Sequence record: NC_070998.1
Length of the DNA: 64,000 bases
Reading direction: 5' to 3' (one strand)
Both the position numbers and the translations under genes were made by a program. Numbering within the stretch: position 1 is the first letter of the stretch; the number at the start of each line of letters is the position of its first letter. This document shows positions 1 through 64,000 of this stretch, one piece after another. The notes beneath the pieces were generated by a model. The model did no database searches. It was not told the origin of the DNA and saw nothing but the letters and a program-made list of their open reading frames with translations.

Positions 1-906
1 AAATTATCCACTAAAGACGCCTACATTCTCTGGGCTTACTTACTAGATAGAAATAGGAAAACGACCCAAGAACATATCCCTGCTTATACTTACTTTAACG
101 TAAGGAAGATCCTACCTCCTAACTATCTTGTCTTAATGGGATTAGGAGATAAAGATATTCTTACTGAGGATGTTGCAAAAGACATTCTTAAAGTAACTGT
201 TGAGTATTCAAGGATTATTTCTCCTGACGTGTTTTTCCTTAAAGCAAAAGAGATCTTTGATAAACAGTGGGATCATCGTAAACTTTATTCCAGAGTACTG
301 AACCTTTTTACTCACACCAGAGTTAAAAATGCGGTAGAGAGTTTATACGAAACTGGTGCTGTTAAGCTAACCAATAAAACACGGTATAAAGATTGGTTGA
401 CTAGACTAGAACTTAACTTTGATGATTACAGTGAAGATGATTGTTTAGAATTAGCTTGGAACATCTGGAAGAAAGTGACCGGATGGGAAAATGCAGCTTT
501 CATGACAATAGCCGATCAACAGAAACAGTTGATTAACTTGATGAAAGATCTCACCAGCTACACCGTTCAGTACATCGGTTCTACTACTGAAGGTGAGGTA
601 GAAGGACAAATCCAGTTAATGGATTTAGTTGATTCTGATATTTGGTCTCCTAATTCAGAAACCGGTTTAGAGTCTGATAATAAAGATCAACTTGTACTAG
701 ATGCATTAAAGGGTACCAAAGAAGCTAGTTTAACAGCTAAAGAGCATAGAGGTTCCCCAGAAGGTAATATGGTGGATCACTTAGAAATCGAATCGATTGG
801 TTCTGGTGATATTCCTATTAATAGTTATTTGAAATATGTGGAAACTGAACCCGATTTCTCTCCATTCCATTTAAACGTCGGGCTAAGGCTTCGAGAAGCT
901 GTTTAA
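1..906 (+). CDS. C-terminal part of a large putative virion/baseplate protein (5'-truncated by the window)
   Basis: Frame is open from base 1 through the listed ORF 136..906; first gene of a structural cluster. Function inferred from context only. Confidence 0.6.
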   Translation, partial: KLSTKDAYILWAYLLDRNRKTTQEHIPAYTYFNVRKILPPNYLVLMGLGDKDILTEDVAKDILKVTVEYSRIISPDVFFLKAKEIFDKQWDHRKLYSRVLNLFTHTRVKNAVESLYETGAVKLTNKTRYKDWLTRLELNFDDYSEDDCLELAWNIWKKVTGWENAAFMTIADQQKQLINLMKDLTSYTVQYIGSTTEGEVEGQIQLMDLVDSDIWSPNSETGLESDNKDQLVLDALKGTKEASLTAKEHRGSPEGNMVDHLEIESIGSGDIPINSYLKYVETEPDFSPFHLNVGLRLREAV

Positions 907-914
907 GGATAAAT

Positions 915-1235
915 ATGCAACGACTAAAAGACCGTTATCCTGATAGTCGTTCTTTCCATGTATTGGCTAATCAAGAACAGGAAGTTTTACTCCTACTTGA
1001 TAACAGACATGTGAAACACGAAAAGGATAACTTAGCATATCTCACTGGAATACTAGATAAAACGAATAAACCTGATTTAAATGAGCGTGATGTTGTAAGT
1101 CACGTATTTGAAAAGTATCCGTTTTTGTATTCCGAAGATATCGAAAAGATACAAGAGTTTGATAACTACTTTACGGTAAGTGTTTATCCTAATACACTTA
1201 TTCACTTTGGACAGTTTAATATCTATAAGGGTTAA
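915..1235 (+). CDS. hypothetical protein (106 aa)
   Basis: ORF with SD (aagga) in an operon-like run. Confidence 0.7.
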   Translation: MQRLKDRYPDSRSFHVLANQEQEVLLLLDNRHVKHEKDNLAYLTGILDKTNKPDLNERDVVSHVFEKYPFLYSEDIEKIQEFDNYFTVSVYPNTLIHFGQFNIYKG

Positions 1236-1237
1236 TC

Positions 1238-2155
1238 ATGGTAGATGTAATTGATAATGGTCGTACTAAAAGTAAACTCCCGAGTCAACTGATCTCCCCT
1301 ACTGGATTTGGTACGGTAGTTTCAGCTGCTGTGAACTGTAAGCAACCTTTTAACATTCCAGCTAATACTACTCTTAATGAGAAATACGATGTACTAGCTG
1401 TTGAATCGGTTGGAATGAAACACGGTAAAGATTTCAGTCTGGGTTATTACGGTATTGGTATCGGCGGTTCTCGCTCAGTGGGTGCAGACACCAATGGCTT
1501 GGAAGGTCGTAAAGTATATCAACACAAAGCTACCGACCAGGCTGCTTTCTACCCAATCCCTTTCTTGATCCGCACCATTGATAACGACATTGATCCAGCT
1601 ATTCGCGAAAACTATCGGATGCGCGTGGTTCGCAAAATCGGCGAAATCACTTATGTAATGTATTACCTTAAGAAAATCGGATTCCAGCTGTTTGATCCGT
1701 CTGTTAAGATCGGTACTCGTGATGAGACCACTGGTAATGAAACCGAATATCCTTACGAGTATAAGAAAGAAGATCTTTCCCCTACTCCGTATGAACTCCT
1801 TACCACTGATAGTATTCCACTTTCCAACACTTATGCTAATGGCACTGGTAAACTAGATCTCTCTTTGAACAGTAGTGATCTTAATGAAATCCGTAACGTT
1901 TGCACCATTCTCTTTAATGACGTTACTAAAGCTGCTATCAATGAGATGTATCTGGTGCACGGAATTGAAACTACTTTCGATGGTCAGATCGGTTCCGGCG
2001 GTACTGTTAACTATAAAGAGCTTCTCTCCGCAGTGACTAGTTTCACTATCACTGAAGCCTGGGCACGTGATGCTAACGCTAACTCTACCATGCCGTGGTA
2101 TTTCCACATTGGTAACTCACTACCCATGCTGGTTGCTCAAGACGCCCTAGTATAA
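1238..2155 (+). CDS. putative virion structural (baseplate-associated) protein
   Basis: 305-aa ORF, beta-rich, within structural cluster; function from context. Confidence 0.55.
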   Translation: MVDVIDNGRTKSKLPSQLISPTGFGTVVSAAVNCKQPFNIPANTTLNEKYDVLAVESVGMKHGKDFSLGYYGIGIGGSRSVGADTNGLEGRKVYQHKATDQAAFYPIPFLIRTIDNDIDPAIRENYRMRVVRKIGEITYVMYYLKKIGFQLFDPSVKIGTRDETTGNETEYPYEYKKEDLSPTPYELLTTDSIPLSNTYANGTGKLDLSLNSSDLNEIRNVCTILFNDVTKAAINEMYLVHGIETTFDGQIGSGGTVNYKELLSAVTSFTITEAWARDANANSTMPWYFHIGNSLPMLVAQDALV

Positions 2156-2166
2156 AGGAATGTTCA

Positions 2167-2367
2167 ATGTCAAATAAAAATGGTATTCACCATGTTGTTA
2201 AAGAACCAGATAGCAAGCTTTGGCCAAAGGTAACACTTTGTGGTAAAAAAGTTTGGTACCATGACATGCCAATTGGCATTGAACATGCTAGAGCTTGTGT
2301 AGAGCAAGGTACATATCTTCAACCATGTAAGAACTGTATGAAGAAAGCACCCAAAGAACAGGAGTGA
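2167..2367 (+). CDS. small Cys-containing (possible Zn-binding) protein
   Basis: LCGK...ACVE...PCKNC pattern, SD aagga. Confidence 0.6.
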   Translation: MSNKNGIHHVVKEPDSKLWPKVTLCGKKVWYHDMPIGIEHARACVEQGTYLQPCKNCMKKAPKEQE

Positions 2368-2864
2368 TTATGACTGATCAATTCAGTCAGTTTTCTCCAA
2401 AGGACAGTTACTCCCAATCAGGGAGTAACTTTTCTGGAACTAACTGGCGCGCAGAACAACTTCCTACTGAAGCAGTAAAGAATAGTGATGAATTGGAATA
2501 TAAACACCACCCTAAAGAGTGCCAATACCCATTGATTAATAAACACTTTACTGTTCAGATCAATACTAAAGTAGAATTGGAGTTTCTAAGTAACGTTGAA
2601 CAGAATACTCCTTTTGATTATAAGAAATTTGGATTATCTATTCCAAGACAACTCATGACATTATTGAATCAATATAATATCGGAGATGGTTGGAGTTGTA
2701 ATCCACAACGTGGTAACAGTGTTGCTGCTTTCTCCCTACTCTATTTTGGAGTAGGTTCCTTAACCCCAACACAATACCAGTTGAATCGTAAAACTCCTCT
2801 AGTGGCAATTGTGGAAGTCGATACGTTTAACGGTAAAGAGGTGTTAAGTCTTGCTGTGAGATAA
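2364..2864 (+). CDS. hypothetical protein
   Basis: 166-aa ORF coupled to neighbours. Confidence 0.7.
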   Translation: MIMTDQFSQFSPKDSYSQSGSNFSGTNWRAEQLPTEAVKNSDELEYKHHPKECQYPLINKHFTVQINTKVELEFLSNVEQNTPFDYKKFGLSIPRQLMTLLNQYNIGDGWSCNPQRGNSVAAFSLLYFGVGSLTPTQYQLNRKTPLVAIVEVDTFNGKEVLSLAVR

Positions 2865-2866
2865 AA

Positions 2867-3439
2867 ATGACAATAAAGATACTCGGGATAGACCCAGGAA
2901 CTAATAGCTTAGGGTGTGCAGCTCTTGAGTTAGATGTTTACACTAAGAAATCATTTAAACTAATTTACGCTGATACTATTCTAGGTCAGAATAATGAGTT
3001 TGGCGTCCAGAACGATAATCCTCATCAGGTAAGGGCTAAAGGACTTACAAGAGTCTATTCTCACATCTTTGATATGATCGATCCTAATGTGGTGGCTTGT
3101 GAAGACAACTTCCTAGGAATCAATCCTGCTTCGTTTAAACGCCTTATCGAAGTAGTCTCTTATTTTAATATCCACACTGTGTTGAATAAATCAGATTGTC
3201 CATTTAAACTAGTACTCCCTAGACTTGCTAAACAGATTGTTAAAGCGGATTTCAAAGGTAGTACTAAGGACGATGTAACTCTTGGGTTGAAGAAATGTCC
3301 TTTTCTAGATTTAAATGGTTTTGACCTAGATCAACTTACTGAGCACGCTAACGACGCAATTCTTCTGGCCCTTTATATTGCAGTTCAATACTACAAAGAT
3401 TTAGGGTGGGATATTGTAAATGACAGTAAACAACAATAA
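2867..3439 (+). CDS. ruvC: RuvC-like Holliday junction resolvase
   Basis: RNase H-fold motifs ILGIDPG, VACED and C-terminal ANDAI acidic residues. Confidence 0.88.
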   Translation: MTIKILGIDPGTNSLGCAALELDVYTKKSFKLIYADTILGQNNEFGVQNDNPHQVRAKGLTRVYSHIFDMIDPNVVACEDNFLGINPASFKRLIEVVSYFNIHTVLNKSDCPFKLVLPRLAKQIVKADFKGSTKDDVTLGLKKCPFLDLNGFDLDQLTEHANDAILLALYIAVQYYKDLGWDIVNDSKQQ

Positions 3440-4079
3440 AGAAATCACGGATAAGAATGATCCGGCTTATTACGATTGGATTCCTGCTGTATTAAGATCT
3501 ACAGCGGGATTTAACTCTTGTATGACAGTTGCCGTTACAAGCATCATTTTTATTATGACCATTTACCATGGTGTAATAGAAAATCAAAAAGGTTGGTTTA
3601 ACGGTGTTCAGATGGTGCTTATGCTCTGCGGACCTGCCTTGTTAGGGTGGCATTTTGTAAATGCCAAGTCTATATTAGCCACTGTTTTATCAGTTGACGA
3701 AGGACAACATGAAACAAGCAGTAGTGACAAACCTTTAAAAATACCAGGTGGCGCAACGTTAGTAACCGATAATGATGTCGCCATTGAAAGAGAGTTGTTT
3801 GGATTAAGTACAGTATTAATGAGAGCGATTGCTGGCTGTATATCTGTGCACGCTATTTGTTTTGTTAGTATCGTTTTCACCATTACTATTAGGCAGGCGG
3901 TGATGGAGGGAAAAACATTACCCAGCGACATTGAAGTGTTAATTTCAGTATTACCTCCCATCATAACTTCATGGAGTTTTATGAGAGTAAGTAATACTCT
4001 AGCCGTTATAATCGCAGGCGGCGGTAAGTTTGCCCAATTTAGAGAAAAACTTGCTGAAGTTATCAAACCAAATAAGTAA
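3420..4079 (+). CDS. multi-pass membrane protein (holin candidate)
   Basis: Several hydrophobic segments, basic C-terminus, near spanin genes; holin role is inference. Confidence 0.55.
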   Translation: MTVNNNKEITDKNDPAYYDWIPAVLRSTAGFNSCMTVAVTSIIFIMTIYHGVIENQKGWFNGVQMVLMLCGPALLGWHFVNAKSILATVLSVDEGQHETSSSDKPLKIPGGATLVTDNDVAIERELFGLSTVLMRAIAGCISVHAICFVSIVFTITIRQAVMEGKTLPSDIEVLISVLPPIITSWSFMRVSNTLAVIIAGGGKFAQFREKLAEVIKPNK

Positions 4080-4080
4080 T

Positions 4081-4118
4081 TAAAATACTCGACGTCAATA
4101 TTGACGTCGAGTATTTTA
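4081..4118. terminator. perfect 38-bp palindrome / hairpin terminator
   Basis: taaaatactcgacgtcaat followed by its exact reverse complement, right after the stop at 4079. Confidence 0.8.
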
Positions 4119-4124
4119 TCATCT

Positions 4125-4150
4125 CTATTTATTTTTAAACCTATATTACT
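4125..4150 (+). promoter_or_regulatory. phiKZ-type early promoter (TATATTAC)
   Basis: ctctatttatttttaaacc-TATATTAC (core 4142-4149) upstream of HNH gene; matches the known phiKZ early core. Confidence 0.7.
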
Positions 4151-4178
4151 ATAGTGTATAAATAAAAAGAGGTTTAAA

Positions 4179-5009
4179 ATGAATATTGATAAAAGATTAC
4201 TAGCTTATAAACCAATTTCTATTACTCTTAATTTTGATTGGGATAATACTACTTACGATGAACGTGTCCAAATGCGACACGATTACATTGAAGAACAAAA
4301 GAAGAAAGATCCTAATTATGTTGGATATGACTTTATAGACACTTTTAAAGTAGATAATGAAACCAAAGAAATAATTTATTTAAAATGTTTTAAAAGATTA
4401 ATCAATAGTATTGGTCAGATGTTATATATAAATAAAGGAACTGTTTTTACAACATTAGGTAACGGTGAAAGTAACGGCTATAATAGAATAAAGATCAATA
4501 TAAATGGGAAAAGGAAACGATTACTTATCCATCGGGTTGTGGCTAGTACTTTTATCCCCATACCCACACATTTGAAAGATCATCAAGAGAACCTTGTTGT
4601 AAATCACAAAAACGACGTTAAAAATTGCAATCTTAGATCTAATCTTGAATGGTGTACACAAATTGAAAACATAACAAAGGCTTATGAGACAGGTGCTAGA
4701 AAATGTAAATCTTATAAATTCACTGTAAAACTAAAAGGTGCTTTATTTAATAAAGAATATTATTTTTCTAGAGCTTCAGATCTTAATTGCGTGGGGTTGT
4801 CAGAGAGAGCGGCTGAAAGGTCTATAAAAACAAAAATACCCTATTTCTTTGGAACCTGGAAACGTGTTAGTTTAAATGAAATTAAGGATAAAAGAATTGG
4901 AATTGATTTAGAAGCGATTAAAATTTTAAGAGATCCAAAATTAGGATGTAAATTTAATATTTCAGGTTGGGTTGGGACTTTTTGTGAAGATACACCATAT
5001 CCCAAATAA
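4179..5009 (+). CDS. free-standing HNH homing endonuclease, C-terminally truncated by an in-frame TAA
   Basis: HRVVASTF...VVNHKNDVKNCN...NLEWCT HNH motif; homology to the 23966 HNH continues in frame to 5204. Confidence 0.85.
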   Translation: MNIDKRLLAYKPISITLNFDWDNTTYDERVQMRHDYIEEQKKKDPNYVGYDFIDTFKVDNETKEIIYLKCFKRLINSIGQMLYINKGTVFTTLGNGESNGYNRIKININGKRKRLLIHRVVASTFIPIPTHLKDHQENLVVNHKNDVKNCNLRSNLEWCTQIENITKAYETGARKCKSYKFTVKLKGALFNKEYYFSRASDLNCVGLSERAAERSIKTKIPYFFGTWKRVSLNEIKDKRIGIDLEAIKILRDPKLGCKFNISGWVGTFCEDTPYPK

Positions 5010-5204
5010 CAGTTTGTCATTTTCGGAATGAATAATTTAATTGGTTATAACATCAACCCAGCAGCAGTATTTTCCTGTTGGACGGGAAAACTAAAAACAC
5101 ATAGGGGATGTACCTGGGAACGCTACCCTAGAAATGATGTTAGTGAAAAACTTACACACCCAAACAAAGAGCAGGGACAGTGGTTAAGAAAATTTTCTAC
5201 CTAA
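5010..5204 (+). pseudogene. in-frame continuation of the HNH gene beyond the premature stop
   Basis: 64 open codons QFVIFGM...HRGCTWE aligning with EFVIFGR...HQGCKWE of the 23966 HNH. Confidence 0.75.
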
Positions 5205-5289
5205 TACATTAGCTGTACTAATGAACTCCGGCAGTAGTTTAATAAACCTTAGAGAAAAACTTGCAGACATCATTAGACCAGGTAAATAA
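5203..5289 (+). pseudogene. orphaned 3' end of the 3420..4079 membrane gene
   Basis: NTLAVLMNSGSSLINLREKLADIIRPGK* vs NTLAVIIAGGGKFAQFREKLAEVIKPNK* (3993-4079): same length, 14/28 aa identical. Confidence 0.8.
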
Positions 5290-5299
5290 ACATAGGACA

Positions 5300-5333
5300 T
5301 AACTCTCACTCTCCAGTTGGAGAGTGAGAGTTA
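5300..5333. terminator. long-stem bidirectional hairpin terminator
   Basis: taactctcactctcc-agtt-ggagagtgagagtta between convergent genes. Confidence 0.8.
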
Positions 5334-5346
5334 ACTTATCTTTAAG

Positions 5347-5808
5347 TTATTTTTCGTTCAAGCTAGTGATAATCAAATCAATATTTTTAATGAGTTTATC
5401 TACAACTTGATTCAACCCATTGATTTGTTCACTAGAGACATCTAATTCCTTAGTAGTTGCAATAAGAATTAAACGAGTAGTTGCATAACAAGCATCTTTC
5501 GCTACTTCCTTAGTGCAGTCGTTGTGTTCAAGGAATAGATTGAGTTTATCCATCCTGGATTCACGTTTCTTCCAGTCTGGAACGTAAACGGAACTTGGTA
5601 CTTCAGTTAGGTTTTGTTTTAGCGCTACTATCTGATCCTTGTAAAGCTGAAGCTTTGCTAACTCCGACTTCATCTCTACGTAATTCCCCGCTGCTGTTAC
5701 TTTCGGCTGCGATGAGCAACTGGCGAGCGTAAAGATCATCAAGAGGACTGTCAATAGCCGTGTTATCATATCCGTATTTCTCATAGATACCTTTGTAACC
5801 TCTTTCAA
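5347..5808 (-). CDS. o-spanin (Rz1-like outer-membrane lipoprotein)
   Basis: Lipobox LLMIFTLAS-C, helical mature region, overlaps the i-spanin 3' end in another frame; true start probably at a downstream Met. Confidence 0.75.
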   Translation of the reverse strand: MKEVTKVSMRNTDMITRLLTVLLMIFTLASCSSQPKVTAAGNYVEMKSELAKLQLYKDQIVALKQNLTEVPSSVYVPDWKKRESRMDKLNLFLEHNDCTKEVAKDACYATTRLILIATTKELDVSSEQINGLNQVVDKLIKNIDLIITSLNEK

Positions 5809-6097
5809 GAAGTCGATTATTAAGGATCAATTGTTGTTCCAAGTTGGATGCCCACTCACGCTGTTTAATCGCGGCTTGCGTGATACTATCAGTGGCCTTA
5901 GCAAACTTATCAACAGCAACAACCAACTTATCTACCGTCTCTTGATTTAGTTTATTAGGATCTTCTCTAAAAAACAAAAAGAAAGTGAGACAAAACACCA
6001 TTATCCAAATACCTAGGGTATTCAGTAGTTTAGTTTTATCCACTTCCCCAAGAAACGACAAGGGGGTTGGAATAAGACTCATCTCATACTGCCTCAA
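5603..6097 (-). CDS. i-spanin (Rz-like inner-membrane protein)
   Basis: Single N-terminal TM (LGIWIMVFCLTFFLFF) followed by coiled-coil; overlapping lipoprotein gene. Confidence 0.72.
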   Translation of the reverse strand: MRQYEMSLIPTPLSFLGEVDKTKLLNTLGIWIMVFCLTFFLFFREDPNKLNQETVDKLVVAVDKFAKATDSITQAAIKQREWASNLEQQLILNNRLLERGYKGIYEKYGYDNTAIDSPLDDLYARQLLIAAESNSSGELRRDEVGVSKASALQGSDSSAKTKPN

Positions 6098-7316
6098 ACG
6101 TCACACCAGAAATCTTAAATAAATATCCCCTAGGAAGCACTCCAGGATCGCCTTGGTTGATTTCCATGCTGTTATACGGACTACCAGCCAGATTACCTGA
6201 GGATTGAATGGGATAGTATCTAGAAATTCTGACATCATGGTTTAACAAACGCTGTCCGTTTCCATATGTCTTAATATATGGAACAGGGAACAGCCCGTTA
6301 TCTAGCACAATAGGATGTTGGAACCGTTCCTCAGTGTGCAAGACATTAGGGTAATTAAAAGTTGTCAATGGTACAACTTCTATTCCTAATGTAGGGTTGT
6401 TAACCAGTAGAATAAAAGAGTTATGCATAGTTAATGCGTCTTTCTTATACTGATCAAGCTTAGTAAAGTTTGTTAGTTTGGGAGTACGAGTAAATTCACG
6501 ATAAACTTGATAATGTTTAACAGCATCAAACCCGGATAGATTAACCATTAAGGTATCTACACCGACTTGATAAATCATTTCGCTATCAGTTATCAATTGA
6601 CCATTAACTACCATCCAGATGGTTTTATTGTTAAGGTCTGTATTTTCAAGTTTTACTTTCCAGCTCTTTACACCATTGCTATCATAGTCAAAGAGGTTAT
6701 CTTTGGTAATAGGGATGGTTTTTAAAGTACCTAGTTTCTCAAAACTTAATGCAGAAGCTCTTACATCACGTTTAAGTTTAACGTAGTCAGTACCAGCTCC
6801 TAGTAGGTAAACGCCGTCAGAACGCCCCACAGACCGATAGAAAACGCCATTTACATTAAAGAGTGCTTTATCAACCTGTTCATTGTAATCAATCCCACCA
6901 GTGTACTTGTAGTGAGTTAATCTAATATCAGGTGCCGCTTCAGAAATGAGGTCGTTTTGTCTATCCTTTGCAAGATTAAGGTCTGCTGGATAGTGGTAAA
7001 ATCCGTGAGTAAATAACCGCTCCAGCTTAATAAATTTACGGTCTTTTCCAGGTATCAAAGGAGATTGTTTTAATACATCCCCTACCTTGGTATTTAACCA
7101 TTCTTGAATAGTGATCAGTGGTGTTTTAGCAAAACTTAACCGATAGTCATCGAGTGTTAAACAGATCTTTGTATTGTAAAGAGTATCTGTCGCTACAATG
7201 TAAAGTACATTGTATAGTTTCTCTAGATCTCCAACAGGATAAGAAGAGATATTAACAACGTGAAATCCCGGTTGATAATCCTTAAAACGTCCCACTGCAT
7301 ATAAGTAATTGTACAT
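6084..7316 (-). CDS. putative virion structural protein (410 aa)
   Basis: Long ORF divergent from the tail-gene cluster; function from context. Confidence 0.55.
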   Translation of the reverse strand: MYNYLYAVGRFKDYQPGFHVVNISSYPVGDLEKLYNVLYIVATDTLYNTKICLTLDDYRLSFAKTPLITIQEWLNTKVGDVLKQSPLIPGKDRKFIKLERLFTHGFYHYPADLNLAKDRQNDLISEAAPDIRLTHYKYTGGIDYNEQVDKALFNVNGVFYRSVGRSDGVYLLGAGTDYVKLKRDVRASALSFEKLGTLKTIPITKDNLFDYDSNGVKSWKVKLENTDLNNKTIWMVVNGQLITDSEMIYQVGVDTLMVNLSGFDAVKHYQVYREFTRTPKLTNFTKLDQYKKDALTMHNSFILLVNNPTLGIEVVPLTTFNYPNVLHTEERFQHPIVLDNGLFPVPYIKTYGNGQRLLNHDVRISRYYPIQSSGNLAGSPYNSMEINQGDPGVLPRGYLFKISGVTFEAV

Positions 7317-7348
7317 GCATTTTCACCTTTTGATACAGAGGTTCATCT

Positions 7349-8110
7349 ATGACAAATAATACCTCGGCGCTACAAGGACAACTGGTTTATCCTTGGAACC
7401 CGTTCCAAGATTTAGCGAGTAATGACATTAAAGGTGAGGTTCACCATATTCCCGCTAGTGCAGCAGGAAGCATCATTATTCCTCGCTGTTCACCTTTGTT
7501 CTCGCGCAACATAAAGATTAAGCAACTGGATAGTTCTAGAGAACTTTCCCTAGAAGCTGGCGATTACTCTTTCGTTTTCCCATTTGGCAATTTCATTGGT
7601 AAATACAATCGACTGGTATACGGCGGTATTGTAATTAACAATGTCTCTAGCCCCATTAACGTTGAACTAGATTACTCGACTATTGGTGGGGATTTCGTGC
7701 TTGACGAGATCGAGTACTTGGAAGCAGTGGCTAATGCTCAGATCGCTCCGAGACGTGAAGATTGGGATAAAATCATCAATCTCCCATCTGAGTGGCCAGT
7801 GGATCCTCATCCACATCCAGCTTCTGATACTTATAACTACGAAGACATGATCACCGTCATGCGTAGTTATATTGACGCGATGTCTGGTACCGAGAACCCA
7901 TTAGCTGTTCAACAGCTTCTAGAGGAACATCTCAAAGCCGATCTACAATCTGCACATAAAGCTGATCTGCAATCTCTAGGTGTGACTAACCTGGAAGACT
8001 GGAGAATGGCAACAGTTGATGACCTTGGTGGAAATAGTACCGAGCTACTAGTAAATATCAATGTCCTCAAACAAGCTATTCGGGGATTTGCTCAAGGTAC
8101 TTGGAAATAA
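7349..8110 (+). CDS. putative baseplate/tail structural protein, paralog family member 1
   Basis: Shares H..AH...LGxxNL motif with the next three genes. Confidence 0.65.
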   Translation: MTNNTSALQGQLVYPWNPFQDLASNDIKGEVHHIPASAAGSIIIPRCSPLFSRNIKIKQLDSSRELSLEAGDYSFVFPFGNFIGKYNRLVYGGIVINNVSSPINVELDYSTIGGDFVLDEIEYLEAVANAQIAPRREDWDKIINLPSEWPVDPHPHPASDTYNYEDMITVMRSYIDAMSGTENPLAVQQLLEEHLKADLQSAHKADLQSLGVTNLEDWRMATVDDLGGNSTELLVNINVLKQAIRGFAQGTWK

Positions 8111-8147
8111 TATCTCCGGTATTTTCTTTTAGAAGGATGTATCGCGT

Positions 8148-9422
8148 ATGATGCTAATTCCAGATATACCTCGTTTTAAGTTAGACCTGGAGGGAAACTC
8201 CAAGTTTAACGCTATCCCAAAAGAGTATGGTAAACGAAGTAATGAAAAGAACAACGAAATATTTGTTCCTCAATATGCTCCGTTTTACATAAACAGTTTT
8301 AAGATGTATTTCAAAACCGGAGAACCGATGGTCCTTGGCGAGGATTATGAGTTCTACGGAATTATGTCAAAGTTAACCGAATACACTGCCAAGCCAGTAG
8401 GTTTGTTTGTTAAACTACTCAAACCAGAAATTACTGAATGGTATAGTAGTTACCAAGTAGTGGGTAACTTTAACAAAGTCAATGACGACATCATCCTGAT
8501 GTTAAAGGCTATAGCTGAAGATGATAGAACTGTTGACTGGAATAACATCGACGGTAAACCAGAATGGTATAATCCAAAACTTCACCAGCATGATCTTACT
8601 TATGAAATCTTTGGCTTTACTGATTTGATTAATGCTTGGGAAATGCTCATTGATAAAGATATCCTTGGTAAAGGTAATCTTACAATGATGTTGGAGTCTT
8701 TCGAAGAGAAGCTAGATGTTTACATCAATGGATTTAGACAGCAAACTGTTAAGCTCTTAGAAAGACATAAAGCTAATAAAACAGATGCCCATGGCGTACA
8801 GAAAGATCAGATTGGCTTAGATAAACTGGATAACTTTAAAACAGCCAGTTTAAGTGAGACAGTAGATGGTAAAACTACAGAACGACACATCACGGTTTAT
8901 AATGCTGCAAAAGTAGCAACCATGATGACTGGTCAGAACGCAAGGTTATTAGATAGTGGGAAGTTACCTATCTTTACATTCCCCTCTGACCCAGCCGATC
9001 CAGTAGTTACCAAATCTATTGTTCCTGGTGAATACGTTCTTTACTGCAAAGCTGTGCCTATGTGTGTAGTTGGTGGTAAACGTTATTCCGTTCCTGAAGC
9101 GGTGATAGATATTACTGACACTATCAGCAACCCAGTTAACAAGACTTTGTATTTTTATCTGAATTATAAATCAGGGTCCGTTAATTACGTCATTACTGAG
9201 ATTGAAACTCAGGAAACAGCAAGTAATGGTTTAGTGGCATTGTTGACCTGTAATGCCAACGGTATAGACGCCCTTTATAGTTATAACCGGTTTACAATGG
9301 ACGGATTGGGAATAGTTCCACAAAGGCAAGGTAATATAATACCTGCTACTAGTGGATCACTTTATACTCAAAACGATGCTAGTGATATCTTTAATAAATC
9401 CACAGATTTGTTACCAGAATAA
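8148..9422 (+). CDS. putative baseplate/tail structural protein, paralog family member 2
   Basis: HKANKTDAHGVQKDQIGLDKLDNF motif; C-terminal domain similar to 9485 gene. Confidence 0.65.
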   Translation: MMLIPDIPRFKLDLEGNSKFNAIPKEYGKRSNEKNNEIFVPQYAPFYINSFKMYFKTGEPMVLGEDYEFYGIMSKLTEYTAKPVGLFVKLLKPEITEWYSSYQVVGNFNKVNDDIILMLKAIAEDDRTVDWNNIDGKPEWYNPKLHQHDLTYEIFGFTDLINAWEMLIDKDILGKGNLTMMLESFEEKLDVYINGFRQQTVKLLERHKANKTDAHGVQKDQIGLDKLDNFKTASLSETVDGKTTERHITVYNAAKVATMMTGQNARLLDSGKLPIFTFPSDPADPVVTKSIVPGEYVLYCKAVPMCVVGGKRYSVPEAVIDITDTISNPVNKTLYFYLNYKSGSVNYVITEIETQETASNGLVALLTCNANGIDALYSYNRFTMDGLGIVPQRQGNIIPATSGSLYTQNDASDIFNKSTDLLPE

Positions 9423-9433
9423 CCTTTAATTAC

Positions 9434-9467
9434 TTAGAGAGTGCGATCTTTTGATCGCACTCTCTAA
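9434..9467. terminator. hairpin terminator
   Basis: ttagagagtgcgatc-tttt-gatcgcactctctaa. Confidence 0.75.
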
Positions 9468-9484
9468 TCACATCTGAGGTTCCC

Positions 9485-12073
9485 ATGAAAGATTTAAATA
9501 TAGTCAATATCGACTATACGGGATCCAATTCGGCTTATCGTAAAGAAGATCTCGTCGATACTTCTACTCTTTCCGGATTTTGGATAGTACCAGAGGAAGC
9601 GCCTTTTTATACTGATTCTCTTCGTATCTTAAATGGTGGAACATTTCTAACCAAAGGTGACGATTATGAACCAGTAGAACCAGTAACCGATTTAACTGAG
9701 CTAACTGGTAAAAGCGTTTCCCTATATATCGAATTAAAACCACATTTAGTAAACAACAAACACAACTTAGTTGTTATCTACCAGAAAGTAGGAAGTCCTG
9801 TCATTAGTCGGAAAGTCTTATTAAAACTTTTCGAAGATATGGGGGTTTCTGGCGGGATTGTAGATTTCAATAAGAATGTAGTAAATGTTCCTGACACTGT
9901 ACCTAGTGCTCATCACTTGATGGATATGTCAAGTTCTGAGGAGATGATTGGTTTCGGTGGTCTAGTTGAACTCTTTAAACATTTTACTGCTGATGAACGT
10001 AGTAAATACTCGGCTGTTGATGGTTTATTGGAACAAACACAACAAGACATTTTTACCCAATTAAATCTACAACATAAAGTACGCAAAGATCAACTCTTTG
10101 CTCATATTCAAAATTACCTTAATCCACACGGTTTAAAGCCAAGTGATGTCGAACTAGGTAATTTGAGTAACTTTAGTACTGCTCATCCTCAACAGGATTT
10201 GGATGGTGAACGTAGTGATCTTTACTCCACCCCTTATGGTTTACGTAGAGTAATTGAGGAAACTGAACCAGATACTGATCCTTGGGTACTTCAAAACGAA
10301 CTCCCGATGAGTTTCTACGGAACAGGTATTTACTTACCACCTCCTATTTTCTCTGGCGTGGTGGAATCTACCACCGAATATCAGAATGGTGTTTTTGTTA
10401 AAGAAGCTAACGGTTGGATCATTGGATTAGTAAAACGAGTTTACGGCGGCGCTCGTGGACTTTATTACATCTACAATGATAAACTTATTAATCGTTATAA
10501 CAAAGATAAGTTTAGACATTCCAATGAGAAATACACTCACTCTCACTTTACTACAGTTGGTTTAACTCCTGATGCAGTGTTATCTGGTTCTGGTGATGAA
10601 TTCCTTATTGCACTTGATAGTATTGCTAAACGCGGATTCATTACTTACAGCCAATCTAGTTTAGATCCTAGAAAACACAAGTATAAAGAGATTGATTTTA
10701 CTTTAATCAGGAACGCAACAGGAGCAGAAGACTTTATTGCTAATTCTCATTTTGCTAAAATTGGTGATTACATTTATTTGTTTGTAAATACTAATCAAGT
10801 AAGTGAAGAACAAGCTTTAGGTAACTATGTTCCAGCTGGAACTGGTGAAGATGATCGTAGTCGTAACTGGACAACTAAGGTCTTTAGATTCCCTGTTAGC
10901 GAAGTAAGCTCTGCTAGTAGTTCTATTGTTCCTACCCTAGTAACTTTGAACTATGACAACGTTGATCGTGTCAGACGCACTAACCAGAATCGTTTTAACT
11001 TGTGTAATCATGTTAAAGGTGACGGAACTAAGTTACTTTCCTCATTAGTTAACTATAGTGGACCAGTTACTAATTCAGTATTGGGTAAACGACGTTCTTA
11101 TTTCATCGTAGAGAACCCCAATAACAAAACCCAAGCAAGGGTAAGAATACTCGCCCCGCATTTTTGTAATACAGGACAAGGTGGGAAGTACTTTGTTATT
11201 GTTGTTGATTACCTATTTGATACTGTCACCAACACATTGACGTTAGATCCTAATTGGGTGAAACCAACTCTGGATGTCGTTAATAACACGTTTACTAATC
11301 TCAATGAGCAACAGTATCTAAAAGAGATAGCTCTGGGGTCTCTAGAAAGTTTCTGTTTGAACGGGGATGAAATGACTAATAGTTGGGTAGTCGGTTTTGG
11401 TCCGATTACCGTAACGTCATCCCAGGGCATTAGAGATCGCATGAAGAAAATCATCGACAATGCGATTAATGCTTGTTGGCCTAACTCTATTTTTGAACCT
11501 AAGTTGGATCTTGATGTAATTCCGCCTTTTTCTGTCGTGTACTTACAAAGTAATCATTGGGATAATCATCTTCGTGATTACGAGTCCATGGGATTGCCAG
11601 TAAATCAGTTAAACGATATTGATGACCTTAATAGTTTCAGTGAAGTTATGGTTGTAGATAAAACTGATGAGGGAATTCCTATTCCAAGTTACCCTTGGGT
11701 ACTTAGAGTAGGAGCAGATATGGAAGTGGTGTTTAATGGAATCTCTGTAAAAGCAAAACAGACCATGTTTAACTTAAGTGGAATAGCGACCGTTTATAAG
11801 AACACTGTTTTCTATTTATACTGCATGTTAAATGGTTCAACCGCTACTTATGAGATTACTAAACATCCAAGATTCACTAGTGGGACACAACTACTAGTAG
11901 CTAAAGTAACCACAAACGAAACCGGGATCAATGGGATTGAACGCTATAGCGCAGTTGCTATTTCCGGATTCCCGTTCACTAGAGTACGTGAAACAGGTAT
12001 TCCTGCTACCGAAGGGTTATTAAGCGTCCCAGGTGAGTATCAGTTCTTAAAGGCGTCAGAACTTATTAACTGA
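9485..12073 (+). CDS. putative tail fibre/baseplate protein (862 aa), family member 3
   Basis: HIQNYLNPHGLKPSDVELGNLSNF motif, beta-rich body, shared C-terminal domain. Confidence 0.65.
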   Translation: MKDLNIVNIDYTGSNSAYRKEDLVDTSTLSGFWIVPEEAPFYTDSLRILNGGTFLTKGDDYEPVEPVTDLTELTGKSVSLYIELKPHLVNNKHNLVVIYQKVGSPVISRKVLLKLFEDMGVSGGIVDFNKNVVNVPDTVPSAHHLMDMSSSEEMIGFGGLVELFKHFTADERSKYSAVDGLLEQTQQDIFTQLNLQHKVRKDQLFAHIQNYLNPHGLKPSDVELGNLSNFSTAHPQQDLDGERSDLYSTPYGLRRVIEETEPDTDPWVLQNELPMSFYGTGIYLPPPIFSGVVESTTEYQNGVFVKEANGWIIGLVKRVYGGARGLYYIYNDKLINRYNKDKFRHSNEKYTHSHFTTVGLTPDAVLSGSGDEFLIALDSIAKRGFITYSQSSLDPRKHKYKEIDFTLIRNATGAEDFIANSHFAKIGDYIYLFVNTNQVSEEQALGNYVPAGTGEDDRSRNWTTKVFRFPVSEVSSASSSIVPTLVTLNYDNVDRVRRTNQNRFNLCNHVKGDGTKLLSSLVNYSGPVTNSVLGKRRSYFIVENPNNKTQARVRILAPHFCNTGQGGKYFVIVVDYLFDTVTNTLTLDPNWVKPTLDVVNNTFTNLNEQQYLKEIALGSLESFCLNGDEMTNSWVVGFGPITVTSSQGIRDRMKKIIDNAINACWPNSIFEPKLDLDVIPPFSVVYLQSNHWDNHLRDYESMGLPVNQLNDIDDLNSFSEVMVVDKTDEGIPIPSYPWVLRVGADMEVVFNGISVKAKQTMFNLSGIATVYKNTVFYLYCMLNGSTATYEITKHPRFTSGTQLLVAKVTTNETGINGIERYSAVAISGFPFTRVRETGIPATEGLLSVPGEYQFLKASELIN

Positions 12074-12130
12074 TTGTAAATAACAAAAAAGGGAAGTTAA
12101 TACTTCCCTTCTTTAAAGGAGTTGGTCTTT

Positions 12131-15100
12131 ATGTATGTTAATAAGGACAAACCTCTGCCGATATTGGAAGATAAGAAAGATCCACTAGGTGGATTAATCA
12201 ACTCTTTCATTAAGGTAGAACGAGAACGTGATAAGTTACAAGGTGATCCAGCTGGGCAACTAAAACAGATCGCTGATTTTAAAACTAGGATGCAAAGCAA
12301 AGTCAATAGCTTTAGCAATGATCTAAATAGTTTAATATTAGGTCACAGCGAAGCTAAAGGAGTTTTGCATGGTGAAACTAAAGAGACTGTTGGTTTAGGT
12401 AATAAAGATAACTTTGCCATGGGTACAATCGATGATCATATTTCTGGTCTTCGAAAGGATCTATTTTGTAATCCGGAAGGTTTAAGTTATCTTGTTAAAG
12501 ACCGTGTAACTATTGATCCTAATAGTTATCTTCCAGCTAAAGCTATTCCAATTGCTTCTGGTGGGATCTTTGGTGAAGTTCCCCAGATTACCTACCATAT
12601 TAACAGAAATGATACAGAGCAGAGTTCTGCTAATCCTGTTAATTACATTGGCGAGTCTAACTGGGAGTTTTGTACACCAGCTGGAATGTTCATTTATCCA
12701 ATGATGAACAATTCTCCTATTGTGGGTGTGTTTTCAGATGCTAGTACCGAGACTGTTAAAACGATTCAAACACCTTGGGGTGGAACTAAAGTAAGATATT
12801 ACGAAAGAGGTATCGTACCAAGACGCACCAGACCAGTCACAATGACTTCTGATAAGTTAGCTGGACAAGGTGGCGGAGAAATGCTCAGAAGCGCTGAGGC
12901 GTTGTTTGAGCGTTCTACAGTACACTATCTGGAAGGTGGAGTACAGAAGGTACGAGCATTAAATAGAAATCATCTACCTTTTGATGTGTTTGATACCGAA
13001 GAAACAAATAACAAAGCCTTTGGTGGTGTTTTTGCTTCTAGAGAAAACATGTTGTATCACATTCTGGTAGACATGGATTTTGGCGAGCTACTACCTATTG
13101 ATCAACGACCGATGCTTGATTACATTGCTAACCAAGTTTGGCCTCGGTCTTCCCAGTATCCGTTTGATGAAAATAATCGCTCTAGATTTGACTTTATTGT
13201 TAATAGGGACTTGCCTCCTATCCCGGATGATCCTTATAGCGGTCCGATCAGACGTTTCTTTGATAAAGCACTAAATTTCACTTATCCGAAAGATCCAGTA
13301 AAACGGCATCGTAATAAGTTCATGGAATATATCGACCGTGGCTTGAATGCGATGTGGCCTGTTAGTAGAACTTCGATCTATAGTAGAGAAGAGTTAGAAC
13401 TGGTCGATATGGTAATTAACAAGTTCTGGCCTGGACCTCGTTCTGAGAGCCAAGTTGAAGGTGAGATTATCATCAAACTGGACTTTGTTGTCAGATCAAT
13501 GTTGGAACGTGATTATCCATTATCTACTAACGGTACCGAAGGTGATGAGTTAATCTACAAAACCAATAAGAAGTTTGGTCAACAGTTCTTAGTTCCAGCT
13601 CACGGTAAGATTACTTCTAAGCTAAGAGATACCGGTACATTAGGTTTGGATATCAAACTTAAAGATATCATTGAACACGATGTTCAAGGATACGGTAAAC
13701 TTATCAGACATATCGACAAGACACGTTGTCAACTGGTCTCTTTTGCTTGGCGCAATCGACTGGAAGGTAAGGCTACTGTTAGATTAAGCATAGGTTGGTA
13801 CACGGTTAACAAGAGTAACTATGTTCATGCTTATCTTGATTTGGATCTACATTTTGATGATAATGCAGGAACTTTTACTTCCACAGTGAATGTTGAAACA
13901 AGCGATAGTTGGAACCGTGTTAAACAGGAACTCAATGACAATCTGGAAGTAGTTACTGAAGGTTTGTTCAAGATGTACCCAGGAGATGTGAAAGAGCAAC
14001 CCACTCACCCAGCGGTGATCGGTGGGGTGTTTGAAACACAAGGTGGTCATATGAAGTCTTATAGCTTCTATAACCGTCAGTACATCGGCTACTACCGACA
14101 TGGTGTGAAATCTACCCTTGAGTTTATTAATCAAGAGAATAACCTTATCCCGACACCCACTGAATATAGTTACAGCATCCAGTCTGTAATCAATGGCGAC
14201 ATGTTCTATGGTGATCATTTACGTCACATCCCAGTTAAGGTGGATACTACTAATAAAACAGTTCTGTATCTTACCCAGACCAGGGATTGGAAGAACAACT
14301 ATCGTTGGGCTTTTGTAAACGTAGAATCGGAAACACCTGTAGTTCAACCCAACGGTTATGTTGGTCCCGTGCGGTTAAGTCGCAAATGGGTAGAAGATCG
14401 TAAAGCTTACGTTCCTAGTATGTTAATTGAGAACGATGAAACAAGCGCTACGATGAACATCTCTCCAGTGGTATTTAACAACTGGAATAACTTTACTGGT
14501 TATACCAACTACACTCTTGATGAGAACTCTGATCGCCACCCAATCACTGGTGTGAATGAAGTCCAATTGAGTGTGGAGATTACTAACTGGATTAAGAACC
14601 ACGTTGTAGACTGGAAGAGTAGTTATAAACAGTACTTCTTACTGCAAGGTAATTTGTATTGGATTGTGCAAACTCTTGATAGTAAAGAGATGTTATCCGA
14701 TGGAACAGATTGCTACTACGGCGTTATTAAGAACTGTAGTATTCAAACTACCCAGGAGAACATTAGAACTGTAATTGCTAATAACTCTATTGCTAGTTCT
14801 ATCACGGTGAGTAAAACCAACGTTAACACCAAAGCCAGTTTAGATATTGATACTGGTTCAGTGTTTGGTTTTGATCAATTGGCCGGGTTAGATGTCTACG
14901 CTTTGAAAGTATTGGATGATGCAAGGGAAACTAAGTATGAAGTCATGCTTAACGTTGCGCCATTTAACAACTTCTACGTAGAGATGAGAATTGAGATCAA
15001 TAAGCAAACTGGTGAAGTAACATTCAAACCTAAATACGATGCTGTTGATCCTATATTCCCTTACAGTACGGCAATTGGTTATCAGATTGACTATGATTCA

Positions 15101-15655
15101 TTGAACAAGTATGGAAGTAAGATTCCCCATCGTGTTCATGTTAACTATCAATCGCCAGTGATGTTGAAAAAAGGCTTATTTAGTTTTAGGAAGACGCCTA
15201 ATAACTACGGGTTCTTTACTAAGTCAGATGGTTTCGTTGTGATCAATGGGAGAGTCCAAGATAAGGTTCAAGGTATTCCTTTATACCCATTGGGTTCCGC
15301 TATTACAATCGGTGGTGAAACATTAACCCTGAAGTATCCGATCCACAATGCAAACTTTACTGATTTCCCTAGTGGTGATGAACTCTTTATAACTAGAGAT
15401 GCTAACAATCAATTTGTGGTATTTGGACGTTATAATAATAAAGGGTTCAATATCGAACCTGATCATAATTGCGTACCTGTTGGGTTTATCAATGACGGTA
15501 AGTTTACTTACCACGATCCTAACAGTTATCGCAATTCACTGTTCCCTGCTATTAGATGGAAACGTCTAAATATAGGTAATGCTGGTAACTCCTTCCCGGC
15601 TTTCTACGGTAAACCGGGCGAGAGTACACCGAAGAATCTTTTCTTTAAGAAATAA
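12131..15655 (+). CDS. putative tail fibre/baseplate protein (~1174 aa), family member 4
   Basis: LHGETKETVGLGNKDNF motif, long beta-rich ORF; ATG at 12131 preferred over TTG at 12122. Confidence 0.65.
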   Translation: MYVNKDKPLPILEDKKDPLGGLINSFIKVERERDKLQGDPAGQLKQIADFKTRMQSKVNSFSNDLNSLILGHSEAKGVLHGETKETVGLGNKDNFAMGTIDDHISGLRKDLFCNPEGLSYLVKDRVTIDPNSYLPAKAIPIASGGIFGEVPQITYHINRNDTEQSSANPVNYIGESNWEFCTPAGMFIYPMMNNSPIVGVFSDASTETVKTIQTPWGGTKVRYYERGIVPRRTRPVTMTSDKLAGQGGGEMLRSAEALFERSTVHYLEGGVQKVRALNRNHLPFDVFDTEETNNKAFGGVFASRENMLYHILVDMDFGELLPIDQRPMLDYIANQVWPRSSQYPFDENNRSRFDFIVNRDLPPIPDDPYSGPIRRFFDKALNFTYPKDPVKRHRNKFMEYIDRGLNAMWPVSRTSIYSREELELVDMVINKFWPGPRSESQVEGEIIIKLDFVVRSMLERDYPLSTNGTEGDELIYKTNKKFGQQFLVPAHGKITSKLRDTGTLGLDIKLKDIIEHDVQGYGKLIRHIDKTRCQLVSFAWRNRLEGKATVRLSIGWYTVNKSNYVHAYLDLDLHFDDNAGTFTSTVNVETSDSWNRVKQELNDNLEVVTEGLFKMYPGDVKEQPTHPAVIGGVFETQGGHMKSYSFYNRQYIGYYRHGVKSTLEFINQENNLIPTPTEYSYSIQSVINGDMFYGDHLRHIPVKVDTTNKTVLYLTQTRDWKNNYRWAFVNVESETPVVQPNGYVGPVRLSRKWVEDRKAYVPSMLIENDETSATMNISPVVFNNWNNFTGYTNYTLDENSDRHPITGVNEVQLSVEITNWIKNHVVDWKSSYKQYFLLQGNLYWIVQTLDSKEMLSDGTDCYYGVIKNCSIQTTQENIRTVIANNSIASSITVSKTNVNTKASLDIDTGSVFGFDQLAGLDVYALKVLDDARETKYEVMLNVAPFNNFYVEMRIEINKQTGEVTFKPKYDAVDPIFPYSTAIGYQIDYDSLNKYGSKIPHRVHVNYQSPVMLKKGLFSFRKTPNNYGFFTKSDGFVVINGRVQDKVQGIPLYPLGSAITIGGETLTLKYPIHNANFTDFPSGDELFITRDANNQFVVFGRYNNKGFNIEPDHNCVPVGFINDGKFTYHDPNSYRNSLFPAIRWKRLNIGNAGNSFPAFYGKPGESTPKNLFFKK

Positions 15656-15661
15656 CTAATA

Positions 15662-15693
15662 AACTCTCTACTCCCAATTGGGAGTAGAGAGTT
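15662..15693. terminator. perfect 32-bp palindrome, bidirectional terminator
   Basis: aactctctactcccaattgggagtagagagtt between convergent genes. Confidence 0.85.
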
Positions 15694-15703
15694 ACTTTTA
15701 TGT

Positions 15704-16666
15704 TTAATGTGCTATACTGGTATCGTTGCCGTCACCTTGTTCTCTGTGAACGTGTTTGAGTAGACTAATATCACCAGCAGAAACGTCACCACTAGATTTC
15801 ATATCGCCAGCGGAACTAATACCGGCTGTGTTGGTGAGTGTTCCTGATTGTTTCATATTCCCTTCATGGTCTATATCACCCACTAGTTTAATAGTTGGGG
15901 ATTTAATAGTCGCTGAATCTGTCGCTGACATATCAAACGTTTCACATGCAGCGGTAATACGTTTAGCCTTCAAACCAATATGCTCTTTACCATGAAATAG
16001 AATCTCGTCTTCACAAGAAGCAATAATCTTTTTCTTATCAATAGCAAAGGTAGATTTCTCCTGATTTGAAAACGACCAGAAATGCTTCATAGAGTTTAGA
16101 ATGAACATGTTCTGTTCACCATCCACTAAACTAAATCCACCTTGGCCAGTGTCAAGAGTAATAGCGTAGCTGGTCGGTTCGCCGTTGCCCATACCAGTCA
16201 GTAATTGAATTTTTTTAGTATGAGAAGAAATTAAGAAGATGTAATAGTTATCAGGAGTTAAAGGAGCATCTTCTTTTACATTAGGTGTAGCCGAGAAAGC
16301 ATAAATGACTGTCTCCAGACGAAGTGTACCGTCCATCCCGAAGTACATCCACCGAAATAAACTCTGACCTTTAAACTTGTATACAACTACTTTACTACCC
16401 TTTCTGACATCAGGAGCAGTTATCCTATTTGTATTAAACGGTAACCACTTCATCATTACTGCGTTAGAACTTAATCCAGAACTGGAGGTAGTATCACCTG
16501 TCGGGGATTGTATTGTTACATCTTTCTTTTCTGCGGTAGCGACTACCTCGCCATCAGCTTCTGGATATAGAGAAGGAAGATATACCAATACTTCATCAGT
16601 GTCTGTAGCTTTATCCTCAGCTACTGTAGCGACGCCATAACACTCTAATACATTCATAACGAACAT
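15704..16666 (-). CDS. baseplate central spike (GpV/gp138-like puncturing protein)
   Basis: OB-like N-terminus, beta-helix repeats, C-terminal HVH (HxH) metal-binding apex LLKHVHRE. Confidence 0.78.
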   Translation of the reverse strand: MFVMNVLECYGVATVAEDKATDTDEVLVYLPSLYPEADGEVVATAEKKDVTIQSPTGDTTSSSGLSSNAVMMKWLPFNTNRITAPDVRKGSKVVVYKFKGQSLFRWMYFGMDGTLRLETVIYAFSATPNVKEDAPLTPDNYYIFLISSHTKKIQLLTGMGNGEPTSYAITLDTGQGGFSLVDGEQNMFILNSMKHFWSFSNQEKSTFAIDKKKIIASCEDEILFHGKEHIGLKAKRITAACETFDMSATDSATIKSPTIKLVGDIDHEGNMKQSGTLTNTAGISSAGDMKSSGDVSAGDISLLKHVHREQGDGNDTSIAH

Positions 16667-16681
16667 CCTTAAGAGGAAACT

Positions 16682-19165
16682 ATGATAACTGGTTTGATTT
16701 TGAAAAACTATTCTCCTCTTTATAAAAAGGGAGTTAAGTATATTGAGCTTGATACCAAAGAAATCTTTAACATCATCTTAGGTAGAAATGGCTTTGGTAA
16801 AACCTCATTACTTCAAGAGCTTTCCCCTCTACCACCGGATAACGGAAATTACGAACAAGGTGGTTATAAGGAAGTTAGAATAGTTAATGAAAACGGAACT
16901 TATATCCTCAAATCATCAACTGGTAAATCTAGCCAACACGAATTTATTCACAATGGTAAGAACCTTAACGAAGGTAACACACTATTGGTGCAAAAAGAGT
17001 TAGTGAGGATTCACTTCAAGCTAACTAACAATATCAAGAACATCTTAAGTGGTTTGGATGTAAGAGATCTCTTTACTACGTTAAGTACTGCTAGACGTAA
17101 AGACTTTTTGATGTCTATCAATCCTAACGATACAAGTTATGCATTGAAAATATTTGAGAAGCTTAAGTCTAACTTAAGCACTATCAAAGGTGGACTAAAA
17201 ACACAGCGTCAACGTTTAGTATCTGAGGAATCAAGAGCTAAACAATTAGCTTCCCTTTCTCCAGAAGAGTTGCAAAAAGAAATTAGTTTGATGGATAATC
17301 AAATTAAAAATGCGTTGTTAATTCACGGAATGTTTTCTAATGTTGAATTTGAACAATATGGCGATTTGAAAAACCAGATTGGTAACATTATCTCTAGATT
17401 AATGAGTAATGATGTTAGAATCAAATTCCCTAAGAGTATTTATCAAGAACAGTTAGATTTTCGTTATAAGGAACTTGATCGTTCTGAAAAGATGAATCTA
17501 AAGTTAACTACTGTATTGGCCGAAGTCACTACTCAGCTACAAGGTTTAGATTCTTCCACCCAAAGTCTAGATGGGTATAAATCTAGACTGGAGATGATCG
17601 AGACTAGTTTGGAGTTATTCACCCAAGAAATCGATAATGTTCAAAGCTACTTTGTTACACATGAGTTTTTTAATGATAATCAGCTTTATAAGAACGATGT
17701 AGTTTATCGTTACTGTAATGAATTGATTGATCAATTACAACAAGTTAGTCGCGCTAGGGATTTGGATATCACTAGCCAAGCGTTTGCTAAAGCTCAACAA
17801 GATTTAGTACATGCCACTAATGAGAAGAGTAACATTGATAGGGAGATAAGTTCTATTAATCACTCTATCGATCACTTTAACAAAGCTGAATCTGTAGAAT
17901 GTCCAGACTGTAATAGCAAATTCAAATTAGGATTTGAGAAGTTTAACATTAAAGAACTTGAGGTTAAACGCAATGACTTAGTAAGAGCAAAGGAGAACCT
18001 CACAGAACGCATCCAGAAGCTCTCAGATTACATTGAAGCTAATGAAGACTGGTATTCGTCTATGCAAGGGTTCCATCGCTTCCTACGTCGATTGGAGAGC
18101 TCTGAGGTAATCTATCAGATTGTCGATCATTATCAAGTAGGTAAAAAAGATCTGACTAGTTTGATTGAATTGCTAAGGAGAACCATTCGTTATAATGAAC
18201 TAGTTAAACAAATTGACTTGTTAAAAAAGGAACAGGTTCAAGTAAAAGCTCAAATTAACTTCTTGGAAAGTTCCGATATCAACGCACTATTTCAAAGAGC
18301 TGAAGATGTAGAGCGGGAGTTGGCAATTACTCAACGTTCTATTGGTAGATTGAAAATCGAGATTAAAGAACATCTGGAGTTAATTGATATTATCAATGGC
18401 GATGAACAACTAAGAGATCAGTTACACATTCTGGTAGAAGAGTTAAAAGAGAAAGTTGAGAATAATGGGAAGTATAAAGTAAAGCAGAAAGTAGAACAAC
18501 TTATCTCTGATTTAACTCCTCGTAAAGATCAGCTCATCAGTAACTTAATTCGGGCAGAATCTTTGAACTCTGTTATTCAGTCTATAGCCGATAATATCAA
18601 AGAGCTAGAGAAACGCGAGAAACACACTTTACTGTTGATGGACGGACTATCACCTGTTAAAGGACTGATTGGGTATTTGATGAATGATTTCTTGGTTGCT
18701 GTAATTGCTAATATGAACGCGGTAATTCAGCCTATTTGGAGTAATCGTTTACAGATACTGAATTGTTCAACTAGTAAGTCTGATGACGATGTTGATCTTA
18801 GCTACATTTTCCCGGCGGTAACTGGTGATAACAACACACCAATTAAAGACGTTGGTGATTGTTCAGGCGGCGAGCGGGAGATGGTTAACCTTGCGTTCCG
18901 TTGGGTCATACTCCAATATCTCGGTAAGAACTGTGGGATGCCGTTGATAATGGATGAAGTGGGAGTGGCTCTAGATGAACTGCATAGAGGGAGGTTCTGC
19001 TCTTGGGTTGCTGAACAGTACAGATTGGATAAAATCAATCAATCTTTCTTAGTAAGTCATTATGTTAATCAATTTGGTATGTTCACAAATGCTAACGTAA
19101 TCGCGCTAAACATAGAAGGTTTAAACATTCCGGTCAAGGTAAATAGTAAAACAATAATTAAATAA
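16682..19165 (+). CDS. sbcC: SbcC/Rad50-like SMC ATPase
   Basis: Walker A GRNGFGKT, coiled coils, CPDC Zn hook, SGGE signature, Walker B IMDE. Confidence 0.92.
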   Translation: MITGLILKNYSPLYKKGVKYIELDTKEIFNIILGRNGFGKTSLLQELSPLPPDNGNYEQGGYKEVRIVNENGTYILKSSTGKSSQHEFIHNGKNLNEGNTLLVQKELVRIHFKLTNNIKNILSGLDVRDLFTTLSTARRKDFLMSINPNDTSYALKIFEKLKSNLSTIKGGLKTQRQRLVSEESRAKQLASLSPEELQKEISLMDNQIKNALLIHGMFSNVEFEQYGDLKNQIGNIISRLMSNDVRIKFPKSIYQEQLDFRYKELDRSEKMNLKLTTVLAEVTTQLQGLDSSTQSLDGYKSRLEMIETSLELFTQEIDNVQSYFVTHEFFNDNQLYKNDVVYRYCNELIDQLQQVSRARDLDITSQAFAKAQQDLVHATNEKSNIDREISSINHSIDHFNKAESVECPDCNSKFKLGFEKFNIKELEVKRNDLVRAKENLTERIQKLSDYIEANEDWYSSMQGFHRFLRRLESSEVIYQIVDHYQVGKKDLTSLIELLRRTIRYNELVKQIDLLKKEQVQVKAQINFLESSDINALFQRAEDVERELAITQRSIGRLKIEIKEHLELIDIINGDEQLRDQLHILVEELKEKVENNGKYKVKQKVEQLISDLTPRKDQLISNLIRAESLNSVIQSIADNIKELEKREKHTLLLMDGLSPVKGLIGYLMNDFLVAVIANMNAVIQPIWSNRLQILNCSTSKSDDDVDLSYIFPAVTGDNNTPIKDVGDCSGGEREMVNLAFRWVILQYLGKNCGMPLIMDEVGVALDELHRGRFCSWVAEQYRLDKINQSFLVSHYVNQFGMFTNANVIALNIEGLNIPVKVNSKTIIK

Positions 19166-19196
19166 ATACAGTTAGTTTAATATGTTATGTAACTGT

Positions 19197-19229
19197 CTCC
19201 GGTAAATACCTCACTGGTATTTACCGGGA
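19197..19229. terminator. hairpin terminator
   Basis: ctccggtaaatacc-tcact-ggtatttaccggga, imperfect outer stem. Confidence 0.65.
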
Positions 19230-19251
19230 TTTAATTGTCATTTTAACCAGT

Positions 19252-19277
19252 CTATAATTTTTCAAACAGATATTATT
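19252..19277 (+). promoter_or_regulatory. early promoter motif
   Basis: tctataatttttcaaaca-GATATTAT (core 19269-19276). Confidence 0.6.
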
Positions 19278-19344
19278 ATCATGTTACACACTAGGAGTGT
19301 TACTCTAAGTCACTGAAACAAACTGTATAACCAAACTTAAGGAA

Positions 19345-20121
19345 ATGATCGAAATGAAGACTTTAACCCTAATGCTTGTTCTCTTGTTGACGAGCATGAC
19401 AGTGAACGCCTCACAGTCGACCACCACCCGTAAGTATAGCGAACACAGTAAAACCGTTATGCTAGAGCGTTTTGACCAGATCAAAGGTGATCTGTACCAC
19501 GCCTCTGTTACTGCCGGAATTTCCATGGCGGAACTTACAGCTCTTGGAAGTCTAGAATCTAAACTAAGAGTGAAAGCTAAGAACCCACACAGCACCGCGG
19601 CAGGTGTTCTCCAGTACACTAGTGGTACCTGGAAGAGTAAGAAGAAGCTCTACGGTAAAGAGCTAGGAATTAAACCTAATGCACATCAGTATGATGTAAA
19701 AGCCAATCTACTGATCGGTGCCAGAGATATGCAAGAAACCAAGAAAACCATTATCGAGAAAACTCACTTGACCAATGAGACCATACGACTTGGTGATCTA
19801 TATATTCTTCACTTCGTCGGGGAGAATGGTGGACTTAAACTAATTAACTCCTACTCGCATAAACCGATTAATCAGATCATCAAACTCCATAAGGGTAACA
19901 GCCGTTACTATTACAAACCCAACGGTCAGATCCGCACAGCAAGGGAGTTCCGTCTGTTCATGGATACTATTGCTCAAGCCGAGCTCAAGGTTTATGAACA
20001 ACGTATTGTAAAGTACCAGATGAAACAGTTCTTTCGAGATATCAAACAGATTGTGACTGATTTCAATCCGATACTTGAAATCGCTAAACTGAGTAGATAT
20101 CAGGAACGACCGCTAGGTTAA
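19345..20121 (+). CDS. SLT-family lytic transglycosylase with N-terminal signal peptide
   Basis: LESK catalytic Glu, STAAGVLQY motif, LYILHFVG motif as in phiKZ gp144-type lysins; MKTLTLMLVLLLTSMTVNA signal. Confidence 0.82.
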   Translation: MIEMKTLTLMLVLLLTSMTVNASQSTTTRKYSEHSKTVMLERFDQIKGDLYHASVTAGISMAELTALGSLESKLRVKAKNPHSTAAGVLQYTSGTWKSKKKLYGKELGIKPNAHQYDVKANLLIGARDMQETKKTIIEKTHLTNETIRLGDLYILHFVGENGGLKLINSYSHKPINQIIKLHKGNSRYYYKPNGQIRTAREFRLFMDTIAQAELKVYEQRIVKYQMKQFFRDIKQIVTDFNPILEIAKLSRYQERPLG

Positions 20122-20189
20122 AACAATACGACGACCTTGATGTTCTGAACAAGATATAATAATTTTCATTTTTATAAGGTATTATTGCT

Positions 20190-20450
20190 ATGTTGCAGCA
20201 ACTTCATTGCGTCGTTAATAACGATTACACACTTTCTCCTGTCTCTTCTCCTGTTAGTAATGGTGTAATTGTTTCCCTAGCGGTTAGTTCTGATCCAGTG
20301 GGTGGAACAACAGGTGTCTTGAGTTGGAATAACCAACCGCAAGCATTTATAGTTTACGATCTTACTGGGACTCGCATCAATGGTTACACCCCTGTAAGTA
20401 CTGATCCTGTTACCATTAGATCAATTGACAATATCATTCAGTCTTTGTAA
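20190..20450 (+). CDS. hypothetical protein
   Basis: 86-aa ORF followed by hairpin. Confidence 0.6.
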   Translation: MLQQLHCVVNNDYTLSPVSSPVSNGVIVSLAVSSDPVGGTTGVLSWNNQPQAFIVYDLTGTRINGYTPVSTDPVTIRSIDNIIQSL

Positions 20451-20468
20451 TGTTAAGTGTAAAGGTTA

Positions 20469-20504
20469 AACTCTAGAGCTGACCAAGTGGTCAGCTCTAG
20501 AGTT
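20469..20504. terminator. hairpin terminator
   Basis: aactctagagctgacc-aagt-ggtcagctctagagtt. Confidence 0.8.
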
Positions 20505-20536
20505 ATGTTTATCCAAAGTCTAGTTAAGGAATATTT

Positions 20537-20785
20537 ATGAATTATAACAAAGTGCGTTCTTATTCTAAATCGTTTCTAACTACCAAGGTTGGAAATACCT
20601 CTGTCCAAGTCACTAGATTAATAACTGGTGTGTTCTCTTTTGATGTTTGGTTTAATCCGACCCAGACAGACGTCTGTTATAATGTCGGGTTTGAGTTTGA
20701 AGCTAAACCCAGTAGGGAGAAAGTTTATAACCTCTTTATGGAAACCATCACGGCGGATTATGATAGTTTTTCCAGACGAAATTAA
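20537..20785 (+). CDS. hypothetical protein
   Basis: ORF with SD aagga. Confidence 0.65.
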   Translation: MNYNKVRSYSKSFLTTKVGNTSVQVTRLITGVFSFDVWFNPTQTDVCYNVGFEFEAKPSREKVYNLFMETITADYDSFSRRN

Positions 20786-21224
20786 AATAGTTGTAGAAGA
20801 TTTTCTTAAACAACTTCGAAAAGGCAGGACTAAAGGTAGACTATTAACTTTATTTCATAGTTGCATAAAAGAAGTGTTATACAACTATGAGAAGTTGGAA
20901 AACGTTATTAGTGTTAAATCATCTTTTAACTACAAAGTTAATCTAGGTGAAAAAGAAACTTTGACCCTAACCTTTGGTTTCTCCCAAGGTAAACGTCACG
21001 TTAGTGCTAACTTTGTGTTAGGTGTTCAAACATTTGGGTTTAGAGATGTGTTGGGGCAATGGACCCTAGAGGGTATTTTATCTGAAATTAGAAGACAGCT
21101 TGATTTAAGAGCTATCGTTAGAAAAGAAAAGTTCTTTAATATAATCTCTACTCATGTTCGTGGTAATAAGGAACAACTTGATCACTTATTGCACAGGTTC
21201 AATAATAACTTAAACATATTCTAG
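20760..21224 (+). CDS. hypothetical protein
   Basis: ORF 20628..21224; ATG at 20760 is the more plausible start. Confidence 0.6.
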   Translation: MIVFPDEIKIVVEDFLKQLRKGRTKGRLLTLFHSCIKEVLYNYEKLENVISVKSSFNYKVNLGEKETLTLTFGFSQGKRHVSANFVLGVQTFGFRDVLGQWTLEGILSEIRRQLDLRAIVRKEKFFNIISTHVRGNKEQLDHLLHRFNNNLNIF

Positions 21225-21233
21225 GGGTAAGAA

Positions 21234-21413
21234 ATGGGAACCACTGTCATATACGAAAGAGAAGAGATTGTATTAAACTTTGAAAAGTTCACTTTGGTTA
21301 AAGTGGAAACTGACAAAGGTACTTATCAGTCTAGTCTACGTGGACACAATCATAGCCACGATAAATTAAAACGTACTGCACAAGGTATTGTTCAGTATGT
21401 AAACAGACATTAA
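21234..21413 (+). CDS. 59-aa hypothetical protein (not in ORF track)
   Basis: SD ctaggggt, MGTTVIYERE...YVNRH*, fills the gap before ligase exactly. Confidence 0.65.
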   Translation: MGTTVIYEREEIVLNFEKFTLVKVETDKGTYQSSLRGHNHSHDKLKRTAQGIVQYVNRH

Positions 21414-21422
21414 GAGGTTAAT

Positions 21423-23360
21423 ATGAAAAACGGTATAAAAGAGCTTCTTGAATTGGAGGCTAAAATTCGTTATCACGACTATCTGTACTTTGTTGCTGAT
21501 AAACCCTCTATTTCTGATACGGAATATGATCAACTAGTCTATAGACGTGAGGAACTACTTAAAGAGAATCCTGGATATCGCCCCGGATTACCACCAGGTT
21601 TTATCGAGGACGCCAGTGGTTTGAAAACCGTTGTTATTGATGAACCTATGATTTCGGTGGTTAAGAAGAAAACACGTGACGATATTGAACTGTGGCGTAA
21701 ACGCAATGTAAAGGGCACTGTGAGTTACGAAGAGAAATTGGATGGATTGTCCATCCGACTAGTTTATCGTTACGGTAAGCTCGTGCAGGGTCATTTAAGG
21801 GGGACTGGATTAGAGGGAACTGACGTTACTCACCGCCTTCATATGTTGCGAGATGTACCTACCGAGATCCCTGAGTATAAAGACATACCCTATTTCAAAG
21901 TAACGGGTGAAGGATACTGTACTTATAAGGATCTTCTTGATTACTGTGAACAGTGGGATCTTGATCCTAAGGAAACAGAAAGTAGAACAACTTGTTCGGG
22001 GATCATGAAGCGTCTTTATCCTAGTGAGAGGGATACGCTTTATTTATACTTTAAAGCCTACAATGTAAGTAAGGTACTAAGGGATAAGGTCAAGACTTAC
22101 CCAGAGCTTCGTGAACTGATGGTTAATATGGGATTTGATATCCCAATGCCGTTTAATGGAAGTCTGCTCAATGAGTTGTTCTCATTAAAGGAGAAGCCTA
22201 ATTTCGGTTACGCCATTGATGGGATCGTCGTTAAGGATGATGACCTAAGTGTTTGGAAAGATGACAAGATGCAAGGTTATTGGAATTACGCGGCTTGTTA
22301 TAAGTTCCCTACTGCTTCAATGACCACCACCCTGATCGGTGTAGAATGGGGATTGACTACCAAAGGTTATTTAACAGGAACTTTAATTTACGAACCTGTT
22401 AACTACGACGGTACTACATTAAGACGTGCTAAATTCGATTATCCGGATAAGTACATCAAAGATGGTTTACGAATTGGGAGCGTGATTCAGATTACTAAGT
22501 CTAATGAAATCATACCCAACATAATTGGGATGAAGGAAGCTGGAACTGGTAAGAAGGTGGAATTCCCTAAATTCTGTCCATGTTGTAATCAGCCTGTAGT
22601 AGTAGAATCACCCAGCATGGTTCGTTGCGTTAACGATAGCTGTGTAGGGCTACTAATCTCTCATTTGGAGCGTCTGGGTGAGAAAAAGGGTCTGAATATA
22701 CTTGGTCTGGGAAGTGCTCGTATAACAGCTCTGGTGGACGCTGGTTACTTGTCAGAACCTAGTGACATCTTCAAGATCACTTTTGAAGATTATATCAAGT
22801 TGGATTTGGTTGATGAGAACACTGCAAGATCAATTGTTGATCAAGTAGAGAACTCAAGTAAACTCTCTTTACAGAACTGGATCTTTGCGGCCTGTATTAC
22901 TAATATCGGATATGTCCGTGCTGGAGAACTGGCTGATCAACAGGGGGTGTTGTTTACTGAATTAAATACTTTCTTAGCCGCCATGAAGGATCAAAAGGTA
23001 ATGGAAGAACTTTTTGGTTTAGATGGTGTTGTGGCTTGCGAGTATGTAAACAACAATGAAAACGAGTTGGTTAATTTCTTTATTCATTACGATTTTGATA
23101 AGGAGATTAAAGTAGAAGACAAATTAATTCCAATTGGTATTACTGGATCTTGGAATATCACTCGTGATCAGTTAACAGAACAACTAACAGAAGCTGGTTA
23201 TGAGCTTGCTGATAAAGTAAGTAAAAGTATCACTAAACTGTTAGTTGGTAAAGCACCTAGCCCAGGTAAGATTGCTAAAGCAGAGAAATGGAATATTCCT
23301 GTAATAGAAATTACACCAATGACTACCTTCGATCAGATCGTAAAGAAATTGAGAGGTTAA
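21423..23360 (+). CDS. ligA: NAD+-dependent DNA ligase
   Basis: YxxDxPxISDxEYD domain Ia, EEKLDG motif I, DGIVVK, C4 Zn finger, HhH repeats, C-terminal BRCT. Confidence 0.95.
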   Translation: MKNGIKELLELEAKIRYHDYLYFVADKPSISDTEYDQLVYRREELLKENPGYRPGLPPGFIEDASGLKTVVIDEPMISVVKKKTRDDIELWRKRNVKGTVSYEEKLDGLSIRLVYRYGKLVQGHLRGTGLEGTDVTHRLHMLRDVPTEIPEYKDIPYFKVTGEGYCTYKDLLDYCEQWDLDPKETESRTTCSGIMKRLYPSERDTLYLYFKAYNVSKVLRDKVKTYPELRELMVNMGFDIPMPFNGSLLNELFSLKEKPNFGYAIDGIVVKDDDLSVWKDDKMQGYWNYAACYKFPTASMTTTLIGVEWGLTTKGYLTGTLIYEPVNYDGTTLRRAKFDYPDKYIKDGLRIGSVIQITKSNEIIPNIIGMKEAGTGKKVEFPKFCPCCNQPVVVESPSMVRCVNDSCVGLLISHLERLGEKKGLNILGLGSARITALVDAGYLSEPSDIFKITFEDYIKLDLVDENTARSIVDQVENSSKLSLQNWIFAACITNIGYVRAGELADQQGVLFTELNTFLAAMKDQKVMEELFGLDGVVACEYVNNNENELVNFFIHYDFDKEIKVEDKLIPIGITGSWNITRDQLTEQLTEAGYELADKVSKSITKLLVGKAPSPGKIAKAEKWNIPVIEITPMTTFDQIVKKLRG

Positions 23361-23361
23361 A

Positions 23362-23868
23362 ATGCAATTAGTTATTTCTGCTTTTCCAGGTTGTGGTAAA
23401 TCAAGTATCTTTAATAATGGTGAGGAATACAATTTAGTTCCTGTCCAGTTTAATAAGGATTTGCTTGAACTAGGTAAGATCGAGCATAAGGAAGGGCAAA
23501 CTTTAGTTTTTGATTCCGATAGTTCTAATTTTGATAAAGCGCATTTCCCAGGTAACTACATTAGTTATATTAAGTCACTATTGGAAATGTTTGAAGATGT
23601 TGTTATTTTTGTTTCATCCCATATTGGTGTAAGGGAAGCTCTTGCTGAAGCCGGTGTGGAATATGTTCTTGTATATCCAGAACCTTATTTGAAACAACAA
23701 TATCTTGATCGTTATGTGAAACGTGGTTCTCCAGAGGGGTTTATTAAACTACTGGATGACAAGTGGTTGGAATGGTTAGATTCTTGCGATAAGGACGAGA
23801 ATGCCATTAGTCATTATAAATTGTCCAGTGGTCAGTATCTAAGTGACCTGTTTGAAGACTTTAAATAA
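23362..23868 (+). CDS. P-loop NTPase / nucleotide kinase-like protein
   Basis: VISAFPGCGKS Walker A. Confidence 0.7.
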   Translation: MQLVISAFPGCGKSSIFNNGEEYNLVPVQFNKDLLELGKIEHKEGQTLVFDSDSSNFDKAHFPGNYISYIKSLLEMFEDVVIFVSSHIGVREALAEAGVEYVLVYPEPYLKQQYLDRYVKRGSPEGFIKLLDDKWLEWLDSCDKDENAISHYKLSSGQYLSDLFEDFK

Positions 23869-23873
23869 GTTAT

Positions 23874-23902
23874 ACCTTACACTCCTAGCTGGAGTGTAAG
23901 GT
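23874..23902. terminator. hairpin terminator
   Basis: accttacactcc-tagct-ggagtgtaaggt. Confidence 0.75.
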
Positions 23903-23965
23903 TATTTATTTGTTTACTGTAGCAACTTTATATGAAAGTAATCAATTTATTCTAGGAGAAGGTAA

Positions 23966-25477
23966 ATGGACGGAGCATTAATGGTACATCTTATTTTTAA
24001 AGAAGACGTCACTGAGAAACGTGTAGAGTTTTTGACATCAGCTTTAGAGCAGTCTGATAACGTCAGGGTATACGATTACATTCAAGAACAATTGAAGCTT
24101 GATCCTGAGTTTGTAGCTTATGACTATTTGGAATACTGGGATGGTCGTGCCGATATTCATTATATCATTGATAAGTATGTTATTGACACTAAAGGTAATT
24201 ATTACTTAAATAATAACGGCATTTGTTCTCCACTAAAGGATAAAGAGAATAAGTGGGGAAAGTGGGTAGCTATAAACCAGAAATGCGAATATTTTCAAAC
24301 CCGCCGCATTGTTGCTAGTATGTATGTGCCTAAATCAGATAGTATCTTATTTATTCCATATTGGAAATTGGACGTAAAATATAAGGATGGGGATAGTAAA
24401 AATAAAAACTTTGACAACCTTGACTGGAGTGAAATAAAAGAAGGAAAAGATTATTTAGCTAGTTTACCTAAAACTTTAACTGAAATCCTTGGGTTAAAGT
24501 ATGATGAAACAATGAGTTACGAAGAACGTGTTCAAAAGCGTTACAATTACGTTAAAGAGCAATTGGAACTAGATCCTAACTATGAAGGTTGGGATGTGGT
24601 GGAATTTATTAGCGGTGGAATTTATCTAAAACACTTAGTGTGTTTTAATTACCTAATTTCTACCTCTGGTAGGGTTTTAACGACCGATAAAGACGAAAGA
24701 GGATATAAAATACTAACTGGAACGGTTGGTACGGATGAGTATAAGTTCCAAAATTTTCGCGTGAATAAAGATAGACATCGTTGTACTATACACCGTGCAG
24801 TATCTTCCACGTTTATTTACAAACCACCGCACTACCAACAAAAATTAAATCGCCTGGTTGTTAACCACAAAGATTTAGACAAATTAAATAATCATTTTAC
24901 TAATCTTGAATGGTGTACTACTAAAGAGAATGTCCGACATAGAGTTTTGGGATATCAGGCGACGAATATCTATTTCAATACAATCTTCGAAGGGACAGTA
25001 GAAATAGATTGTAAATATAAAGGTGTTAAGTTTAAAGTTTTTGGCGGTGAAGGTTTGGAGAGTATAGGGTTAGGACCTAATACTTTAAGTGGGGTATTTA
25101 CAAAAGGATATGAACTTTCATTTGGGTGTAGCTGGAAGATAATAAACCAAGAAGAAGCTGATAGACTTCCGGATATTCCTGAGTTTATTAAGGGCAAACT
25201 TCTTAATGATAGAAGTTTTATGGACTACCGCATTAAACCTACGAAGGGAACTGTTGTTAAGGACTGTGAATTTAAGGACCTGGAGTTTGTTATATTCGGT
25301 AGGAGAGAGTTTGTTGGATCTGGTTTTGACCAAGGGTCTGTAGGTAAGGCAATGAAAACTGATACTTTACACCAGGGGTGTAAGTGGGAGTTTATTACTA
25401 GAGATGAGGCTGAACTGTTACCAAGAGGACTAACTAAAGAACAAATGAAAACTATTATTACTAAAAGATGGCCTTAA
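23966..25477 (+). CDS. HNH homing endonuclease with duplicated N-terminal module
   Basis: HRAVSSTF...VVNHKDLDKLNNHFTNLEWCT; earlier degenerate copy; two C-terminal FxxFG...GCxW repeats. Confidence 0.85.
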   Translation: MDGALMVHLIFKEDVTEKRVEFLTSALEQSDNVRVYDYIQEQLKLDPEFVAYDYLEYWDGRADIHYIIDKYVIDTKGNYYLNNNGICSPLKDKENKWGKWVAINQKCEYFQTRRIVASMYVPKSDSILFIPYWKLDVKYKDGDSKNKNFDNLDWSEIKEGKDYLASLPKTLTEILGLKYDETMSYEERVQKRYNYVKEQLELDPNYEGWDVVEFISGGIYLKHLVCFNYLISTSGRVLTTDKDERGYKILTGTVGTDEYKFQNFRVNKDRHRCTIHRAVSSTFIYKPPHYQQKLNRLVVNHKDLDKLNNHFTNLEWCTTKENVRHRVLGYQATNIYFNTIFEGTVEIDCKYKGVKFKVFGGEGLESIGLGPNTLSGVFTKGYELSFGCSWKIINQEEADRLPDIPEFIKGKLLNDRSFMDYRIKPTKGTVVKDCEFKDLEFVIFGRREFVGSGFDQGSVGKAMKTDTLHQGCKWEFITRDEAELLPRGLTKEQMKTIITKRWP

Positions 25478-25530
25478 ACCAATTTGGTCATACCCAAGGT
25501 GTAATAGTTTCATTGTCATTGAGGAAAGGT

Positions 25531-26073
25531 ATGGAAAACATGCAATGGGTTTGTTACACAGATGGGAGTTGTCTTGACCAAAACAGTGGAACAGGAGGAA
25601 GTGGCGCGTGGGCATTTCATGCTATTTTTGGGGAATCGATAGTAGAGAAGTCTTGTGGGTACTTTAAGACTACTAATAATAGGATGGAGATATTAGCCAT
25701 TATCTCTTTCCTAGAGGAGTTTCAAGAACCCACTAAGGTTACTATACGAAGTGATTCCCAGTACACCATTGACGCTGTTACTAAATGGATTTACGGTTGG
25801 ATTAAGAATGACTGGGTAACATCTCAAGGACAACCTGTAAAGAACAAAGACTTATTTGAACGATTGTTTAAATTAGTAAAGTTCCATACAGTAAAATTTG
25901 AAAAAGTTAAAGCCCACTCAGGTATTGTTGGTAATGAACGTGCTGATGAATTAGCCAAGGAAGCAGCAGGAAATCCAACATTAGTTGATGAAGGTTATAT
26001 ACCTCCAGATCCTAATGAAGTTAAACCTGTGGTTATAAAGAAACCTTGGTGGTTGAAGTATAAAAAGAAATAA
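25531..26073 (+). CDS. rnhA: ribonuclease HI
   Basis: YTDGSC, TTNNRME, SDSQY, VKAHSG, GNERADELA; start chosen after SD gaggaaagg. Confidence 0.95.
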   Translation: MENMQWVCYTDGSCLDQNSGTGGSGAWAFHAIFGESIVEKSCGYFKTTNNRMEILAIISFLEEFQEPTKVTIRSDSQYTIDAVTKWIYGWIKNDWVTSQGQPVKNKDLFERLFKLVKFHTVKFEKVKAHSGIVGNERADELAKEAAGNPTLVDEGYIPPDPNEVKPVVIKKPWWLKYKKK

Positions 26074-26232
26074 AGTTCACCCAACTCAATAGAGTTGGGT
26101 GAACAATTCATAATAATTTATTTATTTTATATTACATTGACCGAATAAATGACATTGGTAGAACACGATCTTTTTTTTTCTATTACAACTTCAATAAATA
26201 TAGTCCCACCGAAGCGGGGGTAATGTAATTAC
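26068..26232 (+). repeat. left arm of ~165-bp inverted repeat (partner 42825..42987)
   Basis: Manual alignment ~85% identical to the reverse complement of 42825-42987; contains 30-bp palindrome, TATATTAC and UUCG/GAA hairpin. Confidence 0.92.
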
Positions 26233-26272
26233 GTCAATAAAGCACGTAAACCGGTTGAGATGGTTTGGTGAG

Positions 26273-28540
26273 TTAAGGTCTAACGACTGCGCTAGTAGAA
26301 ACCACACCATTTACAATAAAGTTAGCTAGTAAACTAATGGCTCCGTTGTTAATCACTTTCATAACTCCGTTGACTATTTCTAGCGTCAAGTGCCTTGCTA
26401 CCCCATATCCTGCTGCGCTATCTTGTAGAGTCACTAACGTGTTATTCAGGTTTGCGTCGTTAACACCTTGGTAAACGCACTTGTACCTACGCCAGCCCAT
26501 TTGGGACGGGCCTGAGGCGGAAAGCACGCCTATCACGTCAACAAAAAATACGCTGGCATTCGTGACAACTGTATAGATCGGTATAGTTACACTATCCCCA
26601 GCTGCTAGTGTAACTCCACCAATGTCTCTCATAGTGAATTGGTATTCATTTTTGTCTAAAACGCAATCAGTGAATCTTGTGTTTCTGTGTACGAATCTTT
26701 TTAGCGCCATCGTTGAGGACATAGGTGCATTGATCGAGCAATCTACGAAAGTTAAGTCCGAAGAACGGCTTCCATCGGATGCGATCACAGCGATTGGTTT
26801 GTTGAACTTCACACGCTCCGCTAGAAGCCCATGACAGTAATTTATCGCTGCTGAAAACGCACCCCCTCCGTTAATTTCACCATTTCTGAGTGTGATGTTT
26901 CGGTTATTGATCCCAGTGCCATTGTCACCAATAAGTAGCCCGCGTTGCGCCGATGATGTTACTTTGAAATTTTCAACTACCACGTTTTGACTAGCGTTTA
27001 TTTCTAACGTGTCACCATCGGTAGAGCCAACGTGATTTAAAATCTGAACGTTTTTACTTTCGGTTAGAGTAAACCCGATTGCTAACCCGTTGTAAGTCAG
27101 TCCAGTAAATTCGGTATTCGTAGCTACTACAGAATCACATCTGTATAAATGCCACCCGAAACCGTAGGTGTCCCTAACTATAATGTTATTTAGGTTAACC
27201 TTTCTGCAATTTTCAGTGGAACCGCCGCCCGCAAAAAAACCAGATGCGGCTATCCCACCATTAACGAAAGAGTAATTGTCTACACTTACTCTGTCACACG
27301 ATAAAAGATTTAAGCCGACTCTAAACCCATCTATCACATCCACGTTTTCAATTTCAACAGTAGACCACTGCAATGGGCCGCCAGCAGAGTTGCCATTCCC
27401 TAACCACACGCCACCTCCAGATAGATTACCTTTTGTAACAAAATCCTTATTCAAATCTAGTTTTGCGTTTTTTAAAGAGAATTTTTTACTCGATGTAGAG
27501 ACAGTATTATCAAAAAATAGCGGGTGAGTCTGCGAGACTAGCTCAATGGTGTTCAACTGCCCATCTAGTGAGAAATCATTAGCTGGAACTACCTGTCCAG
27601 ATTTGTAAGGTGTCTCCGATTTTTCTAATGTGAAATTTGACAGCTTAGCCCCATATGTTAACGCAGCTGCATTGTTTGTGCTCCCTGAGTCAACACCGAT
27701 TGATTTTGATGAGTTGATTATACCATCTTCATAAACTGCGGTATTTCCATTACCAGCGTCTAAGTACCATAACCCATTAACAGTGCCGCCAGATTGTATA
27801 TGAAATAATCCCAGTGCCTTATCAGTTAGTCTCACATACTGACCAACACCAAATTTACCTGTTGCTAACTCTGCAACCGTAGTGTATTGAGCATCAATAA
27901 AATCCTGAACGCTTCCACCATTTGCACCGGATGTGCCTACTTTCGCTGCGCCGTCCGAGGTTGCTAGTTCGTGCCTTAACAGCGCTCCACTCTTGTCAAC
28001 AAACCCGCCGCCAGTCGGATTCGTACCAGCGGCAACTACACCAGCAGGCCCGGAGAACGCCTTTCCAGTACGCTCTTGTAGTAACACATCGTTAACGTTT
28101 ACCAGCTCGGCACCTTGTTCAAAACTACCTTCAACAAGATCATATCCTGCTTCTTTATAAGTTCTACGAAGTGCTTCTCTTGCTATTACGCGTTCATCCC
28201 TGGTTACAACACCCCATCCTTTCTTACCACCTGGGGTAGGGGAACTATTAGCTGGTACTACATAAGGTAATTTACCGTTCCAACTGTACCAGTATCCATC
28301 CGTTGGGTAAAAGACACATTTATCCCGATCGCCGATACCTAAAGTTCCACCACTAACAAAGTCAAACCCTGCTGGTTTAAAACCCACATCTTTTAAAGCT
28401 TGTTGTACAGTCTTGTGTTGCTTACCAAAACGATCCTGCCACAAAGCAGCAGGTGAATTCATTGCATAGTCAAACGAGATAGCATTATCTTGAAGATCAA
28501 GTTGATCATCGCTTCCTATGGGGTTTTGCGTAAAGTGCAT
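26273..28540 (-). CDS. tailspike / receptor-binding protein A (beta-helix, putative polysaccharide depolymerase)
   Basis: NPIGSDD..DRFG anchor, Tail_spike_N-like modules, REALRRTY box, right-handed beta-helix repeats. Confidence 0.88.
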   Translation of the reverse strand: MHFTQNPIGSDDQLDLQDNAISFDYAMNSPAALWQDRFGKQHKTVQQALKDVGFKPAGFDFVSGGTLGIGDRDKCVFYPTDGYWYSWNGKLPYVVPANSSPTPGGKKGWGVVTRDERVIAREALRRTYKEAGYDLVEGSFEQGAELVNVNDVLLQERTGKAFSGPAGVVAAGTNPTGGGFVDKSGALLRHELATSDGAAKVGTSGANGGSVQDFIDAQYTTVAELATGKFGVGQYVRLTDKALGLFHIQSGGTVNGLWYLDAGNGNTAVYEDGIINSSKSIGVDSGSTNNAAALTYGAKLSNFTLEKSETPYKSGQVVPANDFSLDGQLNTIELVSQTHPLFFDNTVSTSSKKFSLKNAKLDLNKDFVTKGNLSGGGVWLGNGNSAGGPLQWSTVEIENVDVIDGFRVGLNLLSCDRVSVDNYSFVNGGIAASGFFAGGGSTENCRKVNLNNIIVRDTYGFGWHLYRCDSVVATNTEFTGLTYNGLAIGFTLTESKNVQILNHVGSTDGDTLEINASQNVVVENFKVTSSAQRGLLIGDNGTGINNRNITLRNGEINGGGAFSAAINYCHGLLAERVKFNKPIAVIASDGSRSSDLTFVDCSINAPMSSTMALKRFVHRNTRFTDCVLDKNEYQFTMRDIGGVTLAAGDSVTIPIYTVVTNASVFFVDVIGVLSASGPSQMGWRRYKCVYQGVNDANLNNTLVTLQDSAAGYGVARHLTLEIVNGVMKVINNGAISLLANFIVNGVVSTSAVVRP
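27995..28183 (-). repeat. conserved 189-bp tailspike junction box, copy A
   Basis: ~76% nt identical to 37212-37400 (manual count), first 27 nt identical. Confidence 0.9.
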
Positions 28541-28650
28541 ATTAACCTCTTTAATTAATAGGGTGGTGAAAGAAGACTTTTCTGCTTCTTAAAATCAGTT
28601 CATAACATCCCATAAAAGATTATCGGATTCTCTATTCTGTCAAATAAAAT

Positions 28651-28682
28651 ATCTCTCCTAGCCTTAATTGGTTAGGAGAGAT
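28651..28682. terminator. hairpin between divergent units
   Basis: atctctcctagcc-ttaatt-ggttaggagagat. Confidence 0.65.
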
Positions 28683-28713
28683 TATGTTTATAATAATTAA
28701 AAATTTACTGTGT

Positions 28714-28740
28714 TCTATATTTTTTCAGATAGATATTATT
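28714..28740 (+). promoter_or_regulatory. early promoter motif
   Basis: tctatattttttcagata-GATATTAT (core 28732-28739). Confidence 0.6.
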
Positions 28741-28787
28741 AAGATGTATAAACCAAGTAAGTCATTCAATAGTCTAGGAGAAAATAT

Positions 28788-29159
28788 ATGCGTTTTAAAC
28801 ATGAATCTTTAATGAAAGTAAAGAAAATTTTAATGACCCGTGTAAGTTATATTATTAACTTGCAAATTCGTAATGGTGAAAAAGCTGTTGATCTTTCAAC
28901 CAAGTACAATATAAACCCCACCACTATCTCTGAACTGAAACATCAGAAATTAGAAAAGATGAGTCTCGATCGATTGATCACTTGTGCCGATAAAATGGGA
29001 TTAGAATACTCCATTGGGATCACAAACTTTAATGGTTATAAAACTGTAGATATTTCTTTACCCAAATATGACAACGATCCTGTAATAAGGCAAATCGATA
29101 TGAAACGTCATCAGCACAAACATGATTCTAGCAACAAAGTAACAACTCGAGCGGTATAA
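28788..29159 (+). CDS. XRE-family (HigA-like) helix-turn-helix protein
   Basis: AVDLSTKYNINPTTISELKHQKLEKMSLDRLI pattern. Confidence 0.7.
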   Translation: MRFKHESLMKVKKILMTRVSYIINLQIRNGEKAVDLSTKYNINPTTISELKHQKLEKMSLDRLITCADKMGLEYSIGITNFNGYKTVDISLPKYDNDPVIRQIDMKRHQHKHDSSNKVTTRAV

Positions 29160-29163
29160 ATAG

Positions 29164-29469
29164 ATGATCAAAGAAATTCTGTCAAATAGTGAATGTGTAG
29201 AAAAGCAGTTGTTGAAAACCTTCCCTAATTTCAATCAAGAGTTTCCAGAGGAGTTACAACTCACTTTGATCAACATGATCAAACATGATGAAACAGTTAC
29301 CGTCTTCCCTAATACAGTGGAAGTTAAAAATAGCTCTTTCAAAGAGTTGGTAATTAAAATCTGTAAGGAGTGGATTATTTTTATCACTGAAGAGTTGAAT
29401 GACTATACTTGCTTTTACCGACAAACTAATTTGGATAAAATCAAATCTTTTATTAGTTTACACAGTTAA
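29164..29469 (+). CDS. hypothetical protein
   Basis: 101-aa ORF in early run. Confidence 0.65.
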   Translation: MIKEILSNSECVEKQLLKTFPNFNQEFPEELQLTLINMIKHDETVTVFPNTVEVKNSSFKELVIKICKEWIIFITEELNDYTCFYRQTNLDKIKSFISLHS

Positions 29470-29517
29470 TAAAGACTCTTGGTGAAATTATTAGCTAAAC
29501 ATCAGGAGGTTTGTTAA

Positions 29518-29616
29518 ATGAAATTAACAAAGCGTTCTGGATTGGTGATTGTAATTACAATCACCTTCTGGGTTATAACTGGGATAGTTGGTTACCAACT
29601 TTATCAACAAGGGTAA
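29518..29616 (+). CDS. 32-aa single-TM peptide (not in ORF track)
   Basis: Strong SD aggagg; MKLTKRSGLVIVITITFWVITGIVGYQLYQQG*. Confidence 0.65.
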   Translation: MKLTKRSGLVIVITITFWVITGIVGYQLYQQG

Positions 29617-29625
29617 GGGAACATT

Positions 29626-30981
29626 ATGTCTAAGAAAGCTAAAGAAGTTAAAGCGGTTAAAGTCGCTGAAACCAAAACTGTGGATGTGTTGGAAGACAAC
29701 GTACAAAACGAACAGGAAGAATCTGATACCCAAGATTCTTCCTGTGTTTTTTCTGCCTTAATTGAACCATCTTCACCACCTATTGTAGAACTGGAAAATG
29801 TCGAGGTTAAACCTAAGTACGTGTTGGATAACATAGCCAACAAACCAAAACTGAAAGTTGGTGATAAAGAAATTGAGCTTAAAGAAGTTCAACTGACCAG
29901 TGATCATTTCTTTAATATTAATAGTTTCCGTAGCTCCCCAAGACATTATCACTTTAGTAATCATTACAGTGAAAATGAAATGAGAAAGGTTGAAGGCGAA
30001 CCTAAGTGGTACGGCGCGGAAGTTAACGGAGTCCAATTCTTCCTGACCCAAGGTTCTGTTGTAGACCTTAAACGCCTAGATAACCAAACCGGTTATGGTG
30101 GACCCAACACCGATGGTCGTAAACCTTGTGTTAAGGTTACTTATTCTACTATCATTACTGATAACCTTTCCATTCGTGGATTTGAAGAGAATCGACTGTT
30201 TAATGTCGGATTAACTGGCGAGTGGATTTGCATTGATAATGTTTCTTTGTCAGATGGTAAAGTAGAAATTGAAAACTCCATAGATCTTACAAATGTGAGT
30301 CTAAGTGTTTTCAGCATTACTCGTACAAACTCTCTCGATCTTAACCAGTTTAACGGTAGTAGAATTTCGTTGAAAGGGTTTAATTCGATCAGAATTTACA
30401 ACAGTAGCTGCTACTGTCATTTTGAAAATTCTTTCATTCTTGATTTACCAAATAAGAAGATGGTCAATCTTTCCATTGGAAAGACCACTCTTAGTGATTT
30501 CAAGTTTATTAACTATAATCATAATCTTTGCGAGGGGTTAGATGTTAACTCCAAAATCGTTATAGATAAACGTATTGACTATGGTTATATCACTGGTCTG
30601 AAGCCTGTTCCTTTTGTGCGTGTTGGTCGCAGTGGGATCTTGGTAGGTAGTCAGTATTTTACCGCTGTAGAAATGTTGGGTAAAATCAATACAGCTACTC
30701 TGCACGAGATCACACCTATCTCTCCGTGGTATCCCACTCCTACCTTTGGTTCTCCAAGAGCTCTAGATCCATTGGTTGGGCGTGATGTTGCTGATAAAGC
30801 TTATAGCGTAGCTTTTAACTCTGGTTATAAAGGTAAGGTTCCTGAACATCAACCTGATCAACTTGTAGTAGATATTGTCCAAACCACAATTGACCAGATT
30901 CGTTCCAAAGTCAAGGTTTTTGCTTTGATTGACACTCTAATTTCTGGTTACTTTGAATATGACGATGAATACCCCTACTGA
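29626..30981 (+). CDS. hypothetical protein, acidic N-terminus and possible beta-solenoid core
   Basis: 451-aa ORF. Confidence 0.75.
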   Translation: MSKKAKEVKAVKVAETKTVDVLEDNVQNEQEESDTQDSSCVFSALIEPSSPPIVELENVEVKPKYVLDNIANKPKLKVGDKEIELKEVQLTSDHFFNINSFRSSPRHYHFSNHYSENEMRKVEGEPKWYGAEVNGVQFFLTQGSVVDLKRLDNQTGYGGPNTDGRKPCVKVTYSTIITDNLSIRGFEENRLFNVGLTGEWICIDNVSLSDGKVEIENSIDLTNVSLSVFSITRTNSLDLNQFNGSRISLKGFNSIRIYNSSCYCHFENSFILDLPNKKMVNLSIGKTTLSDFKFINYNHNLCEGLDVNSKIVIDKRIDYGYITGLKPVPFVRVGRSGILVGSQYFTAVEMLGKINTATLHEITPISPWYPTPTFGSPRALDPLVGRDVADKAYSVAFNSGYKGKVPEHQPDQLVVDIVQTTIDQIRSKVKVFALIDTLISGYFEYDDEYPY

Positions 30982-31666
30982 TACCTTAGAAAGACTAACT
31001 AGAAAATTTGGGAATCTGTTTCTCCATATTTCTGGTGAAAGTAAGGTTTCATTCTTAGGACTGAAAGGTAATTCTTGGAATGGGTTTATTACAACCTGTT
31101 TTGACGGAGACTTAGGTTGTATGGAACGGATTGAAGACGAAAGACCTTCCGCTCTAGACAACGCTTTTCGGTTCATGAGAGATTTAACCATAACACCTCA
31201 TTTGAACTTGGATGAGAACTCTAAGTATACACTTACGGAAGAAGAGTGGAATAGTGAACTCGATCAGTTTCTAAAGTTTATTGAAAGCAACCCGTTCAAT
31301 AAAACTTATCAACATTATGTTTACCATAAAGGTGAAACTAATAAGGTTGAAACTGTTATAACTATCCAACTTAAACCTCTCTGTAACACATATGTTGTTG
31401 GGGAGTATCATGCTAGTAATGAAGCTGAGTTTCTTGGGGAAGTAACCGCTGTTAATAGTGAGGATGGTTCTGATGCTCTAATTTTCTCATGTGATAAATT
31501 TGCTTTTCTATTGGAAACTACCAATGATAAACATCTTTACTCAAATGAGAATTGTATAAAGTACCGAGAACATATTCCTACGAAAGGTGATTTTCTTGTA
31601 CGAGATAATGGAACTGGTAAATTAGTTATCTTACCTAAAAATGATTACTGTGGATATTTCCACTAA
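30965..31666 (+). CDS. hypothetical protein
   Basis: ORF 30953..31666; start uncertain. Confidence 0.7.
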   Translation: MNTPTDTLERLTRKFGNLFLHISGESKVSFLGLKGNSWNGFITTCFDGDLGCMERIEDERPSALDNAFRFMRDLTITPHLNLDENSKYTLTEEEWNSELDQFLKFIESNPFNKTYQHYVYHKGETNKVETVITIQLKPLCNTYVVGEYHASNEAEFLGEVTAVNSEDGSDALIFSCDKFAFLLETTNDKHLYSNENCIKYREHIPTKGDFLVRDNGTGKLVILPKNDYCGYFH

Positions 31667-31671
31667 CATAA

Positions 31672-31699
31672 AGGGTAACTGGGAACACCCAGTTACCCT
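31672..31699. terminator. hairpin terminator
   Basis: agggtaactggg-aaca-cccagttaccct. Confidence 0.78.
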
Positions 31700-31712
31700 C
31701 ATTTTCTTATGC

Positions 31713-31739
31713 TCTATAATTTTTGAGATAGATATTATT
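31713..31739 (+). promoter_or_regulatory. early promoter motif
   Basis: tctataatttttgagata-GATATTAT (core 31731-31738). Confidence 0.6.
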
Positions 31740-31776
31740 ATTGTGTAAGTATAGGGAGTATAAAAGGAAAAGTAGC

Positions 31777-32544
31777 ATGTCTAATAAAAAGAAGCGTAAT
31801 GAAGCCAAGAACCAAAAGAAAAAGCAAGCAATTGCCAATCACAAACAGTTCTTTGCACATCGAGCCAAAGTGACACATATCACTCAATCGCTCAATCATG
31901 CATTGGGTAAGTTCTATGTCATTGGTGACAAGAATCACCTACCAATGACCTTTGGGCTGTGGGATCTTAAAAACAGGCTGAAGGGGGACGATCTAAAAAT
32001 AGGCTTGGAAGAAGCGATGAAGTTTCTTCTCGATACTCCAAATACTTGGGTAATTGCAATTTATCATTTCTTTGATATTGATGGTATTGTTGAGGTAATA
32101 CCAGTTACTTGCACAGTTCCAGATTTTACCTTAGGAATTGCTTGCGATTTAGTTCCGGCCTTAATAGAAGAGACTAAGGCTTGTATTCTTGAAAAGGAAG
32201 AGTACAAAGATTTAGAAAGTTATTATAGTCATCATGCTTATTATATCAATTATGGAGATGATCTTAATTTTGATAAAATGGATGGTGATTTAATTAACGC
32301 TATGTTCACAGTCAGTAATGACTTACAGAAGACTTCAGATATCGTTCCTGTTGTAAATGGCTATAAGGTATTGGACAACATTCTTAAAGATCCTGGAGAA
32401 GTTGCAGGAGGTTCAGAGAGTGTTCCGTTGTGTAGCAATATGGTAGAGTTAACAGAGGAAGTTTTAAATAGTTTTGGAATGACATCTACAGATATTGATG
32501 AAATGTTTTCTGAATCATCAGAAGGTCATTTGGAAGTTGCTTAA
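31777..32544 (+). CDS. hypothetical protein
   Basis: ORF 31741..32544; ATG at 31777 after SD aagga. Confidence 0.75.
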   Translation: MSNKKKRNEAKNQKKKQAIANHKQFFAHRAKVTHITQSLNHALGKFYVIGDKNHLPMTFGLWDLKNRLKGDDLKIGLEEAMKFLLDTPNTWVIAIYHFFDIDGIVEVIPVTCTVPDFTLGIACDLVPALIEETKACILEKEEYKDLESYYSHHAYYINYGDDLNFDKMDGDLINAMFTVSNDLQKTSDIVPVVNGYKVLDNILKDPGEVAGGSESVPLCSNMVELTEEVLNSFGMTSTDIDEMFSESSEGHLEVA

Positions 32545-32577
32545 TCAATTATTTTAGTCTAGATAAAGGAAAGTAAA

Positions 32578-32955
32578 ATGAAACAAGTGCATATTGAAAA
32601 ACTGGCAGATATTATCTCCAAAGAGAAGTCTGAATTCCGTATTAACATCCCGGCTCTTAATGGTAAAGGTGAATTTCGGCTAGGGGGTAGTACATTCCCT
32701 ACCGGGACCTTCGAGATCGTAGTCCATTATCACGGTAAAGAAGTTTCTTGTTCTGGACACATGGGTCGACAGTACATAACTATGACACAGGTTAAGAATG
32801 AAGAAATCGATAAGTCCAAACCTTGTTTGAAAATCAACATCACTCGTCGCAATGGTGCGTTTATTAAAAATGATCGATTCATTAAGAACGACGTAGCTAG
32901 TCTTATCGAGTTCTTTAATGACTGGACCGCAGAAGTTACTCTTGACAATAAATAG
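32578..32955 (+). CDS. hypothetical protein
   Basis: ORF with SD aagga. Confidence 0.7.
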   Translation: MKQVHIEKLADIISKEKSEFRINIPALNGKGEFRLGGSTFPTGTFEIVVHYHGKEVSCSGHMGRQYITMTQVKNEEIDKSKPCLKINITRRNGAFIKNDRFIKNDVASLIEFFNDWTAEVTLDNK

Positions 32956-32961
32956 GGATTC

Positions 32962-33357
32962 GTGATGAGTACCATATCTGCTAATGTCTTTAATAGGATT
33001 GTTGATTCTATCATTTCTGCCGGAGGAGTAGGTTTCTGGGTAGAAGACGACTTGCTTAGGAACTTGAAACAACGTAATCTACTACAGTTCTGGCAAACTA
33101 GTAATCATAGACCAGAGTTGTCTATTGAAAGTCCTAAGGCTAAACTGGAGTTTCGTTTAGTCAATCCGCGCAATCATGAATGGTCTTTCACTATTAGTTC
33201 TCAGACTGGAATGAGGAAGTCTGTAAGTTTAACCTGGATGGGGAATTTGTCTAATCCTAAAACTAATCACGAACAGGGCAAATTACTTAGAAGTGAGATA
33301 GGTTTAGTTTTAAGGCAATTCCTAGTCCAATCAGGAATTAAATTTATTCCAAATTGA
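32962..33357 (+). CDS. hypothetical protein
   Basis: ORF in coupled run. Confidence 0.7.
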   Translation: MMSTISANVFNRIVDSIISAGGVGFWVEDDLLRNLKQRNLLQFWQTSNHRPELSIESPKAKLEFRLVNPRNHEWSFTISSQTGMRKSVSLTWMGNLSNPKTNHEQGKLLRSEIGLVLRQFLVQSGIKFIPN

Positions 33358-33764
33358 AGGTTATTGACATGCCAGATCCAAATTTGAAGTTCCTACCTAT
33401 TAGTAAGAGTATTGCTCTAACTATTGATAAAAACAATATTGATATTTGGACTAAACATATTCTTCCCCACCCAACCCCTTTCTGGGATTTTTGGGAGAAA
33501 GACGAAGAGTTTAAATATCTCTTTGTTTCACTAAGCACTATTTATAACGAAGAGGGGTTAATTAAACCTGAATTGTTGGTAGCAAAACCTGGTATTAACT
33601 ACGAGGATGCAATTAAACATCTGGAATTAGTTTTATTTCCAAACTCTTGGATCTTACACAAAGAAGCTGGAATTCGTGTTGGATCATATTTGATCGCTCT
33701 TTGGTTTACACCTGAAAGCGTTCATTACGAATTGAAAAGATTATTAGGAGATAAAAATGGATAA
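33354..33764 (+). CDS. hypothetical protein
   Basis: ORF in coupled run; start uncertain. Confidence 0.65.
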   Translation: MKVIDMPDPNLKFLPISKSIALTIDKNNIDIWTKHILPHPTPFWDFWEKDEEFKYLFVSLSTIYNEEGLIKPELLVAKPGINYEDAIKHLELVLFPNSWILHKEAGIRVGSYLIALWFTPESVHYELKRLLGDKNG

Positions 33765-34353
33765 CAACTTCCCTTATAACCATCGTATTAACTACAACAC
33801 TTTTGTAACTGGTGTTTGGATCCCATATAACGGTTGGCGTGTAAAGAGTCTTCATGACGTAAAGTTACGGGACGGGACTATTGTTACACAACTTCGGCCT
33901 AATGGCGCCGCCTGGTATGGGTCTAAATTCGACATCAAAGACGATGACGTTATCGCGATCAGGGTAGTCCCCGATGAAGAACGCGGTAAATACGAATACA
34001 CTGGTGATTTCAGAATTGAAAGAGATATCCATTATTTTGGTCATGTTATTCCCGTCTGGCTAGAAGATGAGCAACGTTTCATTTATCCTGACGAAGTACC
34101 TGAAGGTAAATTCATTACTCCTTTGCAACAAGCTTTGTGGAAGAAGTGTTGTACAAAAGAAGGTGATAAAGAAGAATCATGGGAAGTTATTGTTTTAACA
34201 GTAACGGGACGACTCTCTGATAACAAACTTTTAAGCTTTACTAATGACGAATTAGTACTTTTGTTTGATCATAGTGACAGTAGATTAACCACGCCAGAAG
34301 TTCTTTCAGAAAGGATTAGAAACAAAGCTCTTACTGGTTTTAATAGTTTTTAA
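33757..34353 (+). CDS. hypothetical protein
   Basis: ORF with SD aggag. Confidence 0.7.
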   Translation: MDNNFPYNHRINYNTFVTGVWIPYNGWRVKSLHDVKLRDGTIVTQLRPNGAAWYGSKFDIKDDDVIAIRVVPDEERGKYEYTGDFRIERDIHYFGHVIPVWLEDEQRFIYPDEVPEGKFITPLQQALWKKCCTKEGDKEESWEVIVLTVTGRLSDNKLLSFTNDELVLLFDHSDSRLTTPEVLSERIRNKALTGFNSF

Positions 34354-34359
34354 GGATAA

Positions 34360-34683
34360 ATGAAGATGGAAACAGTATTTGAAAATTTGACAGATAAAGA
34401 TAAAGAAAGACTAATCTATGGATTGGAGGTCAGTATTAACTCTTTCAGTAAATCTAAAAATAAAGATTTTAAAAGGTTTCATTTAAGCAATGGAACCTCA
34501 GTGTTGGTAAAACTAGAACCTCACATGGGAAACAGAGAACATCTGTCAGTTTTAATTACAAACCCCAAATCTAAACAAGTTATTAAAGAAGATTTCTATT
34601 TCTTTTTAGTGACAGTTGGAAGGGCTTTGGTGCTTGAAAACAAAGCAAAAGAAATGATTAAAGTTATTTCTAACTATATGTAA
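34360..34683 (+). CDS. hypothetical protein
   Basis: ORF with SD aagga. Confidence 0.7.
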   Translation: MKMETVFENLTDKDKERLIYGLEVSINSFSKSKNKDFKRFHLSNGTSVLVKLEPHMGNREHLSVLITNPKSKQVIKEDFYFFLVTVGRALVLENKAKEMIKVISNYM

Positions 34684-34714
34684 TAACAACCTTAAGTCTA
34701 GATAAGGATATATC

Positions 34715-35065
34715 GTGAAAGCTCTTGTAACACTTTGTATTGGGTTTATGTTAGCTCTGTTTAGCTTTACAGCAATTAGTAAAGTAGATCAAACTAACAC
34801 CTCTCAAAAGCGTTATATGAAAGGGACAGTCGTCCATGTTGACAACTGCGGTGTAGAAACTAACTATAATAGTCTTTGCTTGGTTATAATTGAACACAAT
34901 GGCATAGATAAACCAGCCACTGTTCTAGGTAAAGTTGGCATCGGATCTGTAGTATACAAAGAGTGTAGAGTTAAGCTTGGTTCTGTCCAGTGTAAGGAAG
35001 ATTGGAAGAACTATATTAATGAAGATTTCCTAACTGGCGGAATTTATATTAAGGATAACACATGA
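34715..35065 (+). CDS. exported/membrane-anchored small protein
   Basis: N-terminal hydrophobic signal MKALVTLCIGFMLALFSFTAIS, paired Cys. Confidence 0.65.
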   Translation: MKALVTLCIGFMLALFSFTAISKVDQTNTSQKRYMKGTVVHVDNCGVETNYNSLCLVIIEHNGIDKPATVLGKVGIGSVVYKECRVKLGSVQCKEDWKNYINEDFLTGGIYIKDNT

Positions 35066-35730
35066 CATTACTAGCACGTTTGGAACAGGAAGATTTGTTA
35101 TTCGGTTTAAAGGGTTATGACGTGGACGATTTCCTGCGTCGTTGGAAGAAAGAACTTTCTTTACTGGAGAGTGCTTGTTCTGAAGATCCAAAATGTAGCT
35201 ACCATAATTTTAGCCACGCTGTTGGTGTGGGGATGATTATGGAAAAACTACTGGATGGATCTGAAAAGTTTTCAGTAAGCGAAAAACATCGTGGCGTGGT
35301 GGCTGGGATCTATCACGATTTCAAGTACAATGGTGACAAAGATGACAGTGCAAATATTCGTATTACCATTGATAATTTCATGTTTACTGGACTATCAGTA
35401 CTAGGACACACAGTTGATCGTGATTTTGTTTGTACTATCATTGCTCAAACAAGATACCCGTATAAACCAGACGACATACTGACCGATCTTGGTAAGTTAC
35501 TAAGAGACGCAGATCGTCTATATGGGTTGGTATTCTCATCCACACAAATGGTTAATCGTCTCTATCTCGCTCTTGGTCATAAACTAGGTATTTATTATCT
35601 AAATGATTTTGTTGAAAGGAATATCAATTTCCTTGAAGAATTTGTGTGCTTCTCAGAAGAAGGTAAGAAAATTTACGATCAAACAGTTCACCAGGCAATT
35701 GATATCCACAGGCGTGTTCTCTGGGGGTGA
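35062..35730 (+). CDS. HD-domain phosphohydrolase
   Basis: YHNFSHA, YHDF (HD) and LRDAD motifs. Confidence 0.82.
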   Translation: MTLLARLEQEDLLFGLKGYDVDDFLRRWKKELSLLESACSEDPKCSYHNFSHAVGVGMIMEKLLDGSEKFSVSEKHRGVVAGIYHDFKYNGDKDDSANIRITIDNFMFTGLSVLGHTVDRDFVCTIIAQTRYPYKPDDILTDLGKLLRDADRLYGLVFSSTQMVNRLYLALGHKLGIYYLNDFVERNINFLEEFVCFSEEGKKIYDQTVHQAIDIHRRVLWG

Positions 35731-36120
35731 TTGATGGATAAGAAAATTATTGGTGACTTGAAGTGGGTTATTTCTGGGTTGGTTATTGCGTTTTTGTTTT
35801 ATCCAATGGCAATATCAAACTGGCGAAGTGCGACATCTGGTAAAATCTTGGAGTGTTACACTGAACAAACTGTCAATGGAAATGTTTACTACTGCGACTT
35901 CAAAATAAATAATGATGAAATTGTTACCATTAAACACCAAAGACAACTCTGGAATGAACATAAAGAACAAATTGGGACCATTGTGTCAGTTCATCCTGGT
36001 CAAACACCAAGATCTCTTGCCCCTTTATTTCTAGGGACAATTGGGATGTTATCAATGGTAGTTGGCGTTATATCAATCATCCAAAGAAAACTTAAAGTTA
36101 AAGATATTTACCAGATTTAA
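35731..36120 (+). CDS. membrane protein with two TM segments
   Basis: N- and C-terminal hydrophobic stretches. Confidence 0.65.
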   Translation: MMDKKIIGDLKWVISGLVIAFLFYPMAISNWRSATSGKILECYTEQTVNGNVYYCDFKINNDEIVTIKHQRQLWNEHKEQIGTIVSVHPGQTPRSLAPLFLGTIGMLSMVVGVISIIQRKLKVKDIYQI

Positions 36121-36128
36121 CTAAGATA

Positions 36129-36165
36129 TAACTCTCTACTCCCAATTAAAGGGAGTAGAGAGTTA
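36129..36165. terminator. hairpin terminator (same family as 15662)
   Basis: taactctctactccc-aattaaa-gggagtagagagtta. Confidence 0.82.
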
Positions 36166-36173
36166 CTTTAATA

Positions 36174-36200
36174 TCCATAAATTTATAGACCGATATTACT
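36174..36200 (+). promoter_or_regulatory. early promoter motif
   Basis: tccataaatttatagacc-GATATTAC (core 36192-36199). Confidence 0.6.
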
Positions 36201-36295
36201 AGAGTGTATAAACATGAATGATTTATCATTCACTTGTTTAAGATAAGAGATTCTTCAATCTCTTCAACCTTTAAGTATAGATAAGGAATATAATT

Positions 36296-36763
36296 ATGTT
36301 TACTGAATCTGAAAAACAAGCTTTCAAAAATAACCTTTCCTTGGTAACTTCCAATTCTTCTTTGGTTAAATTGGATGTGGTAAACGAAGAGGTTATGGAG
36401 AGACGTCACCTGCTAGTTGCTAAACGTAATCGCAAGCTAGAAGCTTTCTCCTCAGCTGTACTAGTTTACTTTTGTAACGTGTTGAACCAAAGGGGATACG
36501 CAGCTGGTAGTAAAGAACAGTTTAAATCCACTCTTGCGGTAGCTGACGTTTTAACCACCGGCTGGACAATTTATCACGCAAGTTGTGTGATCTCTGACGA
36601 CAAATATTCTACCATAGAACAAATGTCAACTTGGGTAGAGAAAAAGTTGAAAGAAGCTTTCTCATATGGACTGAATGATACAATGAGACCGACCGCGTAT
36701 TCCCTGAAATATATTCTCGACGACTTCGATCGTATTAATAAAATTTCTTCACTGGCCAAGTAG
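36296..36763 (+). CDS. hypothetical protein
   Basis: ORF with SD aagga. Confidence 0.7.
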   Translation: MFTESEKQAFKNNLSLVTSNSSLVKLDVVNEEVMERRHLLVAKRNRKLEAFSSAVLVYFCNVLNQRGYAAGSKEQFKSTLAVADVLTTGWTIYHASCVISDDKYSTIEQMSTWVEKKLKEAFSYGLNDTMRPTAYSLKYILDDFDRINKISSLAK

Positions 36764-36768
36764 TAATC

Positions 36769-36795
36769 TTTCCCACTCCTTTAAGGAGTGGGAAA
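36769..36795. terminator. hairpin terminator
   Basis: tttcccactcct-tta-aggagtgggaaa. Confidence 0.75.
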
Positions 36796-36893
36796 CTATT
36801 ATCATTATTTGTTTTTTTTTGTTTTAAGATCTTATGACCGTTCTGAGGAATCGCTATTAAAGTGGTTTGAATTTTCATAAGAGGAACAGATTA

Positions 36894-39203
36894 ATGTCTA
36901 GCAATAAACCTTTCCCGTCGTCAGATCTTGACGTATTTAAAGAAAACAGTCTTATATTAGACAATTTTGTCAACAGTCAGGAAAACGAACATCCTGATCG
37001 TTTTGCAAGAAAAAGGCCAACTATTACAGGGATTATCAAAGAAGCTTTTAATGTCCGCACTGATATTTCCAATATGAATGAAACTCTTATTGGTCAAAGT
37101 CGTTGGGATGCTGTTCCCAAGAACACTAGCTTAGCCCTAGGTGGGGATAATGGTGCTTTGAACAAACAAGCACAAGCTTTATTTAACCGAACCGAATTGT
37201 TGAAAACCCATGCAAGAGAAGCACTTCGTAGAACTTATTTAGAAGCTGGTTTAAATCTTGTTGAAGGTAGTTTTGAGGCTGGCGGTACTCTCGTAAAGGC
37301 TAATGACGTGTTGCTGCAAGAGCGCACCGGCAGGGTGTTCTCTGGTCCTGTCGGTGTAGTTGCCGCGGGGACTGACCCAGCGAGCGGTGAGTTTGTTGAT
37401 AGAAGTTCAGTACTTCTAAGAGATATGTCGCAGAAAATATTCAGTACTACCGCGGCCGTGATATCAGCGGCAGCAACATTGAAAATCGGCGATTTAGTCA
37501 GCACAGCAGGTCACACTACGGTCGGGGTCGGGGCGGCAGATTACGTGGTCTCTACAGACATCGCCCGCCCTTTCTTGGACATTAGCTTGGGGGATGGACG
37601 GATAGCCAAAATGCTTATCAAGGAATACATAGACCCAGCTTCTTGTGGTGTTGATACAACTGGTGTTCAGCCGGCCTCGCTGGCGCTTGCTGAAATTTCA
37701 AAGCATGGTTCTATCTCGTGGATTGGTTCGCTTTATATAGACCAAGAGTTCATTTTCGCAGCAGGCAATGACCTGATAGGGCAAGGCCAGCATAAATCGA
37801 AGTTGTTATTCAAGAATTCCGGTGTTGGCAAGGGTATCGTCAAGTCTACCAGGAGCCGATTCTATAACTTTGGTGTTACGTTAAAGGATTTTTTGGCTCC
37901 ATTCGATGGGCAGATGATCACGGTATCAGTGCAGTATGATTACTATATCTACGGCACAGTCCCACGTGAATCAACTGGATATGACCGGCTGGTGTTGGAT
38001 CACAGTAGTGATATTTATGCTGTCTCAACAGGTGGAACCAGCCCAAGCGGGGCATCAACAGGCCGCTTCTTGGTGCTGGATACAGGTGATATTAATGGCA
38101 TCCCAATCCCCCCGCTAGCAACTCAGCTTGGTATTTACAAATCCCGGTTTGATAACTGCACTGCTATTGGTTTCTATTGTCCATTGACTTTGTTGAGCCG
38201 TACTGATCGCGCTAATCAAGGTGCTCCTTGGATGCACTCCAACCGATTCGCTGGTTGGGTTACAAAAAACAACGTGGTCGAGTTTGAGGCATTGATTCAG
38301 ACGGTTACACCGAGAGCCGGGTCATTCACTGATAACAAGATAGAAGATTGGGTAACTCAGCCATACAAGAACTCTCAGCGCATCGCCACCATGGAAGGGG
38401 CTGGGTTCAAATTCGTGGACTGTTTCTTCTGGGATCAACACCTCTACCCAGACCAGAGCAAACTGATTGTACTGAGGAAATCAGCCACAGGGGACACAAA
38501 TTGGATTGAAAGAAATTCTTTCTACAATGACCACAGACCATCACTGGAATTTGTGCGCTGTCCAATCACCAGAAATAAGATTTCTGTCGAGAATATGACG
38601 ACAAATCTATGGCCTGCTGTCATCAAAATCACCGATAAATTTGGCAATGGAGATTGTGTCGGTGATATACCCATACTTAGTAACATTACAACAGGGACCA
38701 ATATATCGAGGTTCATGGCTGTTAACTTCACTACACCGCAGACGGTCGGTGCTGTAGCGCAGTGTACATTCAAAATTAAATCAAAATGGCCGTTAGCTAC
38801 CGACCCATTCCGGGGGGCCATCTACGCCATTGACATTGCTATCAACGTCAAGTTGACTGCTACGGGGTTTGAAGTGAAAACGCACTTGCTAACACCTTAC
38901 ACAGGAATCAAAACAGGTATTGATATCTATGCAGATAACCCCCGCCTCGTTAACGGCGAGTACATGTTAGATATTGTTGCATCTCAGAACAGTGTGGCAG
39001 CGCCTTTCCCGTCAATACGACTCAATGACAGCCCTTTACAGAACGGGGACTGGCAGTTATCTAATTCATACGGTATCATTTTGCCTATTCCGTCTGGCCA
39101 TGGGGCAACGACACTATCTGACGCTGCGGTGAAGATAGTGGACACGTTAGATCTGATTGCAGCGAATACAGTCATATCAAAGACAACCGCAATCAGCATA
39201 TAG
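36894..39203 (+). CDS. tailspike / receptor-binding protein B
   Basis: PFPSSD..DRFA anchor, REALRRTY box, GC-richer beta-helical C-terminal region; ATG 36894 after SD gagga. Confidence 0.85.
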   Translation: MSSNKPFPSSDLDVFKENSLILDNFVNSQENEHPDRFARKRPTITGIIKEAFNVRTDISNMNETLIGQSRWDAVPKNTSLALGGDNGALNKQAQALFNRTELLKTHAREALRRTYLEAGLNLVEGSFEAGGTLVKANDVLLQERTGRVFSGPVGVVAAGTDPASGEFVDRSSVLLRDMSQKIFSTTAAVISAAATLKIGDLVSTAGHTTVGVGAADYVVSTDIARPFLDISLGDGRIAKMLIKEYIDPASCGVDTTGVQPASLALAEISKHGSISWIGSLYIDQEFIFAAGNDLIGQGQHKSKLLFKNSGVGKGIVKSTRSRFYNFGVTLKDFLAPFDGQMITVSVQYDYYIYGTVPRESTGYDRLVLDHSSDIYAVSTGGTSPSGASTGRFLVLDTGDINGIPIPPLATQLGIYKSRFDNCTAIGFYCPLTLLSRTDRANQGAPWMHSNRFAGWVTKNNVVEFEALIQTVTPRAGSFTDNKIEDWVTQPYKNSQRIATMEGAGFKFVDCFFWDQHLYPDQSKLIVLRKSATGDTNWIERNSFYNDHRPSLEFVRCPITRNKISVENMTTNLWPAVIKITDKFGNGDCVGDIPILSNITTGTNISRFMAVNFTTPQTVGAVAQCTFKIKSKWPLATDPFRGAIYAIDIAINVKLTATGFEVKTHLLTPYTGIKTGIDIYADNPRLVNGEYMLDIVASQNSVAAPFPSIRLNDSPLQNGDWQLSNSYGIILPIPSGHGATTLSDAAVKIVDTLDLIAANTVISKTTAISI
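37212..37400 (+). repeat. conserved 189-bp tailspike junction box, copy B
   Basis: AREALRRTY...FVD coding box shared by tailspikes A, B and C. Confidence 0.9.
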
Positions 39204-39219
39204 GCTGACTTATGAAATC

Positions 39220-39241
39220 AAAGCCCCTTCACAGGGGCTTT
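39220..39241 (+). terminator. short GC-rich terminator of donor type
   Basis: aaagcccct-tcac-aggggcttt, same stem as 42623. Confidence 0.8.
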
Positions 39242-39508
39242 TCCATTTTGCAGTATTCCATTACTAAGTCCTGTACATCGATTTACCCTCAACCAGACTT
39301 CCTGTCTCACCTGATCAAATGCGTCCTCAGTCTGTATCTGGGACACGAACACGGGGCGCGAATCCCCAACATGTGGATGTTGTATTGGATCTAATCAATT
39401 GATGTACATTTCATAAATGTACACGTTGTAGTTTGCTCGACATCCATGCAATAATTACTATAGAAAATGAGCAAACATATTTGTAAACTAGATTAAAACA
39501 ATTAATTT

Positions 39509-39542
39509 AAACTCTACTTACTCACTAGGAGTAAGTAGAGTT
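39509..39542. terminator. hairpin terminator (resident family)
   Basis: aactctacttactc-actag-gagtaagtagagtt. Confidence 0.78.
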
Positions 39543-39589
39543 ATTTTATTGATTTTATGACCTTAGAAATTAAACCAAGGAATAAGTGT

Positions 39590-39985
39590 ATGACTCATAA
39601 CACTGGTAATGAACTTGAATCTTCAGATATCTTGGATTTTTCAGATAACTGTGAGAACTTAGATGTTTTAATGAATGCTGATCAAGACTATTGGACTACA
39701 AGACTTGGTGATAAGAAACCGACAGTTGATTACGCTTTGCGTATGGCTGGATTCGCCCCTGCTGGATTTGATTTCACCACAGGTGGTGTTTTAAAGAATG
39801 GTGATCGGAATAAGTGTGTATTTAACCAAGCTGATCAAACTTGGTATAGTTGGTCAGGCGACCTTCCTTATAATGTAATTGCTGGAAGTACACCTGGGGA
39901 AGGTTGGAAAGTTCAGGTTTCTCCCTCCATTGTTACTAAATTACAAGAATTGGAAACTAGGATTCTTGCTTTGGAAAATAAATAA
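39590..39985 (+). CDS. anchor-only tailspike-like protein with C-terminal coiled coil (131 aa)
   Basis: N-terminus homologous to tailspikes A and C (GFAPAGFDFTTGG...WYSWSG) but ends KLQELETRILALENK*. Confidence 0.8.
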   Translation: MTHNTGNELESSDILDFSDNCENLDVLMNADQDYWTTRLGDKKPTVDYALRMAGFAPAGFDFTTGGVLKNGDRNKCVFNQADQTWYSWSGDLPYNVIAGSTPGEGWKVQVSPSIVTKLQELETRILALENK

Positions 39986-40386
39986 TGACTTTACAAGATT
40001 TCATTTCTCACTATCAATACAAACCTGATCCAATTAAGAAAGACATTTGGATTATTCCTAACAAAGTTAACAATCAATATCTTGATGATTGCGATGGTTT
40101 CTGTTTAGGAGTGTTGTTCTATGTTCTTGCTAATAGTTCACTTCTTACTTTCTGGTATTTGTTACTGTTCACAGACACTAGAATCTATTACGTGGTGACT
40201 AGTAACAACATTGGTCACGTCGTACTTCGACATGAAGATCAATACATTGACACTTATTCAAAAGCTTGGGTGAGTAAAGAACAGATGTTGTCTTATGGAC
40301 ATAAGTTCCATTGGTCTAAAATGTTCTTTTTCTGGCAAGTTGCTTTGAAAATGTTAATTGGTAAGATCTTAGTTAAAATGAAATAG
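39985..40386 (+). CDS. putative transglutaminase-like cysteine peptidase
   Basis: DDCDGF (Cys), GHVVL (His), YIDT (Asp) putative triad. Confidence 0.55.
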   Translation: MTLQDFISHYQYKPDPIKKDIWIIPNKVNNQYLDDCDGFCLGVLFYVLANSSLLTFWYLLLFTDTRIYYVVTSNNIGHVVLRHEDQYIDTYSKAWVSKEQMLSYGHKFHWSKMFFFWQVALKMLIGKILVKMK

Positions 40387-40395
40387 TAATAAATA

Positions 40396-40429
40396 CTCTC
40401 TACTTCTCCAATTAAGGAGAAGTAGAGAG
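40396..40429. terminator. hairpin terminator (resident family)
   Basis: ctctctacttctcc-aattaa-ggagaagtagagag. Confidence 0.8.
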
Positions 40430-40480
40430 ATTCTTTTATTGATTTTATGTACTTTAACATAAACCGCAGGAAATACTATT

Positions 40481-42619
40481 ATGTCAAGATTTAATACTGG
40501 GAACAATATCCCGTCGATATCAGAAGAAGATTTTTATGATAACTCCATGGCTTTAGATGAAGCTATGAATAGCACTGATCCTACATGGAGAGATCGGTTT
40601 AATGTTGAGAAACCTACGATCGACGCAGCTTTGAAATCCGCAGGATTTATGCCGGCGGCATTTGACTTTGTAACTGGTGGCACTCTTCAACCTGGAGATC
40701 GCAATAAAGCTGTTTATAATCCGGCACCTAACGGCGATAATAACTGGTATCGCTGGAATGGTGTATTTCCGAAGGAAATTGCTGCTAATAGTCAGCCTAA
40801 TCCCAAAGATGAAAATAATTGGGTATTGGCACATTTTAGAATTGGAATAGTCGAAAAGGAAGCACTTCGTAGAACATATTTGGAAGCAGGTTATAATCTT
40901 GTTAACGGTAGCTTTGAACAAGGTGGGACGTTAGTAAATAGTAATGATGTGCTGCTGCAAGAGCGCACAGGGAAAGTATTCACCGGTCCTGCGGGTATAG
41001 TTGCCGCCGGAACGAATCCGGCGAGCGGCGGGTTTGTTGATGTGTCGCCATTCGTATTGAAGACTGAGCCGCCACTGATAGCAAAAACAGGTTCATTCTC
41101 ATCTGGTGGGCGTGCGGAATCTATGAAATCTGCGCTTCTTTCTTCAGACGGTTACTACTACACACCGAGAACTGGTGTTATCACAGCGGCTCCAGGATCA
41201 TCTCCTAATTCTATGTGGGTCTGTGTGGGTCTGCTTAACGGAGCGCCCATAGACGACATGCTAAACTGGCTTGATGGTCGCCCGCATCTAAATGCTTTCA
41301 TTGCTGCTCGCGACAGCAAGTCAATTCGTGGCGGCGGGGTGGTCACTTTCCCTGCTGGCGATTACACGTTTGCTGATGAATTCGTGTGCGTAGATTACGT
41401 CAAGTTTGTGGGTGAAGATCGTAGCAAGTGTCGCATATTTGGTGCAGCGGGTTCAGGAGCGGGAAAGGCTGTAGTGAGAGCTTGCAAGTCGCCTGTCGGT
41501 TCTGCTGACATACCGGAATATCTATCTTATTCGGGGTTTAGTAACTGCACAATTAACGGCAACGCAACTTGGGATGTTGGCCTTTACGTTCGCCACTGTA
41601 CAAACGAATCTGTTTTCGATAACGTTACAGCGCAGAACTGTAAAAAGGCTAACTCAATTTTTATCGGCGTCTTTTATGTTAGTGCCAAAAATCACGTAAG
41701 CCGAGACGCACGTGACTTGGGTGCTGTCATCGGTAAGAAGATTTTCAGCGAAGGCGGGCTTCGTGAGGTTAATGCTTCAGCTTTCAATAACCTCAGAGGC
41801 AATTACGCAGGACTTGACGACGCCTATGATCCGACCACAAACCCATATGCAGGTGCCTGCATAACAATATGGACCGCTAACAGTTGCGCATTTGATTATG
41901 TTGGTGCCGAGAATGCTTACGGTGCTGGTGCTATTATCCGCAAAGGGATAAACAGCACAATCCCGAACTTGTATGTCGAGTCCAATGGGAAGGGCACTGC
42001 TGCTGTGGATAAGATCGGAGCCAGGATCATTGCTGCAGATTTCCCTTCACTGATCATTGGTTCCCTCTTTGCAACAAGACAGCAGAAGATTTATCTGGAG
42101 GGGAGCTCACTGCTGCAAGTTGGCGAAATCTACTCTGAGTCTTTTGCAAATGGAATTTTCATGGGCACAGGCAAAGTGCTGTTGATGAATGGCCACAGCG
42201 CCAATAATTACATTGGGGCAGATCAAGCATTCATTAATAACATTGAAACTAAACGCATTGCTCAGTTTGGGAATGTCCCTTTCACCAACTTCGCGAGCCT
42301 AGACTCCACAGCTGTTATTTTTGGCGAGGCAATGACAAATGTCCAAGTGGTGATGGTGCCTAGAGTAACTTTAACCACGGCAGACCCGATAGTCATTGGG
42401 CTGTCAAATTCTCTATCCGGGGGGCAAGTGCTAGAATTTGGGACATCGTTTACTGCGGGAGTGCCTATTACCAAAACGTTCAGCAAAGTTTCTAAAGGTG
42501 CTGGAAGACTTACTCACCGGTCAAATTACCTGCCATCTACAACAACAAACTTTGCAATGGACGTGTTCATTATTCAGTACGTTTGTGATTACCAGGCTAT
42601 TTATAACAAGTGGTTTTAA
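40481..42619 (+). CDS. tailspike / receptor-binding protein C (pectate-lyase-like beta-helix)
   Basis: TGNNIPS..DRFN anchor, EALRRTY box, GGGVVTFPAGDY beta-helix entry motif. Confidence 0.88.
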   Translation: MSRFNTGNNIPSISEEDFYDNSMALDEAMNSTDPTWRDRFNVEKPTIDAALKSAGFMPAAFDFVTGGTLQPGDRNKAVYNPAPNGDNNWYRWNGVFPKEIAANSQPNPKDENNWVLAHFRIGIVEKEALRRTYLEAGYNLVNGSFEQGGTLVNSNDVLLQERTGKVFTGPAGIVAAGTNPASGGFVDVSPFVLKTEPPLIAKTGSFSSGGRAESMKSALLSSDGYYYTPRTGVITAAPGSSPNSMWVCVGLLNGAPIDDMLNWLDGRPHLNAFIAARDSKSIRGGGVVTFPAGDYTFADEFVCVDYVKFVGEDRSKCRIFGAAGSGAGKAVVRACKSPVGSADIPEYLSYSGFSNCTINGNATWDVGLYVRHCTNESVFDNVTAQNCKKANSIFIGVFYVSAKNHVSRDARDLGAVIGKKIFSEGGLREVNASAFNNLRGNYAGLDDAYDPTTNPYAGACITIWTANSCAFDYVGAENAYGAGAIIRKGINSTIPNLYVESNGKGTAAVDKIGARIIAADFPSLIIGSLFATRQQKIYLEGSSLLQVGEIYSESFANGIFMGTGKVLLMNGHSANNYIGADQAFINNIETKRIAQFGNVPFTNFASLDSTAVIFGEAMTNVQVVMVPRVTLTTADPIVIGLSNSLSGGQVLEFGTSFTAGVPITKTFSKVSKGAGRLTHRSNYLPSTTTNFAMDVFIIQYVCDYQAIYNKWF
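40853..41041 (+). repeat. conserved 189-bp tailspike junction box, copy C
   Basis: EKEALRRTY...FVD box aligned gap-free to copies A and B. Confidence 0.9.
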
Positions 42620-42622
42620 GCC

Positions 42623-42646
42623 AAAGCCCCTCAATCGAGGGGCTTT
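42623..42646 (+). terminator. short GC-rich terminator of donor type
   Basis: aaagcccctc-aatc-gaggggcttt. Confidence 0.8.
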
Positions 42647-42824
42647 CCTTTCACCGTCGTATCAATGAGTCTTTATTTGCACTCGTCCTGGTTGAACCAA
42701 CCCGGTAGGTCACGCAAGACGTTAATATTCTTGATACTGGCCCAGCCATGTAAACCACGATATCCTTGTTCTCACCAGGAATAGCCCAGATAAACAGAGC
42801 GCCGATAATGGCTCCGGTTTTTGA

Positions 42825-42987
42825 GTAAATACATTGCCCCCGCTTCGGCGGGTTTGTATTTATTGAAGTTGTAATAGAATGTACGATCGTGTTCTACTTG
42901 TCTCGCTTATTCTGTCAATGTAATATACAATAAATATATTATTCTGAATTGTTCACCCAACTCAATAGAGTTGGGTGAACTTTATTT
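42825..42987 (-). repeat. right arm of ~165-bp inverted repeat (partner 26068..26232)
   Basis: See left arm; includes cccgc-ttcg-gcggg hairpin and the 30-bp palindrome at 42951-42980. Confidence 0.92.
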
Positions 42988-45900
42988 ATCTTTTCATTTC
43001 GACGTTAACTATTACATCCCAACTTCTTTCATTATCTGTTAAAATAATTCTTAGTTGTGTTTCCCCTATCTTACCAGAACTACTGACATTTATTCTGTAT
43101 TTTCCATCTTCCACTAATTTAACTTTACTGTTAATAACTGTTATGAAAGTAGGATCAAAATCAACTTTACCGATTTCTATTGCGTTAAGAGGAACATCAG
43201 GTTCATTGTACTTATCTAACTTAACAGTAAAATCTATATCAGAATTCACATTAAGAACAGCTATTCCATCAGATACTTCCGAAACCTTAGGAATAACTGG
43301 ATTAACTTCAATACCAACCTTACCTGAACTCACTGTTATACCGCCTAAGTTTACACTAATAATAAACCCACCATTACCGCCCAAATGACTTAACATCAAA
43401 TGCGATTGATAAATGCCATTTACTGGATCTATTAGTTCTATAAAACTATCGGTCCCGATAATGGTTGGTAAATTATTATCTCTATTTTGATACCCTACTC
43501 CAGCTGTTCTGGCGTTATAAATATAAGAACCAGCTTGGTCTTTTAGTTTATACAAAATAGCTTGTTTGGTACTAGCTGTAAGGTTATTAGTTAGTAATTC
43601 AACAGTTATCCCACTGACAACTCTTCTTGTTACTTGTACTAATCCACCTACTTCCTTCCTATATAAGCTAACGTCATCTAACAATCTAACTTCCAAATCT
43701 ATTTCGGAAATATCGTCTTCCCCCATAGGAACAGATTTAGTTGTTTCTAAAATTATCCCGTTAGGTTCAATTGACTTAACAAAGACTTCAATGGAAGATA
43801 AACTTACATTTACACTAACTCTTGGGTCATTAAGAGAAACGCTAGCCCCGTTGTAAATAACAGAAACATTGAGTTTATTACTTAAATAAGACTCAATACT
43901 AACCACCCCATCCATAATAACTTTCAATGGATAACTTGGTGAGATATCGGTTATTACGCTTAGTTCCCCTAATAATCCAGGTTCATTAGGATCTATGCAT
44001 CTCAGGATGGAAGTAACCAATCCTTGTTCTATTAAACTATATCCAATAGTAATAAACTGATCAGTTACTTTCTTTAATCCACTAAAGGTTACATTGGGAT
44101 GTAAAGTAGAAAGTTCGGGTTTATACAAGACTCGATTATTTATCCGCTCACGTTTATTGTAAACGCAAACATCAAACTCTCCGCTTTCTAACTCCCTTCC
44201 TTCTATATCTTTAATTCCAGGAATTAAAGCTAAATCAGGTCCTGTATAACCTAAGATTTCAAACTCTTGTTCCCAAGAAAAGTCTTTCTCAATCCCATCT
44301 ACCAAAATCTTAAACTTAAAGTTAACAGTCTGAAGACTAGTCTGAGTACCGCCGTCAACCACAATCCAAGTTTCTTTTATAGTCCAAGGATCAAAGTTAA
44401 TTATCACTGGAGAAGTTTCACTATTCTCAACATTAACAGATCTAACTTTATCACTAGATTCATTACCATTAATGTAAACTTGGAATGGCAATGGTCCTTT
44501 TTGATATTTAGTCACTGTTTTGTTAAAGCTAGTTCTAGGTCTTAAATCAACAGTAGAGACTTTAATAACTTCAACTTCTAGCTTATCACTTCTTGTATAC
44601 AACTCTCCATTACTAGCCGGGTGTTTTAATCCAAGATTAATACTATCGGTAATAACCATTCCAGGTGAATTAGAATCTTGAACTATTTCGTATCCAAAGC
44701 TCTCTGTATCGATCTCTGTTACATTTATAAGTTGTCTTTGACCAACCAGACCCGTATTAAGTCCGCATTGATTTAAAGCTATTCCAGACCCTTTTAAAGT
44801 AACTTGGTAATTGATATTACCAATATCACCTTTCTCCCCTTTAATTAAAACTGGTTCTAAATTAACCAATTCTAATTGTTCTTGTTCACCTAAAGGTTTA
44901 GTCACTTCTAACTCAACAAACAAATTACCTTTATTACCTTGGTAACTAAACTCTCCAATAATCAAATCTTTAAAACTAGAATTGTAATCAGAGAGGATAG
45001 TTGTTGGAACACCTATATAAAGTAAACCATCTTTCCAAGTTTTATCTAAGGTGTATTTATCATTAGTGAGTTTACAAGTTAGCCAGTTAGGATAAACATC
45101 AGGAGTAACCTCAGTACCGTTAACTCGACACTTAACAACAATACCAAGCTTGTATAAAGTAGAAGTTCTAATAGTTTCAGTTTGTGCTGAAACAACTAGA
45201 TTCCCAACTTCATCTTGATTGATCACAAAACCCACTGTAACTGTTTTAGAGAAGATGTAATCATCATGGGTTACATTGATACTGATTTCTACTCCATCGC
45301 TTAATACGGAGCCTGCAGAGCCTTTGATGAAGGTAAAAATACTTTCTAGTTTATTAGGAGATTGTTTCCCAGAAATAAACCCATTTTTACTTCTGTAAGT
45401 TAACTCCGTTTTAGCGGTTACATCAATACCGTTAACAGTAAAGAGATTAGTGAACCTGACTTCTTCACCTCGTTTACCAGATAAAGAACTAGGGAAGTTA
45501 TCAGTTACTGTATTGAGATCAAGTTGTTCTTGAACTAACTCTTCTACAAACAAGTGTACTGGTTCTGTACCAACAGAATCGTCAGTAATCAAAACCCCAC
45601 CGGAAGTAAAATCTTTCTTATCAATAAAAGTTTCACTTTCCCGGTAGAACTCTGATTTCTCGAAGAAAATATCCCCCATTAGTTCATTAAACTTTTCCAA
45701 ACCAAGCGCTTCTTCGTTCTTAACACAATACCCTAAAGCATTTCTCCAAACCAAATGAAGTAACTTACCTTGTACTTCTTTCCTATTAAACTTGTTCTTG
45801 AAATCAGTTAAGGTATTACAAACAACAACTTCTCGATTAAAGTCTTTGGCAATAGTTAACAAGCTAACTGTGGAAACAGGAATATCTACTCTAGCAAATG

Positions 45901-46144
45901 ACTTATCACGCTTCAATAAACAGATCTTCTTAGACCCATCGTCGTCAGTATAAACTGATTCAATCATAAAGTCTTCAGGTTTCAAATCAGAGTAACGGGT
46001 ATCAGCTAAATAGCGTTCTACTAAATTACCTTGTTCGTTTACAATTTCGTGTCTTTGTTTAAAGAACTGTTTCACAATAGAGAATAAAGGATCATTTATC
46101 TTCTTTGGGAATACCTTATGTTCATTAACTAACATATTCTTCAT
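42986..46144 (-). CDS. large putative virion protein with Ig-like beta repeats (1052 aa)
   Basis: Beta-strand-rich repeats; N-terminal domain paralogous to 54641..55240. Confidence 0.65.
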   Translation of the reverse strand: MKNMLVNEHKVFPKKINDPLFSIVKQFFKQRHEIVNEQGNLVERYLADTRYSDLKPEDFMIESVYTDDDGSKKICLLKRDKSFARVDIPVSTVSLLTIAKDFNREVVVCNTLTDFKNKFNRKEVQGKLLHLVWRNALGYCVKNEEALGLEKFNELMGDIFFEKSEFYRESETFIDKKDFTSGGVLITDDSVGTEPVHLFVEELVQEQLDLNTVTDNFPSSLSGKRGEEVRFTNLFTVNGIDVTAKTELTYRSKNGFISGKQSPNKLESIFTFIKGSAGSVLSDGVEISINVTHDDYIFSKTVTVGFVINQDEVGNLVVSAQTETIRTSTLYKLGIVVKCRVNGTEVTPDVYPNWLTCKLTNDKYTLDKTWKDGLLYIGVPTTILSDYNSSFKDLIIGEFSYQGNKGNLFVELEVTKPLGEQEQLELVNLEPVLIKGEKGDIGNINYQVTLKGSGIALNQCGLNTGLVGQRQLINVTEIDTESFGYEIVQDSNSPGMVITDSINLGLKHPASNGELYTRSDKLEVEVIKVSTVDLRPRTSFNKTVTKYQKGPLPFQVYINGNESSDKVRSVNVENSETSPVIINFDPWTIKETWIVVDGGTQTSLQTVNFKFKILVDGIEKDFSWEQEFEILGYTGPDLALIPGIKDIEGRELESGEFDVCVYNKRERINNRVLYKPELSTLHPNVTFSGLKKVTDQFITIGYSLIEQGLVTSILRCIDPNEPGLLGELSVITDISPSYPLKVIMDGVVSIESYLSNKLNVSVIYNGASVSLNDPRVSVNVSLSSIEVFVKSIEPNGIILETTKSVPMGEDDISEIDLEVRLLDDVSLYRKEVGGLVQVTRRVVSGITVELLTNNLTASTKQAILYKLKDQAGSYIYNARTAGVGYQNRDNNLPTIIGTDSFIELIDPVNGIYQSHLMLSHLGGNGGFIISVNLGGITVSSGKVGIEVNPVIPKVSEVSDGIAVLNVNSDIDFTVKLDKYNEPDVPLNAIEIGKVDFDPTFITVINSKVKLVEDGKYRINVSSSGKIGETQLRIILTDNERSWDVIVNVEMKR

Positions 46145-46324
46145 TCCTTTATTAGTTTAAGGATAGTCAAAACATCTTTATTTTGTTTTTCAATTCAGGT
46201 TACTATATTATAACTGACTAGGAAATCCCGGTTAGCCCGGTAGGGCAATTTGTTTGTATATTAGCGGAATGAACGTAGTGAATGACATCCTTCTTTATTT
46301 AATCTTTAATGTTTATTTTCTACT

Positions 46325-46351
46325 TCCAAATATTTTCAAACATATATTATT
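46325..46351 (+). promoter_or_regulatory. early promoter motif
   Basis: tccaaatattttcaaaca-TATATTAT (core 46343-46350). Confidence 0.6.
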
Positions 46352-46395
46352 ATAATGGATAAACAACAATATTAATTTAATCTAGGATTGAAAGA

Positions 46396-46761
46396 ATGAA
46401 AATAACTAAAGCTATGCTTAATACCCCAGGATGGGTATTTAGTGGACTGTTCTATGGTTATCCACTTTGTTGTATTAAAGAGTTTAATGAATTAAAACAT
46501 TTGCATTTAAAACATTTTAAACTCATAGGAACTGGGTATGTACCTTGTTCAAAATGCCGATCAAAGAGTAAAGCTGAGTTAATTAAAGTAATCACTGACA
46601 ATCGCTTTGATCCTAAACCGTTCCCAGAACAATCCGAATGGGGTGAAAGAGAAGAGTTCGTTAAGCGGTTGATAAAGGAAGGTCTCCCTGATAAATGGAA
46701 GTTTTTACAGCCAGTGTTAAATGAACTAATTAAGAATCGTAAAGTTGTTAAAAATAAATAA
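46396..46761 (+). CDS. hypothetical Cys-rich protein
   Basis: GYPLCCI and VPCSKC motifs. Confidence 0.7.
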   Translation: MKITKAMLNTPGWVFSGLFYGYPLCCIKEFNELKHLHLKHFKLIGTGYVPCSKCRSKSKAELIKVITDNRFDPKPFPEQSEWGEREEFVKRLIKEGLPDKWKFLQPVLNELIKNRKVVKNK

Positions 46762-46782
46762 CATAATCTAGGAGAAGAAAAA

Positions 46783-47226
46783 ATGTGCAAAGCTGATAAT
46801 CTTGAAGTAACTTTGGGTCCTGTTGAAGTTCGTGTCGATCTCTCTGCACCGCAGGATACTGTCACTGGTCGTGTTCTTCATAAGCTGATGTATAACAATA
46901 CGTCTTTGTATGAACTCGCGCCTAACCCGGCCGGATGTCCTAACAATGGTGGTGAACACACCCTTTGTATTACTGGGTCACGTCTGGAGGTTAACGCTTG
47001 GTTGGACTTGCTGGCGGAAACCTATCCGACTGTCGAAGAAATGGTTCTGAATGTTAAACGTAAGATCCATAAGGACTTTATCGCCGGCGACTGGCGAAAA
47101 TATAACCGAATTAATGTGAAACTTAAAGACCTTCAATATCTGGAACAAAAACCTCATCAAGACAGACCTGTTGCGGTTAAATGGTTTAAGAGTGTAGTTG
47201 AACAACTTGTCCCCGCTGACAAATAA
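46783..47226 (+). CDS. hypothetical protein
   Basis: ORF with SD aggag. Confidence 0.7.
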   Translation: MCKADNLEVTLGPVEVRVDLSAPQDTVTGRVLHKLMYNNTSLYELAPNPAGCPNNGGEHTLCITGSRLEVNAWLDLLAETYPTVEEMVLNVKRKIHKDFIAGDWRKYNRINVKLKDLQYLEQKPHQDRPVAVKWFKSVVEQLVPADK

Positions 47227-47237
47227 AGAGGTCGTCA

Positions 47238-47633
47238 ATGACAATTGATCAGTTAATAGAAGAAATCAAATCAAAACCTTTTTCCATCACAGTTAATAAC
47301 AAAAAGGTGAAATGTAGATTTCTTAAAGAAGATGAGAAAGTGTCCGCTAAAGACTACCAATTCTCAGTACAAGGATTTGGGTTCAGGGAATATTCTTCTC
47401 CTATAGAAATGGAGAAGTTGATGTCCAATTTGGACATTGGAAAGAACCAAAAGAACGAAAAGAAAGTCAGAGATTTTCTTTTATCCAATCCACAGTACTA
47501 CAAGAAAGGTCGGAAAGCTTGGGTGATCGCTGCTGTTAGCCACGATAATTATGGTGGGGAAATTTCTCCTACTAGTTGCGCAGACGGGTTGGTTAAAAAT
47601 TTCCCAAGTTTTTGCTTTATTCGTGTCATTTAA
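47238..47633 (+). CDS. hypothetical protein, paralog of 51671..52054
   Basis: Shared RFLKxDE...FxVxGxG motif. Confidence 0.75.
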   Translation: MTIDQLIEEIKSKPFSITVNNKKVKCRFLKEDEKVSAKDYQFSVQGFGFREYSSPIEMEKLMSNLDIGKNQKNEKKVRDFLLSNPQYYKKGRKAWVIAAVSHDNYGGEISPTSCADGLVKNFPSFCFIRVI

Positions 47634-47662
47634 ATCAATTACAAAATCTAGGAGAGAAAACC

Positions 47663-48463
47663 ATGCAATCACGTAACAAAGACATTTTTGTAAAATCAGC
47701 TTACTGGGGCACTTGGTCTCGGGTCCTGTTCAGAATGGGTGGCGAGAATCTTTATCAGGTTGAGGTAGACGTCACCCCTATCAATCCCCAGTTTGCCAGT
47801 TCGTGGATCGGGACCAAAGAAGTCAGGATCAGAAGACACTGCACACTTCCCAGTAGGAGCGACCATTACACTCATCATCTTCCCCATGAAGTGGTGTACC
47901 AAATGAAACAACATCTGTCTCAGGAGCAGATCGATATTATCCTTCATGCCGACATTTATAATCTGATAGATTGGGAGCGTTATCAAGAAGCGCATAACAA
48001 ATCAGGGGGTGGGGTTAATTTACTGGATTGCAATAAAACTATTACTCCTATCTTTAGACTGGGGTATGTCAATGATCAAGGTGGTGATATTCTCTACTGT
48101 GGTGTAGATTCCTTTATCAATAAACTCAAAGAAGATTTTGGTAAAGAGATCAACATTGACGAGTACCTTGTAACAGGTTGGGTGGAGATCCAAACTAAAG
48201 GCACAGTTTGTATTTACATCACGTGCAATAAAGACACTGGTGTCTACACAACTCACTTTATTAGCAAGGAAGGGAATGAACAACTTTACGCCAATGCATT
48301 GATGGAAAAGTTTCCAAGCGATTGGTATAGTCAAATCAAACCTTTGGTCAATCAGCTGTTAGGTAGTAAAGTAGACCAGTTGGAAATTAAAGCCGAGCTT
48401 GATACTTATATCGATCAGGTTAAACTGATTCTGGAACATGACGTGTTGTGGAGATTAGTATAG
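47663..48463 (+). CDS. hypothetical protein
   Basis: ORF 47612..48463; ATG 47663 after SD aggag. Confidence 0.75.
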   Translation: MQSRNKDIFVKSAYWGTWSRVLFRMGGENLYQVEVDVTPINPQFASSWIGTKEVRIRRHCTLPSRSDHYTHHLPHEVVYQMKQHLSQEQIDIILHADIYNLIDWERYQEAHNKSGGGVNLLDCNKTITPIFRLGYVNDQGGDILYCGVDSFINKLKEDFGKEINIDEYLVTGWVEIQTKGTVCIYITCNKDTGVYTTHFISKEGNEQLYANALMEKFPSDWYSQIKPLVNQLLGSKVDQLEIKAELDTYIDQVKLILEHDVLWRLV

Positions 48464-48465
48464 TA

Positions 48466-48993
48466 ATGAGTGAGTTAGAACAAGAGTTGTCTTTAATTCT
48501 TTCTGAGTCGGTTGGGGTTAGATCCCCAACCGTTACCAATTGTCAATTGATCGAATACATCGGTAAGGACAGACCAAAGAACGTAACATCTTTCAATATA
48601 GATAAACCTATTCTAACACCAGAACAGGAACTTATAAAGAAAGATCTGTTGAATCGACTGAAACTTATACCACCAGGAGTACCGGTATCCATTAAGTCAC
48701 TCGGTTTAGATAAAGAAGAACTAGGTGAGTTGTTTAAACATTTGACAATCACTGGTTCTACTATTCCTAATAGTTCTGTTGTCGAACAACCTAGACTGGA
48801 GTTCTTCTATACTAATTACAAAGGTAACGAAGAAAAAAGAGTTGTTTCAACAAAAGTTCACATCTGGCATGGAGTTTCAAAATACCATAAAGATAAACAA
48901 CATTTCTTAAGAGCTTACGATTACGATCGTGAAGGAATAAGAGATTTTGCCATGTCAGATATTTCTTGTTTCTTACAAGTTCCTGGATACTAA
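48466..48993 (+). CDS. WYL-domain protein
   Basis: FFYTNYKGNEEKRVV...FLRAYDYDREGIRDFAMSDI matches WYL fold pattern. Confidence 0.75.
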   Translation: MSELEQELSLILSESVGVRSPTVTNCQLIEYIGKDRPKNVTSFNIDKPILTPEQELIKKDLLNRLKLIPPGVPVSIKSLGLDKEELGELFKHLTITGSTIPNSSVVEQPRLEFFYTNYKGNEEKRVVSTKVHIWHGVSKYHKDKQHFLRAYDYDREGIRDFAMSDISCFLQVPGY

Positions 48994-48994
48994 T

Positions 48995-49423
48995 ATGAAT
49001 ATCTTTAGTTTGCAATATCAATTGTTGTTTTATAAGAAAATGGAGTTGTGGGTAAAGTTAAAGAAAACTAAAACACAACTTGCTGTTCTCTTATATAAAG
49101 AGAAACTCCACAAGTTAATCTTTGGAAAACGTGTTAGATTTGTTATAGCAACATGGGATTGGAAAAATATTGCATACTCAGGTGGTCAAGTAATCAAGTA
49201 TCGTAAAGTCTCTTGGTTCTGGACCTATCAACGTTTTGATTTTTCGGAAAAGGTGATTGTTACCGGTTATCAGTTAAATAGCGATGATGGAATGTATCTC
49301 GCCAATGTGGAACCAGAACAATTTCAAAACCATTTGTTATATTTGGAATACATTTATAGTAAAGCGGATAAACTTTGTACCGGATTGGGGATTTTGACTA
49401 ACAAAATGGAGAAACGTAAATGA
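48995..49423 (+). CDS. hypothetical protein
   Basis: ORF 48947..49423; ATG at 48995 preferred. Confidence 0.65.
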   Translation: MNIFSLQYQLLFYKKMELWVKLKKTKTQLAVLLYKEKLHKLIFGKRVRFVIATWDWKNIAYSGGQVIKYRKVSWFWTYQRFDFSEKVIVTGYQLNSDDGMYLANVEPEQFQNHLLYLEYIYSKADKLCTGLGILTNKMEKRK

Positions 49424-49893
49424 ATGTAGCAGAAAGTTCGTTCAAAGAGTTAATGGGTGATATCCAAGATTTTAGACCCATTCATGTTCGCGACATTATT
49501 ATTGAAACTTTGAAAAATATTACTCATCAAAGTTTTGGTGACAAGAATATCTTTGAAAGCTCTTTGGTGAATTTTAAAGAACGTGTTAAGTATAAGTACG
49601 AGTCATTCCCTAATCAAATTTCTAAAGAAAACTTTGAGGAAATAACAGATTTCCGTACCATCTACAGAGAGTTTCTCTCAGGACTCTCTATTCCGTTGGA
49701 AACTCCAAAATGGTCGGTTGGTAGCCGAGCTAGGTTGGTCATAGCTATTCCTGACAATTTCCCTATTCCACAGATCTCAATTCAGTTTTATGTTGACAAT
49801 GTAGATAAATGGGTTTCTGTTCCCTGTCGCACTAATACAGTAAAAGAAACCATCATGAATCTCTTCCCCCCAAGAATAACAAAGGTGTTTTAA
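49420..49893 (+). CDS. hypothetical protein
   Basis: ATGA-coupled ORF. Confidence 0.7.
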   Translation: MNVAESSFKELMGDIQDFRPIHVRDIIIETLKNITHQSFGDKNIFESSLVNFKERVKYKYESFPNQISKENFEEITDFRTIYREFLSGLSIPLETPKWSVGSRARLVIAIPDNFPIPQISIQFYVDNVDKWVSVPCRTNTVKETIMNLFPPRITKVF

Positions 49894-50423
49894 TGGAAAA
49901 GTTTAATGTAGTTCCCGTAGACCAATCTATTTTCGCCAAGGATTTTCCATTTCAAGAACCACTGATCGATAGTGTTAGTCAAAATAAAGAACTTAATCTG
50001 GAAAGGGACTTTACCCTCTACCAGTTGTCCTTTAAGAACATCATTTTTGGTTTGGTCGCTGTTAACAATAAAACCAGCGATGATCTGGTAGAACTGCAAA
50101 AGCAAGTTTGTGGTATTAAGAAGTACAAACATCCCTTCCATGATGCTGTCCGGATTAGTCCTGTTTCTGACCGGTATGGATATAAGTGGTTGGGCCAAGC
50201 TATTGCTAATTATGTTGGACAATCTCCTATCCAGGTACACTCATACATTAACCCTGATCAGAGTGTTGGGATGTTGATGTGTTGTCCTCGTAAAGCTTTG
50301 CGTAAAGGGTTTGTTAACGCGGCAGTCTGGCAGGGTGTTAACGACCTTGATGGTGTAAAATTTGGTAAATACATCTATCCAATTCTGGAAGCTGGTGGGT
50401 TTATCAGTGTAGAAAAGGTATAG
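49893..50423 (+). CDS. hypothetical protein
   Basis: TAATG-coupled ORF. Confidence 0.7.
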   Translation: MEKFNVVPVDQSIFAKDFPFQEPLIDSVSQNKELNLERDFTLYQLSFKNIIFGLVAVNNKTSDDLVELQKQVCGIKKYKHPFHDAVRISPVSDRYGYKWLGQAIANYVGQSPIQVHSYINPDQSVGMLMCCPRKALRKGFVNAAVWQGVNDLDGVKFGKYIYPILEAGGFISVEKV

Positions 50424-50434
50424 TATCAATTATT

Positions 50435-50462
50435 CTCTCTAACCGAATATTCGGTTAGAGAG
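50435..50462. terminator. perfect palindrome terminator
   Basis: ctctctaaccgaatattcggttagagag. Confidence 0.8.
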
Positions 50463-50490
50463 TTTTATTTAAATCTAGGAGAGAAAAGAT

Positions 50491-50994
50491 ATGTTGCAAC
50501 AAGTATGTGTTCATCAAGGTAAACGTCACCGCTTTTTCATTATGGAAGAACAAAATGTCTCTACTTTCGTTAACGCTGTTAACGACTGTAAACGTGATGA
50601 CATTTATGTCACTGGTGCTATCGAGGACGCTGACCTGGATAAAAGGTTCTATTCCTCACATTACAAGCTTTGTTTTAGTGTCGAGCTGGGATTTGGAATT
50701 TTAGCCTATGGGTTAAAAGAAGCTGACGGTATAGGCATTCCAGGGTTTATCAATAAACACACCGATTGTCGCGAGAGTGTAAATAAACTGGGGATTGTAG
50801 AGTTTATTAGACAAGGTGAAATGAAGTTCCTACAGGGGAAAGAAGATCAAGCGACATTTGACTTCAGCGAAATATCTGACGAAAAGTTTCTCGACAAAAC
50901 TATCATTGATAAGATTGATGAAACTTTACGTAAGGAAGGTCTTCAGTTAACTCCTTCCCAAATTCTGGTACTTAATAAATATATTAAGGAATAG
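50491..50994 (+). CDS. hypothetical protein
   Basis: ORF with SD aggag. Confidence 0.7.
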   Translation: MLQQVCVHQGKRHRFFIMEEQNVSTFVNAVNDCKRDDIYVTGAIEDADLDKRFYSSHYKLCFSVELGFGILAYGLKEADGIGIPGFINKHTDCRESVNKLGIVEFIRQGEMKFLQGKEDQATFDFSEISDEKFLDKTIIDKIDETLRKEGLQLTPSQILVLNKYIKE

Positions 50995-50997
50995 TGT

Positions 50998-51342
50998 ATG
51001 AAAGATATCGTAATCTTTCACTTACTTGCAGATATCGATAAAAGTAAAATTTTATATTACACTGGTGAACGAAGATTGGGTGACGTAGCTGAAATTCATC
51101 CCGTGGTGAATCTTGGTAAGCTAACCCATGAAGAAACCCGTGCGTTGGGTTTGATCCCGGAACCCACTGTTACATTGGTTAATCACATTCCTACCTGTGA
51201 TGTTTCCATAATCAACCAAGTTTGTAGAACAGTCGACAGTTTCTTTAAAGACAAAGCGTTTGAGGGCTGCCGAACACCAGCACCTTTTCGCAATGACAAA
51301 GCTATTTACAAGCAACATAAACGCCAGAGGAAACATAAATGA
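50998..51342 (+). CDS. hypothetical protein with basic C-terminus
   Basis: ORF ending KQHKRQRKHK. Confidence 0.7.
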   Translation: MKDIVIFHLLADIDKSKILYYTGERRLGDVAEIHPVVNLGKLTHEETRALGLIPEPTVTLVNHIPTCDVSIINQVCRTVDSFFKDKAFEGCRTPAPFRNDKAIYKQHKRQRKHK

Positions 51343-51602
51343 GTATAAGAGAATTTATTATTCTGTTCTGCGGTTCTGCGATGTTTTTTGGGTTACTTCC
51401 GAACCTTATAGATAAAACAGGTAAGGAATTTGAAGTTACGTTAATGCTCTTTGGGCTATTTGCCTTGTGTCTTTTGCTAACCTGTGCCACTTACTACATA
51501 GAGTGGTTAATCAAAAAAGAAAATAAAAGGAGATTGAAGAAAGGTAGTAAAGATCAAAACGAAAACCTTAGCATATTAAGCGATTTTTTCAAAGATGATT
51601 AA
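51339..51602 (+). CDS. two-TM membrane protein
   Basis: Two hydrophobic segments and charged tail. Confidence 0.65.
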   Translation: MSIREFIILFCGSAMFFGLLPNLIDKTGKEFEVTLMLFGLFALCLLLTCATYYIEWLIKKENKRRLKKGSKDQNENLSILSDFFKDD

Positions 51603-51604
51603 TA

Positions 51605-51631
51605 TCCAAATAGTTTTAGATCTATATTATT
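51605..51631 (+). promoter_or_regulatory. early promoter motif
   Basis: tccaaatagttttagatc-TATATTAT (core 51623-51630). Confidence 0.6.
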
Positions 51632-51670
51632 TAAGTGTTATTCAACCATAATGTTTAAGGAATCTAGGAT

Positions 51671-52054
51671 ATGATGAACGAACTGAAAGCTCAAATCTTC
51701 AAAAAGAAACTCTTTGGTCTGAAACACAAGTTTCGTTTCCTCAAAGATGATGAAGTTATTCAAGAAGGTGATCTTCACTTTAAGGTTAGTGGGTACGGCG
51801 TTTTTGAATTTAAATCTCAAGATGGTCTGATGGAGTATTTGGAATATTGGTTCAAAGAAACTGAAGTTAGTAACTGGGAAGGCAAAGTCCTTAAATATCT
51901 TTCTGAAAACCTGGATAAATATCAGGAAGGTTACAAGTTGATCTTGATTGCAAGATTGCTCGATAGTCCTGAACATACAGGTCTTTGGACCGCCACTAGT
52001 TACGGTGAGCCAGTTACCGAGTTCCCACTGCGCGTGTTTGTACGTAAAATCTAA
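51671..52054 (+). CDS. hypothetical protein, paralog of 47238..47633
   Basis: Shared motifs at N- and C-termini. Confidence 0.75.
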   Translation: MMNELKAQIFKKKLFGLKHKFRFLKDDEVIQEGDLHFKVSGYGVFEFKSQDGLMEYLEYWFKETEVSNWEGKVLKYLSENLDKYQEGYKLILIARLLDSPEHTGLWTATSYGEPVTEFPLRVFVRKI

Positions 52055-52072
52055 TCTATAAAGGGTGACAGT

Positions 52073-52423
52073 ATGAAAATTATTAAATATTTCTGGATAG
52101 TGTTTTTCCTTACAGTTTCGGGTGTACAGGCTAATCAACAAAACCCCATCAAACTCCAAACTGGCGAAGTTGGTAATTACCTAGTCGTAAGGCTGACCTC
52201 GCTTGTTGACCAAATAGTCATCAATAATGTAACTATTAATCGTGGGGCTTGCGAAAACCCGTCAATTGGAAATCCTAAGAAAGGAACGATATTGAAGTTC
52301 GGGCAAAGTAAAGATTGGCGATGGATGGTACATAACTCATATAACGGGAATAACTATCCGTGTGAAATATTGGAAATAGCGATAAACACCAATGGTGGTG
52401 TTTTGACCTATACCCCACAGTAA
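52073..52423 (+). CDS. secreted small beta protein with signal peptide
   Basis: MKIIKYFWIVFFLTVSGVQA signal; INRGAC...PCEILE putative disulfide pair. Confidence 0.7.
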   Translation: MKIIKYFWIVFFLTVSGVQANQQNPIKLQTGEVGNYLVVRLTSLVDQIVINNVTINRGACENPSIGNPKKGTILKFGQSKDWRWMVHNSYNGNNYPCEILEIAINTNGGVLTYTPQ

Positions 52424-52442
52424 ATAAAATAGGAGAATAAAA

Positions 52443-52880
52443 ATGCATCAAGTCAGCTTTCCTGTAAAAAGCGGGTGTATCAATATTTTTCTTATGGACT
52501 ATAATGACCGTAATGGTAGAGTAGTACCGTGTTTGATTTTTATAGCTGGAGATACGCAGGAAGAACTGCTACAGGTTCCAGATAGTGTCTCAGATGTCTA
52601 TAATCTTTCAGAACAAATCGAATATTACGTTGACGACCTGGAAGATTTGTATGACGTCATGAAATATGACAATTTAGGATCTGAGAAAATAAGGGGAGTG
52701 ATATTGGAAATTCTCAAAGATTCTGATTATGAACCCAGGTGCTTTGAGATTGAAGATAATAACTTCCAAGCCGTTTTGGTAATAGCTGAAAAGGGTTACG
52801 ATGGAAAGCTTCGTGATCACTGGAATCCTGTAAACGAAGCCGATGCGTTTGAACGACTCTCCATTATCGCTAATGTTTAA
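52443..52880 (+). CDS. hypothetical acidic protein
   Basis: ORF with SD aggag. Confidence 0.7.
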   Translation: MHQVSFPVKSGCINIFLMDYNDRNGRVVPCLIFIAGDTQEELLQVPDSVSDVYNLSEQIEYYVDDLEDLYDVMKYDNLGSEKIRGVILEILKDSDYEPRCFEIEDNNFQAVLVIAEKGYDGKLRDHWNPVNEADAFERLSIIANV

Positions 52881-52933
52881 ATAACAACGTTTACAATACT
52901 AAGCAATAAACAACCCACTAAAAGGAATAGAAG

Positions 52934-53311
52934 ATGATCAAAGGTATCAAACAAGGTCAGGTTGTAGTTGGTAAAGTTAAGCATCCTAAAGTAGGTATGT
53001 TTCCTACCAACCTCATTCTGTTTGCAGTAGAAGGTGAAGCGGAAGACCTTGGTCTGGATTTAGAGTGGGTTCAAGAACCTGTAGTGTTTGAAACCACCGT
53101 CGATCTTGGTCATCGAGATGGGTATGTAAAAGCCATCAAAGGCTATACGCGTACTCTGGATAAGGAGTTCGGTCGTAAACTGGAATGTTTGGCTGATTCA
53201 ATTCATGGTTCATCTTCTAGTTACTTCTTTGACGTACTCGATTCGTCTCACTCCATCTGCTTGCTGTTGAGCAAAAACCACGGTGTGCAACTGGACGAAC
53301 GCTGGAAATAA
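52934..53311 (+). CDS. hypothetical protein
   Basis: ORF with SD aagga. Confidence 0.7.
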   Translation: MIKGIKQGQVVVGKVKHPKVGMFPTNLILFAVEGEAEDLGLDLEWVQEPVVFETTVDLGHRDGYVKAIKGYTRTLDKEFGRKLECLADSIHGSSSSYFFDVLDSSHSICLLLSKNHGVQLDERWK

Positions 53312-53326
53312 GTATAGGAGAAAGAA

Positions 53327-53776
53327 ATGTTGAAATATCTTTATGGAAAACTTCCAGTTACTTCCACACTTAATCAAGGTTCTAAGGAAAAAATAGAGAG
53401 GGTTAGCGCCCTCCTCTTTTCTGTTCGCTGTGATGAGTTTCAACACCGCGACATGGAATTTGCGACGGCCTTTATCCCTTTCAACGGTGGCTTTGGAAAC
53501 CTCCACCCAACTGATCCAGCCCGTCATTTTTATGGCGAAAGTATTTCTTGTAATGTTCAAACTGACCCTGACGTCATCGACAATATGATAGAGTTGAAAG
53601 AAACTGGAAATGTTTTTTACACCCACCCTAATGATAGTAAACACCGAGTGTTTGCCATTATCGAAAAGGGTGTAGGTTACCCTTGCAAAACCGGACGTGC
53701 TGGAGATTGGATTCCATGTTCTTTGCAAGAGATGGAAAAACTCTGTAACGAAGAACGCTCTACATTCCCTTATTGA
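53327..53776 (+). CDS. hypothetical protein, tandem paralog 1
   Basis: HRDM...IPxxGGF...SISCNV motif shared with the next gene. Confidence 0.75.
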   Translation: MLKYLYGKLPVTSTLNQGSKEKIERVSALLFSVRCDEFQHRDMEFATAFIPFNGGFGNLHPTDPARHFYGESISCNVQTDPDVIDNMIELKETGNVFYTHPNDSKHRVFAIIEKGVGYPCKTGRAGDWIPCSLQEMEKLCNEERSTFPY

Positions 53777-53792
53777 GTATAGGAAAGAAAAT

Positions 53793-54212
53793 ATGTTTAA
53801 ATATTTGGCTGGTCAATATTCTATCAACGAAGACGAAGGTATCTGTCAATCACTTTTACTCACAGTAAAACGTGATAGTTATCAACACCGCGACATGGCC
53901 GGTAATTTTGGTTATATTCCTCAGGTAGGGGGCTTCGCCGCGCTGCAACAAGAAACCCCGGATGAAATGTTCTTTGGTGGATCGATATCTTGTAACGTCT
54001 CCACATCAAAAGAACTCAACCCTACTTTGATGGAACTGGTTAAAAACGGAAACATTTTCCATTGCTCCACTTATAAAGTAAAGGATGTATGGTTGTTTCT
54101 CGAAAAAGATTACACGCCAGAACCGGATGAAGGTGTTGAATTTAAACGAGTTACAATGGAAGAGTTCAAAGCTAGAACTGATGAACTCATCAACGATCCA
54201 TATTACTTTTGA
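53793..54212 (+). CDS. hypothetical protein, tandem paralog 2
   Basis: As above; ATG 53793 mirrors the start and SD of the previous gene. Confidence 0.75.
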   Translation: MFKYLAGQYSINEDEGICQSLLLTVKRDSYQHRDMAGNFGYIPQVGGFAALQQETPDEMFFGGSISCNVSTSKELNPTLMELVKNGNIFHCSTYKVKDVWLFLEKDYTPEPDEGVEFKRVTMEEFKARTDELINDPYYF

Positions 54213-54220
54213 GGTGCAAA

Positions 54221-54583
54221 ATGGCTGAACCAGTAGCAAGATTCAATATCTATACTGTAAACGATTTGATCACTTATCTGTCAGCTTGTGTTAACCAGGA
54301 CCAACTTGTTTCTGGAATGTATATAGTCAATCCAGATCCTGTTGTTCAAGAAGAGTACTCAACGAAGTTTGGACTAGTATTATCACAAGTTCCGGTTAAG
54401 TACCAACCTTACGAACTCGATATTGATCTTATCATTTCTGAGAACGTTACTATTGATCAAGTTATCGGTATTTTGAAGAAAGTTAAAGATCCGTTTACTT
54501 TGATTAAACATATTAGACTCAAAGGTGCAAGTAATAAAATTTATGCTTGTGTTGATGAGAACGGTTTTGTAATGCATGATTAA
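54221..54583 (+). CDS. hypothetical protein
   Basis: ORF 54209..54583; ATG 54221 after SD gaggt. Confidence 0.7.
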   Translation: MAEPVARFNIYTVNDLITYLSACVNQDQLVSGMYIVNPDPVVQEEYSTKFGLVLSQVPVKYQPYELDIDLIISENVTIDQVIGILKKVKDPFTLIKHIRLKGASNKIYACVDENGFVMHD

Positions 54584-54592
54584 TAAGGTATT

Positions 54593-54622
54593 CCCAACCT
54601 AACCCAATTGGGTTAGGTTGGG
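54593..54622. terminator. perfect 30-bp palindrome, bidirectional terminator
   Basis: cccaacctaacccaattgggttaggttggg between convergent genes. Confidence 0.85.
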
Positions 54623-54640
54623 TTCTTTTACATGTTTATT

Positions 54641-55240
54641 TTATTCTTGTAGATGAGGTTTATAATAAATAGGAACGACTCTATCATCCATGTTTAATGA
54701 TTTAATTAAAACACTCCCAGAACGCTCTGTAACGGGATCTTTAGTATCAGGTATAGTAAGTGTCATCTCGTACCAATGGATCTTCCCAAGAAGCTGATAA
54801 ACCGCCTCTATGGTTTTATTGCCTGGATCTAGAACAAGTACCTGCTCTACCGTGTCAGTTAACTGGTACAGTCCAACGGAAACATCTTGGGTTTTTATTG
54901 CGTCTCTTAATTTGCTCTCTGTGTATTCTGCTAATGGCTTAACATTAAAATCAGTTAAGATATCATTGAACGTTACTTTCTCAATAATTGCATCAGCGTG
55001 AAAGAACCCTCTGGTTCTTGATACAAAACAGGCTCTAATCTTACCATTATCAAACCTAATACCAGGTTCTATTTGTACGTCCGTATGACGAAGATCTTCA
55101 TATCTCTGTTTAGCAACTTTGATCTTTTCTTCATTACCTTCCGCAATAATGAGTGTTAATTGATTTTCTAGATATTTCTTTATTGAACTAAATAATGGAT
55201 CATAAATTTTCTTATATTTAATAGATTCTTCATAAATCAT
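54641..55240 (-). CDS. putative virion protein, paralog of the N-terminal domain of 42986..46144
   Basis: KKIYDPLFSSIKK vs KKINDPLFSIVKQ; RYEDLR vs RYSDLK. Confidence 0.65.
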   Translation of the reverse strand: MIYEESIKYKKIYDPLFSSIKKYLENQLTLIIAEGNEEKIKVAKQRYEDLRHTDVQIEPGIRFDNGKIRACFVSRTRGFFHADAIIEKVTFNDILTDFNVKPLAEYTESKLRDAIKTQDVSVGLYQLTDTVEQVLVLDPGNKTIEAVYQLLGKIHWYEMTLTIPDTKDPVTERSGSVLIKSLNMDDRVVPIYYKPHLQE

Positions 55241-55312
55241 GTTAATTCCTTACTTAGTGTACTATTCTAAGAAGAATGTTAAAAGTCATTCAAACGATCT
55301 TAAATTGATAGC

Positions 55313-55339
55313 CCTATATTTTTTCAAGCAGATATTATT
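55313..55339 (+). promoter_or_regulatory. early promoter motif
   Basis: cctatattttttcaagca-GATATTAT (core 55331-55338). Confidence 0.6.
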
Positions 55340-55373
55340 AAGTTGAGTAAGTATAGAGTATTAAGGAATATAC

Positions 55374-55877
55374 ATGTCAAACACCGCGTTCATAAGCGAT
55401 CTACATTTAGATCACCCAAAGGCATTGCAGGTAAGAGGTTGGTTTCCTACCCTAAAGGAATACCAGGAATATGTTTGCGACATTTGGGTTGATAAAGTCA
55501 CACCAAGAACTACCATATATCTTTTAGGTGATATTGCTTTCACTTGGGAAGGTTTAGGTATTCTAAAGAAGTTACCTGGAAAGAAGCTTCTTGTGTGTGG
55601 TAATCACGATCACACACGTAATTCAACTAGAGATCTATTAGAAGTTTATAAAGAGATTTATGGACTTCACAGACATCGTTCGGGTCTGTGGTTAAGTCAC
55701 GCCCCAATTCATCATTCGGAACTACGTGGTAAATTGAATGTACATGGACATACACATGAAAAGGTCATACAAGATCCTAGGTACATAAACGTCGCCATAG
55801 ATCATTTAAGAAATGGTCCAGTTGATTTGGAATTAATTAGATCTGGTGAGTATAGAACATGGAGAGATAATAAATGA
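55374..55877 (+). CDS. calcineurin-like metallophosphoesterase
   Basis: SDLH, LGD, GNHD, SHAP, HGHTH motifs. Confidence 0.9.
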   Translation: MSNTAFISDLHLDHPKALQVRGWFPTLKEYQEYVCDIWVDKVTPRTTIYLLGDIAFTWEGLGILKKLPGKKLLVCGNHDHTRNSTRDLLEVYKEIYGLHRHRSGLWLSHAPIHHSELRGKLNVHGHTHEKVIQDPRYINVAIDHLRNGPVDLELIRSGEYRTWRDNK

Positions 55878-56347
55878 GTGAAGGTTCTATAAAGGTAATG
55901 GAGATTGAGTTTAAGATTGCCGTGCGTTCTCTAAGGTTTAGATTGGAAGAGGATTACGATACATTCTACCAGAAAGCCCCTGATTCAGACAGAACCGATT
56001 TCTGTGTAAAGATGTTAGGGATTGTACCTACACATAAGGAAGCTGGAAGGTATATTGTCCCTAAGTTGCTCAAAGTTCTTGACAGTATTAACAATGGTAA
56101 ACTTCACACTCTTCTTTCTAATGAAAGGGACTGCCGTGAAACTAACATGTTGTTGCAAACAGAATTTTGTAGATCAGTTACAAAGATTGATTATAAGGGA
56201 AATTTAGATTTCTTTATAAATAGAGATATCAACATCCCTGAATCAAGAACTGTGTTAAAGGACATGTTCGACCTGATAGTATTTGTAGAAGCCATTAATC
56301 GGTTTATTAAGATCGAGTCAATTAAACCAATCTTCACTGGAGTGTAA
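55874..56347 (+). CDS. hypothetical protein
   Basis: ATGA-coupled ORF. Confidence 0.7.
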   Translation: MSEGSIKVMEIEFKIAVRSLRFRLEEDYDTFYQKAPDSDRTDFCVKMLGIVPTHKEAGRYIVPKLLKVLDSINNGKLHTLLSNERDCRETNMLLQTEFCRSVTKIDYKGNLDFFINRDINIPESRTVLKDMFDLIVFVEAINRFIKIESIKPIFTGV

Positions 56348-56349
56348 TA

Positions 56350-58608
56350 ATGTCAAAAGGTTCCGTAATGAAAACGAATCTTGATCCTGCCAAATGTCCT
56401 TTCTGCGGTTCGCCCGAAGTGGAGTACCCAACACCCCGGACTGTTTATTCTTGCGGGACTAATGATTATGACGGCCGCCCTGAATCAGCAATGCAATCTG
56501 AAACGTGTAAAGAGCGTGTGCTAGCTAAACCTGTTCACACTACCCAGTTTGAAAAGAAATTTGGTATTAAGGAAGAAGATTGCAAAAACAAATATGAGTT
56601 GTGGTATTTCAAAACACTTCTTTCTTTACTGGAAGATGGAACAGTTAAAGACGACCGGACCAATACAGGAACACGTTCTATTCCGTTCCATACATATCAA
56701 CACGATCTTCGTGAATCTTATCCGCTGATGAAGTCTCGTTATCTGGATCCCTTTAATCCTATTAAAGAAATGATCTGGATGTTGAGTGGTTCTTCTAATG
56801 TTAAACCTCTTCAGGAAATGGGAGTTCCTTTCTGGAATAGTTTTGCTGATGAAGACGGAGAGTTGGGTCCTGTTTACGGTGTACAGTGGCGTCATTGGAA
56901 AACCCCTGATGGTGAAGAAGTAGATCAAATCCAATATGTTCTTGACCTACTGGAGAATGAACCTACGTCTCGTCGTATGGTGGTTAGTTGCTGGAATCCA
57001 TCCTTTATCCCAGTCGCTAAAACCGCACCGAAAGATAATCCGAAGCTAGGTAAGATGAGCTTGACACCTTGCTTTGTAGCAGGAACACCTGTTTTAACAC
57101 CACATGGCTATGTTGATATAGAAAGTTTAAACGCAGGAGATTTGGTTGTAACGGATAAGGGTAATATACAGCCGATAAATCATAAATGGATAACTGAATA
57201 CACTGGCGAAATTATAGGCCTTTCTATGGTCTACCAGACAGAATTAATACAGTGTACACCAAACCACCCGTTTCTAATTAAAAATAAAGGGTATATTGAA
57301 TGTAAGGATATCAAGATTGGTGATAAACTTGGGATATTAAGGCCTAAATTTTCCGATCGAGTGCATGTAAACAACTGGTCAGTGTTAAATAGTTATCACC
57401 AAACCATTTCACATAGCGAGGAACTTAATAAAAACGATTATTATTTTCTTGGGTATTTTTTAGGAAATGGATGGGTGTCACAAACACAACCTAGAGTTAG
57501 TGTGGCAATACCAAACAGTAAAGTGGAATGGTTGTTACCTAAAATAAGAAATTCGATAAAATTGATTCATAAACCAGGCATTTCCCCTAACGTAGCTACA
57601 TACGCTACAAAATCGCAAAAGTGGTGGGGGTTGTTAAAAGAATTTGGTCATGGTGCTAGTAACAAAAAGATACCTGAATGGATTTTTACTTCCCCTATCG
57701 AGTTTGTAGAGGAGTTTATTAAAGGGTATAAAGACGCCGATGGGTTCGAATCTAAAAATAGAAAAGTGATCTCTTATACAACCACTTCTAGATCTTTAGC
57801 CTATGGACTTCAAAGATTATACGCTGGTTTAGGTAGACACGCGGCGGTATACAAACAAAAAAGACCTACAACAACTATTATCGAGGGAAGGTGTGTAAAT
57901 CAAAAAGACACTTACATGGTAAACCTTAGATCAAGAACAGTACATGATGTGGAAATGGATGGAGACTACCTATGGGTCCCAGTGAACGGTATAGGGAAAA
58001 AGACAACTTCATGTTTGGTTTACAACTACGACGTAGGTCATGACCACACTTACGTGGTGCATAACTACGCCACACACAACTGCCATTTTTCATTTGTTCT
58101 CACAGCAACACCAATGAACTTTGGTGACAGACTAAACTATTTCAAACATTCTCACCCAACCATCTACAGTAATCTTTATCCAATCTCTGGTAAAGGTTGG
58201 ACCGAGCGTGCTGAAGAAGCAATGAATCATCGCAATGTTCCTAAGTTCTATCTTGATCTTAGTTTCATCATGCGGTCTAATGACTTTATTCTTGGTAACC
58301 CCGCTAACCTGAATGAATACGCTGCTCTATGTATGATGTTTGCACAACAACGCAACATGATCGCGCGCTATGTCAATTACACTGGTATTGATGTTCATAT
58401 CTACTCTAACCACATTGCTGGTGCTAGAGAACAGATTGATTATGTCAAGAAACATCCGGAGATCTTTACTGATGAACCAGCTAAAATACATATTGGTTTG
58501 AACGGGAAACCTAATACAATATTTGAATACACTGTTGATCATTTTGTAGTCCAAGATTACCATCGTGAAAATACTGGACCGGTAATTCGTTTCCCAATTG
58601 CTGTATAA
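56350..58608 (+). CDS. thyA: thymidylate synthase (ThyA) precursor containing an intein
   Basis: DRTNTGT, ELGPVYGVQWR, SRRMVV, P|CH, RSND, PAN, DVHIY motifs. Confidence 0.95.
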   Translation: MSKGSVMKTNLDPAKCPFCGSPEVEYPTPRTVYSCGTNDYDGRPESAMQSETCKERVLAKPVHTTQFEKKFGIKEEDCKNKYELWYFKTLLSLLEDGTVKDDRTNTGTRSIPFHTYQHDLRESYPLMKSRYLDPFNPIKEMIWMLSGSSNVKPLQEMGVPFWNSFADEDGELGPVYGVQWRHWKTPDGEEVDQIQYVLDLLENEPTSRRMVVSCWNPSFIPVAKTAPKDNPKLGKMSLTPCFVAGTPVLTPHGYVDIESLNAGDLVVTDKGNIQPINHKWITEYTGEIIGLSMVYQTELIQCTPNHPFLIKNKGYIECKDIKIGDKLGILRPKFSDRVHVNNWSVLNSYHQTISHSEELNKNDYYFLGYFLGNGWVSQTQPRVSVAIPNSKVEWLLPKIRNSIKLIHKPGISPNVATYATKSQKWWGLLKEFGHGASNKKIPEWIFTSPIEFVEEFIKGYKDADGFESKNRKVISYTTTSRSLAYGLQRLYAGLGRHAAVYKQKRPTTTIIEGRCVNQKDTYMVNLRSRTVHDVEMDGDYLWVPVNGIGKKTTSCLVYNYDVGHDHTYVVHNYATHNCHFSFVLTATPMNFGDRLNYFKHSHPTIYSNLYPISGKGWTERAEEAMNHRNVPKFYLDLSFIMRSNDFILGNPANLNEYAALCMMFAQQRNMIARYVNYTGIDVHIYSNHIAGAREQIDYVKKHPEIFTDEPAKIHIGLNGKPNTIFEYTVDHFVVQDYHRENTGPVIRFPIAV
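57070..58080 (+). mobile_element. 337-aa intein with LAGLIDADG homing endonuclease
   Basis: Block A CFVAGTPV, LAGLIDADG-like YFLGYFLGNG and FIKGYKDADG, C-terminal VYNYDV...THN followed by +1 Cys. Confidence 0.95.
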
Positions 58609-58630
58609 CTAAATAAAGAGGTCGATTAAA

Positions 58631-58741
58631 ATGTCAGTTGGCGCTTTGTTGTTAATTGCTGTATTGTATCTTATTGGCGTTTTGATCGATCTAGTTATTA
58701 ATAAGAAGGATAAAAGACCTAAAGGGTTCAGGGAGGGATAA
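58631..58741 (+). CDS. 36-aa single-TM peptide (not in ORF track)
   Basis: SD gaggt; MSVGALLLIAVLYLIGVLIDLVINKKDKRPKGFREG*. Confidence 0.6.
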   Translation: MSVGALLLIAVLYLIGVLIDLVINKKDKRPKGFREG

Positions 58742-58822
58742 ATGATAAAAGGAATTTCTATACTAATAATCTTTGGGATGATTATATTACCATTTATTAT
58801 ACTGATGGAGAATTTATATTGA
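58742..58822 (+). CDS. 26-aa hydrophobic peptide (not in ORF track)
   Basis: Abuts previous stop, overlaps next start; MIKGISILIIFGMIILPFIILMENLY*. Confidence 0.5.
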   Translation: MIKGISILIIFGMIILPFIILMENLY

Positions 58823-59067
58823 CATTTATTATAGAGTTTAGCTTAGGGTTTCTTCAGTTCATCAAAGAGTACTGGGTAACTGTTTTACTGGTATCTTGTA
58901 TTTTTATTATCTTCGATATTATCGATCTAAAGAAACGCGAACATAAATCTGTTAGACAACATCGTGCTATGTTATTTTGGTTATTTATCCAATATAACGT
59001 TATTACGGTAGTCTTCGGATATATTCTATTACTTGTCGGTAAGACATTTCACTTTATAGTAAGTTAG
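58819..59067 (+). CDS. two-TM membrane protein
   Basis: Two hydrophobic segments. Confidence 0.6.
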   Translation: MTFIIEFSLGFLQFIKEYWVTVLLVSCIFIIFDIIDLKKREHKSVRQHRAMLFWLFIQYNVITVVFGYILLLVGKTFHFIVS

Positions 59068-59076
59068 GAGAATTAA

Positions 59077-59349
59077 ATGGATTTTCTCGCGTTTATTACC
59101 AGTCAAGACTTTTTGTTCTGGGCGCTTATGTTTGTAACTATTGCAGTGGCGTACTTGTTCTCACTACTACGAGTTATTCTAGTTGATGTCAAAGACACTA
59201 AACTTGCATATGGTCCTTATTGCAAGAATCTGAAGTTGTTGTATAAACCCTATAAGCAATGTTTTAAAGAAGCTTTCACCCAAGAGTGGAAGACTATGTT
59301 TTTGTTTGTAGTAATTTACATTAGCTACTTCTATTACCAATTCGGTTAA
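59077..59349 (+). CDS. two-TM membrane protein
   Basis: SD aggag; two hydrophobic segments. Confidence 0.65.
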   Translation: MDFLAFITSQDFLFWALMFVTIAVAYLFSLLRVILVDVKDTKLAYGPYCKNLKLLYKPYKQCFKEAFTQEWKTMFLFVVIYISYFYYQFG

Positions 59350-59354
59350 TTTCA

Positions 59355-59380
59355 TTTGGAGGTGGGAAACTACCTCCAAA
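59355..59380. terminator. hairpin terminator
   Basis: tttggaggt-gggaaact-acctccaaa. Confidence 0.65.
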
Positions 59381-59410
59381 CTCTTTATGTTTTAATATGG
59401 GATTTTAATA

Positions 59411-60061
59411 ATGAGTAAATTGGTTCTAGCATTTGATATAGATGACACCTTGGCGGTCACTGGCGGCTACATTAATAAAAAGATTAAAGAGTTCTTCAAA
59501 CAAAATGGCATGAAAGAAGAACTTGAATATGTACTTGCTAATGAAGAAAATGTTTCTACTATGTTGTACCCAGCTTGGATTAAGAAACACGTAGATAAAG
59601 AGATTATCGGTCCTGGTTTTTACATGCTCGAAGCTGCTAAGACAGCTCTGTGTTCTGCTTTTTCTATTGGAACATTAGAAGCATTGCTGGAACATCACGG
59701 GGATGATATCATCGTTTCGGTTTGCTCACATCGTGGTTTCCATCCTTATGGTGAAATCTACACACGTCAGTGGTTGGACGAAAATAAACTTCTTCATCTG
59801 TTTGAAGATATTCATATGCTGGATTCGTCTGTTCAACCAGATAAAGTTTCTTTCCTTAAGGAAACTTATCCTGATCATGAAATCTTGTTGATTGACGATA
59901 ACCCAATGTCCAAGCATCTGGGTGAAGTAATTCCTCATCATGAAGAAATTATCATTTATGATGAAGAACATAAACTTGACGCTTATGTAAATCAAACCAG
60001 GTATCAATCACCTAAACAACTTTCACGTTTGATTATGGATCGACTGGAACGTCTTCTATAA
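59411..60061 (+). CDS. HAD-family phosphatase (5'(3')-deoxyribonucleotidase-like)
   Basis: LAFDIDDTL (DxDxT) and LLIDDNP motifs. Confidence 0.8.
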   Translation: MSKLVLAFDIDDTLAVTGGYINKKIKEFFKQNGMKEELEYVLANEENVSTMLYPAWIKKHVDKEIIGPGFYMLEAAKTALCSAFSIGTLEALLEHHGDDIIVSVCSHRGFHPYGEIYTRQWLDENKLLHLFEDIHMLDSSVQPDKVSFLKETYPDHEILLIDDNPMSKHLGEVIPHHEEIIIYDEEHKLDAYVNQTRYQSPKQLSRLIMDRLERLL

Positions 60062-60072
60062 GGATAATAAAG

Positions 60073-60558
60073 ATGGAACTCAAATTCCTTTCCGTTAATA
60101 TTAATACCATTAAGAATGTACTTAATGAAAAACAGATCGCTAAAGTTATTGAATTGCAAAACAACTTGATCAAATGGGAAATTGAAAACAAGAAGTTTTT
60201 ATGTGATCAAGAAACTTTATCCCCACTATCCACAGATATTAACGGTTTACTCAGACGCGATTGTCAAGTACTTTATGTCGCTATTAATCCTGTTAATAAT
60301 CTACCAGTAGCAATTACTGTGGCTGAACCACATCCTGATAATAGAGAAATTTGTGGACTGATGTCGGTCTGTGTTGAACCTATGTACAAACGGGAAGGAA
60401 TTGGTTCTCAATTGATGAACGAAATTAAAGAAGATCTTTCTAGTAATGGATTTAAAGAGATCGTCTTGTTTTTAGATTTTAGAAGTCCAGAAGCTTTGGG
60501 GTTCTATACAAGTTTAGGTTTTCAGTTAACTTTTGCAAACGCTTCGTTAGGGATTTAA
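60073..60558 (+). CDS. GNAT-family N-acetyltransferase
   Basis: VCVEPMYKREGIGSQL acetyl-CoA motif; ALGFYTSLGF. Confidence 0.85.
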   Translation: MELKFLSVNINTIKNVLNEKQIAKVIELQNNLIKWEIENKKFLCDQETLSPLSTDINGLLRRDCQVLYVAINPVNNLPVAITVAEPHPDNREICGLMSVCVEPMYKREGIGSQLMNEIKEDLSSNGFKEIVLFLDFRSPEALGFYTSLGFQLTFANASLGI

Positions 60559-60559
60559 A

Positions 60560-61093
60560 ATGACTTGTCAAGTATCAATGATTTTTGCTAGCGATAAAAA
60601 TTCAGGAATAGGCCTCAATAATAAACTACCATGGGATTCAATCCCAGAAGACATGGAATGGTTTAAACAATGCACAATGGGTAAGACTGTTGTAATGGGT
60701 AGAAAGACTTGGGAATCTCTTCCAGAGCGTTTTAGGCCACTTCCTGGGCGCACTAACGTTGTCTTAACTTCTAATACTGATAACTTTATTGATGCAATTG
60801 TTTCACCATCGATAGGAGCAGTGTTGGAACGATTTAAAGATGAGAAAGAAATTGTTGTAATCGGCGGTGGTGAAGTCTACAAGTCTTTTGCTCCATATGT
60901 CACAAGAGTCTATCAAACCAACATTCTTGACAAACACCGCGTTGATGTTAGAATGGAAGTTGAATGTGACGATTGGGACCTTATTTATTTTGACGCCAGG
61001 AAAGGCCAAGATGGTCCCATATTCCAAATATTCGAAAAAATAGATGGAAATGAAGAATTAATAATTAGTGTTGAAAATATCTTACCTCTATAA
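60560..61093 (+). CDS. folA: dihydrofolate reductase
   Basis: GIGLNNKLPW, VVMGRKTWESLP, RPLPGRTNVVLT, VIGGGEVY. Confidence 0.95.
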   Translation: MTCQVSMIFASDKNSGIGLNNKLPWDSIPEDMEWFKQCTMGKTVVMGRKTWESLPERFRPLPGRTNVVLTSNTDNFIDAIVSPSIGAVLERFKDEKEIVVIGGGEVYKSFAPYVTRVYQTNILDKHRVDVRMEVECDDWDLIYFDARKGQDGPIFQIFEKIDGNEELIISVENILPL

Positions 61094-61113
61094 TTTTTCA
61101 AACATATATTATT
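61087..61113 (+). promoter_or_regulatory. early promoter motif
   Basis: tctataatttttcaaaca-TATATTAT (core 61105-61112). Confidence 0.6.
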
Positions 61114-61151
61114 AAGATGGATAAGTAGAAAAGGTATTTAGGAGAACCCCG

Positions 61152-61883
61152 ATGAGTGAAGAACAAAAAGTAGAAGAAGTTGTTGAAAGACCCACCTGGG
61201 ACACATATTCACTATGTGGTGAGATAGAATACTCCGCGATCGATAACTTCGCTAGTTTATTGCGTTCTAAGGATCCCGGCACGCCAATGATTTTGCTAGT
61301 TAGATCTGGTGGTGGCTCTAGTAACCCAGCAAACACTATCACAGATATGATCAACGCCCAACATTGCAAAAAAGTGATTATTGGTTTGTCTATGGTTTGT
61401 TCCGCAGCGTGGGTTCTGTTTACCCCTTTGCAAGCATTAAGACTTTGTTACAGGACATCATTGTTCATGCAGCATCAATCAACGTACAGTATTAAAGGTG
61501 TTTCGCGGGACGAAGCTAATATGATAATGGGTGTTCAAAACCACCTCACCTACACTATGGACGATATGTTTAAGGAAGGGTTTGGGATAGACGATAAAAC
61601 TCTACAAAAACTTATTGCTAAAGAAAGTTGGATTTCTTCCTCCGAAGCTTTGTTCTTTGGTGACCGCGGTATAGTTGACGGCATTATTGCTAAGGAGTTA
61701 AGAACTGAAGATTACATCGTTCTTACCAGGGACGGTTATAAGCGTATCGATGTTAATGAAGTTTATAACTCTTATCTCCTTAGACGTCATCCCCTTCTGA
61801 CGGAAGAAGAGTGTGAAGAGTTTGGACTCAAACAACATGTTCCAGTTCCTGTTGGATTGAAGTTCCCTAAAGCTTTTGCTTAA
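61152..61883 (+). CDS. ClpP-like protease subunit
   Basis: RSGGGS (cf. NSPGG), VCSAA (Ser), MQHQS (His), ESWISSSEA region. Confidence 0.75.
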   Translation: MSEEQKVEEVVERPTWDTYSLCGEIEYSAIDNFASLLRSKDPGTPMILLVRSGGGSSNPANTITDMINAQHCKKVIIGLSMVCSAAWVLFTPLQALRLCYRTSLFMQHQSTYSIKGVSRDEANMIMGVQNHLTYTMDDMFKEGFGIDDKTLQKLIAKESWISSSEALFFGDRGIVDGIIAKELRTEDYIVLTRDGYKRIDVNEVYNSYLLRRHPLLTEEECEEFGLKQHVPVPVGLKFPKAFA

Positions 61884-61935
61884 TGTTTAACACAAGTCTA
61901 GTAATGTAAACCTATAATTAAATAAGGATCTGATC

Positions 61936-63489
61936 ATGTCTATTTTGACCGAACAAACCTTTACCAATAAAGAAGAAACCCGCGCCATTATTGATGAAGT
62001 TATCCAAATGGCGTATGAAAGCGTTTGTTCCACCATGGGTCCAAACGGAAGTTATGCGGTTATTAATCAGCTCAATAAACCGAAACTCACTAAAGATGGC
62101 GTGTCGGTAGCTAAGGCACTGGACTTCAACGAAGCACGCCGAAACCTCATCGCTGATGTGATCAAAGAACCTTCTATCAAAACTGATCTGGAGGTCGGTG
62201 ACGGCACTACTACTACTGTATTCCTGACTTACAATCTTTACAAAATGTTTAAAAACAAAATGGGTTTCACCCAAACTCGTTTTGTTGACAAACTGGTTAA
62301 AGAAGCGATAGAAGAGATCAACAAGCTGATTATCCCAGGTGATATTCATTCTGACACATTCCGCAAGATGTTGATGACAACATCTAACTACGAATCAGAA
62401 ATCGTAGATAAGGTACTGGAGATTTATCAAACCCACGATAATCCCAATATCCGCTTGGAAAACTGTCCGACGCTTCCTGCTGATCAGATTGTGGAAACCA
62501 AGGAAATTCTGTTCCCGGGGAATTATGGTAAAGATATCTTTACTCCTCCACATCCTGGTATTTTGAATGTTCCTCTGGAAGCTAAGTGCCCAGTAGTGAT
62601 CATTGATGGTGTTGTTAATATGATTGTTGTTAACAAGCTTATCGGAGCGTTCACTGGTTATAATAACGTAGTAATGTTTGCACGTAGTTTTGAACCTATC
62701 GCGTTGAGTGCTTTGCAATCTATTAATGGTCAAGGTGCCACTAAGTTCATCCCGTTCAAAGTAGAAGCTGCTGGTTCTCTTGGTAGTAATATTCTATCTG
62801 AACTGGGTAAGCTAGTAGGTGTTACTCCTGTTGTGGGTGTAGAAGAGATCTATGAACGTGAAACGGTAGAATTGGCCAGATGTTCATTTATCCTCACTAC
62901 GCAAGGTGTTATGTTCACTAAGGAAGATCCGGTTATTAGCAAAGTAGCCGAAGAGATCCTTTCTGAACTTGTACCTCGTTATGAGAAAATGAATGCCATT
63001 GACAAGCAAACACCAATCGGATTGTCTTTGTTTACTCGTATCTCTCGTCTTCGTGCTAATAATGTAACTATTAAAGTTACTGGTACAGTTCCGTCGGAAG
63101 CTACTGAACGTTACTACCGTTATGAAGATGCAATGAAAGCAGCCAAGACCGGCTCCATTTATGGTATCCTTCCTGGTATTGGTTGGGGTTATCTAACTGT
63201 TGCGCAAACACTACTTTCCAAATATGGAGCGCTTGAACTAACCCAAGAGCAACAAGATTTGGTGTTGGATTTCACTTCAGTGTTAACCCAACCGTATCTT
63301 CATCTCACTGGGAACACTTTGGAGAACATCAAGTTCCTTGATTTGGTAACAGGTTTGGAAGAAGAAGTCCCAACTGGTGTGTTTGATAACGCGGCGGCAA
63401 CAATGACAGCTTTGACTGGTGGCTGGGCTTGCTGTAAGACTCTTGCTAAGATTAACAATATCATGGGTCGTTCTAGCAAATCCTATTAA
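61936..63489 (+). CDS. groEL: GroEL-like chaperonin
   Basis: MGPNG, TKDGVSVA, GDGTTT motifs; no GGM tail. Confidence 0.92.
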   Translation: MSILTEQTFTNKEETRAIIDEVIQMAYESVCSTMGPNGSYAVINQLNKPKLTKDGVSVAKALDFNEARRNLIADVIKEPSIKTDLEVGDGTTTTVFLTYNLYKMFKNKMGFTQTRFVDKLVKEAIEEINKLIIPGDIHSDTFRKMLMTTSNYESEIVDKVLEIYQTHDNPNIRLENCPTLPADQIVETKEILFPGNYGKDIFTPPHPGILNVPLEAKCPVVIIDGVVNMIVVNKLIGAFTGYNNVVMFARSFEPIALSALQSINGQGATKFIPFKVEAAGSLGSNILSELGKLVGVTPVVGVEEIYERETVELARCSFILTTQGVMFTKEDPVISKVAEEILSELVPRYEKMNAIDKQTPIGLSLFTRISRLRANNVTIKVTGTVPSEATERYYRYEDAMKAAKTGSIYGILPGIGWGYLTVAQTLLSKYGALELTQEQQDLVLDFTSVLTQPYLHLTGNTLENIKFLDLVTGLEEEVPTGVFDNAAATMTALTGGWACCKTLAKINNIMGRSSKSY

Positions 63490-63505
63490 TATATTTGCGG
63501 GGTTT

Positions 63506-63531
63506 GGTGGGGGAGTTGAATCTCCCCCATC
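63506..63531 (+). terminator. hairpin terminator with T-tract
   Basis: ggtgggggag-ttgaat-ctcccccatc followed by ttttttt. Confidence 0.75.
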
Positions 63532-63562
63532 TTTTTTAACATATTTATTTTTGGTAAAACAT

Positions 63563-63814
63563 ATGAATATAGCGGCTCAACGCAGGGCAAACCTGCTAAG
63601 TAACACTAATCTGGTATTAATGTTTAGTTTGGTTTTTATAGCAGGTATAATGACCTTAGTTCACAGCAACCAATTCGGTTTATTTTTGTTTGTTTTTACT
63701 TTAATTAGAGTTGGCCAAATGTTATTTATGGACGTCAAATGGGTAGTAAGTCCAATAACAATGATGATCATTGTCTGTGTATCAATAGGAAACGTAATAG
63801 GGTATCTCATTTAA
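63563..63814 (+). CDS. multi-TM membrane protein
   Basis: ORF 63419..63814; ATG at 63563 preferred (upstream part overlaps groEL). Confidence 0.6.
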   Translation: MNIAAQRRANLLSNTNLVLMFSLVFIAGIMTLVHSNQFGLFLFVFTLIRVGQMLFMDVKWVVSPITMMIIVCVSIGNVIGYLI

Positions 63815-63826
63815 AGGGATAGGTAA

Positions 63827-64000
63827 ATGAACTGTAGTGTAGAATTGAAAACTATCAAAAATGATTTTGTTAAGTGGTTGGAAAACAATACTTTAACTTT
63901 TATCTTCACAATTATTACTGCTGTACTGGTTTGTGTTTTAACCTACAGTTACGTTCCTTATCATATAGGAGTTTTCTACGGACCTTTCTCCATAATAGCT
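63827..64000 (+). CDS. membrane protein, 3'-truncated by the window
   Basis: SD gggataggt; open to the end of the window. Confidence 0.55.
   Translation, partial: MNCSVELKTIKNDFVKWLENNTLTFIFTIITAVLVCVLTYSYVPYHIGVFYGPFSIIA

Follow-up and report, generated by a model that had tools for sequence, protein, structure and literature searches.

How can the last codons of a gene come to lie on both sides of an endonuclease gene while the gene itself remains full length? This question is raised by a locus within a 64,000-nt window (that is, the whole stretch of DNA analyzed here), which matches Aeromonas phage PS1 (MN032614.2) at 100%. PS1 is a phiKZ-like jumbo phage whose river-water source and host are also those of phage PS2, and relatives of PS1 encode chimallin, as is indicated by PF25677 on neighbouring genes; this assignment is based upon precomputed PF25677 hits of full-length homologues, and a Pfam search for chimallin using the first 297 residues of PS2_0047 gave no hit. 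The answer developed here, which is probable though not certain, is that the locus arose by intronless homing: an HNH endonuclease cassette arrived together with a substitute end for the gene next to which it settled and left the native gene end behind as a scar, much as the mobile ORFs of fungal mitochondria do. The PS1 locus was compared with two sets of alleles lacking the HNH gene, namely those of four isolates (PS2, AVP1, ACP1 and pAEv1810) and those of 13 metagenome loci that extend past the neighbouring membrane-protein gene, among them contig L010. Alleles like that of PS2 are termed here type A and alleles like that of L010 type B.

A gene end present in two copies

The locus consists of the following features, the first of which overlaps the end of a RuvC-like gene.

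3420-4079, + strand: membrane-protein gene PS1_0128, 219 aa, chimeric (open reading frame list and annotation)
3621-3631, no strand: left crossover interval (list of differences and alignment of PS1, PS2 and L010)
3632-3992, + strand: co-converted donor flank, covering codons 71-191 of the membrane-protein gene in their type-B form (alignments to PS2 and L010)
3993-4079, + strand: working gene end, 28 codons plus TAA, type B, the upstream repeat copy (86/87 nt identical to L010, 58/87 to PS2)
4081-4118, no strand: perfect 38-bp palindrome (arms 4081-4099 and 4100-4118), a terminator-like hairpin of the membrane-protein gene and the first cassette element
4124-4178, + strand: cassette promoter and 5' leader, with an AT-rich stretch, AAACC-TATATTAC (octamer at 4142-4149) and the ribosome-binding site AAGAGG (4167-4172)
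4179-5009, + strand: HNH endonuclease gene, N-terminal piece, 276 codons, catalytic core kept (phrog_59, PF13392)
5010-5204, + strand: decayed C-terminal HNH module, 64 codons and a TAA (5202-5204; alignment to full-length homologues, and tblastn to their C-terminal part)
5203-5289, + strand: native gene end, displaced, of type A, with 28 codons and a TAA (84 of its 87 nt shared with the end of the PS2 gene), annotated as gene PS1_0130
5300-5333, no strand: native terminator hairpin, bidirectional, common to all HNH-free relatives and now 3' of the displaced end

The two gene ends are, as the initial annotation had described them, diverged copies of the same length: each comprises 28 codons and a stop, they agree at 57 of 87 nucleotides and 14 of 28 amino acids, and T|AATAC precedes both. 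The upstream copy is translated as NTLAV...KPNK and the downstream copy as NTLAV...RPGK, each followed by a stop. Comparing the gene tail with the 360 nt after the HNH gene (by tblastn) yields an E-value of about 4e-8, so that the match is not due to chance. The upstream copy is in frame with the gene and is closed by a stop codon and the hairpin; the downstream copy (termed here the remnant) has no usable start codon with a ribosome-binding site, and an in-frame stop (5185-5187) lies just 5' of it. From its sequence context, then, the inserted end is predicted to be the one that is expressed and the remnant to be silent, that is, untranslated.

The protein encoded by PS1_0128 contains two strong and two weaker hydrophobic segments, with hydropathy peaks at residues 35-53 and 137-155. 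It had been called holin-like, a label that finds no support: no family was found for it in Pfam or NCBIfam, and the PHROG families to which it belongs (14084 and 11099) are of 'unknown function'.

The cassette between the copies

Between the two copies lie, as was originally noted, an exact palindrome, a promoter motif and an HNH gene. The palindrome's arms are 100% complementary and have no spacer; folded as RNA, it has a free energy of -25.9 kcal/mol (z = -9.1). The sequence AAACC-TATATTAC fits the promoter consensus published for phiKZ-like phages (PMC7058600, Table 2). This extended motif occurs six times in the window versus 0.57 times expected; the bare octamer is not enriched there (7 versus 4 expected), and a scan for sigma-70-type promoters found 8 versus 9 expected. 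The arrangement of a hairpin followed by a 58-nt promoter and ribosome-binding site block recurs 5' of HNH paralogues at other loci, and the block is conserved at at least four such loci even though the proteins themselves are only about 50% identical.

The HNH protein matches phrog_59 (E = 2.4e-25) and, weakly, PF13392 (HNH_3), the latter over residues 137-164 with 17.1 bits, which is under the Pfam cutoff of 24.8. It is colinear with homologues of 343-348 aa that continue past positions 5007-5009, where the PS1 gene has a premature in-frame TAA; the frame then runs on to a second stop (5202-5204), which overlaps the TAATAC of the downstream gene-end copy. Within the N-terminal piece 39 of 42 family-invariant residues are kept, and none of those lost (alignment columns 88, 279 and 283) falls within the NHK...SNLEW...N motif; within the C-terminal piece, five of nine are kept and four are lost. 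Judged by sequence, the protein is a free-standing HNH homing endonuclease of the HNH_3 or YosQ-like kind with its catalytic motif in place. What it does not have, owing to the in-frame TAA and the C-terminal decay, is an intact frame with a DNA-binding C-terminal module. Because of the premature stop and the decayed C-terminus, it is probably inactive, so that the gene probably no longer encodes an active homing enzyme; the nonsense codon and the decay place it in that phase of the homing-endonuclease life cycle in which the gene degenerates.

Phages of this kind carry several copies of the HNH family. Among the seven PS1 copies examined (which lie outside the 100-124 kb and 188-237 kb regions) one has a coding duplication, and duplication of a gene end as a general trait of this family is accordingly rejected. 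There is none at PS2_0045-type loci or at L024, and the flank similarity seen at PS1_0016 consists of two tRNA genes only.

Alleles with and without the cassette

All four HNH-free isolates lack 1214 bp present in PS1 and thus display the empty site, and their gene end corresponds to the downstream rather than to the upstream copy, as had been predicted; for PS2 the correspondence is 84 of 87 nt. The three substitutions distinguishing the remnant from PS2 (at 5208, 5209 and 5211) adjoin the junction. A relative combining the 3993-4079 end with the downstream copy in the absence of the HNH gene, which would have contradicted the proposal, does not occur among the relatives compared. At the membrane-protein gene the cassette is found in PS1 only, versus the four HNH-free isolates and the 13 HNH-free metagenome loci.

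PS1 and PS2 are 100% identical over 1300-3631 and again over 5212-5676, versus 50-80% over 3632-4079. The gene is thus a chimera: its first part (3420-3631) is that of PS2, and the rest (3632-4079) derives from a diverged, type-B allele, being 91% identical to L010 and 66% to PS2. The diverged stretch begins 360 nt 5' of position 3993. Its left boundary can be confined to a few bases, inasmuch as site 3620 is the last at which PS1 agrees with PS2 yet differs from L010 and site 3632 is the first at which PS1 differs from PS2. A donor-type segment abutting a left flank that is 100% PS2 is what a co-conversion tract looks like. Near the junction, about 16 of 40 flanking positions differ between types A and B (as counted from the alignment). 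Past the remnant PS1 and PS2 show no further differences until 5677, from which point onward PS1 is a mosaic.

The similarity of L010 to PS1 stops exactly at the stop codon (4079), and in L010, the HNH-free contig aligned here at the DNA level, this stop codon leads directly into the shared terminator. At the other 12 HNH-free metagenome loci the called genes leave about 57 nt before the next gene, except at two of them (L039 and L040), where the gap fits a small uncalled ORF. There is also another A/B hybrid allele, P0002, whose crossover is not that of PS1.

These comparisons modify the initial annotation in two respects. First, it had defined the mobile unit as starting at 3993; the hairpin, promoter and HNH gene indeed behave like one movable module, but the foreign DNA extends over 3632-5202. 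Second, it had viewed the new 3' end as a recoding of the cleavage site; that end is instead an ordinary type-B allele, native in the HNH-free L010 (86/87 nt), and hence is a co-converted donor flank rather than a purpose-made recoding.

A donor combining a type-B allele with the cassette was not found, and the membrane protein had no match in viral_contigs; nor did the cassette hairpin have an exact match in viral_contigs or genome_contigs. Among 5.8 billion proteins the closest HNH protein elsewhere is 52% identical, and an HNH profile search yielded four loci in metagenome_contigs and none in viral_contigs.

The same layout at a helicase gene

Phages CF8 and ZPAH34 carry an HNH gene of the same family, there full length, 3' of a helicase gene and in the same layout. 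Their remnant, which is 72 nt long, starts inside the last codons of the HNH ORF, so in all three phages (PS1, CF8 and ZPAH34) the right joint lies within those codons. The terminator after the remnant matches that of the HNH-free phage AerS_266. In both remnants the reading frame is perfect, and nearly all differences from the working copy are synonymous. Between ZPAH34 and AerS_266 no co-conversion tract is visible above the general divergence of 10-15%. In two other contigs (L019 and L020) the helicase-locus cassette lacks a remnant, and for this reason the layout may be an occasional by-product rather than a strategy.

A proposed mechanism

The comparisons show the alleles before (PS2) and after (PS1) the event and a donor-type allele (L010), along with the event's boundaries, the modular nature of the cassette and the recurrence of the layout at a second gene. 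The following scheme would connect these. The recipient would have been a very recent ancestor of PS1, identical to PS2 at this locus, and the donor a diverged relative in which the cassette (hairpin, early-type promoter and HNH gene) lay directly 3' of its membrane-gene allele. A double-strand break by the PS1 HNH enzyme near AGC/T|AATAC of the type-A allele would have initiated the exchange, with the type-B allele being resistant to cutting. PS1 would thereby have gained a 1.57-kb patch (3632-5202) made up of the HNH gene with its hairpin and promoter and, ahead of these, the final 149 codons of the donor's membrane-protein gene, which would serve both as co-conversion tract and as working gene end. 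On the left, the patch would be bounded by a homologous crossover within the conserved stretch 3621-3631; on the right, the HNH stop codon would have been fused to the recipient gene at a point 28 codons short of that gene's end. Because the right joint sits there, the recipient's own gene end would survive downstream as the remnant, and the membrane-protein gene would stay full length, with the donor's end.

The right joint could have formed in either of two ways. In the first, (a), the donor already carried a remnant, which acted as the right homology arm, so that the layout would be inherited at each homing event. In the second, (b), the donor's cassette was plainly intergenic, and the remnant was made in PS1 through one-sided homologous repair combined with end joining; a CTAA microhomology, read from the sequence and alignment at the right junction, would be used here. 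Since the flanks are still 100% identical to PS2, most of the HNH decay probably predates the transfer, and the decayed PS1 gene may not have driven its own move.

More tentatively, and on balance doubtfully, replacement of a gene end could constitute a heritable third way for phage homing endonucleases to enter conserved coding sequence: the substitute end travels with the cassette and the native end is kept as a right-hand homology arm that is renewed upon each invasion. Such renewal would account for the perfect reading frames, with almost exclusively synonymous differences, that persist in the remnants of CF8 and ZPAH34. If this is true, then such cassettes in chimalliviruses could act in the competition between co-infecting phages.

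Alternative explanations

The foremost alternative, which is unlikely but the best of those considered, is that the HNH gene was a passenger, already dead when mosaic recombination between co-infecting relatives and a single illegitimate joint brought it in; the endonuclease would then have been uninvolved, or a paralogue would have acted in trans, and the remnant would be an accident. The premature stop and decayed C-terminus next to flanks that are 100% PS2 fit this, as do the rarity of the cassette at the membrane-protein gene and the mosaic nature of the PS1 right flank relative to PS2 from 5677 on. It also has a precedent: T4 mobE and I-TevIII provide a documented case of trans-homing by a defunct endonuclease (PMC2790892). 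Weighing against it are the recurrence of the layout, with the same HNH family but a full-length enzyme, at another gene in two other phages and the placement of the right joint within the last HNH codons in all three cases; moreover, the nonsense codon may itself postdate the transfer.

Far less probable is a group I or II intron containing the HNH ORF, with an exon junction at 3992|5203 and an mRNA encoding the type-A end. HNH genes of phiKZ-like phages can be intron-borne, as is PhiPA3 gp210 (PMC11620839), and the reading frame is indeed kept across 3992|5203. However, within 3300-5600 no Rfam intron family is found at E <= 1, let alone at E = 0.01, the sequence following 3992 is a contiguous, native type-B gene end with its own stop codon, and the insert opens with a strong terminator hairpin and a promoter. 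The intron hypothesis is therefore rejected, in keeping with the original view of the old gene end as a scar left without an intron.

About equally improbable is an assembly artefact, in which reads from a type-B co-isolate were merged into the PS1 assembly: the structure occurs in the PS1 record only, and PS1 shares its river water and host with PS2, but an assembler normally would not produce a gene end, a cassette and another gene end in this order and joined cleanly at single bases, and CF8 and ZPAH34, which were sequenced independently, have an analogous structure. Least credible is that the gene end was duplicated locally in tandem in the PS1 lineage, that the copies then diverged and that the HNH gene was inserted between them later. 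Despite the copies' equal length and frame, this is refuted by their near-identity to different natural alleles (86/87 nt to L010 and 84/87 to PS2, versus 57/87 to each other) and by the 100% identity of the flanks to PS2, given which a divergence of 34% could not have had time to build up in situ.

Relationship to known systems

The closest parallels to homing with a substitute gene end are the fungal mitochondrial mobile ORFs (mORFs) that carry a foreign C-terminus, namely those in Allomyces macrogynus atp6, in Glomus sp. atp6, atp9, cox2 and nad3, in Rhizopus atp9 and in Mortierella cox2 (PMC3630166); similarly, in Endoconidiophora C-terminal duplications of atp6 and cob flank homing-endonuclease ORFs (PMC6279837). 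PS1 has the same order of elements as these mORFs: gene core, in-frame foreign C-terminus, endonuclease ORF and displaced native C-terminus (in PS1 3420-3992, 3993-4079, 4179-5204 and 5203-5289, respectively). In both, the remnant agrees with the gene end of relatives that lack the endonuclease, the inserted end has diverged and the gene is full length; the nucleotide identity between copies is similar, being 63.5% for Glomus atp6 (PMC3630166) and 66% for PS1. The PS1 case differs in that the host is a phage and the nuclease an HNH rather than a LAGLIDADG or GIY-YIG enzyme; in that the endonuclease has a cistron to itself, which is equipped with a terminator hairpin and a phage promoter and is neither in phase nor co-transcribed with the host gene; and in that the donor-type allele occurs naturally without the endonuclease, which identifies the 'foreign end' as a co-converted flank.

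With the homing endonucleases of T4-like phages PS1 shares a free-standing nuclease gene that adjoins a conserved gene and whose presence varies among close relatives, a co-conversion tract of flanking donor markers and, presumably, protection of the nuclease's own genome by allelic differences at the target. Unlike in PS1, homologous recombination takes place on both sides of the T4 insertions, and the review of these endonucleases makes no mention of duplication; moreover, where T4-type nuclease genes lie inside coding sequence, the interrupted gene yields two polypeptides (as with mobE in Aeh1 nrdA and mobA in T4 gene 60), whereas in PS1 the end is replaced. The nucleus-forming phage PhiPA3 has an HNH endonuclease encoded within an intron, gp210, which interferes with PhiKZ during co-infection (PMC11620839). 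Like the PS1 enzyme, it is an HNH homing endonuclease of a phiKZ-like jumbo phage at a conserved gene of its relatives; but gp210 is intron-borne with demonstrated activity, whereas the PS1 protein is free-standing, truncated and known through its gene.

Certain integrating elements can likewise carry a substitute 3' end for their target, a tRNA or protein gene, which remains functional while the old end is displaced. Their integration relies on a site-specific recombinase and on att cores that are short and identical; at the PS1 locus, by contrast, there is no integrase, the copies are only 66% identical and the left edge was formed by homologous crossover, 360 nt further upstream.

Implications

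Free-standing homing endonucleases of phages are thought to be either intergenic or gene-splitting. The PS1 locus would represent a third outcome, in which the donor's end keeps the target gene working and the recipient's end becomes a datable scar; a search of the literature found no description of gene-end replacement by a homing endonuclease in phages, as distinct from fungal mitochondria. With PS1, PS2 and L010 representing the after, before and donor-type states and with flanks at 100% identity, one natural event can be delimited to about 10 bases. Together, CF8 and ZPAH34, with their full-length HNH genes, and AerS_266, with its empty site, offer a tractable system for exploring the cut site, the formation of the right joint and inheritance of the layout. 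On a practical level, scars of this kind are annotated as genes, and foreign gene ends distort single-gene phylogenies.

Displacement of a native gene end

The sequence is identical (100%) to that of Aeromonas phage PS1 (MN032614.2; 237 kb; genus Ferozepurvirus), in whose record positions equal window positions plus 124000. The duplicated gene ends, palindrome, octamer motif and HNH ORF described in the initial annotation are accurately placed:

3420-4079, membrane-protein gene PS1_0128 (219 aa)
3993-4079, upstream copy of the gene end (28 codons plus stop)
4081-4118, perfect palindrome (19+19; RNA fold -25.9 kcal/mol, z = -9.1)
4142-4149, TATATTAC octamer
4179, start of the HNH ORF
5203-5289, downstream copy of the gene end, equal in length to the upstream copy

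The two copies share 14 of 28 residues and 57 of 87 bases (tblastn E about 4e-8, in a small search space). Four relatives, PS2, AVP1, ACP1 and pAEv1810, lack 1214 bp at this locus and encode a protein of 218 aa; in alignments their gene end matches the downstream rather than the upstream copy (for PS2, 84/87 versus 58/87), just as had been predicted for HNH-free relatives. Hence 5203-5289 is the displaced native end, termed here the remnant. It is exactly covered by PS1_0130 (5184-5300, minus strand), a 38-aa 'hypothetical protein' in GenBank, which, as PS2, AVP1, ACP1 and pAEv1810 have no counterpart, probably reflects spurious gene prediction over the scar.

The foreign DNA was originally taken to begin at 3993, which is too far to the right: across a stretch reaching at least from 1300 through 3631 PS1 does not differ from PS2 (100% identity), and beyond this identity drops to 50-80% as far as 4079. 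Because the two phages also agree throughout 5212-5676, with substitutions before that only at 5208, 5209 and 5211, the imported patch comprises about 3632-5202 (1.57 kb). The left crossover falls within 3621-3631, in a stretch conserved among all relatives. A 25-nt direct repeat (22/25 identical), with one copy where the RuvC gene ends and the membrane gene starts (3401-3425) and the other just inside the start of the patch (3642-3666), may be due to chance.

PS1_0128 encodes a membrane protein conserved in jumbo phages, with hydrophobic segments of which two are strong and two weaker; its homologues lie on contigs of up to 279 kb, and the gene overlaps the end of a RuvC-like resolvase gene. 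The label 'holin-like' lacks support, as neither Pfam nor NCBIfam yields a match and the corresponding PHROG families are of unknown function. Calling PS1 a nucleus-forming-type jumbo phage seems reasonable on grounds of homology, given its genes for phiKZ-like RNA polymerase and internal head proteins and, in close relatives, a phiKZ-type chimallin domain (PF25677; precomputed Pfam) beside a paralogous HNH locus. The interference by an HNH endonuclease that was cited as background is real, and is known for PhiPA3, not PS1 (PMC11620839).

Origin of the new gene end

Protein searches of metagenomes reveal a second allele class of the membrane gene (type B), distinct from the PS2-like class (type A). 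The type-B gene at locus L010 shows 91% DNA identity with the PS1 patch and agrees with it at 86/87 positions over the final 87 nt; its stop codon runs directly into the terminator that in PS1 follows the remnant, and the locus has neither an HNH gene nor a second copy of the gene end. An HNH gene is likewise absent from 12 further type-B loci whose sequence extends beyond the membrane gene, 10 of which show the same tight spacing after it (L039 and L040 leave a small next ORF uncalled). The 'replacement end' is therefore a normal allele belonging to a diverged lineage, and another 360 donor bases adjoin it; it is a co-converted flank and not, as proposed earlier, a piece recoded for the purpose. 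The HNH cassette itself begins at 4080, immediately 3' of the type-B stop codon. Exchange at this gene has occurred more than once, since protein P0002 (from a 681-nt ENA contig) is a natural hybrid, type A to about residue 145 and type B thereafter; its crossover near codon 145 marks a second, independent event.

State of the HNH gene

HNH homologues of 335-348 aa occur in PS2, ACP1, CF8, ZPAH34 and about 50 metagenome clusters. The PS1 frame (4179-5204) is interrupted by an in-frame TAA at 5007-5009, in a column that holds Glu in most full-length relatives and Gln in ZPAH34. The resulting 276-aa piece keeps 39/42 family-invariant residues, including the catalytic motif, and the 64-codon remainder keeps 5/9; the gene is thus broken. 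As the flanks have stayed identical to those of PS2, the decay is probably for the most part older than the transfer, which is the chief ground for caution over whether the enzyme drove its own move. That an already dead HNH gene was carried along as a passenger is improbable.

Recurrence at a helicase gene

The same HNH family is represented by a full-length gene in CF8 and ZPAH34 (Chaoshanvirus), where it lies behind a DEAD/ResIII-like helicase gene whose last 23 codons plus stop are duplicated, the second copy beginning inside the final HNH codons in another frame. The terminator after this remnant matches that of the HNH-free phage AerS_266; a different hairpin lies after the upstream, working copy. 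Between the working copy and the remnant there are 13-17 differences in 72 nt but only 0-1 in the encoded residues; both were functional gene ends while they evolved in separate lineages, and the remnants are undecayed. At two other loci (L019 and L020) the cassette sits behind the same helicase gene without a remnant, the HNH stop running directly into the native terminator. The duplication layout is recurrent (two genes in three phages) and a minority outcome. The helicase gene of AerS_266 (L011 1-2235), annotated 'DOD-type homing endonuclease', is much longer than those of CF8 and ZPAH34, and that at L020 (380-2950) is also much longer, with a weak LAGLIDADG_3 match; these features point to an intein there, in which case the gene would be a hot spot of selfish nucleases.

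Mechanism and right junction

The best reading is intronless homing, in which a cassette from a type-B donor would have entered a type-A gene. Mobile ORFs of fungal mitochondria, which bring a foreign C-terminus and displace the native one, have the layout seen in PS1 (PMC3630166; PMC6279837). Gene-end duplication is not described in a review of T4-type phage mobile elements, which covers intergenic endonucleases and gene splitting, nor in two recent phage HNH surveys.

At the joint on the right, T|AATAC, the start of both gene-end copies, overlaps the stop codon of the HNH gene (5202-5204), and the cassette end (...ACCTAA) and type-A target (...GCAGCTAATAC) have CTAA in common, which is compatible with microhomology-mediated joining. 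The three substitutions are the only PS1/PS2 differences in 5203-5676 (474 nt) and lie 6-9 nt from the joint; 5211 is type-B-like, and 5208 and 5209 match neither allele. They could represent a very short right-hand co-conversion tract from a donor that already had a remnant, junction-repair errors, or changes destroying a target half-site. Within the homing model, the remnant-free helicase loci and the CTAA microhomology favor one-sided repair followed by end joining; the changes near the junction, like the absence of decay in the remnants of two phages that are 70% diverged, favor a donor that already carried the remnant as its right homology arm. An intron and an assembly artefact are both very unlikely explanations, and duplication in situ is the least credible of all.

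A portable hairpin-promoter-HNH module

The proposal that hairpin, predicted promoter and HNH gene form a portable module is upheld, since a hairpin and a following 58-nt block (AT-rich stretch, AAACC-TATATTAC, RBS) recur upstream of paralogous HNH genes at at least four loci, though the encoded proteins are only about 50% identical. The block matches the published promoter consensus of phiKZ, 201phi2-1 and EL (PMC7058600 Table 2).

A coding duplication occurs at one of seven PS1 HNH copies examined, that at 4179. Flank similarity at PS1_0016, a short HNH gene (167 aa; 22327-23061 in PS1 record coordinates, L041) between tRNA-Met and tRNA-Arg, is only tRNA-to-tRNA and was rejected as a gene-end duplication. 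Another ORF of the same family (23966-25477, plus strand; 503 aa) seems to have a partly duplicated N-terminal region (tblastn matches at 24071-24331 and 24446-24934; C-terminal module at 25283-25414); its neighbors are the genes for DNA ligase and RNase H, and the stretch in which it lies is strongly variable, being 38-75% covered in relatives.

The bare TATATTAC octamer is not enriched in the window; the extended motif occurs six times (0.57 expected). Besides the cassette, TTTYAAACMTAYATTAY is found at 19260, 46334, 51614, 55322 and 61096 (plus strand), which are candidate early promoters; at 46334 and 61096 the following text reads as an ATG start. Near-identical stretches of about 60 nt at 26088-26190 (plus strand) and 42865-42967 (minus strand), each with an AT-rich run, TATATTAC and ATTGAC, look like a promoter element repeated on opposite strands.

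What the first reader, a model, noticed from the sequence alone, without database searches (positions are those of the whole stretch)
26068..42987. Tailspike island built as nested homology cassettes: candidate receptor-binding-domain shuffling system
Seen: ~165-bp inverted repeats (26068-26232 and 42825-42987, ~85% identical by manual alignment) bracket a 17-kb island. Tailspike A (minus strand) and C (plus strand) both end towards these arms. All three tailspikes carry a gap-free 189-bp box (27995-28183 minus, 37212-37400, 40853-41041; A vs B ~76%, first 27 nt identical) at the border between anchor and unrelated receptor-binding domain (RBD). So the RBDs of A and C are each flanked by homology on both sides. 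Inference: crossover between the inverted boxes would flip the middle ~9-13 kb and exchange anchors; double crossover or gene conversion would swap RBDs; crossover between the direct boxes B and C would delete RBD-B, the stub and the peptidase. No invertase is in the window, so this would use general recombination (RuvC and SbcC are encoded nearby). Tail-fibre shufflons (Mu, P1) use invertases; I do not recognise an invertase-free nested-repeat design in a phiKZ-like phage.
Basis: partly seen in the sequence, partly recalled or inferred. Interest (0 to 1): 0.85.

Follow-up and report, generated by a model that had tools for sequence, protein, structure and literature searches.

The report
Modular tailspike locus, not a shufflon
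The repeats are real, but they are a conserved tailspike protein domain and a duplicated terminator region in an Aeromonas jumbo phage whose receptor-binding modules are swapped between phages over evolutionary time, as in other multi-tailspike phages, not a dedicated in-genome shuffling switch.

Summary
The window is Aeromonas phage PS1 (Ferozepurvirus, 237 kb). The inverted arms are 84% identical over 179 nt and the three boxes are 75-80% identical.

The box encodes a small N-terminal tailspike domain that sits just before the beta-helix. It occurs in tailspikes of 54 phage records, and unrelated phages match it as well (74-78% nt) as PS1's own copies match each other. Inside PS1 its synonymous sites are near saturation (dS 0.8-1.0).

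Each arm is a pair of intrinsic terminators between convergent genes. The arms group by side, not by genome. Only PS1 and PS2 have both.

Five isolates and two metagenome contigs keep the same orientation. Anchors are locus-specific, and no receptor-binding domain (RBD) appears at two loci.

RBDs have nonetheless been replaced between near-identical relatives, and RBD-C is shared with small phages of the same host strain.

So RBD exchange happens between phages by ordinary homologous recombination. This is a known design, described for Ackermannviridae and T-even fibres. A self-contained shuffling system is not supported.

Residual oddities are a genus-specific 24-27-nt invariant at the box start and a 3' core shared with unrelated phages.

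The parts
25468..26073 (+). RNase H gene (annotated start 25531), left neighbour of the island. Its 3' two-thirds already lie inside the PS1/PS2 divergent patch.
   Evidence: Pfam RNase_H E 9e-41. PS1 vs PS2 are identical up to 25631 and 91-95% identical after that.
26062..26240 (.). Arm L, a convergent-terminator cassette. Hairpin 1 (26075-26104, perfect 13-bp stem) lies directly after the RNase H stop. Hairpin 2 (26205-26218) lies nearer TSP-A.
   Evidence: Inverted repeat with arm R. Both hairpins score as intrinsic terminators on the minus strand, which is the TSP-A direction. No Rfam family matches.
26273..27994 (-). TSP-A receptor-binding part (beta-helix). Unique to PS1 among 50,697 phage records.
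   Evidence: Pfam Beta_helix E 1e-5. tblastn finds no relative over more than 16% of its length. PS2 has an unrelated RBD here.
27995..28183 (-). Box A, the second Tail_spike_N-type (TD-like) domain of TSP-A, residues about 120-183.
   Evidence: The box profile hits N-terminal domains of solved tailspikes. hhalign of the first-domain segment against the box profile gives E 3e-5.
28184..28540 (-). TSP-A anchor (locus-specific N-terminus with the PF18668 segment).
   Evidence: Pfam Tail_spike_N. PDB 9occ gp13 E 1e-10 over residues 4-110. A-anchors of relatives are 66-90% identical, against 35-55% to other loci.
28788..36763 (+). Middle block: an HTH regulator (28788-29159), an HD-type phosphohydrolase (35062-35730) and small genes of unknown function. 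It is syntenic in the sister genus, which has no TSP-A and no arms.
   Evidence: PHROGs. CF8 and ZPAH34 synteny.
36894..39203 (+). TSP-B: its own distinct anchor (residues 1-107), box B at 37212-37400, then the RBD. Identical in PS2.
39492..39558 (.). A copy of a dispersed terminator hairpin family, upstream of the stub.
   Evidence: Palindrome. The same family has 10 places in AVP1, 7 in ACP1 and 4 in PS1.
39557..39985 (+). Stub: the fourth tailspike (locus D) with its whole middle deleted. It keeps the anchor and the last ~15 codons, and has no box.
   Evidence: 81-91% identical to D-anchors of ACP1, AVP1 and pAEv1810, which are 753-957 aa. Its C-terminal end aligns with theirs. Pfam Tail_spike_N E 6e-8.
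39985..40386 (+). 133-aa ORF of unknown function, start overlapping the stub's stop. Conserved between loci D and C in all five genomes.
   Evidence: No Pfam or PHROG hit.
40481..42619 (+). TSP-C: anchor, box C (40853-41041), then the RBD (41081-42616), which is shared with unrelated small phages of the same host strain.
   Evidence: The RBD is 66.5% identical to a 45-kb phage and 47% identical to the T7-like Ahp1/CF7 group, all on A. hydrophila ATCC 7966.
42651..42716 (.). 3' core: an unannotated stretch after the TSP-C terminator hairpin (about 42623-42646). It is also found downstream of tailspike genes in PS2 locus A, ACP1 locus C, phiA005 and phiA047.
   Evidence: alignment A9.
42818..42993 (.). 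Arm R: hairpin 2 at 42839-42852 and hairpin 1 at 42951-42980, directly after the stop of the 1052-aa gene.
   Evidence: Both hairpins score as terminators on the plus strand, which is the TSP-C direction.
42986..46144 (-). 1052-aa gene of unknown function, right neighbour of the island. Conserved and convergent in all relatives and in the sister genus.
   Evidence: No Pfam, PHROG or PDB hit.

Best explanation
This is the receptor-binding locus of a phage that carries several tailspikes at once. Locus A is on the minus strand. Loci B, D and C are on the plus strand.

Each gene is built from a locus-specific N-terminal anchor, usually a second small Tail_spike_N-type domain (the 'box'), and a variable beta-helix RBD.

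The boxes look alike because they encode a conserved structural domain that is shared across many phage groups.

The arms are two old copies of a double-terminator region between convergent genes. They probably date from the event that placed TSP-A, inverted, behind the RNase H gene.

Variation arises when related or unrelated co-infecting phages recombine through conserved 5' modules and whatever 3' flank they share. That replaces an RBD, sometimes with hitch-hiking donor DNA, or deletes one, as at locus D in PS1 and PS2.

Shown: the anatomy, the distribution of each element, and the replaced RBDs. Inferred: that homologous recombination at the box was the route. The locus is not a programmed switch, and there is no sign that it currently rearranges within a genome.
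For: - Identity of the window: it is PS1, 100% match.
- The box is a protein domain. Its profile hits the N-terminal domains of solved tailspikes: 8x8m at E 3e-7, and CBA120 TSP3 residues 99-145 at E 5e-4. It is related to the PF18668 segment of the anchor. It is found in 54 phage records, including E. coli Ackermannviridae TSP3 at 77% aa identity.
- Box identity inside PS1 is 75-78% nt. Identity to unrelated phages is 74-78% nt. Within PS1, dS is 0.83-0.97 and dN is 0.14-0.17.
- The arms are terminator pairs. L-L identity is 89-93.5%, R-R is 91-100%, and L-R is 84-86%, or 89% for PS2's left arm.
- Arm distribution: both arms only in PS1 and PS2, left arm only in pAEv1810, right arm only in ACP1, none in AVP1.
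- The sister genus has the same block with all tailspikes on the plus strand and no TSP-A.
- RBD replacement: locus A between PS1 and PS2, loci C and D between ACP1 and AVP1. RBD-C is shared with unrelated phages of the same host. The 3' core is shared with phiA005 and phiA047.
- The stub is an internally deleted locus D.
- The same design and the same kinds of events are described for Ackermannviridae (PMC11414711).
Against: - The first 8 box codons are nearly invariant at synonymous sites across loci A-D within the genus (mean pS 0.26, against 0.60 for the next 16 codons). Phages outside the genus use other codons there. That hints at homogenisation between paralogues, or at a nucleotide-level site, which plain protein constraint does not explain.
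- The arms (85%) and boxes (75-80%) are far more alike than the A and C anchors (58% nt). The box-to-arm segment may therefore have moved between loci A and C after the genes duplicated.
- No reads were available, so rare rearrangements within a lysate cannot be excluded.
- Only five isolates and two partial metagenome contigs were compared.
Confidence: 0.75

Rival explanations
1. The nested inverted and direct repeats form a working invertase-free shuffling system. General recombination within one genome flips the island, swaps RBD-A and RBD-C, or deletes RBD-B, often enough to matter for the phage.
For: - The geometry allows it.
- The phage encodes a RuvC-like resolvase and SbcC.
- The 24-27-nt genus-specific invariant sits at the box start.
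- Box subtypes are not tied to a locus. For example, the AVP1 locus C box resembles the ACP1 locus B box at 82% nt with a 36-nt identical tract.
- PS2 locus A and the C loci share the 3' core.
- Recombination between paralogous tsp genes has been seen in Ackermannviridae (PMC11414711).
Against: - dS between PS1 boxes is near saturation.
- There are no significant conversion tracts (p 0.085-0.22).
- The longest perfect matches are only 27, 17 and 17 nt in the boxes and 23 nt in the arms.
- The arms are absent from most relatives.
- Orientation and anchor pairing are invariant.
- An A/C swap gives no new specificity, because all the RBDs are separately encoded.
Confidence: 0.07
2. Pure relic. 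The boxes are conserved only because the protein needs them, and the arms only because terminators are needed. Neither plays any part in recombination, and RBD replacements occur by illegitimate joining or through homology elsewhere.
For: - The PS1/PS2 exchange ends in the RNase H gene and near 29500, not at a box or an arm.
- Several RBD junctions lie at residue ~108-112, before the box. This is seen in ACP1_D vs AVP1_D, in ACP1_A and AVP1_A, in the metagenome A genes and in the stub.
Against: - Many junctions do fall in or just after the box: PS1_A vs PS2_A at residue ~190, and C-locus orthologues at ~187.
- The near-identical B genes of ACP1 and AVP1 differ most within the box.
- The box has mosaic subtypes.
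- The box start is homogenised within the genus.
Confidence: 0.12
3. Homing-endonuclease-assisted exchange. Free-standing HNH genes next to the tailspike 5' ends cut a relative's genome during co-infection, and repair copies the neighbouring tailspike module. The genus-specific invariant at the box start could be such a target.
For: - HNH or HNH-like ORFs abut the tailspike 5' ends in PS2 (before C, and a 339-aa ORF before A), in AVP1 (before B) and in pAEv1810 (before A).
- PS1_C vs PS2_C mismatches fall off with distance from the PS2 HNH insertion: 13, 5, 9, 3, 6, 1, 0 per 60 nt.
Against: - No cleavage site is known.
- The invariant lies about 370 nt inside the genes, not at the insertion points.
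- The 339-aa ORF has no HNH hit.
- PS1 itself has no HNH gene inside the island.
Confidence: 0.1
4. The arms are terminal inverted repeats of a 17-kb mobile island.
For: Inverted repeats bracket the region.
Against: - No transposase or integrase is annotated.
- The island's contents sit at the same place in the sister genus without arms.
- The arms are terminator pairs, and they occur singly in ACP1 and pAEv1810.
Confidence: 0.01

Closest known systems
Ackermannviridae tail spike (tsp1-4) gene cluster and branched TSP complex (CBA120, S117, Det7, AV101; PMC11414711, PMC8432352, PMC11721090)
   Same: - Up to four tailspike genes at one locus, all encoded and displayed together.
- Conserved N-terminal domains of the Tail_spike_N (TD) type. 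The PS1 box profile hits CBA120 TSP1, TSP3 and TSP4.
- Unrelated beta-helix RBDs that are swapped among relatives and with unrelated phages.
- Conserved 5' ends proposed as the recombination sites.
- Recombination between paralogues and deletion or truncation of tsp genes have been observed.
   Different: - One PS1 gene is inverted and lies 8 kb away from the others, behind a block of small non-structural genes.
- No gp10-like XD domains were detected.
- The host phage is an unrelated 237-kb jumbo phage.
- A duplicated terminator cassette flanks the outer genes.
[quoted passage not shown] 1998, listed as ref. 24 in PMC11414711)
   Same: Short conserved motifs flank variable receptor-binding segments. 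General recombination between phages produces mosaics. No site-specific recombinase is involved.
   Different: The proteins are fibres, not tailspikes, and no homology was tested. The motifs lie within one gene rather than in several paralogous genes.
Klebsiella phage multi-depolymerase RBP systems (anchor/branching domain plus swapped depolymerase; PMC6872550)
   Same: A conserved N-terminal anchor, a variable enzymatic RBD, and several RBPs per virion.
   Different: The anchor families are different. No inverted gene or flanking repeat has been described there.
Invertase shufflons of tail fibres (Mu Gin/G segment, P1 Cin/C segment)
   Same: Inverted repeats lie near the tail-fibre or tailspike 3' parts, and the biological target is host recognition.
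   Different: There is no recombinase and there are no short crossover sites. There is no shared constant 5' exon and no silent alternative. Both orientations are never seen.

Membership tests
Invertase-driven tail-fibre shufflon (Mu G, P1 C, R64-type) | Site-specific recombinase (Gin/Cin/Rci-type) encoded beside the invertible segment | tested here: not met
   No such gene is annotated anywhere in the 64-kb window. Pfam on the flanking ORFs gives RNase H and HNH only. Not every small ORF was scanned.
Invertase-driven tail-fibre shufflon (Mu G, P1 C, R64-type) | One constant 5' gene part and promoter, joined alternately to two or more silent 3' parts | tested here: not met
   A, B, stub and C each have their own start codon, their own locus-specific anchor and their own upstream hairpin. 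The stub and C also share an upstream motif.
Invertase-driven tail-fibre shufflon (Mu G, P1 C, R64-type) | Both orientations found in populations or among relatives | tested here: not met
   The orientation is the same in five isolates and two metagenome contigs. Read-level data were not available.
Multi-tailspike (branched) RBP cluster of the Ackermannviridae kind | Several tailspike genes at one locus with beta-helix RBDs | tested here: met
   There are three full genes plus a stub in PS1 and four full genes in ACP1, AVP1 and pAEv1810. Pfam gives Beta_helix in A and a weak pectate-lyase-like hit in C.
Multi-tailspike (branched) RBP cluster of the Ackermannviridae kind | Conserved N-terminal Tail_spike_N / tandem (TD) domains | tested here: met
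   PF18668 is found in A, the stub and C. The box profile hits CBA120 TSP3 (E 5e-4), TSP1 and TSP4, and 8x8m at E 3e-7. The anchor segment against the box profile gives E 3e-5 in hhalign.
Multi-tailspike (branched) RBP cluster of the Ackermannviridae kind | gp10-like XD branching domains in two of the tailspikes | tested here: inconclusive
   TSP-B has no Pfam or PDB hit. No fold prediction was run.
Multi-tailspike (branched) RBP cluster of the Ackermannviridae kind | RBDs exchanged among relatives while the 5' ends stay conserved | tested here: met
Multi-tailspike (branched) RBP cluster of the Ackermannviridae kind | All tailspikes assembled into one complex on the virion | not testable with these tools
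   This needs virion proteomics or cryo-EM.
Transposon-like island with terminal inverted repeats | Transposase, target-site duplication, and absence of the island from relatives | tested here: not met
   No transposase is annotated. The island's contents are syntenic in CF8 and ZPAH34 without arms.

The most novel reading that the evidence does not exclude
Within Ferozepurvirus, the 24-27 nt at the 5' edge of the box are kept identical at synonymous sites across all four paralogous loci. Together with the 3' core found behind tailspike genes of unrelated Aeromonas phages, they might act as dedicated cassette-exchange sites. The HNH endonucleases that sit next to the tailspike genes might target them. 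RBD exchange would then be directed rather than accidental.
Probability: 0.1. Interest if true: 0.6.

Novelty: new member of a known kind. Interest (0 to 1): 0.3.

Why it matters
The finding extends the 'conserved N-terminus, swappable RBD, several spikes per virion' design from Ackermannviridae and Klebsiella phages to an unrelated Aeromonas jumbo-phage genus.

It also gives clean natural examples. One is an RBD replacement inside a 3.9-kb patch between two otherwise identical phages. Another is an emptied fourth locus. A third is an RBD shared with small phages of the same host strain.

This helps in reading host specificity from sequence. It does not reveal a new recombination mechanism.

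Tried and rejected
- Rfam on 25000-44000 at E<=1 gave nothing, so the arms are not a known RNA.
- Small-ORF readings of the arms were not conserved between left and right (by eye).
- The exact degenerate pattern of the box start gave 0 hits in IMG/VR. The C-anchor search of IMG/VR found no relatives.
- The RBD-A searches for PS1 and PS2 found no close relative, so no donor could be named.
- PDB sequence searches with TSP-B, TSP-C and the 1052-aa protein gave no hits.
- The 16-nt motif upstream of the stub and C occurs only at those two places, so it is not shown to be a general late promoter.
- DGR-type variation was considered. No reverse transcriptase is annotated, and the repeats are coding domains that differ at all base types. 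It was not pursued.
- A TIR-bounded mobile island was rejected (see rivals).
- No structure prediction was run. Alignments containing relatives from the phage collection are not accepted by that tool, and the fold would not decide the question.
- Technical: loci L002-L005 never appeared in the Python sandbox. Their pieces were brought in through alignment files instead.
- One call failed because the query contained a stop. It was repeated on the piece before the stop.
- Slip to report: in my private reasoning I wrote two short protein strings from memory, one I believed to be the lambda Rz1 spanin and one a Phd/YefM-like snippet.
Full report
Identity and observation

The window is Aeromonas phage PS1 (MN032614.2 / NC_070998.1, 237,367 bp, genus Ferozepurvirus). 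Window position equals record position minus 124,000.

- The arms 26062-26240 and 42818-42993 are inverted repeats, 84.4% identical over 179 nt (E 2e-48).
- The three boxes are gap-free. A-B is 76.6% identical, A-C 79.7% and B-C 78.1%.
- A and B share a perfect 27-mer at the start of the box.
- TSP-A (minus strand) and TSP-C (plus strand) do end towards the arms.
- The RefSeq annotation shows a RuvC-like resolvase and SbcC in the window, and no invertase.

What the box is

The box codes for residues about 120-185 of each tailspike, starting with the motif REALRRTY.

A profile built from 16 box copies matches the N-terminal domains of solved tailspikes. The matches are 8x8m at E 3e-7, CBA120 TSP3 (6nw9/5w6f, residues 99-145) at E 5e-4, and weaker hits to TSP1 and TSP4.

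hhalign relates the box to the PF18668 Tail_spike_N segment that lies earlier in the same PS1 proteins (E 3e-5, probability 72%). The N-terminus therefore appears to hold two copies of one small domain, and the box is the copy next to the beta-helix.

tblastn finds the box in 54 phage records. These include unrelated Aeromonas phages of 32-145 kb, E. coli Ackermannviridae 'tail spike 3' at 77% aa identity, and Pectobacterium phages. At the nucleotide level those foreign copies match PS1 box B at 74-78%. PS1's own copies match one another at the same level.

Within PS1, dS between boxes is 0.83-0.97 and dN is 0.14-0.17. A GENECONV-style permutation test finds no significant shared tracts between PS1 paralogues (p 0.085-0.22 before correction).

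The likeness of the boxes is therefore explained by purifying selection on a widespread domain, not by recent homogenisation.

What the arms are

Read from the flanking gene towards the tailspike, each arm has three features.
- A perfect 13-bp hairpin lies directly after the stop codon of RNase H (left arm) or of the 1052-aa gene (right arm).
- About 100 nt of A+T-rich sequence follow.
- A second G+C-rich hairpin comes last.

Read in the tailspike's direction, both hairpins score as intrinsic terminators. No Rfam family matches.

Across genomes the arms group by side. L-L identity is 89-93.5% and R-R is 91-100%. L-R is 84-86%, or 89% for PS2's left arm. The duplication is therefore older than the sampled genus, and the copies are not being homogenised.

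Only PS1 and PS2 have both arms. pAEv1810 has the left arm only, ACP1 has the right arm only, and AVP1 has neither.

AVP1 uses a different hairpin at both ends of its island. That hairpin belongs to a dispersed terminator family with 10 places in AVP1, 7 in ACP1 and 4 in PS1, including window 39492-39558.

Comparative test of shuffling

All five isolates keep TSP-A on the minus strand after RNase H, and B, D and C on the plus strand before the 1052-aa gene. Two metagenome contigs also keep TSP-A (minus) next to the HTH gene (plus).

An all-against-all comparison of 22 tailspike ORFs shows the following.
- Homology is confined to the first 110-290 residues.
- Anchors cluster strictly by locus. 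A-A is 66-90% identical, B-B 58-87%, C-C 60-87% and D-D 81-99%. Between loci the figure is 35-55%.
- No RBD occurs at two loci.

In the sister genus (CF8, ZPAH34) the same block runs from the HTH gene through the small genes to the tailspikes and then the convergent large gene. All its tailspikes are on the plus strand, and there is no TSP-A behind RNase H. TSP-A and arm L were therefore added once, in inverted orientation, in the Ferozepurvirus lineage.

Evidence that RBDs are exchanged

PS1 and PS2 are 100% identical up to 25631 and again from about 29500. In between they are 82-97% identical wherever they can be aligned. Their RBD-A sequences are unrelated, while residues 1-192 of TSP-A are 90% identical. 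The ends of this exchange lie in the RNase H gene and near 29500, not at an arm or a box.

ACP1 and AVP1 share RBD-A (98.8%) and RBD-B (95.8%), but their RBD-D and RBD-C are unrelated.

RBD-C of PS1 is 66.5% identical over 512 residues to a 45-kb phage. It is 47% identical to the T7-like Ahp1/CF7 group. All of these were isolated on the same host strain, ATCC 7966.

Junctions fall at two places: after residue ~108-112, which is the end of the anchor, and in or just after the box.

The PS1/PS2 'stub' is locus D with its middle deleted. It keeps the anchor and the last ~15 codons, and these align with the C-termini of the 753-957-aa D proteins of relatives.

Hints of something more

1. The first eight box codons are almost invariant at synonymous sites across loci A-D within the genus. 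Mean pS is 0.26, against 0.60 for the next 16 codons. phiA005, phiA047 and CF8 encode the same residues with other codons.
2. Box subtypes are not tied to a locus. Two near-identical B genes (ACP1 and AVP1) differ most inside the box.
3. The arms (85%) and boxes (75-80%) are far more alike than the A and C anchors (58% nt). PS2 locus A also shares the extra 3' core with the C loci.
4. That ~66-75-nt core lies behind tailspike genes in the unrelated phages phiA005 and phiA047 as well.
5. HNH genes abut several tailspike 5' ends. PS1_C vs PS2_C mismatches decline with distance from the PS2 HNH insertion.

These points fit a long history of recombination in a shared pool of tailspike modules. They leave a small chance that the junctions are more than passive homology.

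Why it is not a shufflon

Mu and P1 switch between silent alternatives that are joined to one constant 5' part. Here every RBD has its own anchor and start codon. All four genes have an upstream hairpin, and the stub and C share an upstream motif.

An A/C exchange would therefore only trade the positions of RBDs that are already encoded. A B/C crossover would only lose genes.

The perfect matches available are also short: 27, 17 and 17 nt in the boxes and 23 nt in the arms.

Comparison with the known

The design matches the Ackermannviridae tsp cluster. That literature proposes the conserved 5' ends and TD/XD domains as recombination sites. It documents RBD swapping among relatives and with unrelated phages. 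It also reports recombination between paralogous tsp genes, and deletion or truncation of tsp genes (PMC11414711; PMC8432352 and PMC6872550).

The T-even fibre locus is the classical precedent for invertase-free swapping between conserved motifs. It is cited as reference 24 in PMC11414711.

The differences here are the inverted, separated TSP-A, the duplicated terminator cassette, and the jumbo-phage background.

Verdict

Exchange of RBDs through conserved flanks is real at the evolutionary scale. A self-contained nested-cassette shuffling system is not supported.

This is a new member of a known kind, with interest 0.3.

Disclosure: in my private reasoning I wrote two short protein strings from memory, one I believed to be lambda Rz1 and one a Phd/YefM-like snippet.

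Noticed in passing
window 42651-42716 (also L002 ~3290-3370, L006 ~160-235, L014 4001-4087, L015 4001-4078): An unannotated core of about 66-75 nt lies just downstream of tailspike genes. It is conserved in PS1 locus C, PS2 locus A and ACP1 locus C. It is also conserved in the unrelated Aeromonas phages phiA005 (next to Rz/Rz1-like ORFs) and phiA047. Small opposite-strand ORFs of 33-35 aa and 39-40 aa recur there. It could be hitch-hiking donor DNA or a small gene that travels with tailspikes.
   Followed up: partly
window 39557-39985: The 'stub' is the fourth tailspike (locus D) with an internal deletion. Only the anchor and the last ~15 codons remain. The overlap of its stop with the start of the next gene is kept, as in AVP1.
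   Followed up: yes
window 25632 to ~29500: PS1 and PS2 are identical outside this 3.9-kb patch and 82-97% identical, or unrelated, inside it. The patch covers the RNase H 3' part, arm L, TSP-A, the HTH gene and the next gene. PS2 also carries an extra 339-aa ORF here.
   Followed up: yes
L002 18378-19424 and 5497-6516; L004 15361-16377; L005 6123-7139; window 23966-25477: HNH or HNH-like free-standing ORFs sit next to tailspike 5' ends in relatives. PS1_C vs PS2_C differences are concentrated in the first ~300 nt beside the PS2 HNH insertion, which looks like a co-conversion gradient.
   Followed up: partly
window 28704-28748, 31703-31747; also 19251-19278, 46333-46362, 55311-55381, 61087-61124: This is a dispersed promoter-like repeat family. 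The copy upstream of the HTH gene is almost invariant across PS1, PS2, pAEv1810, ACP1 and the metagenome contigs. It marks the exact point where contig L011 loses synteny.
   Followed up: partly
L011 5404-9827 (metagenome contig OEQX01000114.1): In this relative the HTH block is preceded by a jumbo-phage major head protein gene (GC about 50% against 36% around it) and a DnaB-like helicase, not by RNase H and TSP-A. This is either a different genome order or an assembly chimera.
   Followed up: partly
window 39492-39558; L004 6107-6138, 23620-23655, 24511-24542: A second terminator hairpin family is scattered through these genomes. In AVP1 it sits at both ends of the island, and as a direct repeat around two small inserted ORFs.
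   Followed up: partly
L005 3231-3650 and 3912-6008; L005 19474-20589 and 20589-21512: In pAEv1810 the A and C tailspikes are each annotated as two adjacent ORFs. They may be split genes or sequencing frameshifts. This was not examined.
   Followed up: no
window 4081-4118, 15662-15693, 50435-50462, 54593-54622: Further perfect palindromes of 28-38 nt, probably terminators.
   Followed up: no
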